A stretch of 63,578 nucleotides of DNA, counting the filler, from Sanchytrium tribonematis (lineage: Eukaryota): assembly GCA_018985235.1 (NCBI GenBank). It is 19 parts of 19 records of this genome, joined end to end, with 100 filler letters (N's around TTAATTAATTAA, not from the genome) between each part and the next. Parts side by side here need not be neighbours in the genome. Positions count along the whole stretch, not along the records: positions 2,502 to 4,896 come from JADGIG010001056.1; positions 4,997 to 7,387 come from JADGIG010001057.1; positions 7,488 to 26,767 come from JADGIG010000104.1; positions 26,868 to 29,257 come from JADGIG010001058.1; positions 29,358 to 31,744 come from JADGIG010001059.1; positions 31,845 to 34,223 come from JADGIG010001060.1; positions 34,324 to 36,701 come from JADGIG010001061.1; positions 36,802 to 39,164 come from JADGIG010001062.1; 11 more parts are not named here. One strand, written 5' to 3'. This document shows positions 1 through 63,578 of the stretch, one piece after another. The position numbers and the translations under genes were made by a program. The first letter of the stretch is position 1; each line of letters begins with the position of its first letter. The notes beneath the pieces are model-generated. The model was given only the letters and a program-made list of their open reading frames with translations, did not search any database and had not been told where the DNA came from.

Positions 1-408
1 CGAAAATCCTGTTCCTTGAGGTTGCAAAAATGACTGAAGCTGCTGCGAAGGATTATTTTGAATAGGGTTGGGTGTTGTGTATTTCTGTTGCATAAATATA
101 ACAACATCTTGATTAAATTGATTTGACAATGTTTGACCTTGTTTAACTAATTTAATACATTTCATCAACACAGCAAACTGATTAAAATATATATTGCCGT
201 TAAAAATATCAACTAGTTGCCATAATAAAAACAGCTGATTTTGAGGCAATAAATTTGATAAATGAGGAGATAATTGCATGCCAGTTAAGAAAATTTGACT
301 GATGCTATTTGGATTGTTAAGCATATTTGATGAATTTGATAAATGCTGAAAATGTTTGAGTAAGGGACCTTGCTCATCGGCTGAGGGAATGGGATTAAAA
401 AGGTTCAT
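1..408 (-). CDS. EH-domain endocytic protein (Pan1/Ede1-like), 5' part, runs off window edge
   Basis: Not in the ORF track; translated by hand from ATG 408: ...LTGMQLSPHLSNLLPQNQLFLLWQLVDIFNGNIYFNQFAVLMKCIKLVKQGQTL (EH-domain pattern), then Pan1-like LQPQGTGF. Confidence 0.7.
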   Translation of the reverse strand, partial: MNLFNPIPSADEQGPLLKHFQHLSNSSNMLNNPNSISQIFLTGMQLSPHLSNLLPQNQLFLLWQLVDIFNGNIYFNQFAVLMKCIKLVKQGQTLSNQFNQDVVIFMQQKYTTPNPIQNNPSQQLQSFLQPQGTGFS

Positions 409-593
409 AGAAATTTGTTACAGGGAGTTTTTAAGTTGCATTTATTTCTTGTTCATTTCGCTATAGCTGTTTCTTTCTAGCTAAAAAAAGGCCATTTTCA
501 AGTCACATGTTAAATCTATTTTGGGCTTTTATCAGCTATATCCAAAAAAAAGAAAAAAAGAAAAAAAGAGACGCGTAATGAATTTTTATTTGC

Positions 594-1175
594 TCATCTT
601 TTTGCGTAATTAACTTTGATCTTGTTTCCAAAATATTCTTTGTTATTGGTGTTGCTTTTGGCAACTGTGGCTCTTTGTATATTATCAAAATCAATAAAAG
701 CGACTTTCTTGACTCCAATGTATCTAACTTTGTCAAACCCGGCAAAAGCACTGAAAATAGACTCCAATTGTTCTTTGGTGAGTTCCAAATCTTGCATAAA
801 TAAGTTTTTGTGGGGAGGAATTTTCTCTTCAATCTCCATTTCAAAGGATGTCTTGATGGTGTCGACCTTTTCACCTCTTGTCCATTCAATTCCCAACTTC
901 TCTGAGATTTCTTTGGACTTATTACGTGCAAATTGGATGACCATGGGAATGTTATTCATTGGATAACCTTGCAATGCTCTAATTGCAATTTCTGCATCTA
1001 ATTGGTCTTCATACACAATAAAGGCTTGCTGCTTAAATTTGAGACCACGCCTCTTGTAGATATTGCGAATTTTGCCATATATACTAAATAGCTCCTTCAA
1101 GTCCTCAACATCGAACTTCCCTGGTAAATTTCGTAGATACAGGGTATGATTTGGGACGGTATTACCTGTAATCAT
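594..1175 (-). CDS. U1A/U2B''/SNF-family spliceosomal two-RRM protein
   Basis: PNHTLYLRNL, KQQAFIVY, ALQGYPMNNIPMVIQFA; second RRM PPHKNLF...VAFIDF...IKVNYAK. Start could alternatively be ATG 1271. Confidence 0.85.
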   Translation of the reverse strand: MITGNTVPNHTLYLRNLPGKFDVEDLKELFSIYGKIRNIYKRRGLKFKQQAFIVYEDQLDAEIAIRALQGYPMNNIPMVIQFARNKSKEISEKLGIEWTRGEKVDTIKTSFEMEIEEKIPPHKNLFMQDLELTKEQLESIFSAFAGFDKVRYIGVKKVAFIDFDNIQRATVAKSNTNNKEYFGNKIKVNYAKR

Positions 1176-1758
1176 TATAGGTCCCTTCTTTGTAAATATT
1201 GGAGGACACGGCGGTATTTTAGTTGTATTATTAAAGAGTTCTCTTGGAGGTGGTTTAAGTTGACCGATCATTTGAAAAACTTGAAGGGGAGAAGTAATAA
1301 AATTGTTTAACAAAAAATTTAAACTTTGCGATAACTATTTTATGATTTGTCATTTTAAGCGAATTTATTTAGTATCACATTACTAACTATATCATAGACT
1401 TTTGTGAAAGATTCAATTTCTTGTATACAATTAAACCAAACTGCAAATTCAAATCAATCATATGGGAGAGCTCTTTGAAATCGAGTCTAGTGAAATGCTT
1501 TGAAAATTTTAATATTGATTTAATTTCCAGATTAAGTCTCCAAGTTTATTCCTGTCAATAAAATTTACTCTTCGAACAAATTTCAAGCCCAATGTATCCA
1601 CTTATGCATCGTCAAGACCTTTACACTATGATAACTAGATCACATAAAAAATATGTTTCCAATTTCTGAGCAATGTATTAGTTGTTTGTCTTTCATGTAG
1701 TCTTACTTCCATATTTAGTTGATATAAAACCTCAAACATATTTTTTCTAACAAAGAGT

Positions 1759-2401
1759 ATGACTTGTCAACGTTGCGGCTTGAAAAATCATAAAACAGAA
1801 TCATGTCGGACCAAAAAGAAGTGCAACAAGTGTGGTGAAAAAGGGCATAGTGGAAGGTATTGCAGTAAAAAATCGTCAGAGTTAGAAAGGTTGGACTCTG
1901 CTACAGAGCTTTTAGCATTTGAAGGTGCTCAAAAAGAAGGCCTAGATAATTTGTTTAACAAGATTTTTAAAAACCAAGAAAAAATGTTTAACTCATTGGA
2001 AAAAAAAATTGAACAAAGTCAGAAATCAATTGAAACAAAAATTGCAAAAATGGAACAAAGTCAGGATTCATTACTCGCTCGCACAGGATTTATTGTACAA
2101 TCGATGCTTACAGATAGTTTAACCATTGACGAAGGCAAGAATTATGGAAATGCATTCACTACGTGTATTTTGAATTTGAGTTGCCAGGAAAAATCGCCTT
2201 CTTGTTGGCGAGCACTATGACGAGATGTTCAAGTTGCTGTTTTCAGTTACAATTGCAATGATGAAAAAACACTTGTCTTTCATAACTAACGATAACTCGG
2301 TAATTCCAAACCTAGAAATTTTTCGAAACGATTTGGAAAAATTTGCAAAACTTTGTAAAGATTCTAATTCCCCAGAAGAAAGAAATCAAATTTCTGCATT
2401 T
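1759..2401 (+). pseudogene. Two-CCHC zinc-knuckle plus coiled-coil ORF, frame break near 2165-2220, cut by contig end
   Basis: CQRCGLKNHKTESC and CNKCGEKGHSGRYC; coding appears to continue in another frame (ORF at 2225). Confidence 0.45.
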
Positions 2402-2501
2402 NNNNNNNNNNNNNNNNNNNNNNNNNNNNNNNNNNNNNNNNNNNNTTAATTAATTAANNNNNNNNNNNNNNNNNNNNNNNNNNNNNNNNNNNNNNNNNNN
2501 N
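2402..2501. other. Artificial contig spacer N44-TTAATTAATTAA-N44 (first of 18)
   Basis: Identical 100-nt spacers start at 2402, 4897, 7388, 26768, 29258, 31745, 34224, 36702, 39165, 41624, 44075, 46524, 48971, 51416, 53858, 56296, 58724, 61152; the core puts stops in all six frames. Confidence 0.98.
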
Positions 2502-2796
2502 ATTTGGAAAAAATCACTGAAAAGGATCTAGAATTTTTGATGACTTAAAAACGGAGGAAACTATGAAGGAAGAAATAAATTCAAATCCATATACTTGTGA
2601 GGATATCGAGGCAGTTTACAAAATAATGAGTGAATCCAATGAATTTTACAATTTTTTAGCTGCAACCTTGGAGGCTCCCATTCAAGTTGATTCCGAACCA
2701 GAACATTCAGATATCGATTTTTGGCAAGGAAATGTTGTCGCGACCACTAAGTTGTGCTGGCCGAAAGTTTTTTCCAAGAGAATCGGCTGAGTACAA

Positions 2797-4681
2797 TCAT
2801 TTTATTTTATAAAATCCTTCATGATAAACTACCAATTCCTGCTGCACCATTAATTGCAAAATTTGAGCGACAGAGTGCTTAAAAGTTTTAAAGACTGGGC
2901 TCTTTCTAGCAGAGACTTCTATTTCTGATAGTTGAGCCTTGACTCGAGTTCTAATAATTGATCGCATGATATTCATGGCAATCTTCAGTTGCGGTGTAAT
3001 TTCTATTTCTTGATGTTCTTGCATTATTATGGTATTATCTTTCTCTAAATTGGAGTCAACAAGTTGCAAGGTATTACCAGATAAATGTAAAACGTCGTTT
3101 TTTTGCCAAAATTTGCAGTACTTTTTTATCATCAAGATAGGTATTTTAAGTTTCTCAGAGAGTTGAGAAAATGTTAGAGTAGGCGATTTCTCAAACTCAA
3201 GTATTATCAATCCTTCGATAGGTAAAACTTTAAATTCTTTGACAGTGTCGTCTATATTTAATTCTAGAAAGTAGGACCCACTTGTAATTGACCATACTAA
3301 TATTTTATGTTGATTAGATTGGGAAAACACTTTCTGGGCTGCTAAGTAAGGATTTTGTATTTGCTGAGGTAAATCAAGCTTGGTTGTAAATTCAACATTT
3401 GGCCAAAACCGCTGAGTTAGGATTTTCACATCAAATTGAAAAGGCGAAATGTTTTTAAATGTATGGCTGAATATCTCGGAGTTCTTAATATCTGCAAGCA
3501 TCTGATCTGAAGTTTTAAGGCAAACCTCTCCTAGACTCGACAAAGTCTGCTTCATAATTTCAACATCTTTTTTTATATTTTGAGATGTCAAGAGCTTGGA
3601 AGATAAAGATCGTTGGTACTCTCTCATAAACCCACCTCTGTCTCCAAATAGTTCAATTATATGCATTAAAAGCGTAGAATCGGTTGGGAATATTTTCTGG
3701 TTCATAGTTTTCACTAAAGCATCGTCACTGAATAAAAAATTAACGATGCAAGTGATTAAATTTTCTCTTTTCATAAGATTGGACCGAAAAAGTGCAACTA
3801 ACGGTTTCGGATTTTGATTCAAATTTGAAAAAAGCATATAAGAGGACAAATAAGTCTTGAGCATTTGATTGGTAGATTTGAGAGGTGATATATTGGCCGA
3901 CAAACTAAATTATACTAAAATACTATTTTAAAATTTCTGCTCTAGCTTCTGTTGGGTATGCTTGTAATTGTAAAAATTCTAAATCTCTATTATGGTAGCA
4001 ATCTAAAATCAGTGGTATTGAATGCAATCTATGTTCTAGAAAGCACTGCTCAAATATTCTATGAATCTCAATTTGTCCGTATAAAAAATTATTCAAAATA
4101 AAATTCAGTTTGTTTTCAAGACCTAATGTAATAGTATCTATAGAAATTCCTTTGACCGCTCTAATTCGTAGATCAAATTGTCTATAAATTTTGAATAAAG
4201 ACTTGACCTCGACAGTAGCCCACTCTTTGCAAGAGAATTGCTTTAATGTAGGAGCCAGTTGCCTTTTAGCAGGAGATTCATACGCTAATTGAATCATTGC
4301 AGTAAAATAGCTTTTAAAAAATTCATTAAGGCCATCAAAGGCATGGACCTTATATGTTTCCAGATAATTAATATCTTCCCAAGTCCAATTTGTGACAGAT
4401 TTCTTCACCATTTCGCCTACTTTGTTCCTGTCAACTAGTAAATTAATCACTCTAGAGTATCTATCAAGTATTCCAAATCTTTCATAAACGTGGTATAACG
4501 TATTTAAAAGAAGAGGGTCTAAATTAAAGCTCAATTTTTCGATGTAATCTACAAATTTAATGAATTGTTTTGATTTTTGATAATTAGAAATTTGCTGCTT
4601 GCTTATGATAATTTTGCTCTCTTCAAATAAGGCATGTCTGACGTATTTTCTCATTAATACATCGGATTCGTTTGAAGCCAT
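2797..4681 (-). CDS. APC2: Anaphase-promoting complex subunit 2 (cullin homology), two exons 4681-3924 and 3904-2797
   Basis: Cullin region LFGDRGGFMREYQRSLSSKLL and VKILTQRFWP, C-terminal winged-helix-like end; the two ORFs join in frame (AEILKYLSANISP) after removing a 19-nt intron. Confidence 0.75.
3905..3923 (-). other. 19-nt spliceosomal intron GTATTTTAGTATAATTTAG
   Basis: GT-AG; removal fuses ORFs 3923..4681 and 2797..3903 in frame. Confidence 0.85.
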
Positions 4682-4996
4682 GTTTTTAGTTTCAGAAATT
4701 TTTTACTAATTTTCAATATTTATTGGTATCTCACAAGCTTTACACTGATCTGAGTCGAATCTTCAATATTCATTTCTTCTGATGGATATCGGTAGATGTA
4801 ATATTTGCAAATATCTTTAGAGTTGACTTTGGCTAAATAGTTTTGATCGTTGTATATATTCCAGTCTAACACAGTTGAATATAGGCTCAAATGGTGNNNN
4901 NNNNNNNNNNNNNNNNNNNNNNNNNNNNNNNNNNNNNNNNTTAATTAATTAANNNNNNNNNNNNNNNNNNNNNNNNNNNNNNNNNNNNNNNNNNNN

Positions 4997-5529
4997 CAAA
5001 AGAAGTAATTCAAACAAGATCTTCTACAAAACCACGAGCCACTCAAACCAAATCTCCCATCTTGAAAATTAACAATTTATATCTTGTAACTACGCCGTTA
5101 TTGGAATTATTTATGGATGTTGCCAAACGGAATCCATCTTTCTCACCAATTGAAATTTGGAATCATTTATTTGCTCAATTAATCTCTGTTAGTCCATCAT
5201 ATGGCATGGTGGAATCAGGAAAGAATTTATTGACAGATATGTTGACAAAAATCAAAAAGAAGGGCAATGATTTGGTAAACAACATTAAAAGTTCTGAAAA
5301 TCAATATATTGCATTAACAAGATTAATTAATAATGCAAATCAACCATCTGATAATTTGCCATCTATTCAATATATGACTCATGATTTTCCATTTTTTTAT
5401 GAGTCGTGGTTGGATTTAATTGGAGAGAATTTTAATAAAATCAATCAAGAAATGAGAGAAAATAAGGGTTCAAGAAAAAGAAGACCAGAGACTGAAGCAG
5501 CATCAAGTAAGAAAGCAAGAACAAAGTAA
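4997..5529 (+). CDS. Hypothetical protein, 5'-partial, basic NLS-like C-terminus
   Basis: Frame open from contig start to TAA 5529; ends RKRRPETEAASSKKARTK. Confidence 0.5.
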
Positions 5530-5991
5530 TAAATATGTAATACGACAATGTGCATCTATTTGCAGGACCAATATAAATTTTTTGGTTTCAAATCAATGTA
5601 AAGCACGGGCAATTTTTCAATAAAAAAACAAGATTTTGGTAACATACATGCTAACATTATAAACTACCATCTTTTAATGTACTAATTGAAGATTTTAAAT
5701 GGTTTTTAAATTCAAGTGAATAGTCGTTGAATAGCATCAAAATCCACATTCTTTTGCCACTTGACAATCGTTTTTAAATACAAAATTGGTTAAAAGATTT
5801 GTGATTGCGACCATTTGCACAAAAGGCGTCATATTTCCTATCAAGATGATTTGAAATTTTCATGATAACTGGTATGTATCCAAAATGACCATATGCTGAC
5901 CTGAATTTCTCGAATGCTTGCTGAGCTAAACCCAAGGATAAGTGATTAAAATCGAACGAATGTAATATTTTACATAAAGTGTTTACCCATC

Positions 5992-6017
5992 CAATTCCCC
6001 CCCGGGGGGGACTTGTA
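5992..6017. repeat. C7G7 imperfect palindrome matching motifs that flank the pogo-like element at 36802-38010
   Basis: CAATTCCCCCCCGGGGGGGACTTGTA; compare GGGGGGGACTTGTA at 37957 and ATCCAATTCCCC at 37990. Confidence 0.55.
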
Positions 6018-6235
6018 AATCTCAACCAAATAACCTGTTCAATTCCCCAAGGGAAATTGCCCAATCGAAGTCCCATATTGTCATATTTACACCAGACCAG
6101 GAGGTAATTCTCATTGGTCTGGGACATGCAGTACTGAAAAAAGATTTTGTGATCATTCATTAAGTGCTCATGGAACATGTCCAGAACCAGTTGATACAAA
6201 TCCTGACGGCAATTAAATCAATAAACAAGTTTATT

Positions 6236-7132
6236 TTATTTCTTCCTCATAACAAATGCCTGGTAAAAGGTAGCCACTTCCCATTGCTCATCATCCATCA
6301 CTGGTTCATTTAAACCCATTTTCATGATTCTCATGTATAAATCTTTACAATGTGCATCTTTTAATCCATCAGAATACATTTTATCAAATGTTTTCTTGTA
6401 AATTAATTCTAAATTGAATTCATTGGCTAATGCCATAAATGCATCCCATGGGACAAGGTATTCTGGACATTCTTCAACGGCTTCATTTAATGTAAAATGG
6501 TATTGTCTACCAAAGACGGATTGCCATTGTTTTTCAATTCTGACATTATAATAATAATTGCCAAATACACGACCATTTGGATGTTGAGTGGCATTTTGGA
6601 GTCTATTGATGATGACATCTTCATTTGGGATAGTGGCAATCCAATATCCACCGGATTTGAGGACTTGTGAGATATTATAGAGTGTATTTTTAACACGTGT
6701 TTTGGATTCAAAAGCGTAATGGAAACAGAATTGGGAAGAGATTAAATCGAATGAATTGGGGGACATTAAAGTACGCCAATCATGTGCAAAACAGTCAAAT
6801 GCAGCATATTTGGCATTAAATGGCTGTCTCATTTCTTTGTATCTGCCAATATTATCTTGGATGGATTGATCTGCGATATCGATGCCCATGTAATATTCAA
6901 TGTTGTGATTATAAAATTTACGTAAATCACCACCTTTACCGCATCCTAGATCCAAGACATGGGCATCTTTGACGATAAATTGCATAATTAAACAACTTTT
7001 GATCCAATTATTGAATTTACGCAATTCAAAGATATTACTGAATTTACGTTGTTGGGTGGTTTGTTGTTTGTGTGTATTGTAGTGCTTTGCCACTTTTTTG
7101 GCATTTGAAGTTGGACTCGCTGGTCGTTTCAT
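6236..7132 (-). CDS. ABD1: mRNA cap guanine-N7 methyltransferase
   Basis: VAKHYN, LRKFNNWIKS, VLDLGCGKGGDLRK, FDLISSQFCFHYAFES, PEYLVPW. Confidence 0.95.
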   Translation of the reverse strand: MKRPASPTSNAKKVAKHYNTHKQQTTQQRKFSNIFELRKFNNWIKSCLIMQFIVKDAHVLDLGCGKGGDLRKFYNHNIEYYMGIDIADQSIQDNIGRYKEMRQPFNAKYAAFDCFAHDWRTLMSPNSFDLISSQFCFHYAFESKTRVKNTLYNISQVLKSGGYWIATIPNEDVIINRLQNATQHPNGRVFGNYYYNVRIEKQWQSVFGRQYHFTLNEAVEECPEYLVPWDAFMALANEFNLELIYKKTFDKMYSDGLKDAHCKDLYMRIMKMGLNEPVMDDEQWEVATFYQAFVMRKK

Positions 7133-7487
7133 GGAGTATTTTGGAAATCATAAATATGGCCATGAACTAACATCAAATGGCATTTAAAAGACTGAAACTC
7201 GATAGAGATCTGTAAAATATACTTGTTCTCATGTATGCCAATCAATCGACTCTGATATTCAACTGTGATTGGCGCAGTTTCAATTTCATTCAATCAAAAC
7301 ATCTCTCCACTGAAACAGATTCAAAAACATGAGTTTAACAAATTATGAATTACTCTGTTCTAAAACCACATTACCAGTCTGTCCATCNNNNNNNNNNNNN
7401 NNNNNNNNNNNNNNNNNNNNNNNNNNNNNNNTTAATTAATTAANNNNNNNNNNNNNNNNNNNNNNNNNNNNNNNNNNNNNNNNNNNN

Positions 7488-8061
7488 ATAATTGGAAACC
7501 TTTTTCATAAGTAAGCATCTTTTGTCCCTCAATTTTTGGATTATTTCCAAAAACACGGTATAAAAATGCAAGAATTTTTTGCACTAATTGCTGGTGGTGT
7601 TGCAAAGATTGCTGCGTATTGAATATCATGTTATACAATTCTTGTTGTTGAGTACTTAGTGATTGGATTTGCTGTTGCATTGAAGTCTGATGATATTGAA
7701 TTGTGCCAATTTGAGATGTTGTTGATGATTTAGTTTGATTTCGGCTGATCATAGACATTAAATCAGGTTGATCGCGTTTAAAATATTCATGAGTGAATTC
7801 CCATTCTTCCCCGATAACGTGCTGAACCTTATGAAAGCCATACATATTAAGCTGCCTAATAAAAGATGCAAAGTTATTGTGTTTGAAATATTGGGGAAGT
7901 GTTTGCATCGTAAAATGTTCCCGATCCAGTATTTTAAAGCTTGAACCATCAGGAGACCAGTCAATTGAATTTCCAGGCGTTTCTAGCATTGACAAAAGTT
8001 TCTTTAAAAATGCAGGAACATTATTCGGCATAGTTGTGTTTGATGACTCCGAGTGCTTCAT
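7488..8061 (-). CDS. HSF1: Heat shock transcription factor, 3'-partial
   Basis: VPAFLKKL...LPQYFKHNNFASFIRQLNMYGFHK...WEFTHEYF, followed by coiled coil QQLVQKILAFL. Confidence 0.9.
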
Positions 8062-8155
8062 TGTGATACGAGTTGAAATCAAATAAAATCGAAGGTAAAC
8101 TTTAAGTATTGAAAACTGAAAGCAGAATCTTCTAGCAGATGATCGAATTCGTTGT

Positions 8156-8170
8156 CGAACATTCTGGAAT
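8156..8170. promoter_or_regulatory. Perfect three-unit heat shock element upstream of the HSF gene
   Basis: cGAAc-aTTCt-gGAAt; second imperfect element aGAAt-cTTCt-aGCAg at 8124-8138. Confidence 0.55.
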
Positions 8171-8534
8171 AATGATCTGATTGGATCCCGCATGAACGAG
8201 ATTCGCATTTACACTGTACCAAAATTGCATGGATTTAATGAAGACAACAATGTTTATTTATTGAACCATATTCATTGTAGAATTGGATTTTATTGTCGGT
8301 TATGTATATTATTAGCGTAACTACTCAGCTGGAAATATAGAAAATTGCATCTCACGCAATATTTTTTCATAAGAAGTTCTATTCTCTTTTTGTCATTCAC
8401 TTGCTCTTCACAAATGAACATTTCTCAAAGAATTAACCTTATTTTTCGACAAAAATTATTCTTCGCTCCCAAATGTAGTAACATAGTACTATTTATAATA
8501 AATCAACATTTCTCAGATTGATCACACAAATTTG

Positions 8535-9365
8535 ATGTTTGATTCCGGATCTGTAATTGTAATTATTATGTTATTGCAAATTTTGTCGAGAATACAATTT
8601 TCTTGTGCCATAGAATCCCTTGAAAATAAGATGCCCCTCTTTGGTTGTTTTCCGAAAACATTGACAGTTGCACAATGCCTCAGAAAGGGAGTAGATGCCT
8701 TTGCACTGTGTGATATTAACAAGGACTTAGTTCTAGATGTCAATGACATTAAATATTTTCCTTTAAAGCAACAACGTGTAGGACGATATTCTCACAATAC
8801 ATCACAAAACGTAGAAAGTGGAGACTCATGTAATTATAATTTATGGTTTGGGAATGTGTTTCCCAGTGCTTCCCGAATTAAAATTTATTTACCGGTTACT
8901 TTGTTTGAGAATGGTAATGAATTTACAATTTTTGCAAATAATCAGATTTACCAACAAGGTTGCGTCGCTTTAGATTTCAAGGTGAAGAGCATTCGTTTTC
9001 GCACCTCAGATTGTGAAATACTCGAATCATATAAAGTTAAGAAACAATTGGGAAATATAATTCACGAGATAGAACCGAAATTTAATAATCGACACTTACA
9101 ACAGCAAGTAATATTACACTCTGGAAAAATAGATTTCTCTAATCTTAGATATTCATACATATCTAAAATTGAGGGTAACCATCCAAGAGGTCTATTGGCC
9201 AAGCCTGGTAAAATGGATTGGAAATTCAATCAAATGTCAATATTAAAAAATTCCAAATCATTATCAAACAGATATCTTTTGCGAGGAGCAGAAATTGAAA
9301 GCGAGTATGTAAATACGTTGGATGCAGAGTCTGTCACGAGTGGTTGTGAGGTTCAGATTGAATAA
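8535..9365 (+). CDS. Hypothetical protein, hydrophobic N-terminus, Cys-containing (possibly secreted)
   Basis: Long ORF with no recognised domain; start uncertain (8535 or 8568). Confidence 0.5.
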   Translation: MFDSGSVIVIIMLLQILSRIQFSCAIESLENKMPLFGCFPKTLTVAQCLRKGVDAFALCDINKDLVLDVNDIKYFPLKQQRVGRYSHNTSQNVESGDSCNYNLWFGNVFPSASRIKIYLPVTLFENGNEFTIFANNQIYQQGCVALDFKVKSIRFRTSDCEILESYKVKKQLGNIIHEIEPKFNNRHLQQQVILHSGKIDFSNLRYSYISKIEGNHPRGLLAKPGKMDWKFNQMSILKNSKSLSNRYLLRGAEIESEYVNTLDAESVTSGCEVQIE

Positions 9366-9542
9366 GTGGCAAATTTACTGCAAGATCTCAGAACTAAATA
9401 TTTTCAACAAACTTGGCAGCAAATTGATTGATGAGTGAATCTTTAATAAATAAATGGTTAAATTGTTTGTGAAACTGATTTCCGAGAGGAGAAATTTGCA
9501 CGTGAATTTAACCAGTCTTTGCGCCAAATAATCAACTACAGA

Positions 9543-9887
9543 ATGACAAAGAAGCGAAGAAATAATGGAAGATCCAAGAAAGGTAGAGGACATACTATGC
9601 CTATTAGATGTGACAATTGCTACAGATGTTGTCCGAAAGACAAGGCAATCAAGAGATTTGTTGTAAGATCAATGGTTGAAACAGCTGCTATTAAAGATTT
9701 GAGCGAAGCTAGTGTTTATGAGGAATACGCATTGCCAAAATTATACTTAAAAATGCAATATTGCGTTGCTTGTGCTATCCACGGTAAATTAGTGAGAGTT
9801 AGAAGTGCAACTGGTAGACGTGTTAGAACTCCACCAAAGCGATATCGATATGAAAAGAAAGAGAACAAGCCTACTGAAGCCAAATAA
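9543..9887 (+). CDS. RPS26: 40S ribosomal protein S26 (eS26)
   Basis: [17 protein letters not shown]...[11 protein letters not shown]...YCVACAIH. Confidence 0.98.
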
Positions 9888-10019
9888 ATAGTCTTAAAAA
9901 CACCTCTCCCATTTTAAATTACACTCCTTGAAATTTTATCGGTAGCTGTCTCTTCTATAACTTTAGCGTTTATTGCTTATGCCATAGATATATGTAGCGA
10001 ATATTTAAACGACTTAAGG

Positions 10020-11690
10020 ATGGGATATTGCTTAATATGGTATCTTAATAAGAGGCAGTGTGCTTCTGATTTTGTAAGTGGCAATTTTTTTCAATATTTA
10101 TTTTATAGCGTACTGTTCGCAATGGTTGCAGGGATACTCACCAAGTTGGCACCTGAAGCTAGTGGAAGCGGTATAGCAGAAATCAAAGTTATTTTAAGCC
10201 ATGCTAGATTAAAAAATGTGCTAAGCCTTAAAACATTGTTTATCAAAGCTTTTGCTCTTACCTGTTCAGTAGGAAGTGGCTTGATGCTGGGTAAAGAAGG
10301 TCCATTGGTTCATATATCTGTAGCATTACAATCTCTATTTTTAAAAAAGATTGATATTCCCACATTATCTGCAGCAGCTTCGGCTGGTGTAAGTTGTGCA
10401 TTTGGAACGCCCATTGGTGGTGTTTTGTTCTCATTCGAAGAAGTCAGCTATAATTTTGATCCAGAGATAATGTGGAAGTGCACCATATCCGCTCTTATTT
10501 CTTTGGTGACGCTACAATTATTAAATCCTTATGGAACTGGCAAGTCTGTAATATTCAAGGTTGACTATGTTAATAGCTATAATGTTTATGAAATATGTTT
10601 ATATATTTTAATCGGAATATTAGGGGGTTTGTTTGGCAAATATTTTATTAAATTTAATTTGAAATTGGCTCCATTCAGAAAGCCTTTGGTTGATCATGTA
10701 GTCTGGCTTAGTCTATTGACTAGTATTCTGAGTTGGCCAATGGAATTGACCTATATTAACAACTCTGAACTTATTCAACAATTATTCCAACCATGTCACA
10801 AAGAACTAGAACTTTGTCAAGATGATCTTTTGTTTCAAAATATGCTTGCACTTTTTACTTCTGCCGTCATCAAATTCGTTCTTATGGTGGTCACATTCGG
10901 TACATTTTGTCCAGCTGGTATTTTCATACCTTCCATGACAATCGGAGCCATCTGTGGGAGATTAGTAGGACTTATTACAAGTCATTTTTTTGAAGTCAAT
11001 CCTGGTCTTTATGCTTTAATAGGTGCTGCGGCATTTTTGAGCGGTACTACCAGAATGACTCTGTCACTGGTAGTGATTATGTATGAGTTAACCAATACGC
11101 CGTATTTTGCAGTACCAGTTATGATAACCATACTTTGTAGCAAATATATTGCTGGTTCGTATTCTCCGGGTATTTACGACGTACTGATTAAGTATAAAAA
11201 GTATCTTTACCTGCCTATTTTAGAGAATATTGATGACAAATCTTCCCTTATGAAATCCGCGACGGAATCTGTCAGCAAAATTATGCATCCAGTCGAGAAA
11301 ATGACCCGTATTCACGAGAATATGAAAATGAGTGATATTTTGCAGATGGAAGAATCTGATTATTTTGTGGTGCGAGATTCTCTACTTTTAGGATATTTGG
11401 ACAAATCTTCGTTTATTCAACTTATTTCTGAACACAAACACATACGCCAAGCCAGGGTTGTTTGCAAAGGTCAAATCACACAGCATCAACATGGAGTTCC
11501 CTTGATTGGTGCGGAATTAGACATATCTCAGTATTTGCAGCAAGTATTTAGTTTTAATGAAAACACTCCAATATCTGCTTGTTGTCATATATTTCAAAAG
11601 ATGGATTTAGAGATAGCAAGCATATGCAAGAGCGGACAATTAATGGGTCAGATCAATAAGGAAATATTGGTTAATTATTTTCAGAATTGA
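10020..11690 (+). CDS. CLC chloride/proton exchanger (Gef1/ClC-3-like) with CBS region; homology extends upstream to ~9918
   Basis: GSGIAE, GKEGPLVH, FGTPIGGVLFSFEE, PAGIFIPSM, GTTRMTLSLVVIMYELT. Confidence 0.92.
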   Translation: MGYCLIWYLNKRQCASDFVSGNFFQYLFYSVLFAMVAGILTKLAPEASGSGIAEIKVILSHARLKNVLSLKTLFIKAFALTCSVGSGLMLGKEGPLVHISVALQSLFLKKIDIPTLSAAASAGVSCAFGTPIGGVLFSFEEVSYNFDPEIMWKCTISALISLVTLQLLNPYGTGKSVIFKVDYVNSYNVYEICLYILIGILGGLFGKYFIKFNLKLAPFRKPLVDHVVWLSLLTSILSWPMELTYINNSELIQQLFQPCHKELELCQDDLLFQNMLALFTSAVIKFVLMVVTFGTFCPAGIFIPSMTIGAICGRLVGLITSHFFEVNPGLYALIGAAAFLSGTTRMTLSLVVIMYELTNTPYFAVPVMITILCSKYIAGSYSPGIYDVLIKYKKYLYLPILENIDDKSSLMKSATESVSKIMHPVEKMTRIHENMKMSDILQMEESDYFVVRDSLLLGYLDKSSFIQLISEHKHIRQARVVCKGQITQHQHGVPLIGAELDISQYLQQVFSFNENTPISACCHIFQKMDLEIASICKSGQLMGQINKEILVNYFQN

Positions 11691-12033
11691 TGTTTGCGTC
11701 GACATGACGATTTAATCTGATTTGTCGACATAGTGTTGCTCATTTTCATTTGAATTTTAGTATTTTCTATTTTTCAATCGGGTCCTTACCGCCTCGTTAA
11801 GATGGATTTTATTGACTTGAAAGATCAAGAATGTAATAATTTCGACCGATAATCATTACGCTGGAATTGTGAATGCGATTCATAATTATAATATCTTGTC
11901 TTCGTGTTTGTGATTCTATGATACTATATTAATAAAATATTTTGTCGCATATATTGAGATCTAAAACAATACGCCAATTACGGAGAATTTAAACTTTTTT
12001 GTAGACGTTTTTAAATTTGAAACAGTTTTTGAA

Positions 12034-13813
12034 ATGCCCGCTGATCCTCAAAAATTAAAAGAAAAGTACCCAGACTTGCAAGTCGATCAATTGCTAGAAA
12101 AGTTCTACGCTTTGGACACCAAAAAGTCTGGCTCGTTGATTCAAAATGACGCCATCAAGCTCGTTCAATCTCTCCCAGAGAAATACGGATTTGACCAAAT
12201 TAATTCGACCTACAAACAACATGTTACTGGTGGTATGGAAATTGACGAGTTTATCGAAGTCGTTGCTGCTCTTAAACAGCAAGGTGTTCAAAAAAATGCT
12301 GCTGCCGATCCTGAAACCACCGCGCTGGTGGAATACTTCAATCACTTATTACAAGGTGATTCTGAATTAAGCTTGCCTTACCAGTCGGAATCCAATCAAA
12401 TTTTTGATGAAGTGAAGAACGGAATACTTTTGGCTAAAATGGCAAACAAAATTCAACCAAACAGCATTGACATTTCAAAGTTGACAAAAGAGCCAATGAC
12501 TGCTTTTCAAAGAACTGCAAACCAAAATGCAGTTGTTGCTGGTTTAAAGCCTTTAATTAGTGCAAATGTAGGTGCATCCGATATCGAATCCGGAAACTCA
12601 AAAGTATTGATTGGAGTCTTGAGTGCTCTTTACAAATTAGATTTGAGCAACAAAGTTAATATCAAAAAGACTCCAGAGCTATCCAGACTTGCAAAAGATG
12701 CGAAGGAAGATGTCAGCAAGTTGAAAATTGAAGAAGTTTTGGTAAGATGGATCAACTATCATACTGAAAGATCAAATGTTGGAAGATTTTGCGCAAATTT
12801 GAATGACTTAAAAGACGGTGAATTTTTAAGTATTTTGTTTGTAAGATTAGCCCTGTTGAGCAACATTCAATTGGGACCACATCCAATGAAAGAAAATAAC
12901 CCAACAAAACGTGCTGCTATTTTGGTGGACTACGCAGCAAAGTTAGGAGTAACTCAATTTACTACTCCAACTATAGTTGACCAACCCCAAAAAGTTTTGG
13001 TAGCATTTTTGAGCACCTTATTCAGTGTTCATCACTGCATTTTGTCTTTAAGCGAAAACGAGTTTTGCACAACCAACCAAAAATTGTTTCAAGAAAGTGA
13101 CAGAACTGTCAACGGATTCTTAGTTTGGATTAATTCTTTGATCAACAATGGTGCTAATCAAGCTAATGCTCAAATGATTTTGTCTTTTGAAGAATTGACT
13201 GATGGACAAATCTTAGCTCGAGTGATCGATCGAGTATCTCCAGGAACTGTTGAATGGAAGAGAGTAAATAAAAATACGACTAGCAGAATTAAAAAATTAG
13301 AAAACTGCAATTATGTTGTAGATATTAGCAAGAAAATTGGTGTTGTCAGCAATTTGGGCGGAAATGATTTGGCAGATGGAAACAAACCTTTATTATTGGC
13401 ATATTTGACCAAATTGCAACAATTGAACATGGAAAACTTTTCAAAGTCTGTAAAGTCAGAAGCTGAATTAATTGCATGGGCAAATCAATTTGCAAAATTA
13501 GGAGGCAGCAAAGAAGTTTTGGCTACATTCAAAGACTCATTTTTGAATACGAGCAGATTTTATCTTGCTATCTTGGCTGGTTTAAATAAGAGATATGTAA
13601 ACTGGAGTTTGGTTCAAGAAGGATTTGGAGATGACCAAAAGAAGGACAATGCTAAATATGCTATTACTGTTGCTGTTCAATTAGGTATTGCCACATTTGT
13701 AGGTGTTGAAGATTTAACAGAGACTAAATCTAAACAAGTAATATTAATTGATGTAGATTCAGCCTTGGATTGCTGCTATGATGAATGTTCAAAGTGGATA
13801 TGGAAAATATTGA
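12034..13813 (+). CDS. Fimbrin/plastin-like actin bundler (EF-hand plus four CH domains), two exons
   Basis: EEVLVRWINYH, WINSL, KLENCNYVV, GGNDLADGN, NAKYAITVAVQLG; spliced C-terminus ETKSKQIQPWIAAMMNVQSGYGKY* fits the end of CH4. Confidence 0.85.
13738..13756 (+). other. 19-nt spliceosomal intron GTAATATTAATTGATGTAG
   Basis: GT-AG, phase 0; restores a fimbrin-like last helix and gives TGA at 13811 overlapping AATAAA. Confidence 0.8.
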
Positions 13814-13830
13814 ATAAATTCATGAGTCGT

Positions 13831-14475
13831 TCAAAATAGTCCTGGAACTAAATAATATTTGCTTTCTTTCGAAAGTTGCAACATACTGATTGTCAAATTT
13901 GAGAAAACCCATAAAAACATTAAAAATGTTGTAGTATTACAATGAAATAAAAAGAGACCAAAGTACATGTAAATTTCAAACGCGTAGTGCGGGCAATAAA
14001 ATGTTTTGAAGAAAAATCCTAGTTTTTTGTGCGAGTTTGATTTTTTCTTTGCTAAAATGAGCTGAATATGACAAATACTTTGCAATAACATAAAGAAAAC
14101 AAAAATAAAAGCACCAATTGAATAAGATTTTGATTTTTCCGTAGAAAGTGAGCAAATAGCGAGATAATAGTGTACAAAACCTATTATATAATGACCAATA
14201 AACATGCTAGTGGAATAAAGCATAAAATAGTTTTCAATTAACCGCCTGGTTACATGAACTAGGAACAAAATATTTAATGCATTGTAATCAAATCTGTAAA
14301 ACATGTACAATACAGTTGCAAAATAAAAATGCAAGAAATAAGATTTGGGTACATGAAATTGATTTGGTTGCTTAAGTACTTTTCCGTGTTGTATGAATAG
14401 GCTTAAATCTAACCAATAAGCCAACCAACAACAAACAGTCATAATTGCGAATGAAAAACCTTCAAAATTGATCAT
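13831..14475 (-). CDS. DFG10: Polyprenol reductase (steroid 5-alpha-reductase family)
   Basis: VPKSYFLHFY, HVTRRLIE, HYIIGFVHY, CPHYAFEIYMY, WVFSNL. Confidence 0.85.
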   Translation of the reverse strand: MINFEGFSFAIMTVCCWLAYWLDLSLFIQHGKVLKQPNQFHVPKSYFLHFYFATVLYMFYRFDYNALNILFLVHVTRRLIENYFMLYSTSMFIGHYIIGFVHYYLAICSLSTEKSKSYSIGAFIFVFFMLLQSICHIQLILAKKKSNSHKKLGFFFKTFYCPHYAFEIYMYFGLFLFHCNTTTFLMFLWVFSNLTISMLQLSKESKYYLVPGLF

Positions 14476-14905
14476 CAGAGGGGGTAATTTTGTTTTCCAC
14501 GAAGCCAAATTTTTTTAAATTTATAATGCATGACATGACAAGGATTAAAGAATATATCAAAATTGCAAAATGAATCAGATTTTGTGCTTCAATATCCTTG
14601 CGGGATTACAAAAAATTACAGCAATTTGCTAATAATGCTCGAGGGGTTTAAGGCTGAACACTTAACATAAATTTAAATATATATTATATGATATTATTAA
14701 GCCATAGAGTTAATCTATTTATTTTTTTAATTCGTTAAATAAAAATATTGGGGTATCGTTTGTCGCCAAGGAAGATGCAGCTAAGCATTAATATGTCTTC
14801 CAAATCATCAGTAGTGCTTTCAGTTCGATGTTCCGCATTCATTTTAGAGTGTTTTCAATCTAATTTCACTATTTCGTTTATAGCCAATTTTTTCTCCTTT
14901 GTTTT

Positions 14906-17900
14906 ATGAATCGAACCAGCATCATAAATGATCAGGTTTGGATATCCCATAAGGAAGAAGGATATCTGTTGGTAAAAGTAGAGAAAAAAAGTGATGAGGG
15001 GATCCATTATTCAATAAGTAACAAACAGTTTTCAACAAAAGAATTCTATCCACATAATCCAAGTTTACTAAATACGATAAGCGATTTATGCATGCTGTCT
15101 TATCTTCATGAACCCGCCATTTTATACACATTAAAACAAAGATATCTGCAACAAAATATTTATACTTGGTCTGGTTTGGTTTTGATTGCGATTAACCCTT
15201 TCAAATCATTACCAATTTATGGAAATAATATGGTCAGTACCTATCAGAATACACATGAAAATCTTGATCCTCACATATTTATGATTGCAAAAACTAGTTA
15301 TGACGGTCTTAGTTTGCAAAATCAATCGATTATTGTTTCTGGCGAGAGTGGAGCTGGAAAAACACAATCTGCTAAGTATTTGATGAAATACATTACGGGT
15401 CAAAATACTTCCGAATTAAGTGATGTTGAGAGCGCAGTTTTGGCAACAAATCCACTTACAGAATCTTTTGGTAACGCAAAAACTGTTCGAAACGACAACT
15501 CGAGTCGATTTGGAAAATATTTAGAAATGCTATTTGTTAGGGAGGATGACCAATTTAAAATTGTGGGCGCCAAGATGAGCACATTTTTATTAGAAAGAAG
15601 TAGAATTGTTTATCAACCTACAAACGAACGTAATTATCATATATTCTACCAATTGCTTAAGGGATGTGCCTTGGCTGAAAGGAAGCAATTGTATTTGCCT
15701 AATGTGACTGACATGAAATATATTAAAACTTGCACTCATATTGATAATGTGGACGACCAAGCAGAATTCAATTTGACACAAAAGGCGTTTTCTCAAATAG
15801 GGATATCAGTTTCAATGCAGTGGAAAGTATTTCAAGTTCTAGCAGGAATTTTGCACCTTGGAAATACTGAGTTTGGAAATGTTGTAGTCAATGACGTAAC
15901 CTTGGATGATTCTCGCGTAATGGATGACGATGCTCATCCGAATTTAGGATATGCTTGTGAGCTATTGGGATTAGACAAGGAACTATTTAAAAAGCATTTG
16001 ACAACTAGAACCATTCACATGAGATCTGAGAAAATTGAAAAACCTCTTCTTAAACAGGAAGCCAATATCGTCAAAGATGCAGTTTCGAAATACATTTACA
16101 CTAATCTTTTTGACTGGCTCATACAGCAAATTAATTATGCATTGGCCCCGAATGCAAAAGGTTCCTATTTTATTGGGATTTTAGATATTTTTGGATTTGA
16201 ACACTTTAAAAGAAATTCATTTGAGCAATTTTGCATTAATTATGCCAATGAGAAGCTTCAGCAGGAATTCAATCAGCATGTTTTCAAGGTAGAGCAACAG
16301 AGATATGTGGACGAAGGGATAGAATGGCAATTTATTGATTTTCAAGATAATCAGCCTTGCATTGATTTAATAGAAGACAAAGTGGGTGTGCTAAGTATTT
16401 TGGATGAAGAAGTTCTACTTCCTAGTGGAAATGATTCTAGTTTTATCAACAAATTGTATATGCAATTTCACGACGCAGCAGCCCCCAAATCCAATAAGAA
16501 AGCTTATTTTGGAAAGCCTAAATTCGGTCAGGAATCTTTTGTAATAAAGCATTACGCAATTGATGTTGAATATCATATGGAAGGATTTATCGATAAAAAT
16601 AAGGATTCTATTGCTGATGAAATTGTACAAGTTCTCGCGAGGTCTACGAATGAACTTTTAAAAGAAATGTTACATTTGAAGCAGCAAGACACGTCGACAA
16701 AGAAAAGATCTACGCTTGGGAGTACATTTAAATCCAGTTTAATTGATTTAATGAAAACCATCCAATCAACAAATGTGTCCTATGTCCGATGTATAAAACC
16801 AAATGCAAGCAAACAGGCTTTTGAATATGATCCTTTGATGGTGTTGTCACAACTTCGTGCTTGTGGTGTTTTAGAAACAATCCGAATTAGTTCTGCCGGA
16901 TATCCTGGAAGAATGGATTATGATGAATTTGTAAGTCGATATTATCTTTTGACAAGTTTTAAGCATCGTCAATTACCCAAAATGGAACTTATAAAAACTA
17001 TTCTGGTTAAGGTCTTGGATGACGAAAAACGAAGTGACAAATTTACATCACAGCAAGGCAAGGTGGATCTGTACCAACTTGGAAAAACAAAGATTTTTTT
17101 TAGAGCTGGGGAGTTGGCATACATGGAAAGAAGTAGAGATAAAAGATTACGCCAAGCAGCGATCATGTTGCAGAAGAATATGAAGTGCATGATCTACAAG
17201 AAAAAATTTGATAACAAACGAGCATTGACAATTAAGGCGCAATCATATGCCAGAAGATACATCGCACGTCAGAGAGTCAAAAAAATGAGGGTTCTTGCTG
17301 CCGCAATTACGATCCAGTCTATGTGCCGAATGTTTTTAAAACGAAAACAATTTTTGACGTTGAGAATAGCATCCTTATACATTCAGACTCAATTTAGAGC
17401 ATACAAAGTGAGAAGAAGGTTTGCTAATAAGAAGAAAGAATTTTCTGCAATGAAAATTCAACGTGTGTATAGAGGTCATTTAGCAAGAAAAGATTACAAG
17501 CGAGAATTGAAGTTGATTATTTTTTTGCAAAGTTGTATTCGAAGACGCTATGCCTATAGGGAATTAAAACAACTCAGAATTGAAGCCAAATCTGCCAACC
17601 ATTTCAAGGACGTGTCTTACAAATTAGAGAACAAGGTTGTTCAATTGACTCAAGCAAACCAGACTAAGGATCAACTTATCAAAGAGTTACAAGATAAATT
17701 AGCTGCAAGTGAAAATAATTGCTTGAGTTGGAAGGAAAGATACACAAAACTAGAGGTGCAGTCAAAATCCACTGCAAAAGGCGGTAAAGCATTAAATGAG
17801 CAAGATCACAAAAAATTCGTGGAGGTAGAAAAACGCTGCAAGCAATTGACAGAAAGCGCGGCAGAGTATTTAAGCAAATTATCATTGATTGAAAATGAAT

Positions 17901-19445
17901 CAAAAGCCATAAAAGCTGAAAATGAAAAATTGAAGCGTGACAAAGATCACGTTGAACAACAATTACAAACTCAAATTGACAAGTTAACCAATATTAATTT
18001 GTTGCAACAGCAAGTTAACACATTGAAGACTCAACTTCATAAAATGAATGATGATGAGTACGAAGAAACTCTTCCATTTTCACCTATAACAGCCGAAGAT
18101 AAAGGACATGTTATGACCAACACTTTATTTGGAACAAATATTAATTCCTCAACCCAAAAATTGGATGAAGAAAGTCCTGAAGCATTGCAATTAACCCAAA
18201 TCAAAGACTTATTGAAAAATCCCCAACTGGAATCAGAATTATTGAAAAACTTTATCAATTTACGTATCCCAGACATACCACCATTTATCTTGAATCTTCC
18301 CAATATTTGGGATATAACGAGCTCGGAAACTGTTCAATCTAGAAAAGAAAGCTTATTTCCTGCTCATACTTTGTGTGTTTATTTAATTAAAAAGTGGCAA
18401 CTTGGTCTGGCGACAAAATCATTTAATACAATTTTGAAGCAAATTGAAGATAAATTGGAGACTGATAGTTTTAGAACTTTGTCATTTTGGACTTCTAATT
18501 TGTTTGAAATGTCTTGCATCGTTAAAAGTGTCAAGCTGCAAAAAAACAGAATGACCAAGAGTCTTGATGCTCAAACTGCAAATTTGAAGAGAGATGTAAC
18601 TGATTTAAGCGAAAGTGGTAAAGAAATTTTAAAAATTCAAAATGAAATGGAGAGAATATTTTTAAAAGGTTTTCAAAAATTATATTCATTTTTAAGACAA
18701 AGATTTCAGAAATATGCAATTCCTTCAATTTTGGAGAACCAATCACTACCTGGCTTTGTCACAAAGGATGACGGCGGATTTTTTCAAAGACTCGGATATT
18801 CGTCGTCTGAAAAACATTCTGTTGAAGATTTAATCGAAAATCTAACAGAAAATGTTAGAATGCTTAAGGGTTACGCCATGGATGATTTGATTGTTGCTCA
18901 GATATTCGGTGAAATAATCAGACTATTGGGCATTGAGGCATTCAATCATTTGTTGATGCGTCGTGGTTTTTCAACATGGAAAAGAGGTTTATTAGATTTA
19001 TATAGGAATGCAAATTCAGTACAATGTTAGCCGTGTTACTGAGTGGGCTCGAAAAAATCAAGTTGCGCAAGCGAGTGACCATTTTGAAAAATTGATGCAG
19101 TGTGCAAAATTAATGCAACTTTCAAAGGCAATTCCTCCAAATCACGAGCTTTTTATAGAAGATTTATGTGAAGTCTGTCACCAACTAAGTGGCTCTCAAA
19201 TCCAAAAATTGCTGACTTTGTACACTGCTTCCGAATTTGACGCACCAATCCCCAACAAGTTGATTAATCAAGTAGCCCTTAAAATTAAGGACACTGATGT
19301 GATTTTGTTAGAGGTTCCAATTGAGTCCGACTTTTCATGGTTTGATAAACCAGATTATCGAAAAGTTAAAGCTATTTACAAGTATCTTCCACGAGACTTG
19401 GAAGATCATTCACCATTGACTTTAATGTTATTTAAATATGCCTAG
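14906..19445 (+). CDS. MYO2: Class V myosin (motor, IQ repeats, coiled coil, DIL domain), two exons
   Basis: GESGAGKT, NDNSSRFGK, DIFGFE, QLRACGVLETIRIS, IQ motifs; spliced DIL motif FNHLLMRRGFSTWKRGMQIQYNVSRVTEW. Confidence 0.95.
18987..19005 (+). other. 19-nt spliceosomal intron GTTTATTAGATTTATATAG
   Basis: Removal restores the conserved WKRGMQIQYN and joins ORFs 14906 and 19008. Confidence 0.93.
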
Positions 19446-19471
19446 TAAATTTATGTTTATTTTTTAATTGA

Positions 19472-20206
19472 CTAATTAAAGTCTTTCTCATTAATGGATG
19501 GGCTGAGAGGATCAAGCACTGAAAATAAATCCGCAGGATCTTTTGGAATATTTAAGGATTTTCCATTTTTTAGTCTGAAATTTCTCCTAGTTCTAATGCG
19601 GTATTGATAGTGTTTTTTGTAGCCATAATTAGTAATTAAATCATCTGGTATTGGATCCCTTTGCTTAGAGTGTGCTCTATCAGGAGAACTCTCTAGAGAC
19701 CTATTGAATGTGTTGAAGGATGGTAATTTTGATAAAGTGGGCGGCTTTATGGAATCACCAAACTCGTCTTTCTGATATTTTGTGGGACTTAGTGTCTTAC
19801 TTTTGGATTCTTCTCTCATATTTAAAAGACTTGGAATATCAGATTGGCCATACTGAATTTCGCTACTCTCCTCTAGTGATCCAAGGCTAGATTGCCTAAA
19901 TCCCTCGATATTTAAAGGCTCAGTTTTACTTTCTATCGTGTTCCCATATTTTCCGTCTTCTAACTTATTGAGATATGATCTGTAGTCTAAAATGCTCCTC
20001 ATCATTCTATTATGGTAATCGTCCGATAATGTCCTCACGTTTTCTTCAACTTCCCATGTATTTTGAGTAATTTTGTAGTTTGACCATTTGACGAGGTATT
20101 TCTTTTCAATGTCCTTTAAGACTACCATTCCAGCTATATAATCTACCTCGTAGGTGCTTTCATTCGCTTCAAGATCGGAGTTTTCATCCTCGAAAACATT
20201 TGACAT
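19472..20206 (-). CDS. Chromodomain protein
   Basis: YEVDYI...KYLVKWSNYKITQNTWEVEENV. Confidence 0.8.
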   Translation of the reverse strand: MSNVFEDENSDLEANESTYEVDYIAGMVVLKDIEKKYLVKWSNYKITQNTWEVEENVRTLSDDYHNRMMRSILDYRSYLNKLEDGKYGNTIESKTEPLNIEGFRQSSLGSLEESSEIQYGQSDIPSLLNMREESKSKTLSPTKYQKDEFGDSIKPPTLSKLPSFNTFNRSLESSPDRAHSKQRDPIPDDLITNYGYKKHYQYRIRTRRNFRLKNGKSLNIPKDPADLFSVLDPLSPSINEKDFN

Positions 20207-20329
20207 GAAAATCTTATAAAACAATTTCTCCGTAGTCCTCAACTCAAATTATCAAACTAATAATGTCCATTTTAGTATTACGATTGCGAAGCCATTGTGG
20301 CAAATTTATATAATTCTTGTCCCCTTGTT

Positions 20330-22549
20330 ATGAATGGCTTTGATTTCACTAAATTGTGCGAATTTTTAGATGCTTCCACCCAAAGAAGCATTCCGGATGT
20401 CAAAAAAGCATTTGAAAACATGTTTAAATATCTTAGAAATAATAATTCAGAATTGTTGTACCCAGTGATAAGAATTTTGTGCATCAAATTAGATCGAAGG
20501 CGAAGTCCATTCGGTTTAGGGAATGATAAAATTGCTAGGATTATTATAGATACAATTGGAATCGATAAAAAAAGCGAACAAGCCTCTAAATTGTTAAAAT
20601 TTAAACAAGAACCTATTGAATTTTCTGATTTAGTAAAACAAGCTATAACTGATAGGTTGGACAATCCTGACTCTCATATTTCGATACCTGATATTCACGG
20701 CTATCTTGATCAAATTGCAATTTCAGAATTGGAGAAGAAAAAAGACGTTTTCCTAGATTTACTACTAAAATTGAGCCCTACTGAAATGTTCTGGTTCATT
20801 AGAATTATTTTGAAAGATTTAAGAATCAGGATCAATGGTGAAACTATTTTAAAATTATTCGCATCTGAAGCTAGTGAATTATGGGCTACTCACACCGATT
20901 TGGAATATGTAGTAAATGTTGGGTTAGTTGGGAAAGCAAAAGTAAAAACTATTGAAGTTGGAAAATCATTTAAGCCAATGCTTAGTAAAAGGGCAACAAC
21001 CCTAGCTGATCCTTTTAAATCAGCAAAGGAACTATACGTTGAAGAAAAAATAGATGGTGAAAGAATTTTGCTCCATAAAGCCAATGATCAGTATAAATTT
21101 TTCACAAAAAATTACCAGGATGAGACGCCAAGATATGGCAACATTCAGGAAGGTCCTTTGACTCCTAAAATACATTCTCAAATACACTCCAACACTGTAA
21201 TTCTTGATGGAGAAATGATGGCTTATAAAAATGGTAGACCACTTCCATTTGGAGCACTTCGTAAACTTTTTGGTCACATCAACGAATTCACTAATCAATT
21301 TAGTGAGGAAGATATCAAGGGTGCTCAAATGAAATATATGGTCTTTGACATTGTTCTAATCGGGGACAGAGATTTGACCACAACCGCCCTATCTACTCGA
21401 AAGAAGCTGCTAGATAAAATAGTGACAGAAAATGACTTTATAAATGTAGTTCCTTTTCAAATTTGCTCCTCAGAGAAGGATTTAGGTGACCTCTTGAACA
21501 AACAATTATCTAATAAGCGAGAAGGAATTGTGTGTAAAGTACCTAATAGTCAATATATTTGTGGTGGAAGAGGATTGGAATGGTTCAAAGTGAAAAGTAG
21601 CACTCTGGGTGCCATGGATGGAGAATTCGATGTTGTAGTTGTTGGCGCATATTACGGAAGAGGTACTAGAAGTGGACAATTGGTCACATTTCTAGGATCT
21701 ATCTTGCATAACAAAAATCAAATTGATATGGTTTTCACATCTTTGTGCAAAATCTCAGGAATGAAGAAGGAAGAATATGAATTTATCCAAGGTGTTTTTG
21801 AGGAACACGGTCAACCATATTGCGAACAAGAATGGTTAAACCATTCGAATAAGAATAAACCGGATCATATTTTGAATCCAAATGAATGCTGTGTTATTGC
21901 TGAGATAAAAGGACACGAATTTATTAAGGATTCTGGCAATGACTACGGGTTTGATTACACAATTCGCTTTCCTCAGTTTATGAAGTTTAGACACGATAAA
22001 ACATTAGAAGATTCAGAAACAGAACAAAACCTACTAAATTACATATTGGAAAATCCTATGATAACAAAAAGTATTGACTCAATTAGCGTGCAAATTTCCG
22101 CAGCACAAAACAGACCTTCTGATGAAAAAAGAAACAATAGAAAGAGAAGGAGAATTGAAATTGTTGACGTATCTAAAAAATCCAAATTAGAAGCAAGACT
22201 GAATATTCTCAATGGATATTCTTTTATCGGCGACGAGGAAAACTGCAATTTAGCTCAGGAATTAGGCGGGCAAATTGGGCCTCAAGGCAACGATATAATG
22301 ATTGCAAAAGATTTCAAGAAATATCCCAATGCTTTGTCTCCAAAATGTCTCGAAATTTGGAATCAAGCGGAAAAGCTGATTCTTTCTCCTAAGCAGATAG
22401 AAAGTGAGACAAGTTTTGATTTGGGTTCAAGATTAAAATTGCGATGCGGGATTCATTTATTTGAAAAACTTTCAGAGAAAGATTTTGAATCTATCTCCGT
22501 AAGAGATGTGAGCGAGGAAATGGTAAATAAGATTGAAAACTTATTCTAA
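20330..22549 (+). CDS. DNL4: DNA ligase IV-like ATP-dependent ligase
   Basis: EEKIDGER (motif I), LDGEMMAY, VFDIV, EGIVCK, WFKVK, VVVGAYYGRGTRSG, TIRFPQF; also WFIRIILKDLRI typical of Lig4. Confidence 0.85.
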   Translation: MNGFDFTKLCEFLDASTQRSIPDVKKAFENMFKYLRNNNSELLYPVIRILCIKLDRRRSPFGLGNDKIARIIIDTIGIDKKSEQASKLLKFKQEPIEFSDLVKQAITDRLDNPDSHISIPDIHGYLDQIAISELEKKKDVFLDLLLKLSPTEMFWFIRIILKDLRIRINGETILKLFASEASELWATHTDLEYVVNVGLVGKAKVKTIEVGKSFKPMLSKRATTLADPFKSAKELYVEEKIDGERILLHKANDQYKFFTKNYQDETPRYGNIQEGPLTPKIHSQIHSNTVILDGEMMAYKNGRPLPFGALRKLFGHINEFTNQFSEEDIKGAQMKYMVFDIVLIGDRDLTTTALSTRKKLLDKIVTENDFINVVPFQICSSEKDLGDLLNKQLSNKREGIVCKVPNSQYICGGRGLEWFKVKSSTLGAMDGEFDVVVVGAYYGRGTRSGQLVTFLGSILHNKNQIDMVFTSLCKISGMKKEEYEFIQGVFEEHGQPYCEQEWLNHSNKNKPDHILNPNECCVIAEIKGHEFIKDSGNDYGFDYTIRFPQFMKFRHDKTLEDSETEQNLLNYILENPMITKSIDSISVQISAAQNRPSDEKRNNRKRRRIEIVDVSKKSKLEARLNILNGYSFIGDEENCNLAQELGGQIGPQGNDIMIAKDFKKYPNALSPKCLEIWNQAEKLILSPKQIESETSFDLGSRLKLRCGIHLFEKLSEKDFESISVRDVSEEMVNKIENLF

Positions 22550-22600
22550 ATTTACACTGGCTTAAAAGTTTATGTACCATGTAATATTTACAAGTTGTAT

Positions 22601-23626
22601 TTATTTGGCTGTTTGTAGTAAAGTTGTACTTTCTACATTTTCAATTTGTACAGACACTGAATTTTCTTGCGTCTTACTTATTTCAATTTCTTCTTCCCGC
22701 ATTTCGTAGTAGACTTCTTTAGTAGAGTGTTGGTTTTGAGGGTGGTTTTGCGGAGTAGTTGCAATAAGATAACTTCCTCCAAGAACAAACACAGTTCCAA
22801 TCATACCAGTAAACAATATTTCATCACCAAGTAAAATACCAAAAATGAAGGCAAAAACGACGTCCAAAGATCGTACTGTCATAGAGGTAACAGAGCTTAC
22901 TTTTTGAACTCCAGCGTTCAAAAGAGCTTGTCCTAAGAAAGCGCAAATGCAACTCAACAACACAAGAAATATCTGGTGCACAGACAGTGCTGGAAATCCA
23001 GTGGTGGAAGATAGCAACAACCCAAGTATCAGCATATAGACACTTAAATAAAACACAAGGATGGAATAATGAATTTTTCCAATTTTTTTAATGACGATAA
23101 CTATGAATGCCGTTGTTATGGCTTCTCCAATTGCAAAAAGAGACCCATAGAAATCGTTCGGGTTACTAGACCATGAAGTGGGATGAGAAACCAAAACAAT
23201 GCCAGTAATCGCTATAAATATGGCTAAGACTTTCCTTTTTGTAATTAATTCTTTTAAAAATATAGCACCGAGAAATAGGGTATAAACAGGTGTTGTCATG
23301 AACAGTGCTGTTGCCATAGCAATTGGTAAATATTGCATTGCTGAAAAGTATAAGTATATCTGAAATCCGCCCAAAAACCCACGTAGATTTAACATTTTTT
23401 TGTGTTCTAAAGGACCTATAAGATCCACCTTCTCCACAATTGCAATTGCACCGCAAAATAGTCCTTGGACGATTGCCCGATACACGAGTAAATTAGAACT
23501 CGGGACTGAATGATTTAAAAGTTTGATGAATACTCCCATCAAAACAGTGAATAGAGCGCTACTGGCTATCTGGAGTATGCCTTTATCAGCATAACTTAAT
23601 TGAAAAGTTTTTAATAAAATACTCAT
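22601..23626 (-). CDS. EamA/DMT (SLC35G-like) transporter
   Basis: About 10 TM segments, LNLRGFLG, LGAIFLKE, FLGQALLNAGVQ. Confidence 0.85.
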   Translation of the reverse strand: MSILLKTFQLSYADKGILQIASSALFTVLMGVFIKLLNHSVPSSNLLVYRAIVQGLFCGAIAIVEKVDLIGPLEHKKMLNLRGFLGGFQIYLYFSAMQYLPIAMATALFMTTPVYTLFLGAIFLKELITKRKVLAIFIAITGIVLVSHPTSWSSNPNDFYGSLFAIGEAITTAFIVIVIKKIGKIHYSILVFYLSVYMLILGLLLSSTTGFPALSVHQIFLVLLSCICAFLGQALLNAGVQKVSSVTSMTVRSLDVVFAFIFGILLGDEILFTGMIGTVFVLGGSYLIATTPQNHPQNQHSTKEVYYEMREEEIEISKTQENSVSVQIENVESTTLLQTAK

Positions 23627-23699
23627 TTTTCAAGCCAAGTGGGTTCCCGACGTGATATTTCAGATTTCAGAATTTATTATTCATGTTACAAATAACAAT

Positions 23700-24521
23700 T
23701 TATTTCGGAGAGTCATTGTTATATCCACCTCTTCGATGGCCGCGTCTTCTTGGTCTATAAACTCGGGCACTTCCAAAAGTTTCCAAATTCATTTGTCTTT
23801 CTTCATTTCGATTAATAGTTGTTCTTTCATTTGATAATGAGTCAAAAAATGAGGATTGCTTGTTATAAGCTTTTTCAACTTTGTCTTCTGGGCTCAAATC
23901 AAGATCTTGAAGCTGCTTCGTGGTGTCTGCAAAATCAAAATCTTCTTTTGGAATATGTTGTTTTCGACCACGGCCACGACCTCTGCCTCGTCCGCGTCCA
24001 CGTTGGCTTCTAGTTCTATGATGGGTGGGTCTTTGTACTTTTTCAATTGGTTCCTCATCACTATCATCTTCCAGAATTGGCCCTCTTGCCTCTTGTACGG
24101 CTTGACTGTAGTCTCTCTTGGGAGCTGGAGCTCTTTTCTTTGGTGACTCACGCTTAGCTGGTTCCAAGGGTTCTAGAGGCTCCAATTCATCAAATTCAGA
24201 TTGTGGCTGCTGTGTACTGGATCTTGATATTCTCGAAGATGGTTGTCTCCCTCTTTCAGTACGAGCCGGCTTTTCCACAGAAACATCTTCTCTTTCGACT
24301 TTCTCATCGATAACCAAATCTTTAATGTCGCTGCTTTTAAATCTGATGCTGTCAAAAATTCTTGCACTTTCTGGTATGCCTTTTTCTTCACTGCCTAGGC
24401 ATTTTACTTTTGCAAGAGTAATTTCGCTACTCTCCGGGTTGATTTCCTGCAAAACACCCTTGTACTTTATTCCAGCTTTGCTTATTAATTCTATAGTAAG
24501 ACCGCGGAATTTTTCCATCAA
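23700..24521 (-). CDS. SCD6: Lsm14/Scd6 P-body protein
   Basis: Lsm14 domain IELISKAGIKYKGVL...FKSSDIKDL, RG repeats, EDFDF, SFFDSLS, NLETFG. Confidence 0.92.
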   Translation of the reverse strand: MMEKFRGLTIELISKAGIKYKGVLQEINPESSEITLAKVKCLGSEEKGIPESARIFDSIRFKSSDIKDLVIDEKVEREDVSVEKPARTERGRQPSSRISRSSTQQPQSEFDELEPLEPLEPAKRESPKKRAPAPKRDYSQAVQEARGPILEDDSDEEPIEKVQRPTHHRTRSQRGRGRGRGRGRGRKQHIPKEDFDFADTTKQLQDLDLSPEDKVEKAYNKQSSFFDSLSNERTTINRNEERQMNLETFGSARVYRPRRRGHRRGGYNNDSPK

Positions 24522-24821
24522 ATCTGTTTGAATTATTCACCCGTGTTGGGTTGATGCTTTTATTTTTATAAAGTGATCAAAATAAAAAAATTAAAAAACT
24601 GCCATCTTGATGCAGCGCAAGGTGTCCTAAAGACTTAAAATTGTAGAATTTATTTAGATATTGTCAATCTTTCCTTCCTTTGAGGAATCTGGAAGCAAAT
24701 CAGATTAATCTAAACCTCAAGACAATTCATAATTTCAAGCATTTTAAAGAAACACGATATTTTACTTATATTTCTCAAATTTTGGTGGCTTTATAAATTT
24801 CTTCAAACTCTTGAATTTTTT

Positions 24822-25986
24822 ATGTTTGAATTTGACAGCTCGGACGACTTAAGCGAGCAATCATATAGTGAGAAGGATTTAAATTCATTACTTCATGAAA
24901 TAGGGACAAAATTACCCACAAAAGAATATAAAATATTAGAATTATTAGGGAAAGGCGGTTTCGCTCAAGTTAGGCAGGGTATTCACGTCAAAACAAACGA
25001 GACAATTGCATGTAAACAGCTTCTACGCAATAAACAGGACAGCAACCGACTATACCAAGAAATATCTATTTTAAGTGCAATAAGCACACATTCTTCTGTC
25101 TTACCATTATTAGAAGTTTTATATAATAGTAGTGAAATATGGCTGATATTTCCACTCGCAGAAAAGGATTTATTTGATTTTATTAGTCATAATGGTAAAT
25201 TACCGGAGGATTTGGCAAAATATTATTTTAAAACTATTGTTGATATTATCGCTTATTGCCACGCTAAAGATATTGTTCATCGGTATATTTTGTTTATTTA
25301 GGGACATAAAGCCTGAGAATATTATGGTGGATAAACGAGGAAATGTAAAATTAATAGACTTTGGATTTGCTGGTGTTGCAAAGAATTCTAAAAAATTAAA
25401 AACGTTTGTTGGATCTCCAGAATATGCAGCACCAGAGATTCTAAACTGCCAAGAATATGATGGAACAAAAGTGGATATATGGTCGCTTGGTTGTATATTA
25501 TACGTCATGGTAGTTGGCAAAGCGCCATTTCAAGGAGAACCATTCAGGATTTACGAGAAAATAATGAATACTGACTTTGAGCTGCCGTCGGATCTCAGTC
25601 AGGATTGCCAAAATCTTATAAGGAACACTTTGAAAAGAGATGCAGATCAGAGATTGACAACAGATGAAATAGCTCGACACCCATGGATGGCAGATGACAA
25701 ACATTCTATAAGTTACAAAAGAGCACTTGTTGATTCAAATTCGATACAAGCGGCCAAAGAACTTTTAAGCGCCAAAGAAACTGAACGGACGTCGAGGCCG
25801 AGTCGCATATTTACTGTAGCTTATCTTTTGCAAGAGAAGAAATTGAATGAAGAAATATTAATGTCTCCCAAGGAGAAATACAAGACTTTTTTTAATGCTC
25901 GAAATTCATCCAAATCACTAATAATAGAAGAGCCCAAAGAAATACTAAAAACCACAATTGTTGATATAATAAATGAGGAAGATTGA
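24822..25986 (+). CDS. CAMK-group (SNF1/MARK-like) Ser/Thr kinase, two exons
   Basis: LGKGGFAQV, IACK, spliced HRDIKPEN, IDFG, TFVGSPEYAAPE, DIWSLG. Confidence 0.9.
25283..25301 (+). other. 19-nt spliceosomal intron GTATATTTTGTTTATTTAG
   Basis: Splits the Arg codon of the HRD motif (CG|G); removal restores HRDIKPEN. Confidence 0.95.
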
Positions 25987-26232
25987 ATTAATTTTAAATT
26001 TCATACGTAATTCCGCAATTTTAAAATTACTGTAATAGCTGGTGACATGGATGTCAAACCAATTTAGTGGCTTTTGAGGTTGGTGAAGCGTCAGAGCACT
26101 ATAAAAGCAATGATTGGACTTCATCAGAAACTTCTATACCAATCCAATCAAAAATACCGCTTCCATACTATTTAAACAAACAAGTAATTTCTTGGCCAGT
26201 CGTTTTATACCCCAAATATACCATTTCTATTA

Positions 26233-26610
26233 ATGAGTCAAGATAAAAAGACCGACCAGAATGATTTATTTTCCCCAAAGTCAAAAGCTGTGTTCAAGAA
26301 ATCTCCTGCTGGCACCATCGTTACCACTGAAGAAAATGAATCGGTGATACATCCTCTAGCATATGAGATTCATCAGGCCATAACACAACATGAAGGTGAA
26401 GAAGACACACAATATTCCTATAAATGCTCTGAAACAGGATGCGAACGAAAATTCAAATCCGCATTTGAGAGAAATCGACACGAACGAAATGTCCATTCTT
26501 CACCGGAGCCATGTCCATATTGCAAGAAAATGTTGAAAACAAAAGGCCGAAAAGATTTAATGCAGAGACACCTAAAATCATGCACAGCTTACAAAAATAT
26601 TCAAAAATAG
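26233..26610 (+). CDS. Small C2H2/C2HC zinc-finger protein
   Basis: CSETGCERKF...RHERNVH and CPYC...RHLKSC. Confidence 0.8.
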   Translation: MSQDKKTDQNDLFSPKSKAVFKKSPAGTIVTTEENESVIHPLAYEIHQAITQHEGEEDTQYSYKCSETGCERKFKSAFERNRHERNVHSSPEPCPYCKKMLKTKGRKDLMQRHLKSCTAYKNIQK

Positions 26611-26867
26611 GATACCACAATGACCATATACCCCCGAATAGCTTTCTCCAAATGAAAGCGCATACCATTTATACCGGATTGTGAATAAATAACAATTACA
26701 AATAATCCATATCCTTTTTATTAATTTACAAAATGCCAAGTACTTTTCCACTGTAAATGTTTTAACTNNNNNNNNNNNNNNNNNNNNNNNNNNNNNNNNN
26801 NNNNNNNNNNNTTAATTAATTAANNNNNNNNNNNNNNNNNNNNNNNNNNNNNNNNNNNNNNNNNNNN

Positions 26868-29257
26868 CAAGATGGAACAACGAAATCGTCAGTCCATCCA
26901 AAAATTCTATCATGCTTTAGTCGAAAGTCACAAAAAGTGCAATTTTGATGAAGACTATAAGACATGCAAGACATTTTTCCGAAAATTTTGCTCTTCGTTG
27001 AAAGATAAAAGAATTGAAAGATCAATTGCAACGGAATATACAAGAGACAGAATTAAGACTGTCAGAGATGCATATGAACTAGCAATTACTCTTGAATCAG
27101 ATTTTGAACCCTCTCATGATCATAAGAAAAAGCGAGACCATAAGAAAAAGCGAGAAATTAGGAATAATCTATTCCCGTTCTTATTTGACACTGGTGCTAG
27201 CCATAGTTTTTTACCGATTAAGATTGCCCAAGATTTAAAACTCCCAATATCTAAATCAAGCCACACAAGCTCGACTTTAGTTAATGGTCAAGGAGAATTA
27301 AAATCTTAGGAGAAGTATCCGCAAATGTCTGCTTTGATTTGATTCCGTTACGAATTAGATACCGGAAACGAAAAATCGACTATTATTGGTAGAGACAGCA
27401 TGTTTGAATTTCAAATTCGAATCGATTTTGATTCTGAATTCGTATGGGTGAAAGGACATCCTATAAGAATGAATCGATCTGATGACGAATCTGCTATTCA
27501 CACTAATGTCATAAACTACATCCATTCAAAACGACCAAATCCATTTAAATTTCAACACCTGCAAAAGAATTCAAGCCATGAGTATGATGAGTTTACTAAG
27601 GATATTATAGTACCCGAATATAAGGACTCAAACAATACTCCTGAGCATTTGAATATAAATCCCGAGCTAGCTGAGCGTACAGCTCTGTTACAAATGGCAA
27701 GCAAATTCTTAACCCTATTTGGTAAGGAAACCACTAGTCGAGTTAAAATTCGCGATCACATTCGGACAGAAGTCACCAAACCTGTCAGAGCAGGAATTCC
27801 TAAACTAAGTCAAACCGAAATTGTCATTGTCAAGGAAGAAGTACAAAAGATGTTGGAAAACGGAATTATCGAACCGCCAGATTCAGATTGGAAAGCAGCA
27901 GTGGTGCTGATTCCAAAACCTGATGGTCAAGTGAGATTTTGTGTCAACTACAAGCCATTTAATAAGCATACAAAATTTGATGCTTATCCACTTCCTAACT
28001 TACAAGCTTTATTGCACAGTCTACATGGCGCTAGATACTTTATTGTACTAGACCTTAAATCTGGATATTGTCAAATAAAAGTGGAAGAGGAAGACAAAGA
28101 AAAGACAGCTTTCGTGACACCATTTGGACTTTATCAATTCTTGGTAATGCCTTTCGGATTGTCTACAGCTCCAACTACTTTTCAATGACTTGTTGACTCA
28201 ATTTTTGCAAACAACATTGGTAAAATTATGTTGTTTTATCTTGATGACCTACTAATTTATGCTTCGTTATTTGAAGTACTATTAGATAGGTTCCAGAAGG
28301 TCCTAAACAAATTGGCCTTATATGGACTTACATTCAGTGCTAAGAAATGCTATTTGGGAATGACAGAAGTAGATTTCTTAGGATTTAAAGTATCAACTAA
28401 TGAAATCCAACCAACTGAAGCAAAAATTGAAGCAGTAAAAGCGTTCAAACCCCCTCGGAATATAACTGAAATAAGACAATTTGTAGGATTTGCGAGCTTC
28501 TATAGATGCTTTATCCACAAATATGCCACACTTAGTCAACCCCAATTCGGAATTGGGGCAGTATTAGTTCAGCAAGGCAGACCGGTTTGGTTTGTATCTA
28601 GAAGTCTGAACTCAATCACGATACACGAGAAAAAGTATGCTTGGCTATTCTTTTTGCTCTAGATAAATTTCGTACCTTTGTATATGGTAAACATGTCATC
28701 ATATTTACAGATCACGGAAATCTAAAATGGTTGTTCGAACAAGAACAAACCGGTAGATTAACTAGATGGGTTTGCAAATTACAGCAATACCATCTCACAA
28801 TAGCCTATATACCTGGTAATAAAAATACAGCCGCCGATGTATTAAGCAGATATGGGTATGACCCATCGGTTGAGTTAAAGGCAATGAATTGAAGTTCGAA
28901 GGCAAAGAACATAGAAGAAAAGCAAATTTCTCCTTCAGATTCGGAAGCTAAACCAAATCACATTGTGCTTCAATCATTAGAATCTGTTGACTGGAAATTG
29001 GAATAAAGCAGAGATTTAGCTTTAATTGCTCAAAAATCAATCAAAACATCAAAACTTGCAGAAGTGGACGGAGTCTTGTACAAATTGAGTAATAACAAAA
29101 ATGAAAATCTGTGTTCCCGAACAGTTAGTAGAGTTCATATTAAATCTATCACATAATAGTGCTATTTTGGGACATGCAGGATCACAGCAGGTATCTATAT
29201 ACTTGAATGATTACTACTTTCCTTCAAAACAATCTAGAATCAAAAATTTTGTCAAAT
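26868..29257 (+). mobile_element. Degenerate Ty3/Gypsy LTR retrotransposon (gag remnant, protease, RT, RNase H, start of integrase)
   Basis: FLFDTGASHSF, VRFCVNY, LDLKSGY, MPFGL, YLDDLLI, FTDHGNL, NTAADVLSR, H-X4-GH; many stops and frameshifts. Confidence 0.93.
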
Positions 29258-29357
29258 NNNNNNNNNNNNNNNNNNNNNNNNNNNNNNNNNNNNNNNNNNN
29301 NTTAATTAATTAANNNNNNNNNNNNNNNNNNNNNNNNNNNNNNNNNNNNNNNNNNNN

Positions 29358-30276
29358 AAGTCAATGAAGCAGGCAATACTGGCACAGTTCCAGTGAGTTT
29401 ATTATTTGCCAAAACAACTTTTTGAATAGTTTGCGGAAATGCTGGCAAAGAACTTATCATGACATTGTCATTTGCAACAAACATAACCAAAACACTTGGT
29501 AGTGCAGGCAAATAAGCGAATTTGTTATGGGAAATGTCCACAGACCTCAAGCTCGTTGGCATTGAAATTGTAGAAATTGAGTTTTGTGTCAGGTTCAATT
29601 GCTGTAAGGAATTCGCATTTGTCAATGTGATAGCAGTAAATCCGTTCATACCACCTAAAAACTGCATACATGTACCTGGAATAACGGGCGTACCAGTAAA
29701 TGTATTGTTTGTCACATCAATGTAAATCATTTTACTGATTGATGGAAAGGCCCCACTAAATCTGTTATTTTGACCATAAAATTGAAGTAGATTGTTCATG
29801 GATGGCAAAACACCGCTGAATTGGTTGTTAAATACGCGAATATACGTGAATGTCAACCAATTTGTAATTGTTCCACTTAATAAATTGTCATTCACAAAGA
29901 TGGAATTGGCAGTATTGGGTGCGGATGTTGGAAATCCACCAGTTAATTTGTTTTTACTCACATCTATAGTCACGATGTTTGACCACCCCGCTGGAATAAC
30001 AGATGGCAGTGCACCAGTAATTTGATTGTCACTTAAATCTAAATTTCTCATGGATGGTAGTCCGGCTGGGAATGTGGTAGGGAGTGATCCCGACAACCCC
30101 ATACCACTAAAATTCACTTGAATAATGGAAGTATTGGTCGGTGCATTGCATGTAACCCCTTTTAATGAACAGCACGTTGCTGCTCCGTATCCTGTTAATC
30201 CCAAATTAGCAGCAAGACCACCTAATGCAGTACACTCTTGCGCGATTGATCCATACGTTATACTGAACAGTAGCAT
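29358..30276 (-). CDS. Secreted leucine-rich-repeat protein, 3'-partial
   Basis: Short hydrophobic leader, Cys cap (CCSLKGVTC), LxxNxLxGxxP repeats. Confidence 0.88.
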
Positions 30277-30315
30277 CACGTCAAAGAAATGGCTTAAAAT
30301 GGGTAATTTATAGTT

Positions 30316-31173
30316 TTATTGAATTTGAAGTGATTTCTTGTCAATAACTGTTTGATCTTGTATGACCCACAAGGTCCCTTCACTATCAAAAACCACCCAT
30401 TTCTCATTTAGATGTCCTATGGTGCCATTTTTAATTTTTAAAGTTGGATGTAAATAAAAACTGGTATCTACGACAGCAGTCATGCTAGTTAGATTTGTAT
30501 TTGAATTTTGAGTGTAAAAATGAACTGTATTTTCACTACTAACCACTAAATATCCATTAAAATGCAAATCATTGATTTTCCCAGCTGTTAATCCTCTTCT
30601 AAATTCTTGATTTAATTCCCCATTACTCAATGAATACTGTCTAATAATAGTCCCACGTTCACTGCATGTGAATATAAACTCATTTGTGCAATATAATTGA
30701 TGGATATCTGATTGATGCGCAACAATACTGAAAAGAGGAGTCAAATTATTAATATTAAAGAGGGTTAAAGTATTTTTGACTGCATATATGAGCCAGGTAT
30801 CCAATAAACGAATTAATGCAGTTGATTTTAATTCTATTTTCTGTATTAATTTCAAATCATTCATGCCATAAATGAATATTTGATTATCTGCAGAAATCAT
30901 CAAATATTGTCGGTTCATTCTCACATCTTTGACCACATCTTTGTATTTTAATTCACCAATAATACTATCTCGTTTAATATTCTTGATGGTAACTTGATTT
31001 AAATGAGCAATAGCCAATAAACTCGTGTTATAAAGTAATTCAATGATCGTAGCACTCATTTGAGAAGTATAGAATGTTCCAAATGGATCAATATTGACTA
31101 GTATGAACCCGGATGTTGTGGTTATGGCACATATAGAGTGATCTTGATTAAATCTGATGAAATTAAAATTCAT
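30316..31173 (-). CDS. ATG18: Atg18/WIPI PROPPIN
   Basis: FNQD, AHQSDI, SERGTIIR, EFRRG phosphoinositide-binding motif. Confidence 0.85.
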   Translation of the reverse strand: MNFNFIRFNQDHSICAITTTSGFILVNIDPFGTFYTSQMSATIIELLYNTSLLAIAHLNQVTIKNIKRDSIIGELKYKDVVKDVRMNRQYLMISADNQIFIYGMNDLKLIQKIELKSTALIRLLDTWLIYAVKNTLTLFNINNLTPLFSIVAHQSDIHQLYCTNEFIFTCSERGTIIRQYSLSNGELNQEFRRGLTAGKINDLHFNGYLVVSSENTVHFYTQNSNTNLTSMTAVVDTSFYLHPTLKIKNGTIGHLNEKWVVFDSEGTLWVIQDQTVIDKKSLQIQ

Positions 31174-31213
31174 GTGTTTCAAAAACAAATTTGCGAGGAT
31201 CAAACAACAGAGA

Positions 31214-31744
31214 ATGACGGATGTTGAAAATAAACCAATGGAATCTTTGAATCGATTGATTAAATCATATGTATTACAGAGTAAGCATATGGAGCAGCAT
31301 CATGAATTAACATCAGACGGATGGATTCCAATTCAATTAATTATGGGATTTGAGAAAATGAAGGGATTTACAATGAATGATATTGTGACTGCATGTTTAT
31401 ATGATGCAAATATTGTATTGAATGATAATTATACATGCATTAAATATACTGAAAAGAAGAAGAGATTGCCAGAAGATTTAAACAAAATCATAGTAAAATG
31501 CAGTTGTCCTGTGCTTGACAAGTCTACATTGAAGAGGATATTTGAAGAATATTGTAAAGTAACTTATATTGATCAACATGTGGATGCAGAACTAGCATAT
31601 ATTCATGTAAATGAAATTAAAATGGAGGATTTAGAGAAACTGCAAAACCAATATCCTTCTTTTAAAATTGACTTGATGGAGATTGGAGAAAAAGAAATGT
31701 ATTTAAAATCATTCAAGAGACGACAATGGGATGTTAAAAAGAAG
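31214..31744 (+). CDS. La-motif plus RRM protein (La/LARP family), 3'-partial
   Basis: DGWIPIQLIMGFEKMK La motif followed by an RRM-like segment. Confidence 0.7.
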
Positions 31745-31844
31745 NNNNNNNNNNNNNNNNNNNNNNNNNNNNNNNNNNNNNNNNNNNNTTAATTAATTAA
31801 NNNNNNNNNNNNNNNNNNNNNNNNNNNNNNNNNNNNNNNNNNNN

Positions 31845-33095
31845 TTTAAGCATATTGGCAAATACCAATGAAAAAAGAGGATATCATAAAAACAGGATTC
31901 ATTACACATATGGGTCATTTTGTGTATAAAAACACGCCATTTGGACTTATGAATGCAGGCAAAACGTTTCAAAAGATTATGGATCTAGTATTTTCAGATT
32001 ACCTTAATCATGAGGTTTTCTGCTACCAAGATGATATATTAATTGCCTTGGATACATAAGAGAGACACCTAGAAATGATTAACAATGTATTCGACTTGTT
32101 AGAAAAATATAATTTAAAGGCATTTTGCAACAAGTGCACTTTTATGTTGAGTGCGACTTATTTGGGATTTTATTTGGATGGTCAAGTTGTCAAACCAGAT
32201 CCAGACAAAGTCAAGCCTATTTTAGATTTTGAATCGCCAACAAACATTAAGCAAATGCAAAGATTTTTAGGTATGGCTAATTACGATCGAGGTTTTGTTC
32301 AAAAATTTGCTATCATTGCTCAGCCAATGTATAAGTTACTTCGCAAAGGAGAGAAATTTTTGTGGGGAAAAGAACAGAATGAGTCATTTGAAAAGATCAA
32401 AGAGTTGATCAAATATCCCATCTTGCTTAAACACGCAGATTTCGAGAAACCATTTACATTAGAAGTGGATGCATGTGGTCATGGAGTCGCAGCAATATTA
32501 GAACAAGACGGACATATTATAGCTTTAGCTTCAAGATTGCTAAAAAATAATGAATTAAGATGGCCAGTTGGAGAAAAAGAGCTTTATTCAATTGTTTTCA
32601 CGTGTACAAAATTTAGATTTTTCATTGATACAAAGAACGACACTATTTTAAAAACAGATAACTTGAGTTTGAGTTATTTAAAGACAATGAAGATTAGTGC
32701 AAAGATTAGTCGATGGGTAATGTTCTTAATGGAATTCAATTTAAACGTATTTTATGTACAAGGATCTCAAAACAAGGATGCAGATCTATTAAGTAGACTA
32801 AATGACAAACTAGAAGATGTTTGTGCAGCGTTCACCAGAGGACAGAAGCGAAAGGCTGAAATTAAGGAAGCCATTGATTACAAGGCTGAATCAGGAAGTA
32901 TTGAATCAGATGCAGACAATTATTCCATAGAAAACACGTCCTTCGAAAATCAAACAAATGATGCTGAATTGACAGTAGATGAAATCAAATCGATGCACGA
33001 AGAAATGTAACATATTGGCATTGACAAAATTTACAAGTACCTAAGAGAAAGAGGATATCCAGTCACGAAAAAGAATTGCGGAGAAGCAACTTATT
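31845..33095 (+). mobile_element. Degenerate Ty3/Gypsy pol fragment (RT, RNase H, start of integrase)
   Basis: PFGLMNAG, YQDDILI, FLGMANY, VDACGHG, EKELYSI, TDNLSL, ADLLSR; in-frame stops. Confidence 0.92.
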
Positions 33096-33169
33096 GATTT
33101 GCAATTTTGGATCAAACATGGGACAGAAATCAAATGCGTTTTTAAACAAGGCACCAGCGTGGTTAAAAT

Positions 33170-33400
33170 CTAACACCCAAAGTAATTAAATAAATTACTT
33201 ACTTGGAATATGGATATATCGTGGACGCAACCTGGATACCCAGCTAAAACATCTAGAATCTTATAGTTAAAATTACACAAAACTTGTGCTTTAACGCAAA
33301 TATCTTTATCTTTGTCAATATAATCAAACCATTGATCACTATCTGGTGTAATAACGTAGATATAAGTACAATCTACAGCCCCAAATACACCATATGGGAT
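33170..33400 (-). mobile_element. PIF/Harbinger transposase catalytic-core fragment
   Basis: GVFGAVDCTYI...AQVLCN...ILDVLAGYPGCVHD, the DDE_Tnp_4 pattern. Confidence 0.85.
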
Positions 33401-33780
33401 ATTATCCAATTCAATTAAATGATATGGTATTAGTACCAAACCCAGATGCTAAAACTAAAATTGATAAAGAATTTGTAGGACCATATAGGGTTGTAGAGAT
33501 TTTTCCCTACGGAAATATACTAACTGATAACGGAGGCCGATTCAATCAAAACCAAGTTAAAAAAATACAAGATAAAATTACAAGTGAAAATGTAGAAAAC
33601 ATCAACGCTCTATACGAACTACCGATGACAAAATCTGGTGGGAGTGTCGCACCCAACACGATAAATCAAAGCGTGATTGGATGTTATTTAGATCAAAATG
33701 ATCTAATTAATCTAGTCAATTCAAAACAAGATCCAAGTCCTCTAATAAGGCTTGGATCCCAATCAGATGATGGCGCATGC
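33400..33780 (+). mobile_element. Gypsy integrase C-terminus (GPY motif), purine-rich tract and probable start of 3' LTR
   Basis: DMVLV...FVGPYRVVE; GGTGGGAG followed by TGT at 33645. Confidence 0.65.
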
Positions 33781-33949
33781 TTAATTTTGGCCTATTTTTA
33801 CTTAATATACATATATCATCTGCATAGCAGAGTATCCAAGTCCCATCTACGCAAATATCGCATCATGTATTGATGAATTTTTGCAGAAACCAAATTGATT
33901 TCTAGGTATATCGAACCAATATATTCCTGTATACTTTTGCGAAGTGTTC

Positions 33950-34062
33950 AAGTGTTGTATTTGGTGGCATTACTGACTGGAATAAGTGGATCTATCTTAC
34001 TTACAATTTCTAATACTGTTTCTTTGCTTAGTCTGTAAGTTCTGACACAATAGTAGGCATTG
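33950..34062 (-). pseudogene. Harbinger transposase N-terminal remnant
   Basis: Hand translation RTYRLSKETVLEIVSKIDPLI matches the Harbinger R(M/L)SKET motif. Confidence 0.6.
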
Positions 34063-34522
34063 TTGTGATGTTAGGCCCTCTGGTGTTTTCACTCATCATA
34101 TACAAGATTATACTCAGTACAGCACATTTAATAGCAAAATGCATTATGTTTGAAGGGTTAATGAAGTAAATACACTAAAATCGATTAAAAAAATAAATAA
34201 GATTGAATTCACGCCTAAATCTANNNNNNNNNNNNNNNNNNNNNNNNNNNNNNNNNNNNNNNNNNNNTTAATTAATTAANNNNNNNNNNNNNNNNNNNNN
34301 NNNNNNNNNNNNNNNNNNNNNNNATTTCGACATGGTATATCGTAAGCTGGGAACCTGCCAAGCAGCAAACACTGCCAAATTTATACCAGTCAATGTGATT
34401 AGAGTAGGATGAAGCCTAAATGTTTTTTGGATAGAGCGAAACCATTGGTAATGATATAAACTCCAGTTTGTACTTCCCGCAAATCCAACCGGGACATTTT
34501 TTTCCTAAAAATCAACAGGACG

Positions 34523-34898
34523 TAGTGTTTTTAGTGTCAGTGTTCGGTACACTAATTGTAGGTACACTTTAGGTACACTTTTTTTATTGTACGGTACACT
34601 GCAATTCAAAATTCTTGAATTGAAATTGAAACATGCGGAAAGCGATCCAAAAAGAGAAGAAATAGACTGAGTGCTGAGAAAATAACCAAGTTAGTATCTT
34701 TATATGCAGATGCTGATATTGCGCAAAATGAATGTAACATGTTAGATGTCATTATGGGCAAGGAAGGATGAAAATGAAGAAGTGGATATCTAAATAAATA
34801 TTTGCAATTTTTATGAAAATTGTACCAATGTACTGTACACTAAATGGTACACTGTACGGTACACTAGTACACTTTTTACGTTACAATTCCAATCACTA
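34523..34898. mobile_element. Non-autonomous hAT-like element (376 bp)
   Basis: Ends TAGTG...CACTA; 8-bp flanks ACAGGACG/ACAGGACC (7 of 8 match); eight subterminal GTACACT copies. Confidence 0.7.
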
Positions 34899-35127
34899 AC
34901 AGGACCTGCTCTGCGAAATCTGGTCTGGTCAAATGTTTGGAAAAAATAAATTTTGACCACTCCAAGTGAATAATTACTCCTCAAGGAATTCTGAGTCTAT
35001 TGTATATTGACTCAAATGTCATATACCCAGCAATTACTACTTACTAGACTGCGGTGAATTCATGTGCTAAATATTTTATAATCTTTATCCATTCTTCTAA
35101 ATTAAATTTTTCATTCTCCCTTGCGAT

Positions 35128-36672
35128 ATGTCTTTTTTAAAGTTTCCACATATTGGAAAGAGCAATCAAAATGATATTACCTTCAAACAAGATTCATTAT
35201 ATGTCAATTCTAATAATGAAAAGAGACTAATTCGCATCCCACAGAGTATCCTCTCTGGATTAGATCCTTTAAAGAGACCAGAGAAATTTGTCCATGTACT
35301 TTATGGTATCTGGAATTCAGGCAAATCCACCATACTGGAACAGATCTCCTTATTTGCAAAATCCAAAGGTTATCTAGTTTATTTTTCAGAGTCCTCTACA
35401 GATCCGAATGCACATTTTCCATCATTTGCAGATTTCAACAAAGACAGCCTAGCACAACTTTTGAAAGTTTTAGAGGAAGCAGTCACGCAGAAGAAGACAT
35501 CCTCTTCCTTTTTAAAGGTCGCAGAAATCTTGCATAATTCAACAACAAATAAGGAAATCATCAATTGTCTATTAGGTTTGGCGCCTATAGTTCCGGTATG
35601 TATAGTTGTAGATAGATGGGATCTACACGAAGAATCTAATCCTGTTTATTTAGCACACAATAGACATTGTATGTGGTTTCTATCTGGTACTGGTTCATGG
35701 AATCCGAAAAGTAAACATACAAGATATCCGAACAACGAGTACATGTCAGTATCATTTTTTGAGACAAATCCAATCAATGAAAATCACTTAAAATTGCTAT
35801 TTAGTCCTCTCATGGATTCAATGGATATATTGACAATTTCAAAGGGTGTTATTGGATTTGCTAAAATAATTTCAAATTGTTCTTCCAAGCAAGAAGCAAA
35901 AGATGTCTTGTCAGATTTTTTCAGAGATAAGGCTATCCATGTTATTGACAAATGGCTGGAATCGAAACAGTTTGCAGATATTAATGATATAAGAAAAGCT
36001 GCTGCGTATGGTACTCCATTAGTTGGTGAAAAATGGAAACAAATTGGTTTTGTTGATTCTAATGGTAATTTTATTCATGATTTATTGCAACAAAGCTTAC
36101 TAGATTTTCGTTTAACAGCTGATGAATTGTTCTTAGCCATGAATGTATCTGAAGTTAGAACAGAAGATGTATTTGAGTTATACGTCGAATATTTATTTGC
36201 CCAAAAATCTACTTTACGAATCTCAAATTTTTCAAAATTTAGCAAAAAAAGAAAATTGGATAATCCTAGAATTAAGTGTTTAGACTGGACTGCACTTCAT
36301 CTCTATAATGGGAATAAAGGCACTATTAAAGATAGAGTCATGTATAAATTGTCTTTCAACCGTCAATTTCCGAGTATTGACTTTGTTTTATTAATGGATA
36401 ATACTTATTATGGGATCCAGGTTTCTATCACTCCAACGAGAGAAGAGCATGATCAGGGTGAAAATTCTTCTGTTGATGATCGCATCCAAACGGCAAAAGA
36501 AGCATTGAAACTAAATGAAGAAGATGAAATGATATATGTTTATTTATCTTTAGATCAGTTTAAAGTCGCTACAGACAATTATTTTGTGCCGCTAAATCGC
36601 GATTATCTGGATGCGAGTGAAGGTAAGGATGATAAATGTTATCTAAGATTGTTGGAATTGAGATCAGCGTGA
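35128..36672 (+). CDS. P-loop NTPase plus PD-(D/E)xK-like nuclease (Crinkler/RHS-type effector architecture)
   Basis: VLYGIWNSGKST (Walker A), IVVDRWD (Walker B), C-terminal FPSIDFVLL...YGIQVS. Confidence 0.7.
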   Translation: MSFLKFPHIGKSNQNDITFKQDSLYVNSNNEKRLIRIPQSILSGLDPLKRPEKFVHVLYGIWNSGKSTILEQISLFAKSKGYLVYFSESSTDPNAHFPSFADFNKDSLAQLLKVLEEAVTQKKTSSSFLKVAEILHNSTTNKEIINCLLGLAPIVPVCIVVDRWDLHEESNPVYLAHNRHCMWFLSGTGSWNPKSKHTRYPNNEYMSVSFFETNPINENHLKLLFSPLMDSMDILTISKGVIGFAKIISNCSSKQEAKDVLSDFFRDKAIHVIDKWLESKQFADINDIRKAAAYGTPLVGEKWKQIGFVDSNGNFIHDLLQQSLLDFRLTADELFLAMNVSEVRTEDVFELYVEYLFAQKSTLRISNFSKFSKKRKLDNPRIKCLDWTALHLYNGNKGTIKDRVMYKLSFNRQFPSIDFVLLMDNTYYGIQVSITPTREEHDQGENSSVDDRIQTAKEALKLNEEDEMIYVYLSLDQFKVATDNYFVPLNRDYLDASEGKDDKCYLRLLELRSA

Positions 36673-36801
36673 TCATGTAACCTCAACCGAGGCAATGTCC
36701 TNNNNNNNNNNNNNNNNNNNNNNNNNNNNNNNNNNNNNNNNNNNNTTAATTAATTAANNNNNNNNNNNNNNNNNNNNNNNNNNNNNNNNNNNNNNNNNNN
36801 N

Positions 36802-38010
36802 TCCGGGGGGGAGTTGAGTATACTGTCGTAATTACTCACTCAAGTCCCCCGGGGGAGTTGAGCTGGTAAAGACTTTATTAAATGGATCTTTCAAAATATC
36901 ATTAAACTGGTACAAAGCAATGCTAAAAAGAAATGGATTGGTTAACAGATTAACTACACAATCCACTAAAAAAGACAATATGGAATTAGCAAATTCAGCT
37001 GCACAACACATTTATGATGTTAGAAAGAATCTGCAAATTATACGGAAGATAATATTTTATTTATGGATGAAACTGCTATTTGGATGGATGTTGGGAAACC
37101 AAAAACTGTTGCAAATGCAGTCCCTATTTTTAGTGGTTTCAATGAAAAAACAAATATTACATTTATGAATAGGAAAAATGGATCCAAAATTAAACCTTTT
37201 ATTGTAAATGCAACAACAAGAGCAGCTAAATTAGACACTATTGAGATCAAAGAAGATTGTGTTATGGGATATACTAAAAAAGGATGGGTTACTCAATCAT
37301 TATTAATCAAATATCTGAATTACATTTTATCATTTGGAAATGCATTGCTTATTTGGGATCATTGTTCAGCACATGGAGCTTCTAGAACAGAAAATATTAT
37401 GAGTGAATAGTTAGCAAATAAGAAAATCAAATGCTTATATGTTCCAAAAGGTGCAACTGGATATTGCCAAGTAGCAGATGTGGCTATTATTAGGTCTTTA
37501 AAGTGTAATATCAGAAAGTCTATTGAAAACTTTTATACTGAACAATTTATGGGAAAATTCTGAATTGTCAAAAGTACTAATAAAACCACATATTGGTAAT
37601 TTGAGAATATGGATTGTAGAACATTGGAATCAAGTTCCGCTTTCCATTATTGAAAATGGTTTGAAAACATGTCACTACAGTGAAAATATTGGAGATTTGC
37701 ACATGGCAAAAGTGAATGACCTGAGTATTTAATATTAATTTAGATATAGATTTTTTGTTTGACGAAGTCATGGCTTCTTTAGCTGGAGGTCCAGCATATT
37801 CTGGCCCATTTGATTTTTGCGATGATATTGAGATTACTGATGAAGGAATTCCAGTTTTGACTTTGAAAATCAAACTGGAGAGCCAGAAGTGATGATTTAT
37901 TCATTGTTAAGTGAAGAAGAATAAATATATTGATTTGATAGAACATTTATTAATATGGGGGGGACTTGTATTTTCATAGTCAAAATCCTATCCAATTCCC
38001 CACCAGGGTT
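36802..38010 (+). mobile_element. Degenerate pogo/Tigger-type (DDE_1) DNA transposon
   Basis: MDETAIW, LLIWDHCSAH, VPKGATGYCQVADVAI; frameshifts and stops; C/G-run motifs on both sides. Confidence 0.85.
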
Positions 38011-38142
38011 GCACCAAATTTCCTTTACAAAATCCCATTCAAAACACTACCAGATCATTCCTGTGATTGACTACTCCAAAACTCTAAACAATTTAAATTA
38101 CCATCTTCTTCATTACGACATATAGTAATCTAACGTATTTAC

Positions 38143-38230
38143 TTGAATAGAAGGACTACACTATAGCTTACAATAGAACAAAAATAGGGCCAAATATCGA
38201 AACAATAGAATAGGTAGTCCTTCTATTCAA
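38143..38230. repeat. 88-bp element bounded by a perfect 17-bp inverted repeat
   Basis: TTGAATAGAAGGACTAC (38143-38159) and GTAGTCCTTCTATTCAA (38214-38230). Confidence 0.8.
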
Positions 38231-38666
38231 ATACAATGATCAACTTTTTAAAACTTGGTAATAAATAGGCAAGACTTTGTAAATAAGTACAAAGTCAATA
38301 TTATTTATTAAAAATACTTTGATTGGTACTGTAAGACTTTGTAGTTCTATTTAAGTGAACAGATTCTTTTATTTTAACAATATTAATAAATTATATTAAC
38401 AAAACCAACCAGAAAGAAGACAACAAATAGCAAAGATTTCAGGATAATGACAATAGCCGCATTGCATTAGGTTTGTGTTAGATATCTCAAATCTCAAGTG
38501 AAAATTATAGACCGTAATAGTCGCAGGTCATGACGGATGAGTGTTCAAATGCAGATCCTCTACGTATGTAGATACTCAATTTAGTGTTTCTTTTAAATTA
38601 ATTGTTATGTTGTTGTTTAATTTCAAACTTTATTTATTTATTTTATTTATTTCTTTCTTTTGTCAC

Positions 38667-39164
38667 TCATTTTCTACACTTTTGACAATACTTATCATGA
38701 TCTTCACCATAATCCAAACACAATCCATGACCTCTGACACCACATCTACCACACTGGTGCCATTGTGTTGTAAACATTGGCGCGTTGCATTCAATGCAAA
38801 ATACATCAACCTCTTTTACATCAACTGTAGCATGCTCATACATGATTTTAAACATCTCAAAATGTTCATGAATATCTATATTAAAACTGAGTACCCATTT
38901 CCACCACCACTGATTCCACAACATCATCTGCTTCTAAATCAACTACACAAGTTTCATAGCCCTCTTCTTCATTGTCATCAATATCATACTGAATATCAAA
39001 GTGTCTTGGTGGTACAATATTAGATCCGTCTACTGCCCATGTAACTTAATACAATTGACCAATTCTATCATGCTTTGAAATGAACCAGTCTTCAGCATCT
39101 AATCCAAAACCGCAATTATCCGCTACTTTTTTTAACAAATTGGTTGTAATCTTACTTTGAGCAC
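38667..39164 (-). pseudogene. Degenerate acidic region plus PHD-finger C-terminus, probably transposase-associated
   Basis: CIEC...CGRC...HGLC...CQKC (C4HC3); the upstream frame has stops. Confidence 0.55.
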
Positions 39165-39264
39165 NNNNNNNNNNNNNNNNNNNNNNNNNNNNNNNNNNNN
39201 NNNNNNNNTTAATTAATTAANNNNNNNNNNNNNNNNNNNNNNNNNNNNNNNNNNNNNNNNNNNN

Positions 39265-40961
39265 ATCGGGCAAGACTATTGGCTTAAAAGGTGGGCCACA
39301 GCGTACATATCAGTTAATTCATTTAATGATGATGGTTTAGAAGAGAAGAAAACTGTGGATGTCGACTTTTATTTGATTAGCTATATTGCAATAGGACTCG
39401 GAAATATTTTAGTGCAACTACTTTTTTTGGTAATACAATTTTTTGCTTCCATCAAAGCTTCTAGAGAAATACACAAAGTCCTTTTACAGCGAATTTTACG
39501 AGCCCCTGTCTCATTTTTTGACAAAACACCGCTGGGTAGAATTATTAATCGATTTTCGAGCGATATTCAAGTCTTAGATAGGGAAATAAGTTCTGTCTTA
39601 CGCAACTATTTATACGATGGAATTGGTGCAATTAGCATTCTGTTTTTAATCAGTTCAATTACTCCTTTATTTTTAATTGCTGTGATTCCAATAATATTTA
39701 TGTTTTACTATGTCTCATCTTATTATTTAAAGACATCTAGAGAACTTAAGAGATTAGACAGTATCACCAAATCACCAATCTATGCTCAATTTAGTGAAAC
39801 GCTCGCAGGATCTCATGTTATTCGAGCATTCCAAAAGGAGTCGGAATTTATTGCTCAAAATTATACCAAAATTGATACAAATCATCGCGCGTACTTTTAT
39901 TTGTGGGTTTGCAATAGGTGGCTACAAATAAGGACTGATTTCCTCGGTGCTGTTGTTGTTTTTTGTACGGGGCTAGCAATTTTATTGAGCAGTGGGGAAA
40001 TTGATGCTGGTTTAGCAGGATTGAGTCTATCATATGCTTTGACATTTACTGATTTGGTCATGTGGCTTGTCAGATATAATGCCTTGGTGGAAATGAACTT
40101 GAATTCTGTTGAGCGAGTTCGAGAATATATGCAAATTGAACAAGAAGCACCCGCAATCGTCAAATCAGCAAGACCCCATCAAATTGGCCATGGTCTGGAG
40201 AAATTAGGTGCACAAATCTCACAATACACTACGTACCAACTTCTTCACCAGTTTTAAAAGAATTGACATTTTCAATATCATCTCAAGAAAAAATTGGAAT
40301 TGTTGGAAGAACGGGTGCTGGTAAAAGTACTTTAGCTCTGGCTTTCTTTAGATTTGTAGAACCCACAATTGGAAATATTGAGATAGATGGCATTAACAAC
40401 AATTCTATTGGACTTCAAGACTTGAGAAGTGCGTTGACGATTATTCCTCAGGAACCAGTATTATTTAAAGGTACAATCCGATCAAACTTAGACCCTTTTA
40501 ACAAACACGACGACATGCAATTATGGAATGCATTAAAAAGAGTCCATTTTATTAATGAGACTGAAGACGACTCAAGAGAAATAACTTTGGATGTACGGGT
40601 TTTTGAAAATGGTAATAATTTCTCTGTAGGGCAAAAACAATTGCTTAGTTTGGCCAGAGCACTGATCAAGTGTTCCAAATTAATTATAATGGATGAAGCA
40701 ACAGCCAGTATCGACTCGGAGACTGACACTAAAATTCAACAGACCATCCGTACTGAATTTAAAGATTCTACAATTTTATGTATCGCTCATCGATTGAGAA
40801 CTGTCATTGACTTTGATCGTATTATGGTACTTGATCATGGAGAAATAGTTGAATTTAATACTCCATTTACACTGATTATGAAAGATAATGGGTTGTTCAT
40901 GAAAATGTGTAAAGAATCTGGAGATTTTGATTTTTTGAAAAAAAGAGCCACAAAAAGCTAA
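39265..40961 (+). CDS. ABCC/MRP (Ybt1/Ycf1-like) transporter, C-terminal half, 5'-partial, frameshift at 40174-40177
   Basis: FFDKTPLGRIINRFSSD, NSVERVREY, GRTGAGKS, NFSVGQKQ, IMDEATAS, IAHRL. Confidence 0.92.
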
Positions 40962-41029
40962 AAATAATCAAAGAATTCTTTTGTTTATTTTTGATACCCA
41001 ATAAAATTATGTGGAAATGAATATGCAAA

Positions 41030-41623
41030 TTATTTAACCCAATTCAAAGCTCGAAAAGTATCCAAAAAGGAGCACCAACTCACATAGGTCCCTCTCAAAT
41101 GCCGGTCACCCGTAAATGCACGCCTGCCATGTGCAATTCTATTATTCGCAAACACAACTGCTTCATTGTCTTGCAATTTGAATTCAATTAAATTGGACGA
41201 CAAAATCCTTTCATATGCATGCATACTTTTATACCAATTGTTAATTTGCGAGACTGTGGAACCAAATAAAGTGCCTTGAAAGGGAGGACTGTATCTAACT
41301 TGTTGCACCTTTTCATTTTTCATTGTAATTAATGGCCTACTGTATTTTAACCAATGTGAGTCAGAATGGTATTCATAGGTAACATTAAGTCTCGTTAGTT
41401 CGTAATGGTCATCAAATCTTTGCATTACTTCATTTGCAGCATAATGGCAATCCGCAAAAGTATTTGCTCCACCCTCTGCAGAGTTTTCAAGGCAATGTAA
41501 AATTTGAACACCTGGTGGATCTTTAAAATACATCAGATCCATATGGAGACCCAATTCTCCAGCAGTATATGCGACATTAATAGCATTTGTGGTATTTTTG
41601 ACATCCCAGGATTTTCCGTAAAA
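41030..41623 (-). CDS. Gamma-butyrobetaine/TauD-type Fe(II)-2OG dioxygenase, 5'-partial
   Basis: NVAYT...LHMDL...PPGVQILHC, FANNRIAHGR...RHLRGTY. Confidence 0.88.
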   Translation of the reverse strand, partial: FYGKSWDVKNTTNAINVAYTAGELGLHMDLMYFKDPPGVQILHCLENSAEGGANTFADCHYAANEVMQRFDDHYELTRLNVTYEYHSDSHWLKYSRPLITMKNEKVQQVRYSPPFQGTLFGSTVSQINNWYKSMHAYERILSSNLIEFKLQDNEAVVFANNRIAHGRRAFTGDRHLRGTYVSWCSFLDTFRALNWVK

Positions 41624-41723
41624 NNNNNNNNNNNNNNNNNNNNNNNNNNNNNNNNNNNNNNNNNNNNTTAATTAATTAANNNNNNNNNNNNNNNNNNNNN
41701 NNNNNNNNNNNNNNNNNNNNNNN

Positions 41724-41963
41724 CAAACACTTCAAGTAAATGTGCCTCTTGCAGGTGGAAATGTGACTTTTAACGTGCCTACGGCATTAGCAGGAAAGAC
41801 AGCTAGATTGGGAGTTATGAATCTAGAAGGTGGAAAGTCAGAAGTCGTTTTGAGCCCTCCATTGCAAATCAAAAGCGGAGGAAGTCCAAAACAAATTGGA
41901 TCTGCTAGTGTGGTCCACTTTCACTTCACGATCTTAACAATTGGCGCACTTGCCATGTTGTAA
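41724..41963 (+). CDS. C-terminal fragment with hydrophobic GPI-signal-like tail
   Basis: ...GSASVVHFHFTILTIGALAML*. Confidence 0.45.
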   Translation, partial: QTLQVNVPLAGGNVTFNVPTALAGKTARLGVMNLEGGKSEVVLSPPLQIKSGGSPKQIGSASVVHFHFTILTIGALAML

Positions 41964-42286
41964 AATAAATGACGGTACATTCCATGCATCGTAAAAATAA
42001 CTCATGTGACTCCAAAGCAACAAATCGTGAGTCACGATGCCATTCGGCAAATCGAATTTTAAACCGTCTATCAAAGTATTCAATGCAAATGACTATCAAT
42101 TAATGTCCGCTCTGGCTCTACCCTCCCCTAGATGCAGACAAATATTTGCTACATCTGCAATTTGGTGTTCATAAACCATATATCGTTTGGGAAGCACTTT
42201 GCCAAACATCCACATTTAAAGCGTCTTCAAGAAGCAGCGAGAATATTATTTCTTTAAAATATACCAATTTAATTTAATAAAATTTA

Positions 42287-42853
42287 TTAACTAGCAATTT
42301 GTGCATCACCAGCTGTCAATTTTGAATATTTTGTGTTTAATTCTTTGTAATCACTTAATAGCGTGTCGTAATCTTTTCTACCGCTTAGTTCTTTCTCGTA
42401 TCGTGCTACTTTTTGCAACAATGCCGTATAATCTTCATTAGTATGGCTTTGTTCTTCTTTCAATTCTGTCACTTGCTCCAAATCTTCCTCCATTGCAGAA
42501 ATCATTGTCTGCATTCTTAAAATGGAAATACCCATCAATAAAGTAAATCCGGTCAAGTAGAAGTTACGTTGAGCGTAAAACAACTTGGAATTGACAATTG
42601 CATCTAATCCTGGTGATTTTCCAATAGCGTGGTCTTCCTGATGTACTGCAAACATTCTATATGTTGCGTCAACGAATAAAATAGCTATAAATGCACTGGA
42701 AATACGTGCAAAATATAAAACTTGTTGAAATAGAGCAGATTTACCAAACCAAACTAGAAATTGACGTAGTTTGTGGATTGGAGTAAGCAGTAAGATCATG
42801 TAGCATACTTCCATAACGAGAACACCAAAGCATAAATCATGATGTAGAGCCAT
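42287..42853 (-). CDS. BAP31/Yet3-family ER membrane protein
   Basis: ILFVDA, KLFYAQRNFYLTGFTL, coiled-coil tail. Confidence 0.9.
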   Translation of the reverse strand: MALHHDLCFGVLVMEVCYMILLLTPIHKLRQFLVWFGKSALFQQVLYFARISSAFIAILFVDATYRMFAVHQEDHAIGKSPGLDAIVNSKLFYAQRNFYLTGFTLLMGISILRMQTMISAMEEDLEQVTELKEEQSHTNEDYTALLQKVARYEKELSGRKDYDTLLSDYKELNTKYSKLTAGDAQIAS

Positions 42854-42973
42854 TCTTTTTGATAGAAAGAGAAAGGGGTGACTTTTAAACGATTTTTTAA
42901 ATTTAGAGAGCATGTGGCAAATAAATTAGACTGCCCCAAAAAACAGAAAGTGGATAATCAACTCTGGGTTAAT

Positions 42974-43273
42974 TTATTCAGGTCCTCCACTCCATTGGCA
43001 ATCTGATTTTATGCCGGAATAAGCCGGCGCACACAGATAATCTCCCTTATGATTGCAGAACCCTTTCGACGTAGTGATTGATGGATCACTTTTCCCACAA
43101 AATCCGAATGCACTGCAACATTCACTTGGATGGCAAACAAAGACAACATTTGAGTGATAACCCCTAACTTGCTTTATGCTATTGAGTCCGCAATATTTCT
43201 TTGGGTGATATCTCTTAACTAACTTTTCAGTTGTTTTGGTTGTAGCAGCTGTGAGCAGTACTGTGAAGATCAT
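42974..43273 (-). CDS. Small secreted hevein/CBM18-type chitin-binding protein
   Basis: CG...C...CCSAFGFCG...C; short hydrophobic leader. Confidence 0.8.
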   Translation of the reverse strand: MIFTVLLTAATTKTTEKLVKRYHPKKYCGLNSIKQVRGYHSNVVFVCHPSECCSAFGFCGKSDPSITTSKGFCNHKGDYLCAPAYSGIKSDCQWSGGPE

Positions 43274-43487
43274 TGAAAGGGGGGATATAGGATGTAATAA
43301 ACAGGGGGGGGGGGGGGTAAGATCGTATATAAACGATGCGAAGCCAATGAGGAACCGTTTTGCACTTGCTGGTCTTGCTCACACCAATCAATCTATTAAT
43401 TTAATAATCTACTAATCAGATGATAAATTTGGAGTACTAGACTACATGCATCGCTTTTCAAAGTACAATTAATTGGATATTAATTTA

Positions 43488-43742
43488 TTAAGTGTGTGCT
43501 TTTTTATAACAAACTGACTTCGTACCAGAAAACTGTGGTTGGCAATTAGCATTGGTATAAAGCCACTTTAGGCCACAGTATCCGTATTTACTACATGACA
43601 GTTTTTCTGCACACATAAATATGGCATTGATAGGATAAGCACCATCTCGCTTTTTACCTTTGACGTTGTTGGGTCCGCACATACCGTGACGATTTTTGTA
43701 GTATGCTGGAGCAAGAGCATTTACTAGAACGGTGAATATCAT
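43488..43742 (-). CDS. Small secreted hevein/CBM18-type paralog
   Basis: CGP...C...SCSKYGYCG...CQPQFSG..SVC; tandem with the previous gene. Confidence 0.75.
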   Translation of the reverse strand: MIFTVLVNALAPAYYKNRHGMCGPNNVKGKKRDGAYPINAIFMCAEKLSCSKYGYCGLKWLYTNANCQPQFSGTKSVCYKKAHT

Positions 43743-44205
43743 GTAAATATGGAAAACCTTCTCGTTTTTATGCTTTTTAAAATCCTTTAGCCAATAAAAC
43801 CAACTTGGGAAATCTGATGAATGTCTGAGACTCCAATCAGTATTATAGAGATAAATAGTCTATCAGACGACCCAAAACGAATGTTTAATCTGTTTGAATG
43901 GTCTTAAAAGACATTTGGCTCTCACTTCATTTCATCTTTGCAAATTTCAAGGAGTAAACACATCAACAACAAATCTCTTTCAAAATGCCTCTTTATGAAT
44001 TACTCGTCATTACCCGTCTAGATACTACCAAACCACGATTAGCATCTCTCTTAAAATCCACTGCCATGCAAATANNNNNNNNNNNNNNNNNNNNNNNNNN
44101 NNNNNNNNNNNNNNNNNNTTAATTAATTAANNNNNNNNNNNNNNNNNNNNNNNNNNNNNNNNNNNNNNNNNNNNTAAATTGAACGATTCAGAATAATTTA
44201 TTGCT

Positions 44206-45286
44206 TTAAAAACAGCATCTCCACCAAGATTTTTTGGGTTCACTAACTTTTTCCTCCTCTACCGCTTTTTCCACATGGGGCGTCGTTTGCTAAATGAGAA
44301 AAAAATACTTGCAAATCTTTGAAGGCTTGGACTTTGAGCCAATCAAAGTCTAAATTAAGTTTAGTCTCCTTCGAAAATCCACTATTTTGAGTATTTGTAG
44401 ATATAGTGCTTCCGCCACCATTGCTTTTAAGCATGTTATCGAATAATTTGTATAAATATTGGTAATCTGGATCTTCCTCAAAAGCAAGCCTTCTAGCATA
44501 GGTCATGTACTCCGACAATTCTTTAGGTAAATTTGCACATAGCTCAGAAATTGGGGTTGCTTGTTTTTTCTCTCCAATTTTTTCGTACTTTTGCCTATTG
44601 GTAGCAGCTTTAAGACCCTGCCACGGCAATGAGCCTCTCAAAAAGTAAACAAAAACATGTCCCAGTGCCTCTATATCATCTCTTCGACTCTGTTCTCTAC
44701 CCAAATGTGTGTGAATAGACATATACCTAGCAGTGCCACTAAGGGACTTACGCTCCCTGTAAGGAATGTGTTGCTTAGTTCTTGGATCTCTGTAATGTTT
44801 GCACATTCCAAAATCAAGCAAAAATACAATATGTTGGGAAGAACCTCCTGGTCTTCCAATTAAAAAATTATCTGGTTTTATATCTCTATATATTAAATGT
44901 TTGTTGTGAAGCAATTCAATTCTTTTAATCATCTGTATAGCTAAGTACGCCGTTGTTTGTATGGTGAATTGCCTGTTGCACATATCAAATAGATCCTCAA
45001 GACTGGGTCCCAAAAGATCCATGACAAGTACATTATGAACGCCTTCTTGTCCAAAGTAATAGCAACTCGCTATCCCTTCGCATCCTTGTAATAATTTATA
45101 TGTTCTATATTCATCGCGTAGTTGGGGTGCATCGCTTTTTCTATGTTCAAATTTAATAGCGACAAATTGATTATTTGTTAAATTTATACCCTGGTAAATG
45201 ACTCCAAAAGAACCCTCCCCAATTCTTTTAACCACTTTATAATGTATACCTATTATAGAATTTGTAATTTGGTTTTGATTGCTCAT
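44206..45286 (-). CDS. Casein kinase I, Yck1/2/CK1-gamma type, two exons, ending WWRCCF
   Basis: [45 protein letters not shown]; spliced tail ends in the Cys-Cys palmitoylation motif. Confidence 0.95.
44290..44308 (-). other. 19-nt spliceosomal intron GTATTTTTTTCTCATTTAG
   Basis: Removal gives [27 protein letters not shown], the family-typical CC end. Confidence 0.88.
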
Positions 45287-45527
45287 TATTTAGAAAAAAA
45301 TCAAAATTTCAGCAAACGTGTTTCACTAGCCACTTCAAACGATGATCTTTCTCCAAGTGCCAAACTGTTGCATATTTCACAAAACGCTTTTTTAGACACT
45401 CGGTTATTATTATGAAATTATAGTTTAATATAGCGTTTCTGGCAATTGCTATATTACTTCGAAATTGATTTGTTTCAATAGTTTCGATATAAAATTGACT
45501 TAAATTTTTTTAAACTAATTAATTTAT

Positions 45528-46523
45528 TCAAACAGGTGCAATATCAAATAGCATAGAAACACTTTCACCGTGGTGGATTCTTCTTATAGCCTCACTCAAA
45601 AGCCCACTCACGTCAAAGACTTTCAATTTGGGACAACGATCCAAATGTTTAACTTGGGGAACAGAATTGCTTACAATTATTTGATCCAATGGAGAACTGT
45701 TAATTAGATCTATCGCATTGGCACTAAATATTCCATGGGTTACAATTGCATAAACTTTGGAGGCCCCGCTCTCCATTAACAAATGGGCCGCTCTGGTAAT
45801 GGTTTTACATGTGCTTCATTAGATAGAAATACTCTGCCATATCGTCTACTATAATGCAAGTTTTATTTTTAACTTCGCCCACTAGCAGCATATTTTGCCT
45901 AGATTTCGTTGTTTTTTTATGAATCAAAACAAACTCAAGCTCTAAATCCTCTGCTATTGCAGTGGCTCTCTTAGCGCCACCGGCATCCGGTGAGCATATT
46001 ACAGCATTTTTATAATCTTTGATACCTTGGATTTGATGTATCAGCAAAGGCTTGCAATAGAGATTGTCTACCGGAATGTCGAAATATCCTTGAAACTGTG
46101 CATCGTGAAGATCAAGTGTTATAATGTGATCACATCCTGCTGTACTTAAAAGATTCGCAATCAAAGTCCCACTTCTTGCAGTCCATCCACGATAATTAAA
46201 TGGTAAATTTGTAACAGGATCTAGTTCATCTCGACTGGCTGAATTTGAATCCGGTTGCATACCAGATGCCACTCTATGCCTTTCAACATCTTTCGGTAAT
46301 CTTGCATAAGGTCCGTCTGGCTGTCTCGAGTAAAAGAAGTGTGGTATCACAATAATCACCTTGTTAGCAGAAGCAATTTTGCATGAGTGAATCATTATCA
46401 TTAATTCAATAAACGCATCATTTACGTTTTCGGGACAAGTTTGTACAATATAAACCTCTTGGCCTCGAACAGATTGTTTAATTTCAACATTTGTTTCTTG
46501 ATTCTTAAATTTAGTCGATACAA
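45528..46523 (-). CDS. Ribose-phosphate pyrophosphokinase (fungal type with insertion after RQPD), 5'-partial, two exons
   Basis: DLHDAQFQGYFDIPVDNL, SPDAGGAKRA, spliced VDDMADTCKT, THGIFS. Confidence 0.93.
45814..45832 (-). other. 19-nt spliceosomal intron GTATTTCTATCTAATGAAG
   Basis: Removal restores the PRPP-binding loop DDMADT; contains CTAAT. Confidence 0.93.
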
Positions 46524-47167
46524 NNNNNNNNNNNNNNNNNNNNNNNNNNNNNNNNNNNNNNNNNNNNTTAATTAATTAANNNNNNNNNNNNNNNNNNNNN
46601 NNNNNNNNNNNNNNNNNNNNNNNTTACTAATGAAATTGGTTAATGGTATCAAATAGCCTATAGATTTTCCATGAATTATAAGATTTCATGCACTGAATAT
46701 TAAATCGCATGGGCACCACTTCAATTTCGAATATCGATATCAAAATTTGTTTCGTTATCTTTTGGCCGTGAAAGACGCTATCTGCTGTGGGAGTTGCTTT
46801 ATTTAAAATTTTAAATAAAAATTCAAATTTCAAACTTCAATTTCAGTTTTGCATTCTGTATTTCGTTTACTACGTATAACTGAATTTCCAATGAGAAAAA
46901 GGTAAATTATAAACCTGGAGTTTGAATGGATGCAAAATTAAATTTAACAAAATTATTTCCAAAACTATTAATGTATGTAAAACCACAAATTAAGAATAGC
47001 TTAAATTTTTAAATTTAATTAATTTGTTTGAAAGAGAGATCAGGGTCTAGTATTCGTTATGTTTCAAATTGCCTGAAGAAAAAACTACCTCAAAACTGCG
47101 AAACATTCGTGGAGAATATTATCTTATTTGGTGAATAATATGTTTATTCTTTATATTTGTGTTACTT

Positions 47168-48262
47168 ATGATCATTTATTACGATCTGAAACTTGAGCCA
47201 CTAACTTCAATGATCATTTCAATCTTGACGACTATCTACGTGGTGTTGGGTATGATATTTTTCATGTGGAATAAAGATCGTCTAGTTATCAAAAAGCGAG
47301 TACCAGTATTGGTGGTGACCTACCAAATTTTTTTATTGGGAGTCCAAATTATTGTCCTAATGGAATTGGAATGGAACGTTATAGATTCGTCCAAAATGGA
47401 CTGTTATTCGCGCTACATTCTGGAGGCTTTCTGGAGCTTCTTAGCATCCGTATCTATCACTGTCTTTTTGGCTCAGAAGTTTTCTCTAGGGCGAGAATAT
47501 CTAGCTGTAAAGTTAAGCCAGCTTTTTTTAAATAAGTCTAGGAAAACAAGCTCATTGAAAATTGCTATTTTGTCATGTATATTGGGCTTGTCCTCTATTC
47601 TTTATAGTATTTTTTACTTTTTATTTGACAAACAAGCCTTAGCGAATCAATTTCAGTCTGAGATTATGACCGATACTGCTTTTGTTGAAATTTTGAATCT
47701 AATTATGTTCTCTGTACTATTTATGATGTCTCTAAGAATTCTACAGGCTCGACAACTTGATCACATTGGCGCGGGGCTTGAAGTTATTGGTTTCACCGCA
47801 TTACTTTTTTTCTTGGCCTGCGCTGCACCGCTAGTCGCAGTGGAAAAGAAAAAACTTTGGTTTATTTATATTGAGTGTATCTTAATTGTGTTTTTTGGAC
47901 TGTACTTCCCCTTGATAATTAACGCGGTTCATTTGAAGCAAGTACGTTTTAAATCCACTGCCACTCTTGATGATCCAAGGTTACAAGAAGTTTGTAAAAG
48001 ATTGTATTGCGACGAGCTGCATTATTACCTCAAGCGGTTTAAAGAGTTTCAAAACGGTAATGTAGTTGGCGACGATTTAATTCGACAATTTATTGAAAGG
48101 GGTTCGCCGTGTGAACTTAATATTAGCGAAGATTTAAGAATCTTTTTGTTGAAGGCTGAAAGTGAGGATGAGATTAAAAAGGGGCTTCAGTCAGTATATA
48201 AAGAAGTGTGCCAGCTTTTAAGAGATTCAATCCTCCCTTATTTACATAATGAAAATGTTTGA
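47168..48262 (+). CDS. Multi-pass (about 7 TM) membrane protein with C-terminal RGS domain
   Basis: Hydrophobic segments, then CKRLYCDEL...FIERGSPCELNISEDLR (RGS signature). Confidence 0.75.
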   Translation: MIIYYDLKLEPLTSMIISILTTIYVVLGMIFFMWNKDRLVIKKRVPVLVVTYQIFLLGVQIIVLMELEWNVIDSSKMDCYSRYILEAFWSFLASVSITVFLAQKFSLGREYLAVKLSQLFLNKSRKTSSLKIAILSCILGLSSILYSIFYFLFDKQALANQFQSEIMTDTAFVEILNLIMFSVLFMMSLRILQARQLDHIGAGLEVIGFTALLFFLACAAPLVAVEKKKLWFIYIECILIVFFGLYFPLIINAVHLKQVRFKSTATLDDPRLQEVCKRLYCDELHYYLKRFKEFQNGNVVGDDLIRQFIERGSPCELNISEDLRIFLLKAESEDEIKKGLQSVYKEVCQLLRDSILPYLHNENV

Positions 48263-48286
48263 TCTTTTTTGTAACGACTTTAATAA

Positions 48287-48970
48287 ATGAATTCTGAAAA
48301 TTCAAAGAGGTTGTCATCAGCAAGTTCTAATGAACATAATAATGACGATACAAACGAAAAGGGCCTTCTCACGAGATCTTCATCCTCAGAATCCTTGATT
48401 AAAGGAAAACATGAAGAAATAATAGAAAATCATCTGAGTTCATCAATTACTGGTACAATACATAGCTCACTGACTGCTGATATTCAAGATGGTTTTATTA
48501 AAGAGATTAATAAGCGCCAAAATTCTAAAAAAATGACAACTAATTTATTGCTTGATAATTATGAGATTAGGAAAAACAAATCAACGCCCGATCTTAGAGA
48601 TGTTGAAGGTGCTTCTGAACTACTCGGACCTGGGAAGTTCAGAAGGCATCATTTGTCAAACAGCAACGAATTAGATAGATCGAGCACAATGGGACAAACA
48701 TTAACGCCTAGCACTCTTGATTTTATACTTTTATACGGAAATTTTGCCGGTGGATATTATTTTGAAGATTCAGACTCTGGTACAGACGAAGAGCAACCGC
48801 TTCTGGGTTCCCCAACTTCGCAACAGCAAAGAATGACGGGTGCTTCTGTCAAAAAGACTTTTTTTCTACTCATGAAATCTTTCATAGGAACTGGCATTTT
48901 ATTTCTTCCCAGAGCTTTTCTAAATGGAGGGCTCATATTCAGTTCCATATCTTTACTTGTTGTCGCATTT
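48287..48970 (+). CDS. Vacuolar amino-acid transporter Avt3/Avt4-like, 3'-partial
   Basis: FRRHHL, LYGNFAG, EEQPLL dileucine-type motif, FLLMKSFIGTGILFLPRAFLNGG. Confidence 0.88.
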
Positions 48971-49070
48971 NNNNNNNNNNNNNNNNNNNNNNNNNNNNNN
49001 NNNNNNNNNNNNNNTTAATTAATTAANNNNNNNNNNNNNNNNNNNNNNNNNNNNNNNNNNNNNNNNNNNN

Positions 49071-49195
49071 ACAAATTACTCGGAAATGTTACCATTGCAC
49101 AGGGAGGTGTGTTGCCAAATATCCACGCAGTTTTATTGCCAAAGAAAGTCAAGGGAGCTGGAAAAGGACCAGCTGATGAAAGTCAAGAATATTAA
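49071..49195 (+). CDS. Histone H2A C-terminal fragment ending SQEY
   Basis: Hand translation [40 protein letters not shown]. Confidence 0.95.
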
Positions 49196-49218
49196 TAAAA
49201 AGAAATTGTTTTTTATTT

Positions 49219-49836
49219 TTAGTGCTTGAATTCATTCGCTTCAACTGCTTGTGTACCAACTGCAGGATCAAATTTAAATGCTTTGCCAGTAAAATCTGTA
49301 GCTATTTGTACGCATTGAAATGATAGTGGATCTGCTGTTGCACTTTGATGCCCACAAATAGCACCGCCTTCAATTCTAATCTTGTCAATTCCTGTCAAAG
49401 TAGTCATTTGGGTCCATGCTTGTTTAGAAGAATAATCAACTTGACTGCAATATACGTTGGAATCCTTATTTCTCACGCACATAAATGGATTGAGCACGGA
49501 CATTCTTATTTCAACCGCACTACCACTGATCTCTTTGATAATGAATACGTCAGTTTTAATAAGCCCTTTTTGTTCACCACATGCGATATTTCCAGCTGTA
49601 CCAACCATGCAAATAGTACTCACACGAAAATCAACCGAAATAGGCTTAAAATCAATATTAAATGTTTTTGGTTTCAAGGTTGAGAAATCACTTCCCGTTG
49701 CACCACATTTTAGCTGTCCATTGCTGACAGTACAAGTAATCTTTCCATGAGTTACTGTTAATGCGCCATTAGCAGATTCATAAGAACCGACGCTTGTTGT
49801 TTGAGGAATGGAATAGAGCGTTGAAGTGAAGATCAT
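49219..49836 (-). CDS. Secreted Cys-paired beta-repeat protein (tectonin-like), paralog A
   Basis: Repeated (I/M)C-x-V-x4-(I/V)-x-C units; MIFT leader. Confidence 0.65.
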   Translation of the reverse strand: MIFTSTLYSIPQTTSVGSYESANGALTVTHGKITCTVSNGQLKCGATGSDFSTLKPKTFNIDFKPISVDFRVSTICMVGTAGNIACGEQKGLIKTDVFIIKEISGSAVEIRMSVLNPFMCVRNKDSNVYCSQVDYSSKQAWTQMTTLTGIDKIRIEGGAICGHQSATADPLSFQCVQIATDFTGKAFKFDPAVGTQAVEANEFKH

Positions 49837-50008
49837 CTAACAATGGAAGTACGCGCTCCTTTTATGATCGAATTCAGGATCCCTAGACCTGTCCAACTTC
49901 TGTTTTCCAATCAAAAAAGACTCAAGATCTATTACCAGACTGAAGAAACCAATCAAGAACTTCTGATTCCTTAAGGAACTAATGATTTTTAAAATAGTTT
50001 ATTGTTTC

Positions 50009-50647
50009 TTAAAATTTGGTTTCTTTTGGTTCCAATTCACCCACAGATGGGTCAAATTTAAACGGTGTCTTTTCATTCTTGGTATCATCTGTTCCAATTG
50101 TAAGGCATTGATAAGTATCCTTATCTGCATTTTCCTCCTCATGCCCGCAAATCTCACCATTTTCAATTCTAATCTTATCAACTTTTTTAAATTTCTCCAT
50201 TCTAGTCCATTTTTGATTGCTACTAAAGTCAGTTTGACTACACCATACTTGAGAATGTGAATTTCTCAAGCACATGAAATTCCAAAATACGGCAAATCGG
50301 ATATCTGTGACACTGCCACCACTAATTTTGTTGACTAGAAATGTAGCATCATCTGTTAAACTAGTTTGTGTACCACAGGCAATATCGCCTTTAATTCCTA
50401 CGAAACAAATATCATTTCCTTTGAAATCAAGTGATTTTGGTGCAAAATGAATATTGAGTGTTTTCATATTCAGATTCGTATCTGTACCACAACTTACTGC
50501 TTTATCTTTCACAGTGCATGTCACTTTATCATGATTTACGGTATACGTACCATCAATGCAAGTGAAATTGCCTTGAGGATTCGTTGATAATAATCCTGGT
50601 TTATCTTCACTAAGTGGATATCCGTATAGGGTTAGCGTGAAGATCAT
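50009..50647 (-). CDS. Secreted Cys-paired beta-repeat protein, paralog B
   Basis: Shares DKIRIE.G.ICGH and FKFDP.VG with paralog A. Confidence 0.65.
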   Translation of the reverse strand: MIFTLTLYGYPLSEDKPGLLSTNPQGNFTCIDGTYTVNHDKVTCTVKDKAVSCGTDTNLNMKTLNIHFAPKSLDFKGNDICFVGIKGDIACGTQTSLTDDATFLVNKISGGSVTDIRFAVFWNFMCLRNSHSQVWCSQTDFSSNQKWTRMEKFKKVDKIRIENGEICGHEEENADKDTYQCLTIGTDDTKNEKTPFKFDPSVGELEPKETKF

Positions 50648-50989
50648 TTACAATGGTAGATCATCGTCTATAAAAATTACCTCAAAGCCCTGTAATTCCT
50701 GATATTTGTCTGAGTTACAAATCACCTTGAAAAAAAGACCTAAAACGGGTTACATCAAGACATTTAGATATTTGTGATCCTATTTATTGTTAAACATTGT
50801 ACTTGGGACGTCCCAAAATTGGAATCTACCGCTCCTGTGAATTGGATACATCTAGATTTATCTTTTTCTGGAATTGATTAGTGGATGGGAAGCAAGATAA
50901 TCCTTCTTCACTGTTTCCAATTCTACAAGATCAAAACGGCACCGTTTACCTCATTCTTTTGCAATTACTAATCTAAAGACGTTCATCAT

Positions 50990-51415
50990 TTATTCAAGAA
51001 TAACTTGCTTTGTTAGTGATTTCAATAAATGCAATTCTGTTTCACTTGGTTTTCCATGAATTTGCCATCTCACAATTCCCTGTTTATTTATTAAATACAT
51101 CCATGGGACATACTTATTAATGATGCCTAGATGCTCTTTAAAATCATATATCTTGTGAAATGTGCTTGTGAGGTATGTTGAATGGTCTTTTGGGGGAATT
51201 TTAGATTTTAATGAATATTTCAACATATTCAAAATGACAGATTTGAGCCAGTTTTCTTCAACATTTAATTGAACAAATTGTAATTGAGGATTCATTTGAC
51301 TCAATTGACTGTCATAAAATGATTTATATTCTTTTAATTGCAAATTGGCAAATTCATTGAAAACAACACCCAATAAAGTAGGTTTCTCTTTCAGTACATC
51401 TAATAATTGAACATG
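50990..51415 (-). CDS. ATP10: Mitochondrial ATP synthase assembly factor, 5'-partial
   Basis: QLNVEENWLKS...LGIINKYVPWMYLINKQGIVRW. Confidence 0.75.
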   Translation of the reverse strand, partial: HVQLLDVLKEKPTLLGVVFNEFANLQLKEYKSFYDSQLSQMNPQLQFVQLNVEENWLKSVILNMLKYSLKSKIPPKDHSTYLTSTFHKIYDFKEHLGIINKYVPWMYLINKQGIVRWQIHGKPSETELHLLKSLTKQVILE

Positions 51416-51515
51416 NNNNNNNNNNNNNNNNNNNNNNNNNNNNNNNNNNNNNNNNNNNNTTAATTAATTAANNNNNNNNNNNNNNNNNNNNNNNNNNNNN
51501 NNNNNNNNNNNNNNN

Positions 51516-51860
51516 ATTCCAAAAGTATCTACAAATCAAATAATGCTCATCTATGGAATATGAGTCAGTAAATGATTTAGACAATTTAGATTTGTAATTT
51601 TTCTTTTCAATGATATGTTTGGAGATATTATAATTATTTATGATCATACTAATTGTGGTTGTTTTTGTTGGGATTTTATCGATTTCACCGTCATATTCTG
51701 GATGTTTTTGTGCATAATTCTCTCTGTATATCTCTGCTGCACTTTTATAGTTGTTTTCAATCCAGGAATGGGAATAGTTCTGATTGATTTTCTTTTTAAG
51801 AGTAGAAGCATATTTAACAAATAATTCTAGTTCATTTAAAGAAAATTCTGTAATATCCAC
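51516..51860 (-). CDS. Hypothetical protein, 3'-partial
   Basis: Open frame to the contig edge; start uncertain (GTG); no domain recognised. Confidence 0.35.
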
Positions 51861-52212
51861 ATGATTGGATATACACCAAGTATTGAATAGCCTTTTACCA
51901 CTATTATAAGTGGAATTGGTCTTTTGGGATCGATTTATCTTCTTTACCTGCAGCGTATAAGACCTCGTGCAGAAGATATTGTCACCGCACGCGGAAATGT
52001 TCCCATTTCCTAATTGAGGGCGGCTAAAGCCGCATCGAAAAAATAAATACGATATGAGATTGTTTGAGGGGTTCTACTTTTAAAGTTTTCTAAACTTCAA
52101 AATATTTCAACTCATAGCAAGAGTGGAGAGTCTGATTTGTTTGAAAAACAAACCATATAAATAAAATTTATTACTTTTCACGAACATTCTTTTAAAACCA
52201 TAGAGATTTTCC

Positions 52213-52267
52213 AAGGGACTCTTTCGAATCACGCAATGGATGGTAAGGGACTCTTTCGAATCACGCA
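52213..52267. repeat. 23-bp perfect direct repeat, two copies
   Basis: AAGGGACTCTTTCGAATCACGCA at 52213-52235 and 52245-52267. Confidence 0.9.
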
Positions 52268-52382
52268 GACCTCTCTATGTTTTACTTCAAAGGGGGATTT
52301 TATTTTTTAATTTGTTTTACTTACAATTGATTGGCTAATAGTAATTTAATGGTTGCTAATTGGTCAAAAAATATTTTTAATT

Positions 52383-52861
52383 TCAAATTTACCATTTTCA
52401 TTATGTCTCAACCAGCCAAAAAACGAATGACTTCTCATCAAAGAAAAAGAAGAAGATTATTAAATATCTCAAATTCCGAAAGTCTCAAAGTTGAACGAAG
52501 TGATCAACGGAACGACTTAGAACATGGGATTGCGTTACTTTTCGACAAACAAAGACGTAAAATTGCAGATGAGGATTGGTCTTTAGACGAGCTGCGCCAG
52601 TTTGAGAACGAGTTGGAAAATATGAAATATCAGATTGATGATATTTTAGCTCGTGAAGAAACAAAACAGGAGTTTTATGTGGAAAAGTGTGATCAATTAT
52701 ACTTTACTGAAGGGGGCAGAGTAAAATTGCGTTGTTTTTGGGAGAATTCAAACGAGTTCACATTTGAGTATTTGGAAAATGTCGGTCATACAAAAGCTGC
52801 TTGCGACTTTATTAAAAAGTTGAGATTGAAAAACAACGATTTAAGAAAAAAGTTTCAATAA
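52383..52861 (+). CDS. Protein with NLS-like N-terminus and divergent chromodomain-like C-terminus
   Basis: PAKKRMTSHQRKRRR; FYVEK...GRVKLRCFWENSNEFTFEYLENV. Confidence 0.55.
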
Positions 52862-52883
52862 ATGAATTTGATGAAAATTTGAT

Positions 52884-53324
52884 TTATTTTCGTTTTTGTC
52901 GTTTCGAATCTTTAGATTCTTCAGCTTCCAATTTATGTTTATCTGATGACAATTCCAAATCATTGTCATCCAAAATTTCACTTTCTTCAGTCATTTCGGC
53001 TGGATGTTCGCAAACTGGAAGGCAAATTGAATGCAAGTTTACGGAATTTGCAGTTTTTTCTTGGCCATCTTTTGAAAAATATTTTGTTTGATAAAATTGT
53101 CCATTCACTACCACGCATGATCCTTTCTTCAAAGTTTTTTTTAAACGATCTGCTCGTCCTTCCCATAACGTTACGTTATAAAAAGAGACATGATTCTTTC
53201 TACCAATGTAATTGTTACTTGCAATGCTCAGTTCAGTTACTTTTTTCTCTCCCTTGATAGTTTTAACTATTTTTTCAATTGGATCTTCAGTGAGTCGGCC
53301 ATTGATAGTAATGAAGCTTACCAT
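52884..53324 (-). CDS. Bacterial/phage/mitochondrial-type single-stranded DNA-binding protein (OB fold)
   Basis: ITINGRLTEDP, LSIASN, FYNVTLW...A...LKKGSCVVVNG...YFSKDGQ. Confidence 0.85.
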   Translation of the reverse strand: MVSFITINGRLTEDPIEKIVKTIKGEKKVTELSIASNNYIGRKNHVSFYNVTLWEGRADRLKKTLKKGSCVVVNGQFYQTKYFSKDGQEKTANSVNLHSICLPVCEHPAEMTEESEILDDNDLELSSDKHKLEAEESKDSKRQKRK

Positions 53325-53520
53325 TTGTAAAGTAGTTGTCTTACTGTTTAAATATCCAAAAATCCTTGCACAAAACTATTGTATTAGTTTCTGCCCAATC
53401 ATCTATTATTGCACAAATATACAATGCGGTACTTTATTGGGCCAAGTAAATTTGTAGTTCGATAGCTATTGGTTCTCTTTAAATTGTGATTTATTTAAAC
53501 TTGTGCAGGTTATCATTTCA

Positions 53521-53857
53521 ATGAGTTTGCAAAATTTACCTGATGAAATACATTTGAAATATTTCCAATATTTGGACGAAGATTCAATATCAAATGTGGG
53601 ACAGCTTAACCAAAAACTGAGTCTAATTGTAAAAGATTACAAAAAACCATTGGGCGTTATAGAGTTGCGTTTAAAAGAGTACATTCAAAATGTCGAAATG
53701 TTCAAAGATTTGCTTCGAAGAACTGACTCTGTTATATCTGATTTTCTAGTTCTGGATACATTGCTGAAAGCTAAATCTCCACATTGTCTTAGTTTGCATA
53801 TCTATGCTAAGTCTAATGTCGCTTGTTTTTCCTTAATGATGAATTTTTTTGAAAAGG
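53521..53857 (+). CDS. F-box protein, 3'-partial
   Basis: LQNLPDEIHLKYFQYLD...QLNQKL. Confidence 0.7.
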
Positions 53858-53958
53858 NNNNNNNNNNNNNNNNNNNNNNNNNNNNNNNNNNNNNNNNNNN
53901 NTTAATTAATTAANNNNNNNNNNNNNNNNNNNNNNNNNNNNNNNNNNNNNNNNNNNNA

Positions 53959-54180
53959 TCCAATACGAATTCAGAGGGTGGCTATTTAATTTATATATTA
54001 ATTGGAAGTGGTGCATTGATATTTATTGGATTATTAATTGCTACTAAATATATTAAAGCACCCCAAGTGACACCCAATCGATTTACAAGAAGAGGGAGTT
54101 TTGGAACATTAATCACATTTCAATCTAAAAAGAAGCGACAATCTGTTGTGACAGAGTCTGCTAATGAGACTATTAAATAA
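53959..54180 (+). CDS. C-terminal fragment of a single-pass membrane protein
   Basis: Hand translation ...YLIYILIGSGALIFIGLLIATKYIK...RRGSFGTL...ETIK*. Confidence 0.6.
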   Translation, partial: SNTNSEGGYLIYILIGSGALIFIGLLIATKYIKAPQVTPNRFTRRGSFGTLITFQSKKKRQSVVTESANETIK

Positions 54181-54190
54181 AAATAAATAT

Positions 54191-55381
54191 TTATTGATTT
54201 GCTTCATTTTCTAGCAAATTTTTAACAATTTCTTTGCTTGACTTTGCGACAGAGCTTAAGCCTGCTAACGCCACAGAATGTCCTTCGTCATCAATTCTCT
54301 GAGGATAGGCAATGCCCAATCCATAAAAATCCAACTGTTTTTCTTGAATTTCCAATTTCATTGTCTCTTTATTTAATCTCAAATCTTGTGCATTCAATTC
54401 TTCACCATCATATGTAATTGGAATCGGAGCAGGTTGAAATCCAATTGCATAAATAATATAGTCAAAATCCTTAATATCTGATGCATAATCCACATTTCCT
54501 TGAATTTGTTCAAACTTAGGAAACCATACTTTTTTATCCAGAATTTCTGTAGCAAATTTGGATGCCTCACCTTTTAATCCTCTTAAAGCATTTTTAATTG
54601 TGCCGTCCTCATTTTGAGTGGCAATAACATATTTATCATCTGATTTATGAAACACATTCACATTTTCAGCACGGACACCATTTCTATGTAGATTTCGAAG
54701 CACTAGCATGGCAGAATGACTGTTTCCTACGACAATGTATTTTTTGGTCTTCTTTAATTTACCTGTCATTGCTTTTATAATTGGGATTTTTTTAGTAGAC
54801 TCAGAAATAAATCCTGAGATTGTGCCATCGTTGATCTTTGGGATCCCTCCTTGTGCCAAATACAATTGATCACATTTAATAGTCATTGATCTGTGTCGAA
54901 GACAGCTTGGACATCCAGATTGGGTCACTGTGATCAATGTTTGCTCGTTTTCATATTCAATGCTTTCTACATGACCCTTAACAATTTCAACGTGTTTTCT
55001 CAACTCCTTTGTATATTCATATACCAATTGATGCACAATCTTCAATACGGGTTCATCTGACCGTTTCATTCGATTCAATTCTTGAAGAGCTTTCATTTCC
55101 CGCCTTACTGACAACATTTCAAAATATGAGTTTGACTTGGACCATTCCAAATACTTTCCTACTTTAGCATTGCCTGGGATTTCTTTATAATCTTGTAAGG
55201 CACCGCCATTAAAGTCATGCGCAATCCATACAACATTCATTTCATTATTTTGAGATTTATATTTCAATGAAAGTAATTCGCCAACTAAGGTTGATCCTGC
55301 TGGTCCACTCCCAATGACGCAGTGCTGATACGCATGACTGATAGTCAATAAGTGAAGTAATATGATGGATGCAGTCATCAT
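54191..55381 (-). CDS. FAD/NAD(P)-dependent oxidoreductase (pyridine nucleotide-disulfide-like) with signal peptide
   Basis: VIGSGPAG, LAQG, VVGNSHSA, IYAIGF, GLGIAYP. Confidence 0.78.
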   Translation of the reverse strand: MMTASIILLHLLTISHAYQHCVIGSGPAGSTLVGELLSLKYKSQNNEMNVVWIAHDFNGGALQDYKEIPGNAKVGKYLEWSKSNSYFEMLSVRREMKALQELNRMKRSDEPVLKIVHQLVYEYTKELRKHVEIVKGHVESIEYENEQTLITVTQSGCPSCLRHRSMTIKCDQLYLAQGGIPKINDGTISGFISESTKKIPIIKAMTGKLKKTKKYIVVGNSHSAMLVLRNLHRNGVRAENVNVFHKSDDKYVIATQNEDGTIKNALRGLKGEASKFATEILDKKVWFPKFEQIQGNVDYASDIKDFDYIIYAIGFQPAPIPITYDGEELNAQDLRLNKETMKLEIQEKQLDFYGLGIAYPQRIDDEGHSVALAGLSSVAKSSKEIVKNLLENEANQ

Positions 55382-55600
55382 GTTTGAAAGGAGTTGGCAT
55401 GAAAATACAATGATTGATTAGGGGTAGATAAAGAATTGATAGGTAAATCATTGCGAATATCGCATCAAAAAATAAACTTGAACGCTAATTTGAGCGTCAA
55501 ACATGAACTTCTGGTTGATGCTCTTTCCAATTTCAAAAACTAAAGGTCAGCTAAAGGAGCGTTTACTCTCACCATCCTCTAGACCAGTTACAAACTTACA

Positions 55601-55909
55601 ATGAGCCCGGAAGAAGCATTTATCACTCAAATCATTAATAAAGCCTTGCCAAATGATGATCAATTGTTCATTAGTGTGAAATCTGGCAAGGGTATTGAAA
55701 GAAAATATGTCATCCAATTTTTGAATGATAAATTGATCTTGTACAAGGCCACATCCCTCATAAAAGTAGGTTCCCTTTCGATAGTACTTGGTGATCAAGA
55801 TAGATCATGGTATTTAAAATCAACTGAGTTTCGTGATGATAATATGTTTATTTTTGATAGTGGCCGTCAACACAGCAGTGCCTACCAAGTTATTGGCTCA
55901 TTAAGCTGA
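55601..55909 (+). CDS. Hypothetical protein
   Basis: 102-aa ATG ORF, no domain recognised. Confidence 0.3.
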   Translation: MSPEEAFITQIINKALPNDDQLFISVKSGKGIERKYVIQFLNDKLILYKATSLIKVGSLSIVLGDQDRSWYLKSTEFRDDNMFIFDSGRQHSSAYQVIGSLS

Positions 55910-56295
55910 GCATGTCATGTTGCGTAATTGTTTCAATAAAGTGAAAATTTCCTGATCAGTTCCGTTCTGAAATGTTTCATAGATTTGGTTCTCATCCAGT
56001 TCCAGGTAGTTATTGGTACAATAATACTTCAAATGTTCTAATCCATCCCATGGTTGTTCACACATGGTGCAAAAAGCCTTTTTCCCTCTAAATGGGAGTT
56101 GCCCCATAATAAATCGCACTCCTAGACGTAGACAGTGGTGTGAATACGTATATCCATATCGATGTTTCTTTAATAATCTCATCAAAGCACTGTCACTGTT
56201 CAACCTACTTCCTCTTTTTGCCTTATTTCCATCCCATTCATCCTTTAATCTTTCCTTGACTTTCATCCTCAACTCTTTGGATCTGTCTATATGGC
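55901..56295 (-). mobile_element. Non-LTR retrotransposon ORF2 C-terminal zinc-knuckle fragment
   Basis: LRLG...CTMCEQPWDGLEHLKYYC (CX2CX8HX4C). Confidence 0.6.
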
Positions 56296-56395
56296 NNNNN
56301 NNNNNNNNNNNNNNNNNNNNNNNNNNNNNNNNNNNNNNNTTAATTAATTAANNNNNNNNNNNNNNNNNNNNNNNNNNNNNNNNNNNNNNNNNNNN

Positions 56396-57830
56396 AACCA
56401 CTAAATTGATTTCCAGTGGCAATGAATACTTGTAATTGAGATGGGAGTACCAATGATCCATTTAAATGATTATCCAATAAATGGATTTGATTTAAATTGG
56501 CTGATAATGCCGTAATTCTACCATTTAATTTGCAGTGATCTAGACTGAGATATCTTAAATTACCAGACAAATCTAATAATTGATATTTTCCATAAGAATA
56601 TCCAGTATTTAAACTCAAAGAAGTCAATGAATTTGGCAAATTTGGAAATGGACCTGTAAATGCATTTGAATCATATCCAGCACTCACTTGATTTGGAGAG
56701 AATTTTAATGGTCCAGTTAATCCCAATGATGGCACATCGAGTACTTGAATCAATCCCATGGATCGGGGAAGTGTTCCGAAACAATTTGAATTTGCCAAAT
56801 AAATTTCAGTCAATGTATTTGGCATATCCCAATTGGATAAATTGGTGTTCACTAAAGTATGTTGCACACTGATACGGGTTAATCGAGGTGGCCAATTAAT
56901 TGTGATTAAATCACCTGTTAATGGATTGAATTCGAAATTTGCAAATGTGAGTGAATTTGGCAAATTATTGGGAATTTGACCATATATATTGTTAGAGTTG
57001 ATGGATATAGCATCTATACTACTTGGCAATGATGGAAATGGGACATTTAAGAGGTTATCATGGATATCAATGGTCTGAATGCCATTTGGAAATGGGAGTG
57101 TCCAATTGGTCAATTTGTTGTATGTCAGAGAGACATAGGTCAATTGGGATGGGAGGAGGGGTAATTTACCACTTAATTTATTGCTTCCTAGTTCTAAAAT
57201 ATTTAATGCACCTGTAAAAGTGGGTACATTTCCAGTAAATTGATTGTCATTCATTTTTAAATGTTGAAGAGAAGTTGGCCAATTTTGAGGCATTGCCATT
57301 GCAATTTGATTGTTATTCAAAATCAATTCAACTAATTGAGTGCATGATGTAAAATCAGATTGAATTGTGGCTAATTGATTGTAAGACATTGAGAATCTGA
57401 TAATTTGAGAATTTAGATTCGGTAAAGTGCCTGAGATTTGATTGTGATCTGCATAAAAGAGTGACAAAGCGTTGGGAAATCTATCTATACCTCCACTGAG
57501 TAGATTGTTGGATAAATAGATATTCTGTAGGGTATTTGGAAGTCCGGAAATGGAGCCAGTGATTTGGTTGTTTGAAATGTCCAAAGTGACCAGATTGGGT
57601 GGCAACTTGGACCCGTCAAATACTCCAGTAAGTCCCAGACCACCCCATTGAATAAATGTAATGGTATTGGATGAACAAACAACACCAGAAACTGTACCAG
57701 TGCAGCAATTTGATTGGATTTGATTGTAAATGGCGGATTGAGCTTGCTGTAATCCGAGAGATGTAGCAAAATCAAGTAGTTTAGTACAATCTTGTACCAC
57801 TGCAAATGACTGAATCGTAAGCAGTAGCAT
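56396..57830 (-). CDS. Secreted leucine-rich-repeat protein, 3'-partial
   Basis: MLLLTIQSFA leader, DC...NCC...GVVC cap, many LxLxxNxLxGxLP repeats. Confidence 0.9.
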
Positions 57831-58027
57831 GTTAGAGTCAAAAAAGAGACATCAGCAGCTTATAACTTGATTTTGTGATAGGTGATTTGTCAACTAATCA
57901 GAATATTCTAAATTGGCTATCAATTGGCTTCAACTGCCATTTGTACGTGTCAGATTTGAATTGACTTTGATTTATGGAGTTGACTCTCGTTGCAGGGTCA
58001 AATTTAAAATCTTGTTTGAATCAAAAA

Positions 58028-58513
58028 ATGCAGAAATTGAGTAAAAATGAATTATTGCAGAAAATGTTTGGTAAAATCAATATAGATACTCATCCAATGA
58101 CTAGACAAGAGATTATTCAACTCCAAAATGATTTTGATGAAGAAACATTGAGAAGTGGTGCCAAATTAGTGGGATATTGCCCAATAAGAAGAGCATTATA
58201 TGATGATTTCTTTTTAGAATTGATTAGACAATCTACTATTGAATGTCAAGAAAGAGGATTATTATTATTGAGAATTAAAGATGAATTAAAAATGAGCATG
58301 GATGGATTATTGCATTTATATGCGAGTGCAGTCAGTTATACGAATAGACCAGTCATTATAAAGCAAGAAACATGTGAAAAAGTGGATGTGGACAAGATAC
58401 ATGCACATTACAAGGACATTTTAGAAGAAGAACGGTTTAAAAGTCAAATGGCGATTAAAAACTTGGAAGATGAGATTGTATTTTTGAAGAAAGTACATGC
58501 CACTAATAAATAA
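58028..58513 (+). CDS. DNALI1: Axonemal inner-arm dynein light chain p28
   Basis: TRQEII.L...GYCPIRRALY...ELIRQSTIECQERGLLLLRIKDE. Confidence 0.88.
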   Translation: MQKLSKNELLQKMFGKINIDTHPMTRQEIIQLQNDFDEETLRSGAKLVGYCPIRRALYDDFFLELIRQSTIECQERGLLLLRIKDELKMSMDGLLHLYASAVSYTNRPVIIKQETCEKVDVDKIHAHYKDILEEERFKSQMAIKNLEDEIVFLKKVHATNK

Positions 58514-59101
58514 TATGCTTTATTTATAAATTGGACATTTGATTCACTCTAGATTTTGCAGAGTTTCTTCTAAAAGGTGTTTTGACAATAATAATGCCTG
58601 TGAGGAAACTACCAACAATAAAATGTATTCCCAACATAATAATGTTTAAATTTATAGTAGTTTGACTCCGTGGGTTGTTAAACTTAAAAAAGGTTTGCGT
58701 CAAAGATTGACTGTTTTCAGTTTNNNNNNNNNNNNNNNNNNNNNNNNNNNNNNNNNNNNNNNNNNNNTTAATTAATTAANNNNNNNNNNNNNNNNNNNNN
58801 NNNNNNNNNNNNNNNNNNNNNNNTGTGTGCCAAATAAGCATTTCCTCGTTTGCTTGGCAGGCTAATATGCATTTATAAAAGAGGAAGCCTATGAAATTTT
58901 GCCGGAGAACTGACTTAGTCGCCAACTCGCTAATTTTATTATTTTTGAAAATAAGATATTTACATTAGCAGCGTCCATTTATGCACTGTTGTATAGGTCA
59001 ATTCAAGTGTGAGTCAATGCCGCAATACTGTGCTTCAAAAAGGTCATCCAACTATTACTGCAACTGCCAAGGCTACGAAATTTTCAAAATTAAAAAAGAA
59101 A

Positions 59102-59374
59102 ATGACTAAAATGACTGTTGGAAGTAAAGATGAATTAGATTTAAAACCTAAAAGAATTATTGAAGCCAATTCTATTTCTGATGATTTATTGTGTGATGAT
59201 GATTTTGAACTCTTAAATGATTACGAAGAATCATACGAAGCGTACCAACAATTGAAGAGAGCAAAAAGCTTAGAAGATTTAGAATTAAAGCTAGAACAAT
59301 TTGAACTTGTATCGGACATGGATTTGTTATCAGACAGTGAGATGGATCTTGTTGACGATTATTATGATATTTAA
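59102..59374 (+). CDS. Small acidic hypothetical protein
   Basis: ATG ORF rich in D/E/L; stop followed by AT-rich tract. Confidence 0.4.
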   Translation: MTKMTVGSKDELDLKPKRIIEANSISDDLLCDDDFELLNDYEESYEAYQQLKRAKSLEDLELKLEQFELVSDMDLLSDSEMDLVDDYYDI

Positions 59375-59787
59375 AATAATAACTATATTCGACAATACTA
59401 CGCTCCTGTATTAAGATTAAATTTGACGTCACTTCAAGGCCCAATATTTTCTGTGCTAAGCACTGACAAACTTGATTTTGTTAGTATTTTAGATTGCTGG
59501 TCTATAGCAAGATTCCACAATCTGATTTAAGATGTGTACAGAATTACTAAAAATATATTGATGAATATACACATAGAATGTCTTCTTGCGACTTTGATGT
59601 TAGAAAATTCCAAAAACATATTTTGTACTTTGCGACATATAAACCAATCTTTCTTTACTATAGAATATTTCTGCCGTTGTATCAATCATATTTCGATCAT
59701 TATATGTTTAAGTGTTCTTTTTTAATAGATTAAAACAATAAATTTGTTTTCACTTGTCTTGGAATTGCTCCTTGTAGCAAAGTAGGT

Positions 59788-61151
59788 ATGTCTAGAATAA
59801 CAACAAATACATTAAGACTTTTAAGCGTCGATCAAGTAGAAGCTGCTAACAGTGGGCATCCTGGTGCACCCTTGGGGTTAGCTACTGCATTACATGCTTT
59901 GACTAAACACATGACATGGCACCCTACTTGGCAAAACCGTGATAGATTTGTGTTGAGTAATGGACACTCATGTGCCTTGCTTTACAGTTGGCTGCACTTA
60001 TTCGGGGTTTTAACCATAGATGACCTGAAAAACTTTAGAAAAGTTGACAGCAATACTCCTGGACACCCAGAATCTCATAATACTGGAGTTGAAGTATGTA
60101 CGGGACCATTGGGACAGGGAATTGCTCAAGCTGTTGGTTTGGCTGCAGCAGAAGAGCATCTAGCTGCTACTTTTAACAAGCCTGGATTTGAGCTTTTTAA
60201 CAATTACACTTATGTTTTGACAGGAGATGGCTGCCATCAAGAAGGCATATCTGGAGAAGCTGCATCTTTAGCTGGACATTTAAAATTAGGAAGACTTATA
60301 GTTTTATACGATGATAACAAAATCACAATCGATGGGGAGACTAATTTGTCATTTTCCGAGGATGTTCAAAAACGATTTGAATCATATGGATGGCATACTG
60401 ATAGTGTCGAAAATGCTACCGAAGACTTTGATGCAGTTTACAAGGCTGTGGATAAAGCAAAACAAATTAGAGACAAACCTTCATTCATAAGAATTAGAAC
60501 TATAATTGGATTTGGTTCACCGTTAGCAGGGAGTGAAAAGGTTCACGGGTCTGCTTTAGGAGCTGAGAAGACTAAAGCTACTAAAAAGGCATTGGGATTT
60601 GATCCGGAAAAGTCATTTTACGTACCTGCTGAGGCGCTTGATGAATTTAAGGAGTATAAAAAGAAAGGCGACGATGCAAAACAGAAATGGGATGCACTTT
60701 TTAAGGACTATATGCAAAAATATCCCGAATTGTCAAAGGAATTAACGAGGCGAATGGAGAAAAAATTGCCTGAAAATTGGAAGTCATTCTTTCCTACATT
60801 TGATGGAACTAAGAAAGAAGCAACCAGAAAATTAAGTCAAGCTGTTTTGAACGAAGTTTGCTCAAAAATACCGGAGATTGTCGGAGGCTCTGCAGACTTG
60901 ACACCTAGCACATTAACAAAATGGAACGACTCGGAGGACTTTGAGCCTATTTCTACGAAATTGGGCTCTTACGCCGGTCGATACTTTAGATTTGGGGTAA
61001 GAGAACATGCTATGACAGCTTTTTGTAATGGTTTGTATGCTTATGGTATGTTAATTCCATTCGGAAGCACTTTTTTGAATTTCCTGGGTTATGCTCAAGG
61101 TGCATTTAGATTATCTGCTCTTTCACAGTTTAAAGTATTATTTATTATGAC
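59788..61151 (+). CDS. TKL1: Transketolase, 3'-partial
   Basis: ANSGHPGAPLG, RDRFVLSNGH, TGPLGQG, GDGC.QEG, GSADL, FGVREHAM. Confidence 0.97.
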
Positions 61152-61251
61152 NNNNNNNNNNNNNNNNNNNNNNNNNNNNNNNNNNNNNNNNNNNNTTAAT
61201 TAATTAANNNNNNNNNNNNNNNNNNNNNNNNNNNNNNNNNNNNNNNNNNNN

Positions 61252-63578
61252 ACCGTGTTTGCTTTCAACACAGATTCAATAAATTGCTGTTTTGGTATTT
61301 TCCATATAAATTCATAAATGAGTAGTTCTTTAATAAACTGGTTGCCACTTACTTGCACTAATTGGATATTATTCATAATTTGAGACTGTAAATCCACTAC
61401 ATCAGAATATTCTGAAATCATTTGAAATACTTGTAATTCTTCATCATCTCCAAATAATGTCACATTTTTACATATATTCAGCATGTAATTAATAATAGAT
61501 TGTATGAAATCAACCAATTCTTGATTAAAATTGGGTTTTACTTTAATATCATGATTAAATACATCGACAATGATTTCCATAAATACTTCAGAATTCCTTG
61601 TGGTATTGGCAAATAATAATGAGAGTGATTTAATGACATATTGGTGCATCTGGTTTACTAATAATTCATCTAAATGGCTATAAAATAAAGAATAGTCATG
61701 TTTTAATATTTCCTGTAAATATGTCAATTTTGATTTGAATTTGATGAAACTAGATTGAATTAATTGAGTAGTTTGATTGAATTTATCACCCACATCTTGA
61801 ATATCTACGCATTTCTTAACAGCATCGAGCACTAAATGATTCTGCCATTCATCTGTTTCAGATTTCACAAGGTGAATCAATTCTTGCATTAATGAATATT
61901 TTTGGACACAGGCATCCATTGCATTCCATATATCTACCACTAAAGTATTTGTGATTTGTATATCATGCTTCCAAGTCACATCATTTCGTGCTTTAAGCAA
62001 TAATTCATGAATTTGTTGCAAATATTCTTCAAGCATTTTTTGAGACATTTCATCCATTGGCAGAATAATATTATTATAAGTTGTGCATACCTTTCTTAAT
62101 ATTCTAATGCAATTTTGAATGGACTCGCTCTTTTTATAAAAGTCAATTATAAATTGTGGCAATTCTAAATGATAATTCAACATTGGTTTCAAATTGTAAA
62201 ATAATAGTATTTCACGCATATTCACGAGTATATCTGTATTAATATTCACTTTAATTGCATTTTCATACATTATTGAGGGTGCATCAGAGAAAACAGTGCT
62301 CAAAAATGGTTGTTGCTCAATTTCCATTTCTAAAATAGTCAATAATGGAACACTCAGATTGATGCTTGTAATAGATTCCATTCTTTTCTGCCATTCAGCC
62401 CATTCTTTATCTACTAATGTGATGACATGCTTTATAAATTCGTCGCACTTTATAATAAATCCATCTGTGTCTGCGGGAATTAAAATAAATCTTTTGACAT
62501 TATTTCTCAATTCTTCTGCTTTTCGCTTAAATTCATAAGCTTCCATTACATATCCCATAACGGGTGGCATATCCCCCATATTATCACGGCAATTTTTGAA
62601 TCTTAAATACAAAGATTGGACAGAATCATGAAATTCTTGAAATAATTTCACAGAGAATGATTTCAAAGCATCATTCACCATATTTCTATTAAGAAACGAA
62701 TCCATTATCTCTAAAACTCTGAATTTCATATAAATATCTGCATATTCATCGCAATTGCTTACAATAATGGCCGCCAAACCACGATCCAATGAATGAACAG
62801 AATTGAAAAACTGCAAATAGTCATCTGCTTTGACGGATAAATCTAAAATATCCACTGATTTGCCCTTGAGATCATCAAATAGTTTGTTGAATTGCTGGAA
62901 GGAGGAAACGATGACCCGATTGTAAATTTCATTTTTCAAACCTCCCAATTCAATCTTTTCCAATTTTGCGTAGACTTGCTGCGACTCGATAACTTCCTGT
63001 ATGAATTCCAGTCTTTTTACAAACTCACTGCATTTATGATAAATGTGATGCGAAATGTCAGGAAAGCATTTATGCAAATATTCAATGTATTTTAATATAA
63101 CGGCTTTCAAATACATCAAACTGGTCATGGCATCGTAATAATCAAGTTGGAAATAATCCTGTTGCAAGATATTTTTGATTAAAATGACCATTTCGCTGCA
63201 AGTGGTAGTTAAAATCGCATCAAACATCGCCATTTGATATCCTTCTTGAAAACTAGGCATCATCTCCTGAAATGCCTTTGGAATCATTGCTATTGCATAT
63301 TCAATTTGTTTATTTTCAGGTGAGTTGCTTTTTAATATGTTTAATTGCTCTTCTGCTAATTTTAATTTCTCAGATATATCCAATATTTTCTTGAATTGAG
63401 ACATCTTTGTATCAATATCCCTTAATGAGTAATGAAATGGAGAAGACTGTACGAGTTCCTTCACTTTAGAATACTCAGCACTGGTATATTTTGCATAAAT
63501 TTCTTGATATACCAATTTGGTCTCATCCCAATATGCCAATTCTTCACTTAAAGTATCTCTAGAGGCATAAATCTTTTG
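61252..63578 (-). CDS. Dynein heavy chain N-terminal (DHC_N1) region, probably axonemal; internal fragment
   Basis: Open across the whole contig; EELAYW, DMPPV.G, YNNII, W-spaced helical tail typical of DHC_N1. Confidence 0.65.

What the first reader, a model, noticed from the sequence alone, without database searches (positions are those of the whole stretch)
3905..45832. Fixed-length 19-nt spliceosomal introns: six of six homology-anchored introns
Seen: six GT-AG segments on four separate contigs are each exactly 19 nt: APC2 3905-3923, fimbrin 13738-13756, myosin V 18987-19005, kinase 25283-25301, CK1 44290-44308 and PRS 45814-45832. Removal restores HRDIKPEN, DDMADT, WKRGMQIQYN and a CC tail; it also fuses the APC2 ORFs and gives a fimbrin-like C-terminus. 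No longer intron was needed for any gene. Known: introns this short occur in chlorarachniophyte nucleomorphs (18-21 nt), Stentor (15-16 nt) and Mikrocytos, while typical fungal introns are several times longer. Inference: an independently evolved, length-measured tiny-intron system in a fungus-like nuclear genome. Standard gene predictors would miss it because of minimum intron length settings. I cannot confirm it is unreported.
Basis: partly seen in the sequence, partly recalled or inferred. Interest (0 to 1): 0.92.

Follow-up and report, generated by a model that had tools for sequence, protein, structure and literature searches.

The report
Tiny 19-base introns in sanchytrid fungi
Six genes of a fungus related to the algal parasite Amoeboradix are interrupted by 19-base segments with standard intron ends and an adenosine always six bases from the end; they are likely spliced out, which would make them the shortest introns I could find described for any fungus and would explain why public protein sets for this group hold cut-off proteins.

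Summary
The six 19-nt GT-AG segments are real but lie on three contigs, not four. Four are anchored by homology here (PRS, myosin V, kinase, fimbrin); APC2 and CK1 are not. New: all six share T12, A14, T15, a branch-point-like motif fixed at -8 to -5. The genome groups with the sanchytrid Amoeboradix gromovi. In 13 of 13 close relatives found, ORF-called proteins break at the same intron positions. Their read-through tails decode most simply to 19 nt with the same motif, but one to 20 nt, so 'fixed' should read 'very narrow'. No RNA run was listed, so splicing is inferred, and no genome was held for a genome-wide count. Tiny narrow-length introns are known (Stentor, Mikrocytos, nucleomorphs). 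I found none described for sanchytrids, whose published genomes were annotated without introns. The scan earlier noted 25-32-nt introns in Rozella, none in sanchytrids. Verdict: a likely independent, apparently undescribed fungal origin of a known kind.

The parts
3905..3923 (-). 19-nt GT-AG intron candidate, phase 2, in an APC2-like gene; putative branch A at 3910
   Evidence: Joins ORFs of 259 and 368 codons; motif present; downstream ORF matches APC2 from residue 78; junction not anchored
13738..13756 (+). 19-nt GT-AG intron, phase 0, near the end of fimbrin; putative branch A at 13751
   Evidence: 19 is the best excision length against a 123-sequence profile; spliced tail aligns with full-length P0148; relative P0147 ends one residue (V) past the same point
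18987..19005 (+). 19-nt GT-AG intron, phase 1, in the DIL domain of myosin V; putative branch A at 19000
   Evidence: Joint best of 1,979 excisions; 2 of 2 relatives break here; listed X1 differences are synonymous in 18 of 19 upstream and 3 of 4 downstream cases
25283..25301 (+). 19-nt GT-AG intron, phase 2, inside the HRD catalytic loop of an AMPK/MARK/SIK-like kinase; putative branch A at 25296
   Evidence: Only 19-nt cuts restore the loop; 6 of 6 relatives break here; family
44290..44308 (-). 19-nt GT-AG intron candidate, phase 0, in the C-terminal tail of a casein kinase I; putative branch A at 44295
   Evidence: Motif present; removal gives a tail ending in two cysteines; no homology anchor; that fungal CK1 tails end in palmitoylated cysteines is recalled
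45814..45832 (-). 19-nt GT-AG intron, phase 2, in the PRPP-binding motif of PRPP synthetase; putative branch A at 45819
   Evidence: Best of 1,297 excisions, 469.9 bits against 318.3 unspliced; 4 of 4 close relatives break here
37725..37743 (+). additional 19-nt GT-AG candidate with the same motif, joining frames of 74 and 48 codons behind a broken DDE-transposase-like ORF
   Evidence: Found by unbiased scan; no homology anchor
38876..38894 (-). additional 19-nt GT-AG candidate with the same motif, joining frames of 50 and 68 codons (weak zinc-finger-like downstream part)
   Evidence: Pfam hits all below cut-off
597..1334 (-). U1A/U2B''-like snRNP protein gene (major spliceosome component encoded in the window)
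   Evidence: Best PDB matches are U1A (1.4e-20) and U2B'' (8.5e-19)

Best explanation
These 19-base GT-AG segments share a T-N-A-T motif whose A lies six bases from the 3' end, and they are likely U2-type introns that the ordinary spliceosome would remove, in a genome that groups with the sanchytrid fungus Amoeboradix gromovi. Shown: the boundaries, the motif position, the restored conserved motifs in four genes, and breaks at the same positions in relatives. Inferred mechanism: U1/U6 read the GT(A)T donor, U2 pairs with the motif at nt 11-15, A14 attacks G1 to close a 14-nt lariat, and the AG five bases later is used without scanning. The near-constant length would then be the sum of a fixed branch-to-AG spacing and a minimum donor-to-branch distance, eroded to its floor in a compact, AT-rich genome. 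An occasional extra base goes 5' of the branch point (the 20-nt case), as in Stentor 15/16-nt introns.
For: Excision tests. T12, A14, T15 invariant in 6 of 6; an aligned T-N-A-Y arises in 2.5e-5 of 200,000 shuffles of the interiors; interior GC 11%. 13 of 13 close relatives break at the same points: PRS 4, kinase 6, myosin 2, fimbrin 1. Five-residue tails in P0001, P0003, P0128 and P0126/P0129 fit 19 nt as the only length under 24 with the motif; myosin tails P0133 and P0134 fit 19 as the only length under 22; P0131 fits 20. A five-residue, motif-compatible tail arises in about 0.5% of random AT-rich longer introns. Myosin V looks under purifying selection on both sides of the break. Spliceosome genes: U1A/U2B'' in the window; Prp8, Brr2, SF3B1, U2AF, U1-70K and BBP rows in the published A. 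gromovi annotation. In Stentor the branch A is also at -6 (10th of 15, 11th of 16; PMC9505925).
Against: No RNA evidence of splicing or of the lariat. Only 63.6 kb of one genome was seen. Relatives' lengths are decoded from peptides, not read from DNA, and longer introns (24 nt or more) remain formally compatible. Four relatives end at the split residue and one (P0147) one residue past it; these five give no length. APC2 and CK1 are unanchored. For fimbrin 11 non-GT-AG cuts score higher. The motif was defined after the fact, and 9 of 51 AT-rich GT..AG 19-mers in the window carry it (the true ones are included). In-frame introns (18, 21 nt) were checked only in three genes.
Confidence: 0.8

Rival explanations
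1. The introns are real, but the genome-wide length distribution is broad; 19 nt is only a mode or a small-sample effect, and longer introns occur elsewhere.
For: One relative decodes to 20 nt; lengths of 24 nt or more cannot be excluded for the others; only one window seen; some nucleomorphs spread over 18-23 nt (PMC4494063).
Against: 8 of 8 credible candidates in the window are 19 nt, and no gene examined needed a longer one; most domain-bearing ORFs are uninterrupted.
Confidence: 0.12
2. The segments are assembly errors or insertions in decaying gene copies, not introns.
For: The window holds at least one frame break that is not an intron (ABC transporter near 40175, shared by run X1, 7 of 12 downstream differences non-synonymous).
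Against: Same break positions in 13 of 13 relatives at 64-86% protein identity; identical length, GT-AG ends and motif; X1 contigs bridge the three contig-4 sites without gaps (X1 may be the source sample); mostly synonymous change in myosin V.
Confidence: 0.03
3. The segments are bypassed without the spliceosome, by ribosomal frameshifting or hopping (19 = 3n+1), or by excision from DNA.
For: All are 3n+1 long; no RNA was seen; no joint in DNA was looked for beyond one run.
Against: The profile scores favour removal of the full 19 nt over a 1-nt shift (PRS 469.9 against 456.8; myosin 253.9 against 244.2). Three phases are used. The 20-nt case needs another shift. GT-AG plus a branch motif and spliceosome genes point to splicing. 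No DNA joints in X1.
Confidence: 0.03

Closest known systems
Stentor coeruleus 15-16-nt introns (PMC9505925; passages read)
   Same: GT-AG, AU-rich, two neighbouring lengths, putative branch A six bases from the 3' end in both lengths, core spliceosome kept
   Different: Ciliate, 8,806 introns, branch A at nt 10-11; here a fungus, intron-poor, branch A at nt 14 with a conserved T two bases before it
Mikrocytos mackini 16-17-nt introns (PMC10245619; section 7 read)
   Same: Parasite, few introns (224), one dominant length with a rare +1 class, conserved sequence
   Different: Rhizarian; reduced spliceosome (17-19 proteins); none in metabolic genes, whereas here PRPP synthetase has one and A. 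gromovi keeps U1-70K, U2AF and BBP rows
Chlorarachniophyte nucleomorph 18-23-nt introns (PMC4494063, PMC2483917; passages read)
   Same: Modal length 19 nt in Bigelowiella natans (70.3%), GT-AG, AT-rich, positions conserved between species
   Different: Relict endosymbiont nucleus, intron-dense, almost no recognisable branch consensus (1.4% match to WCTRAY in B. natans); here a main nucleus, sparse introns, fixed T-N-A-Y
Microsporidian introns, Encephalitozoon cuniculi 22-76 nt (PMC3629993; passages read)
   Same: Fungal relatives, reduced genome, GT-AG, strict branch motif
   Different: Longer and variable; sanchytrids are placed sister to Blastocladiomycota (PMC8371127), so shortening would be independent
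Myxozoan and dicyemid short introns, median 22-27 nt (PMC13644364; passages read)
   Same: Opisthokont parasites with ultra-short introns and putative branch A near the AG
   Different: Animals, broader range (20-27 nt and more), branch A position moves with length

Membership tests
U2-type (major) spliceosomal intron | GT donor and AG acceptor | tested here: met
   6 of 6
U2-type (major) spliceosomal intron | Removal restores a conserved reading frame without loss or gain of residues | tested here: met
   Met for PRS, myosin V, kinase and fimbrin; inconclusive for APC2 and CK1
U2-type (major) spliceosomal intron | Branch-point adenosine in a YTNAY-like motif near the 3' end | tested here: met
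   Sequence level only: T-N-A-T at -8 to -5 in 6 of 6; use as branch point not shown
U2-type (major) spliceosomal intron | Major spliceosome encoded by the organism | tested here: inconclusive
   U1A/U2B'' in the window; core proteins listed for A. gromovi; no snRNA in this window; this genome not held
U2-type (major) spliceosomal intron | Excised from RNA via a lariat | not testable with these tools
   No RNA holder listed
Tiny narrow-length intron systems (Stentor, Mikrocytos, nucleomorph type) | Nearly all introns of the genome within one to a few lengths under about 23 nt | tested here: inconclusive
   8 of 8 candidates in 63.6 kb are 19 nt; relatives decode to 19 or 20; no genome-wide count possible
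Strictly single-length system | No length other than 19 nt in the lineage | tested here: not met
   Relative P0131 fits 20 nt or 28 nt and more, not 19
Sanchytriomycota (host lineage) | Groups with named sanchytrids in protein trees | tested here: met
   One gene: PRS clade with A. gromovi 100/100 on a long branch, 22 rows, no blastocladiomycete included; A. gromovi is the only named close hit for PRS, kinase and myosin V

The most novel reading that the evidence does not exclude
The whole phylum Sanchytriomycota splices by geometry: a 13-nt donor-to-branch arm and a 5-nt branch-to-AG arm give 19(-20)-nt introns, the shortest modal length in fungi or animals, with the second-step factors Slu7 and Prp18 lost because the acceptor docks without them; about a thousand genes per genome are then mis-annotated as fragments.
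Probability: 0.3. Interest if true: 0.8.

Novelty: new member of a known kind. Interest (0 to 1): 0.62.

Why it matters
It adds a fungal and apparently independent origin to the short list of lineages that reached the lower size limit of spliceosomal introns, with a visible branch motif at the same -6 position as in Stentor. That makes the question of what sets the minimum intron length testable by comparing a 14-nt with a 10-nt lariat. It also has a practical cost: sanchytrid proteomes were called without introns, so proteins such as myosin V, a kinase and PRPP synthetase are held as fragments. Gene-loss inventories and phylogenomic sets for this phylum may need redoing. Six introns in 63.6 kb would scale to roughly 1,000 in a 10-11 Mb genome (extrapolation).

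Tried and rejected
No whole genome held. No RNA holder listed; this is no evidence either way. Run X1 (DNA contigs, perhaps the source sample) showed no joints. DNA of relatives could not be obtained: the metagenome scan gave 6 loci of distant PRS homologues only, 35-57% identical; genome and viral scans with the kinase found none. Whether the intron positions are ancestral is open: one of those 6 loci shows the PRS motif uninterrupted, the rest were not resolved. APC2 junction: PDB, Pfam, ESM Atlas and a single-sequence model (pLDDT 41) with Foldseek gave nothing. Plain motif counts by length give only a modest excess at 19 (90 against 61.5 +/- 9.7 for GTA..HAG, none for stricter donors). Rfam: no match in the window. 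In-frame introns: 7 insertions of 4 residues or more in myosin V, fimbrin and PRS; two had a nearby GT-AG (24 nt without motif; 12 nt with motif), neither followed further. The ABC transporter break was considered as a 14-nt intron and rejected in favour of a one-base break in a decaying copy. Minor (U12) introns were not considered further: donors do not fit the recalled U12 consensus.
Full report
Observation. The window is 19 contigs joined by spacers, 31-37% GC, gene-dense and mostly uninterrupted. All six segments are at the stated places, 19 nt long, GT..AG. They sit on three contigs, not four. Their phases are 2, 0, 1, 2, 0 and 2, so no single frame trick accounts for them.

Do the cuts follow from homology? 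I scored every frame-restoring excision near each site against profiles built from homologues. PRS: the 19-nt GT-AG cut is the best of 1,297 (469.9 bits; best other length 461.3; unspliced 318.3; 112 homologues). Myosin V: joint best of 1,979 with four slide-equivalents, the next GT/GC-AG cut at rank 187 (12 homologues). Kinase: among all cuts of 1-99 nt only five slide-equivalent 19-nt cuts restore the catalytic loop, one of them GT-AG. Fimbrin is weaker: 19 is the best length, the GT-AG cut ranks 12 of 3,601, and the spliced tail aligns with full-length P0148. APC2 and CK1 could not be anchored; they rest on frame fusion or a two-cysteine tail plus the shared motif. So 4 of 6 are anchored.

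Aligned, the six have T at 12, A at 14 and T at 15, that is T-N-A-T with the A six bases from the 3' end. Shuffling each interior gives an aligned T-N-A-Y anywhere in 2.5e-5 of 200,000 trials, and three invariant columns of any kind in 1.2%. In the background 17 of 310 GT..AG 19-mers have the motif, 9 of 51 among AT-rich ones (true cases included). It matches the general branch consensus WCTRAYN (PMC2483917, passages), and the putative branch A of Stentor also lies at -6 (PMC9505925, passages). A scan of all lengths from 10 to 120 nt for cuts that join open frames gave 350 candidates; 29 have the motif, 6 of them at 19 nt and at most 1 at any other length. Two of the six are new (37725-37743 and 38876-38894) and unanchored. 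Without filters, 19 nt does not stand out.

What organism? The PRS search gave four proteins at 78-80% identity and then a drop to about 50%, mostly fungi. The named one is Amoeboradix gromovi, as for the kinase and myosin V. In a 22-row PRS tree the window and these four form a clade with support 100/100 (one gene, no blastocladiomycete). The window is therefore from a sanchytrid or close kin. Sanchytrids are described as algal parasites with 10-11 Mb genomes of about 35% GC, sister to Blastocladiomycota (PMC8371127, passages).

Relatives as a natural test. Their proteins were called without introns, so they run into the intron up to the first stop. All 13 close relatives found break at the window's positions: PRS 4 of 4, kinase 6 of 6, myosin V 2 of 2, fimbrin 1 of 1. 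I asked which lengths of 8-40 nt fit each tail together with GT, AG and the conserved next exon (8 relatives with tails of three or more residues, plus 2 window controls; P0002, P0004, P0127, P0130 and P0147 end at or one residue past the split and were left out). The window's own myosin tail returns only 19, a positive control. Five-residue tails (P0001, P0003, P0128, P0126 and P0129) need at least 19 nt, and 19 is the only length below 24 that also has the motif. The myosin tails fit 19 as the only motif-bearing length below 22. P0131 does not fit 19: it fits 20, with the motif again at -6, or 28 and more. By simulation a five-residue, motif-compatible tail arises in about 0.5% of longer AT-rich introns. 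Three such tails differ from the window's; P0126/P0129 repeat the window's peptide and are not independent. These are decodings from peptides, not DNA.

Against artefact. Contigs of DNA run X1 bridge the three sites on the long contig with no gap (X1 may be the source sample). Of the 40 of 109 differences listed, those in myosin V are synonymous in 18 of 19 cases before and 3 of 4 after the intron. In contrast an ABC transporter in the window has a one-base break shared by X1 and 7 of 12 non-synonymous differences, so it is likely a decaying copy.

Machinery and mechanism. The window encodes a U1A/U2B''-like protein. The published A. gromovi annotation has rows for Prp8, Brr2, SF3B1, U2AF, U1-70K and BBP (PMC8371127 supplement file 4, searched). 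It has none for the term SLU7 or for the two KEGG numbers that I recall for Slu7 and Prp18; in an ORF-only annotation this is a lead, not a loss. In yeast, Slu7/Prp18 are not essential when the branch-to-acceptor distance is short (PMC3683925, passages). I infer normal U2-type splicing with a 14-nt lariat, a fixed branch-to-AG spacing and a donor arm at its minimum; the erosion-to-a-threshold model is discussed in PMC10245619 (section 7). Whether length is actively measured is not tested.

What is known. Tiny narrow-length introns are described in Stentor (15-16 nt), Mikrocytos (16-17), nucleomorphs (18-23), myxozoans and dicyemids (median 22-27) and microsporidia (22-76 in E. cuniculi). For sanchytrids I found nothing: searches gave 8, 2, 1, 1, 1 and 3 papers; searches were read as listings. 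In PMC8371127 and PMC10459994 'intron' occurs once each, in a reference title. PMC8371127 called ORFs with TransDecoder on genomic contigs (section 18). Its main supplementary PDF and one spreadsheet were too large to read and one PDF had no text. PMC9730499 and PMC8476143 (passages) say nothing on sanchytrid introns. Most subscription journals are not searched, so a mention in print cannot be excluded. Earlier notes of this scan cover 25-32-nt introns in Rozella and none in sanchytrids; I did not test them.

Verdict. Very likely real spliceosomal introns of about 19 nt, conserved across sanchytrids, with a fixed branch motif; narrow rather than strictly fixed in length; a new member of a known kind, apparently undescribed, awaiting RNA and a genome-wide count.

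Noticed in passing
window:57971-58510 (+) and 61251-63578 (-): An axonemal dynein light chain domain (Pfam PF10211, 5.7e-30) and a dynein heavy chain N-terminal region, although PMC8371127 states that sanchytrids lack axonemal dyneins. The heavy chain type was not determined.
   Followed up: no
window:40140-40254 (+): ABC transporter with a one-base frame break that is not an intron; run X1 shares it and shows 7 of 12 non-synonymous differences downstream, likely a decaying copy.
   Followed up: yes
window:37725-37743 (+) and 38876-38894 (-): Two further 19-nt candidates with the branch motif in a contig with a broken DDE-transposase-like ORF; if real, mobile-element genes carry these introns too.
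   Followed up: partly
window:9918-11687 (+): CLC chloride channel ORF begins 30 bases after the Rps26 stop with no ATG until about codon 35, and no GT-AG exon was evident upstream.
   Followed up: partly
proteins P0125, P0132, P0297, P0304: The window's kinase, myosin V and APC2 pieces are held in the public protein collection as separate fragments cut at the introns.
   Followed up: yes
PMC8371127 supplement file 4, rows 1135-1136: A. gromovi SF1/BBP is annotated as two neighbouring ORFs on one contig, perhaps another gene split by an uncalled intron.
   Followed up: no
window:14906-25983 and P0128, P0133, P0127, P0134: Myosin V and the kinase are neighbours in the window and share a contig in A. 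gromovi; the unnamed relatives P0127 and P0134 both list a longest contig of 67,895 bases.
   Followed up: no
protein P0126: At 86% protein identity the read-through tail of the kinase intron is the same five residues as in the window, hinting at sequence constraint inside the intron.
   Followed up: no
window:26869-28659 and 32060-33007 (+): Broken LTR-retrotransposon-like pol remnants (protease, reverse transcriptase, RNase H).
   Followed up: no
window:29359-30315, 56397-57851, 42977-43378, 43491-43859 (-): Two leucine-rich-repeat proteins with signal-peptide-like starts and two small chitin-binding proteins, possible surface families of a parasite.
   Followed up: no

Follow-up and report, generated by a model that had tools for sequence, protein, structure and literature searches.

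How could a spliceosome recognise an intron of 19 nucleotides, and which of its two ends would fix the place of its branch adenosine? The question is raised by a ribose-phosphate pyrophosphokinase (PRS) gene of Sanchytrium tribonematis, which lies in a stretch of 63,578 nucleotides (the window) made up of 19 contigs, 18 of about 2.3-2.4 kb and one of 19 kb, joined by N-linkers. The G+C content is 31-37% in each contig, and the gene content is eukaryotic and compact. Six conserved genes of the window are interrupted by tiny GT-AG inserts of 19 nt, the six tiny introns of the first-pass annotation. We put the probability at roughly 80% that these inserts are ordinary introns of the major spliceosome near the minimum size, with an invariant adenosine at position -6 (the last nucleotide being -1) as their predicted branch point.

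Source of the DNA and its 19-nt inserts

The host is a little-studied fungus that parasitises algae. Sequence comparison places the DNA in a sanchytrid fungus, with Amoeboradix gromovi as the nearest named relative. When 21 casein kinase 1 (CK1) sequences were placed in a tree, that of the window formed one long-branched clade (100/100) with those of A. gromovi and three ENA entries, and this grouping, together with the PRS and CK1 identities, places the host within Sanchytriomycota. The upstream PRS exon is 79% identical to A. gromovi EP00835_P002764 and 77-80% identical to three ENA/NCBI proteins, compared with at most 55% over the full length to named fungi; CK1 is 92% identical to that of A. 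gromovi and at most 73% otherwise. The two genes adjoin at 44243-46521(-), and both are found on one A. gromovi contig (NODE_163 p6 and p4); in the ENA relatives, the contigs with the two genes agree in length. About six introns in 51 ORF pieces (45,353 nt) is a sparse content beside that of Blastocladiella emersonii, whose 10,031 genes contain 19,375 introns (PMC9730499).

A metagenome scan for sanchytrid DNA returned only five distant PRS loci (41-58% identity), none of which has an intron at the PRS site, so that an ancient origin of this intron is not shown. Of two viral scans, one gave a single distant locus and the other none, and a scan of prokaryote genomes gave two distant CK1 contigs only. 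Contigs L007 and L008, filed in bacterial MAGs, encode CK1 relatives (62% and 51% identity) and are probably eukaryotic contamination.

The six inserts, with the branch adenosine predicted for each, and the two PRS exons are as follows.

45814..45832, minus strand: 19-nt GT-AG intron, phase 2, in a fungal PRS5-like ribose-phosphate pyrophosphokinase gene; predicted branch A at 45819
45833..46521, minus strand: PRS upstream exon (Pfam PF13793, PF00156), its 5' end lost at the contig end
45528..45813, minus strand: PRS downstream exon (Pfam PF14572, positions 97-183 of 184)
44290..44308, minus strand: 19-nt intron, phase 0, in a casein kinase 1 (Yck-like) gene; TCAT at 12-15; predicted branch A at 44295
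25283..25301, plus strand: 19-nt intron, phase 2, at HR|D of a Ser/Thr kinase gene; TTAT; predicted branch A at 25296
18987..19005, plus strand: 19-nt intron, phase 1, in the DIL domain of a myosin V gene; TTAT; predicted branch A at 19000
13738..13756, plus strand: 19-nt intron, phase 0, near the end of a fimbrin gene; TGAT; predicted branch A at 13751
3905..3923, minus strand: 19-nt intron, phase 2, in a cullin/APC2-like gene; TAAT; predicted branch A at 3910

In their ends and in the frame restored by removal the inserts resemble U2-type introns: all six are GT-AG, and removal regains a conserved protein, in the register of a homolog or a Pfam profile, in five of the six genes, the cullin-like gene regaining an open frame only. 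U12-type introns have the donor RTATCCTT and the branch sequence TCCTTAAC; the corresponding ATCC at positions 3-6 is found in none of the six, whose donors are GTATTT-like.

With its insert removed, the PRS gene regains DDMA-D-T. The D-T is present in 88 of the 89 PRS homologs that run past the motif (120 were listed, of which 5 end within 15 residues and 26 fall outside the pattern). Four of the five short homologs are sanchytrid-like proteins that all change to E at the intron site, as expected from read-through of GA|G, and the junction aligns to a homolog with a score of 134 when spliced and 79 when unspliced. The Ser/Thr kinase regains HRDIKPEN (110 spliced versus 47 unspliced), and D follows the H-R/G motif in 131 of 149 kinase matches. 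Seven of the 149 stop or diverge directly after H-R, a weak hint that some of them may share the intron position; no close ortholog of this kinase was present among the best 150 matches. In myosin V, exon 1 covers positions 1-29 of the Pfam DIL profile, and exon 2 takes up the match at 31 and carries it to 103. The spliced fimbrin tail aligns without gaps to P0249 (62 versus 39 unspliced), while the spliced CK1 tail ends in WWRCCF, resembling the C-terminal CC motif of fungal (blastocladian) homologs, and CK1 orthologs read into the same intron site. In the cullin-like gene, where the downstream exon is so called from features only, removal joins 259 and 368 open codons and read-through meets a stop immediately; Pfam recognised neither half. 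The CK1 and PRS inserts recur unchanged in a contig of about 120x from a DNA run (X1), and are thus not assembly noise; this contig differs from the window elsewhere by four bases and one 6-nt gap, and is not independent since it possibly comes from the same sample.

A motif common to the six inserts

The minus-strand sequence of the PRS insert is GTATTTCTATCTAATGAAG, with a full CTAAT at positions 11-15. Across the six introns, positions 12-15 read TAAT, TGAT, TTAT, TTAT, TCAT and TAAT, just as first annotated, so that T12, A14 and T15 are each present in six of six and T-N-A-T occupies positions -8 to -5. Positions 4-11, which were said to vary, are in fact not free: T is found at positions 4, 6 and 7 in five of six, and position 5 is never G. 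The donor consensus is GTATTT, with A at position 3 in five of six. The introns sit at 0.40-0.97 of the coding length with no 5' bias, the PRS value of 0.67 being an underestimate because the 5' end of that gene is cut. All six are 3n+1 long, which may reflect the way they were found. The set comprises six well-founded introns from 45 kb of ORFs. In-frame introns lacking a stop could have escaped notice, although no string of 18, 21 or 24 nt passed a filter on motif and composition.

A pattern seen in six AT-rich examples, with columns chosen after the fact, might be chance. The interior bases are 60% T (54/90) and 29% A, so T12 and T15 alone are weak, and when positions 3-17 were permuted within each intron 200,000 times, at least three invariant columns arose in 0.011 of shuffles. 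Any invariant A column, however, appeared in 0.0058 of them, and T-N-A-Y at any common offset in only 1.5e-5; the signal is carried by the A plus the combination, not by T12 and T15 alone. As background, 17 of the 310 19-nt GT..AG strings of the window contain T-N-A-Y. A motif-blind scan, which asks if removing a GT..AG string tightly rejoins two long frames, rescued frames at 5 of these 17 strings and at none of the other 293 (Fisher p = 2.7e-7), and no enrichment was seen at any of 27 further lengths between 13 and 40 nt (lowest p 0.051). With six ortholog tails (described below) also in agreement, coincidence is extremely improbable. Nor do we expect that the inserts go unspliced, whether they stem from misassembly, from lesions in pseudogenes or from frameshifting, or are introns that stay in the RNA. 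In microsporidia, the splicing of short introns is below 20% (PMC6349667), and a plain one-nucleotide frameshift does occur in an ABC transporter gene of the window. Against this, all six inserts share GT-AG ends, a single length and a single motif, they interrupt conserved genes whose exact registers are restored by removal, and at least four relatives have interruptions at these sites too, all of which makes unspliced inserts very unlikely.

Of the five frame-rescue positives, three belong to the six introns (those of the kinase, CK1 and fimbrin genes lie beyond the tight cut-off), and two are new candidates:

37725..37743, plus strand: candidate intron in a degenerate DDE-transposase-like region; TAAT at 12-15; rejoins 74 and 48 open codons
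38876..38894, minus strand: candidate intron upstream of a Cys-rich zinc-finger-like ORF; TAAT at 12-15; rejoins 50 and 68 open codons

The DDE_1 match near the former is weak (E = 0.0024), and the ORF by the latter has weak zinc-ribbon matches only. Both lie in a degenerate segment resembling a DDE transposon. Since they were first spotted through the motif, they enlarge the set and add no proof; if they are real, a mobile element carries host-type tiny introns. Other strings were rejected. In the ABC transporter gene, the frame near 40175 is restored by one more base in a run of C, not by an intron; this one-base frameshift, within 40140-40257(+), is an assembly error or a lesion. The in-frame 15-nt string at 45235-45249 encodes a conserved GIHYK, and 19-nt motif strings at 3118, 17465, 33673, 34148 and 62430 are antisense, lie within intact coding sequence or bring no gain of frame. 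At 1723-2401(+), a zinc-knuckle-like ORF overlaps a second frame, and a 16-nt GT-AG string without the motif (2165-2180) would link the two.

Predicted position of the adenosine in relatives

Intron-unaware gene callers translate into introns, which makes the protein tails of orthologs usable as a record of intron sequence. We looked at 13 read-through tails from PRS, CK1 and fimbrin of relatives, the introns being back-translated from protein and not read from DNA. Six distinct tails (seven proteins) have A at -6 and a pyrimidine at -5. Predicted introns of 19 nt are those of P0001 (A. gromovi PRS), P0004, P0122 (identical to P0244) and P0245. The predicted CK1 intron of P0243 is 21 nt long with its A at position 16, and that of P0241 is 25 nt long with its A at position 20; both are at -6, and each lies within a CTAAC-like motif (the P0241 tail back-translates to A-C-N-A-A-Y-G-T-A-G). 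Three tails end in L-T-stop, where T-8, A-6 and C-5 are forced if the stop is the acceptor TAG, an assumption made for three of the tails. For three tails greater lengths are feasible as well, and were discounted by visual comparison of the frames. Another five of the 13 tails are uninformative because the stop comes too early. The fimbrin tail of P0247 has T at -6 at all feasible lengths (12, 18 and 27 nt), and would be compatible with a -6 rule only if the intron is longer and contains the stop.

As the predicted 21- and 25-nt orthologous introns keep the A at -6, the fixed quantity is likely to be the distance to the 3' AG. It is likely that the A is anchored to the 3' end by a rule of the form yUnAyNNAG, with position -5 appearing as T or C across the clade; the A is at -6 in six of six window introns and, by prediction, in six distinct tails at lengths of 19, 21 and 25 nt. 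The earlier statement that A14 is fixed 6 nt from the 3' end is thus extended to longer predicted introns, with P0247 as the misfit.

Two other accounts accept the introns and differ over the A. A ruler from the 5' end could set the branch A at position 14, -6 then following from a fixed length of 19 nt. All eight window inserts (six introns and two candidates) are 19 nt long, so that the window by itself agrees with either anchor; moreover, the conserved A residues of myxozoan and dicyemid introns leave the AG as length grows (PMC13644364), and P0247 does not fit -6. The longer CK1 introns predicted for P0243 and P0241 speak against such a ruler, which we regard as unlikely. Alternatively, T-N-A-Y might be part of a longer acceptor motif that U2AF or another protein recognises (compare TTTCAG of C. 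elegans), with branching elsewhere or at several adenines. U2AF65 and U2AF35 are kept in A. gromovi, the predicted U2 pairing is weak, and most of the introns have further adenines upstream. However, the motif fits the branch consensus WCTRAY of intron-poor eukaryotes (PMC2483917), relatives have CTAAC/ACTAAY at that place, and in the CK1 intron A14 is the sole A between A3 and the acceptor A18. An acceptor motif of this kind therefore seems a rather poor prospect, and the first-pass reading of A14 as the branch adenosine, which the CTAAC-like motifs of relatives favour, is the one we prefer.

Just three bases separate A14 from the AG, leaving no room for a polypyrimidine tract between branch site and acceptor, as had been pointed out; the lack of a 3' pyrimidine tract is ordinary among fungi (PMC2483917). 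When the six introns are paired with the canonical U2 sequence, from which that of the host may differ, 3-5 of 6 possible pairs form, and only T12 and T15 are paired in all six. Position 13 is a pyrimidine in three of the six, so the pairing is predicted to be weak. Rfam gave no snRNA match in the window.

The arrangement that we propose for donor, U2 and lariat is drawn from general knowledge of splicing. GTA(TTT) would act as a weak donor, read over approximately positions 1-6, and positions 9-15 would form a short imperfect helix with the branch-pairing sequence of U2, leaving A14 bulged and two linker bases between the donor reading and the helix. Attack of A14 on G1 would give a 14-nt lariat loop, and the AG five bases downstream of A14 would be the acceptor, so that a single fused 3' signal, yUnAyNNAG, may serve as both branch site and acceptor. 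Recognition of the AG, and of the U-rich bases that precede the branch site, probably remains with U2AF. Because only T12 and T15 pair with canonical U2 in all six introns, proteins and the fixed spacing probably compensate for the weak helix. The short spacing from branch to AG might further make Slu7 and Prp18 dispensable, which fits with both being missing from the A. gromovi table discussed below.

Spliceosome genes and comparison with known systems

The window itself encodes one snRNP protein:

597..1334, minus strand: U1A/U2B''-family snRNP gene; best PDB matches U1-A (E 1.4e-20) and U2B'' (E 8.5e-19)

Its first RRM is four residues shorter than in both human proteins. Further gene content was taken from A. 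gromovi, not from the window organism, by searching for spliceosome labels in its eggNOG table (3,755 rows, in the supplement of PMC8371127, which gives 3,757 annotated peptides). The table lists U2AF65, U2AF35, BBP/SF1, Dbr1, U1-70K, Luc7, SF3B1, Prp8 and Brr2, along with Cwc25, Yju2, Isy1, Prp16, Prp17, Prp22 and a METTL16-like protein. Together with the U1A/U2B'' gene, this indicates that the lineage encodes a major spliceosome, and the table does not show the loss of most spliceosomal proteins that is seen in microsporidia and mikrocytids. At the level of gene loss, the expectation for U2AF65 and BBP is not borne out, both being annotated. BBP/SF1 is present in A. gromovi as two adjacent ORFs (NODE_116 p11 and p12), as an unrecognised tiny intron would cause. 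Slu7 and Prp18, whose loss had also been suggested, gave no match in the 3,755 rows by gene name, KO or KOG label, the KO and KOG numbers being those that we take to be theirs. Labels for U1C, SNRNP27 and PRP40 are likewise absent from these rows, the proteome is intron-unaware and split genes may escape such a search, so the absence of Slu7 and Prp18 argues only weakly for loss. Slu7 is unnecessary where the distance from branch to 3' splice site is at most 9 nt (PMC10158995).

The closest parallel proposed for the -6 adenosine, convergence with the ciliate Stentor coeruleus, appears sound on comparison. Its 15-16 nt introns also have a GUA start, a U-rich body and a branch A at -6, which is position 10 when the intron has 15 nt and 11 when it has 16, and Slu7 and Prp18 are reported without a match, as in the A. 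gromovi table (PMC9505925, available part). Stentor has 8,806 introns, no strong branch consensus and a loop of 10-11 nt (PMC9505925), whereas the sanchytrid is a fungus with few introns, a visible yUnAy, a predicted loop of 14 nt and predicted lengths of 19-25 nt. A fixed short distance from branch to AG without a pyrimidine tract is also described for Yarrowia lipolytica, Trichomonas and Giardia (Irimia and Roy 2008, PMC2483917). In Yarrowia, ACTAAC plus 2 nt plus AG puts the A at -6, as in the window introns, but its introns are long (median 204 nt) with a strict ACTAAC, while those of the window are 19 nt long with a degenerate motif (PMC2483917).

Encephalitozoon cuniculi is, like the sanchytrid, a reduced fungus-related parasite with few, very short GT-AG introns and a TAAY-type motif (PMC3629993, PMC2483917). 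Its introns, however, are 22-76 nt long with TAAYTT and stricter motifs, and its spliceosome is heavily reduced (PMC3629993, PMC2483917); the annotation of A. gromovi keeps U1 proteins, U2AF and most catalytic-step factors, and the window introns are found at 40-97% of the coding length. Introns of the same length class and narrow size range occur in two unrelated lineages, the chlorarachniophyte nucleomorphs (18-21 nt), for which the available text of PMC6009652 reports no discernible branch adenosine, and Mikrocytos (16-17 nt; PMC10245619). Myxozoans and dicyemids, parasitic opisthokonts too, share short introns (20-27 nt), a GTa donor and a retained U2AF, but in myxozoans and Dicyema the conserved A drifts from the AG with length (PMC13644364), while that of sanchytrids is predicted to be constant at -6.

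The -6 geometry is thus a known convergent solution, the apparently new part being a host phylum whose introns seem to have gone unnoticed. No description of sanchytrid introns was found in the literature covered, which leaves out most subscription journals, and in the available part of the sanchytrid genome paper the word "intron" occurs only in a reference title (PMC8371127). Sanchytrids may hold the shortest fungal introns. A fuller picture, in which these introns are the shortest in Fungi (modal length 19 nt) with the fused signal yUnAyNNAG, the spliceosome is nearly complete minus Slu7 and Prp18 in parallel with Stentor, intron gain is ongoing (the transposon-like region with two) and part of the gene loss claimed for the phylum consists of split genes, is possible, and we offer it tentatively.

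That the -6 geometry occurs in a zoosporic fungus as well as in a ciliate and a yeast points to a common lower limit on the spacing from branch to acceptor. With sanchytrids, introns of 19 nt whose branch motif can be read would be available within Fungi, the group nearest to the yeast and human spliceosome structures, so that the sterics of U1, U2 and U6 on a minimal intron could be modelled more readily than in ciliates; whether short spacing goes with loss of Slu7 and Prp18, as predicted, would be open to comparison. There is also a consequence for annotation. Sanchytrid proteins were predicted by TransDecoder on genomic contigs (PMC8371127), a procedure unaware of introns, and intron-bearing sanchytrid genes are therefore truncated or split in EukProt; the A. 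gromovi PRS, CK1 and fimbrin proteins end at the intron. Presence and absence calls for the phylum call for intron-aware annotation.

Several other features of the window were observed. A chloride-channel ORF at 9918-11690(+) starts 30 nt past the RPS26 stop and has no ATG ahead of the first helix predicted in it; it may begin at a non-ATG codon or have a shortened N-terminus. Two dynein genes, for an axonemal light chain (PF10211; 57971-58513(+)) and for an N-terminal piece of a heavy chain (61254-63578(-)), occur in a lineage described with a non-motile, reduced flagellum. Degenerate retrotransposon-like pol fragments containing stops are located at 26868-29257 and 31845-34223. The regions 42974-43859(-), 49219-50647(-), 29358-30315(-) and 56397-57851(-) encode paired chitin-binding small proteins, paired secreted-looking proteins and two leucine-rich-repeat surface-type proteins.
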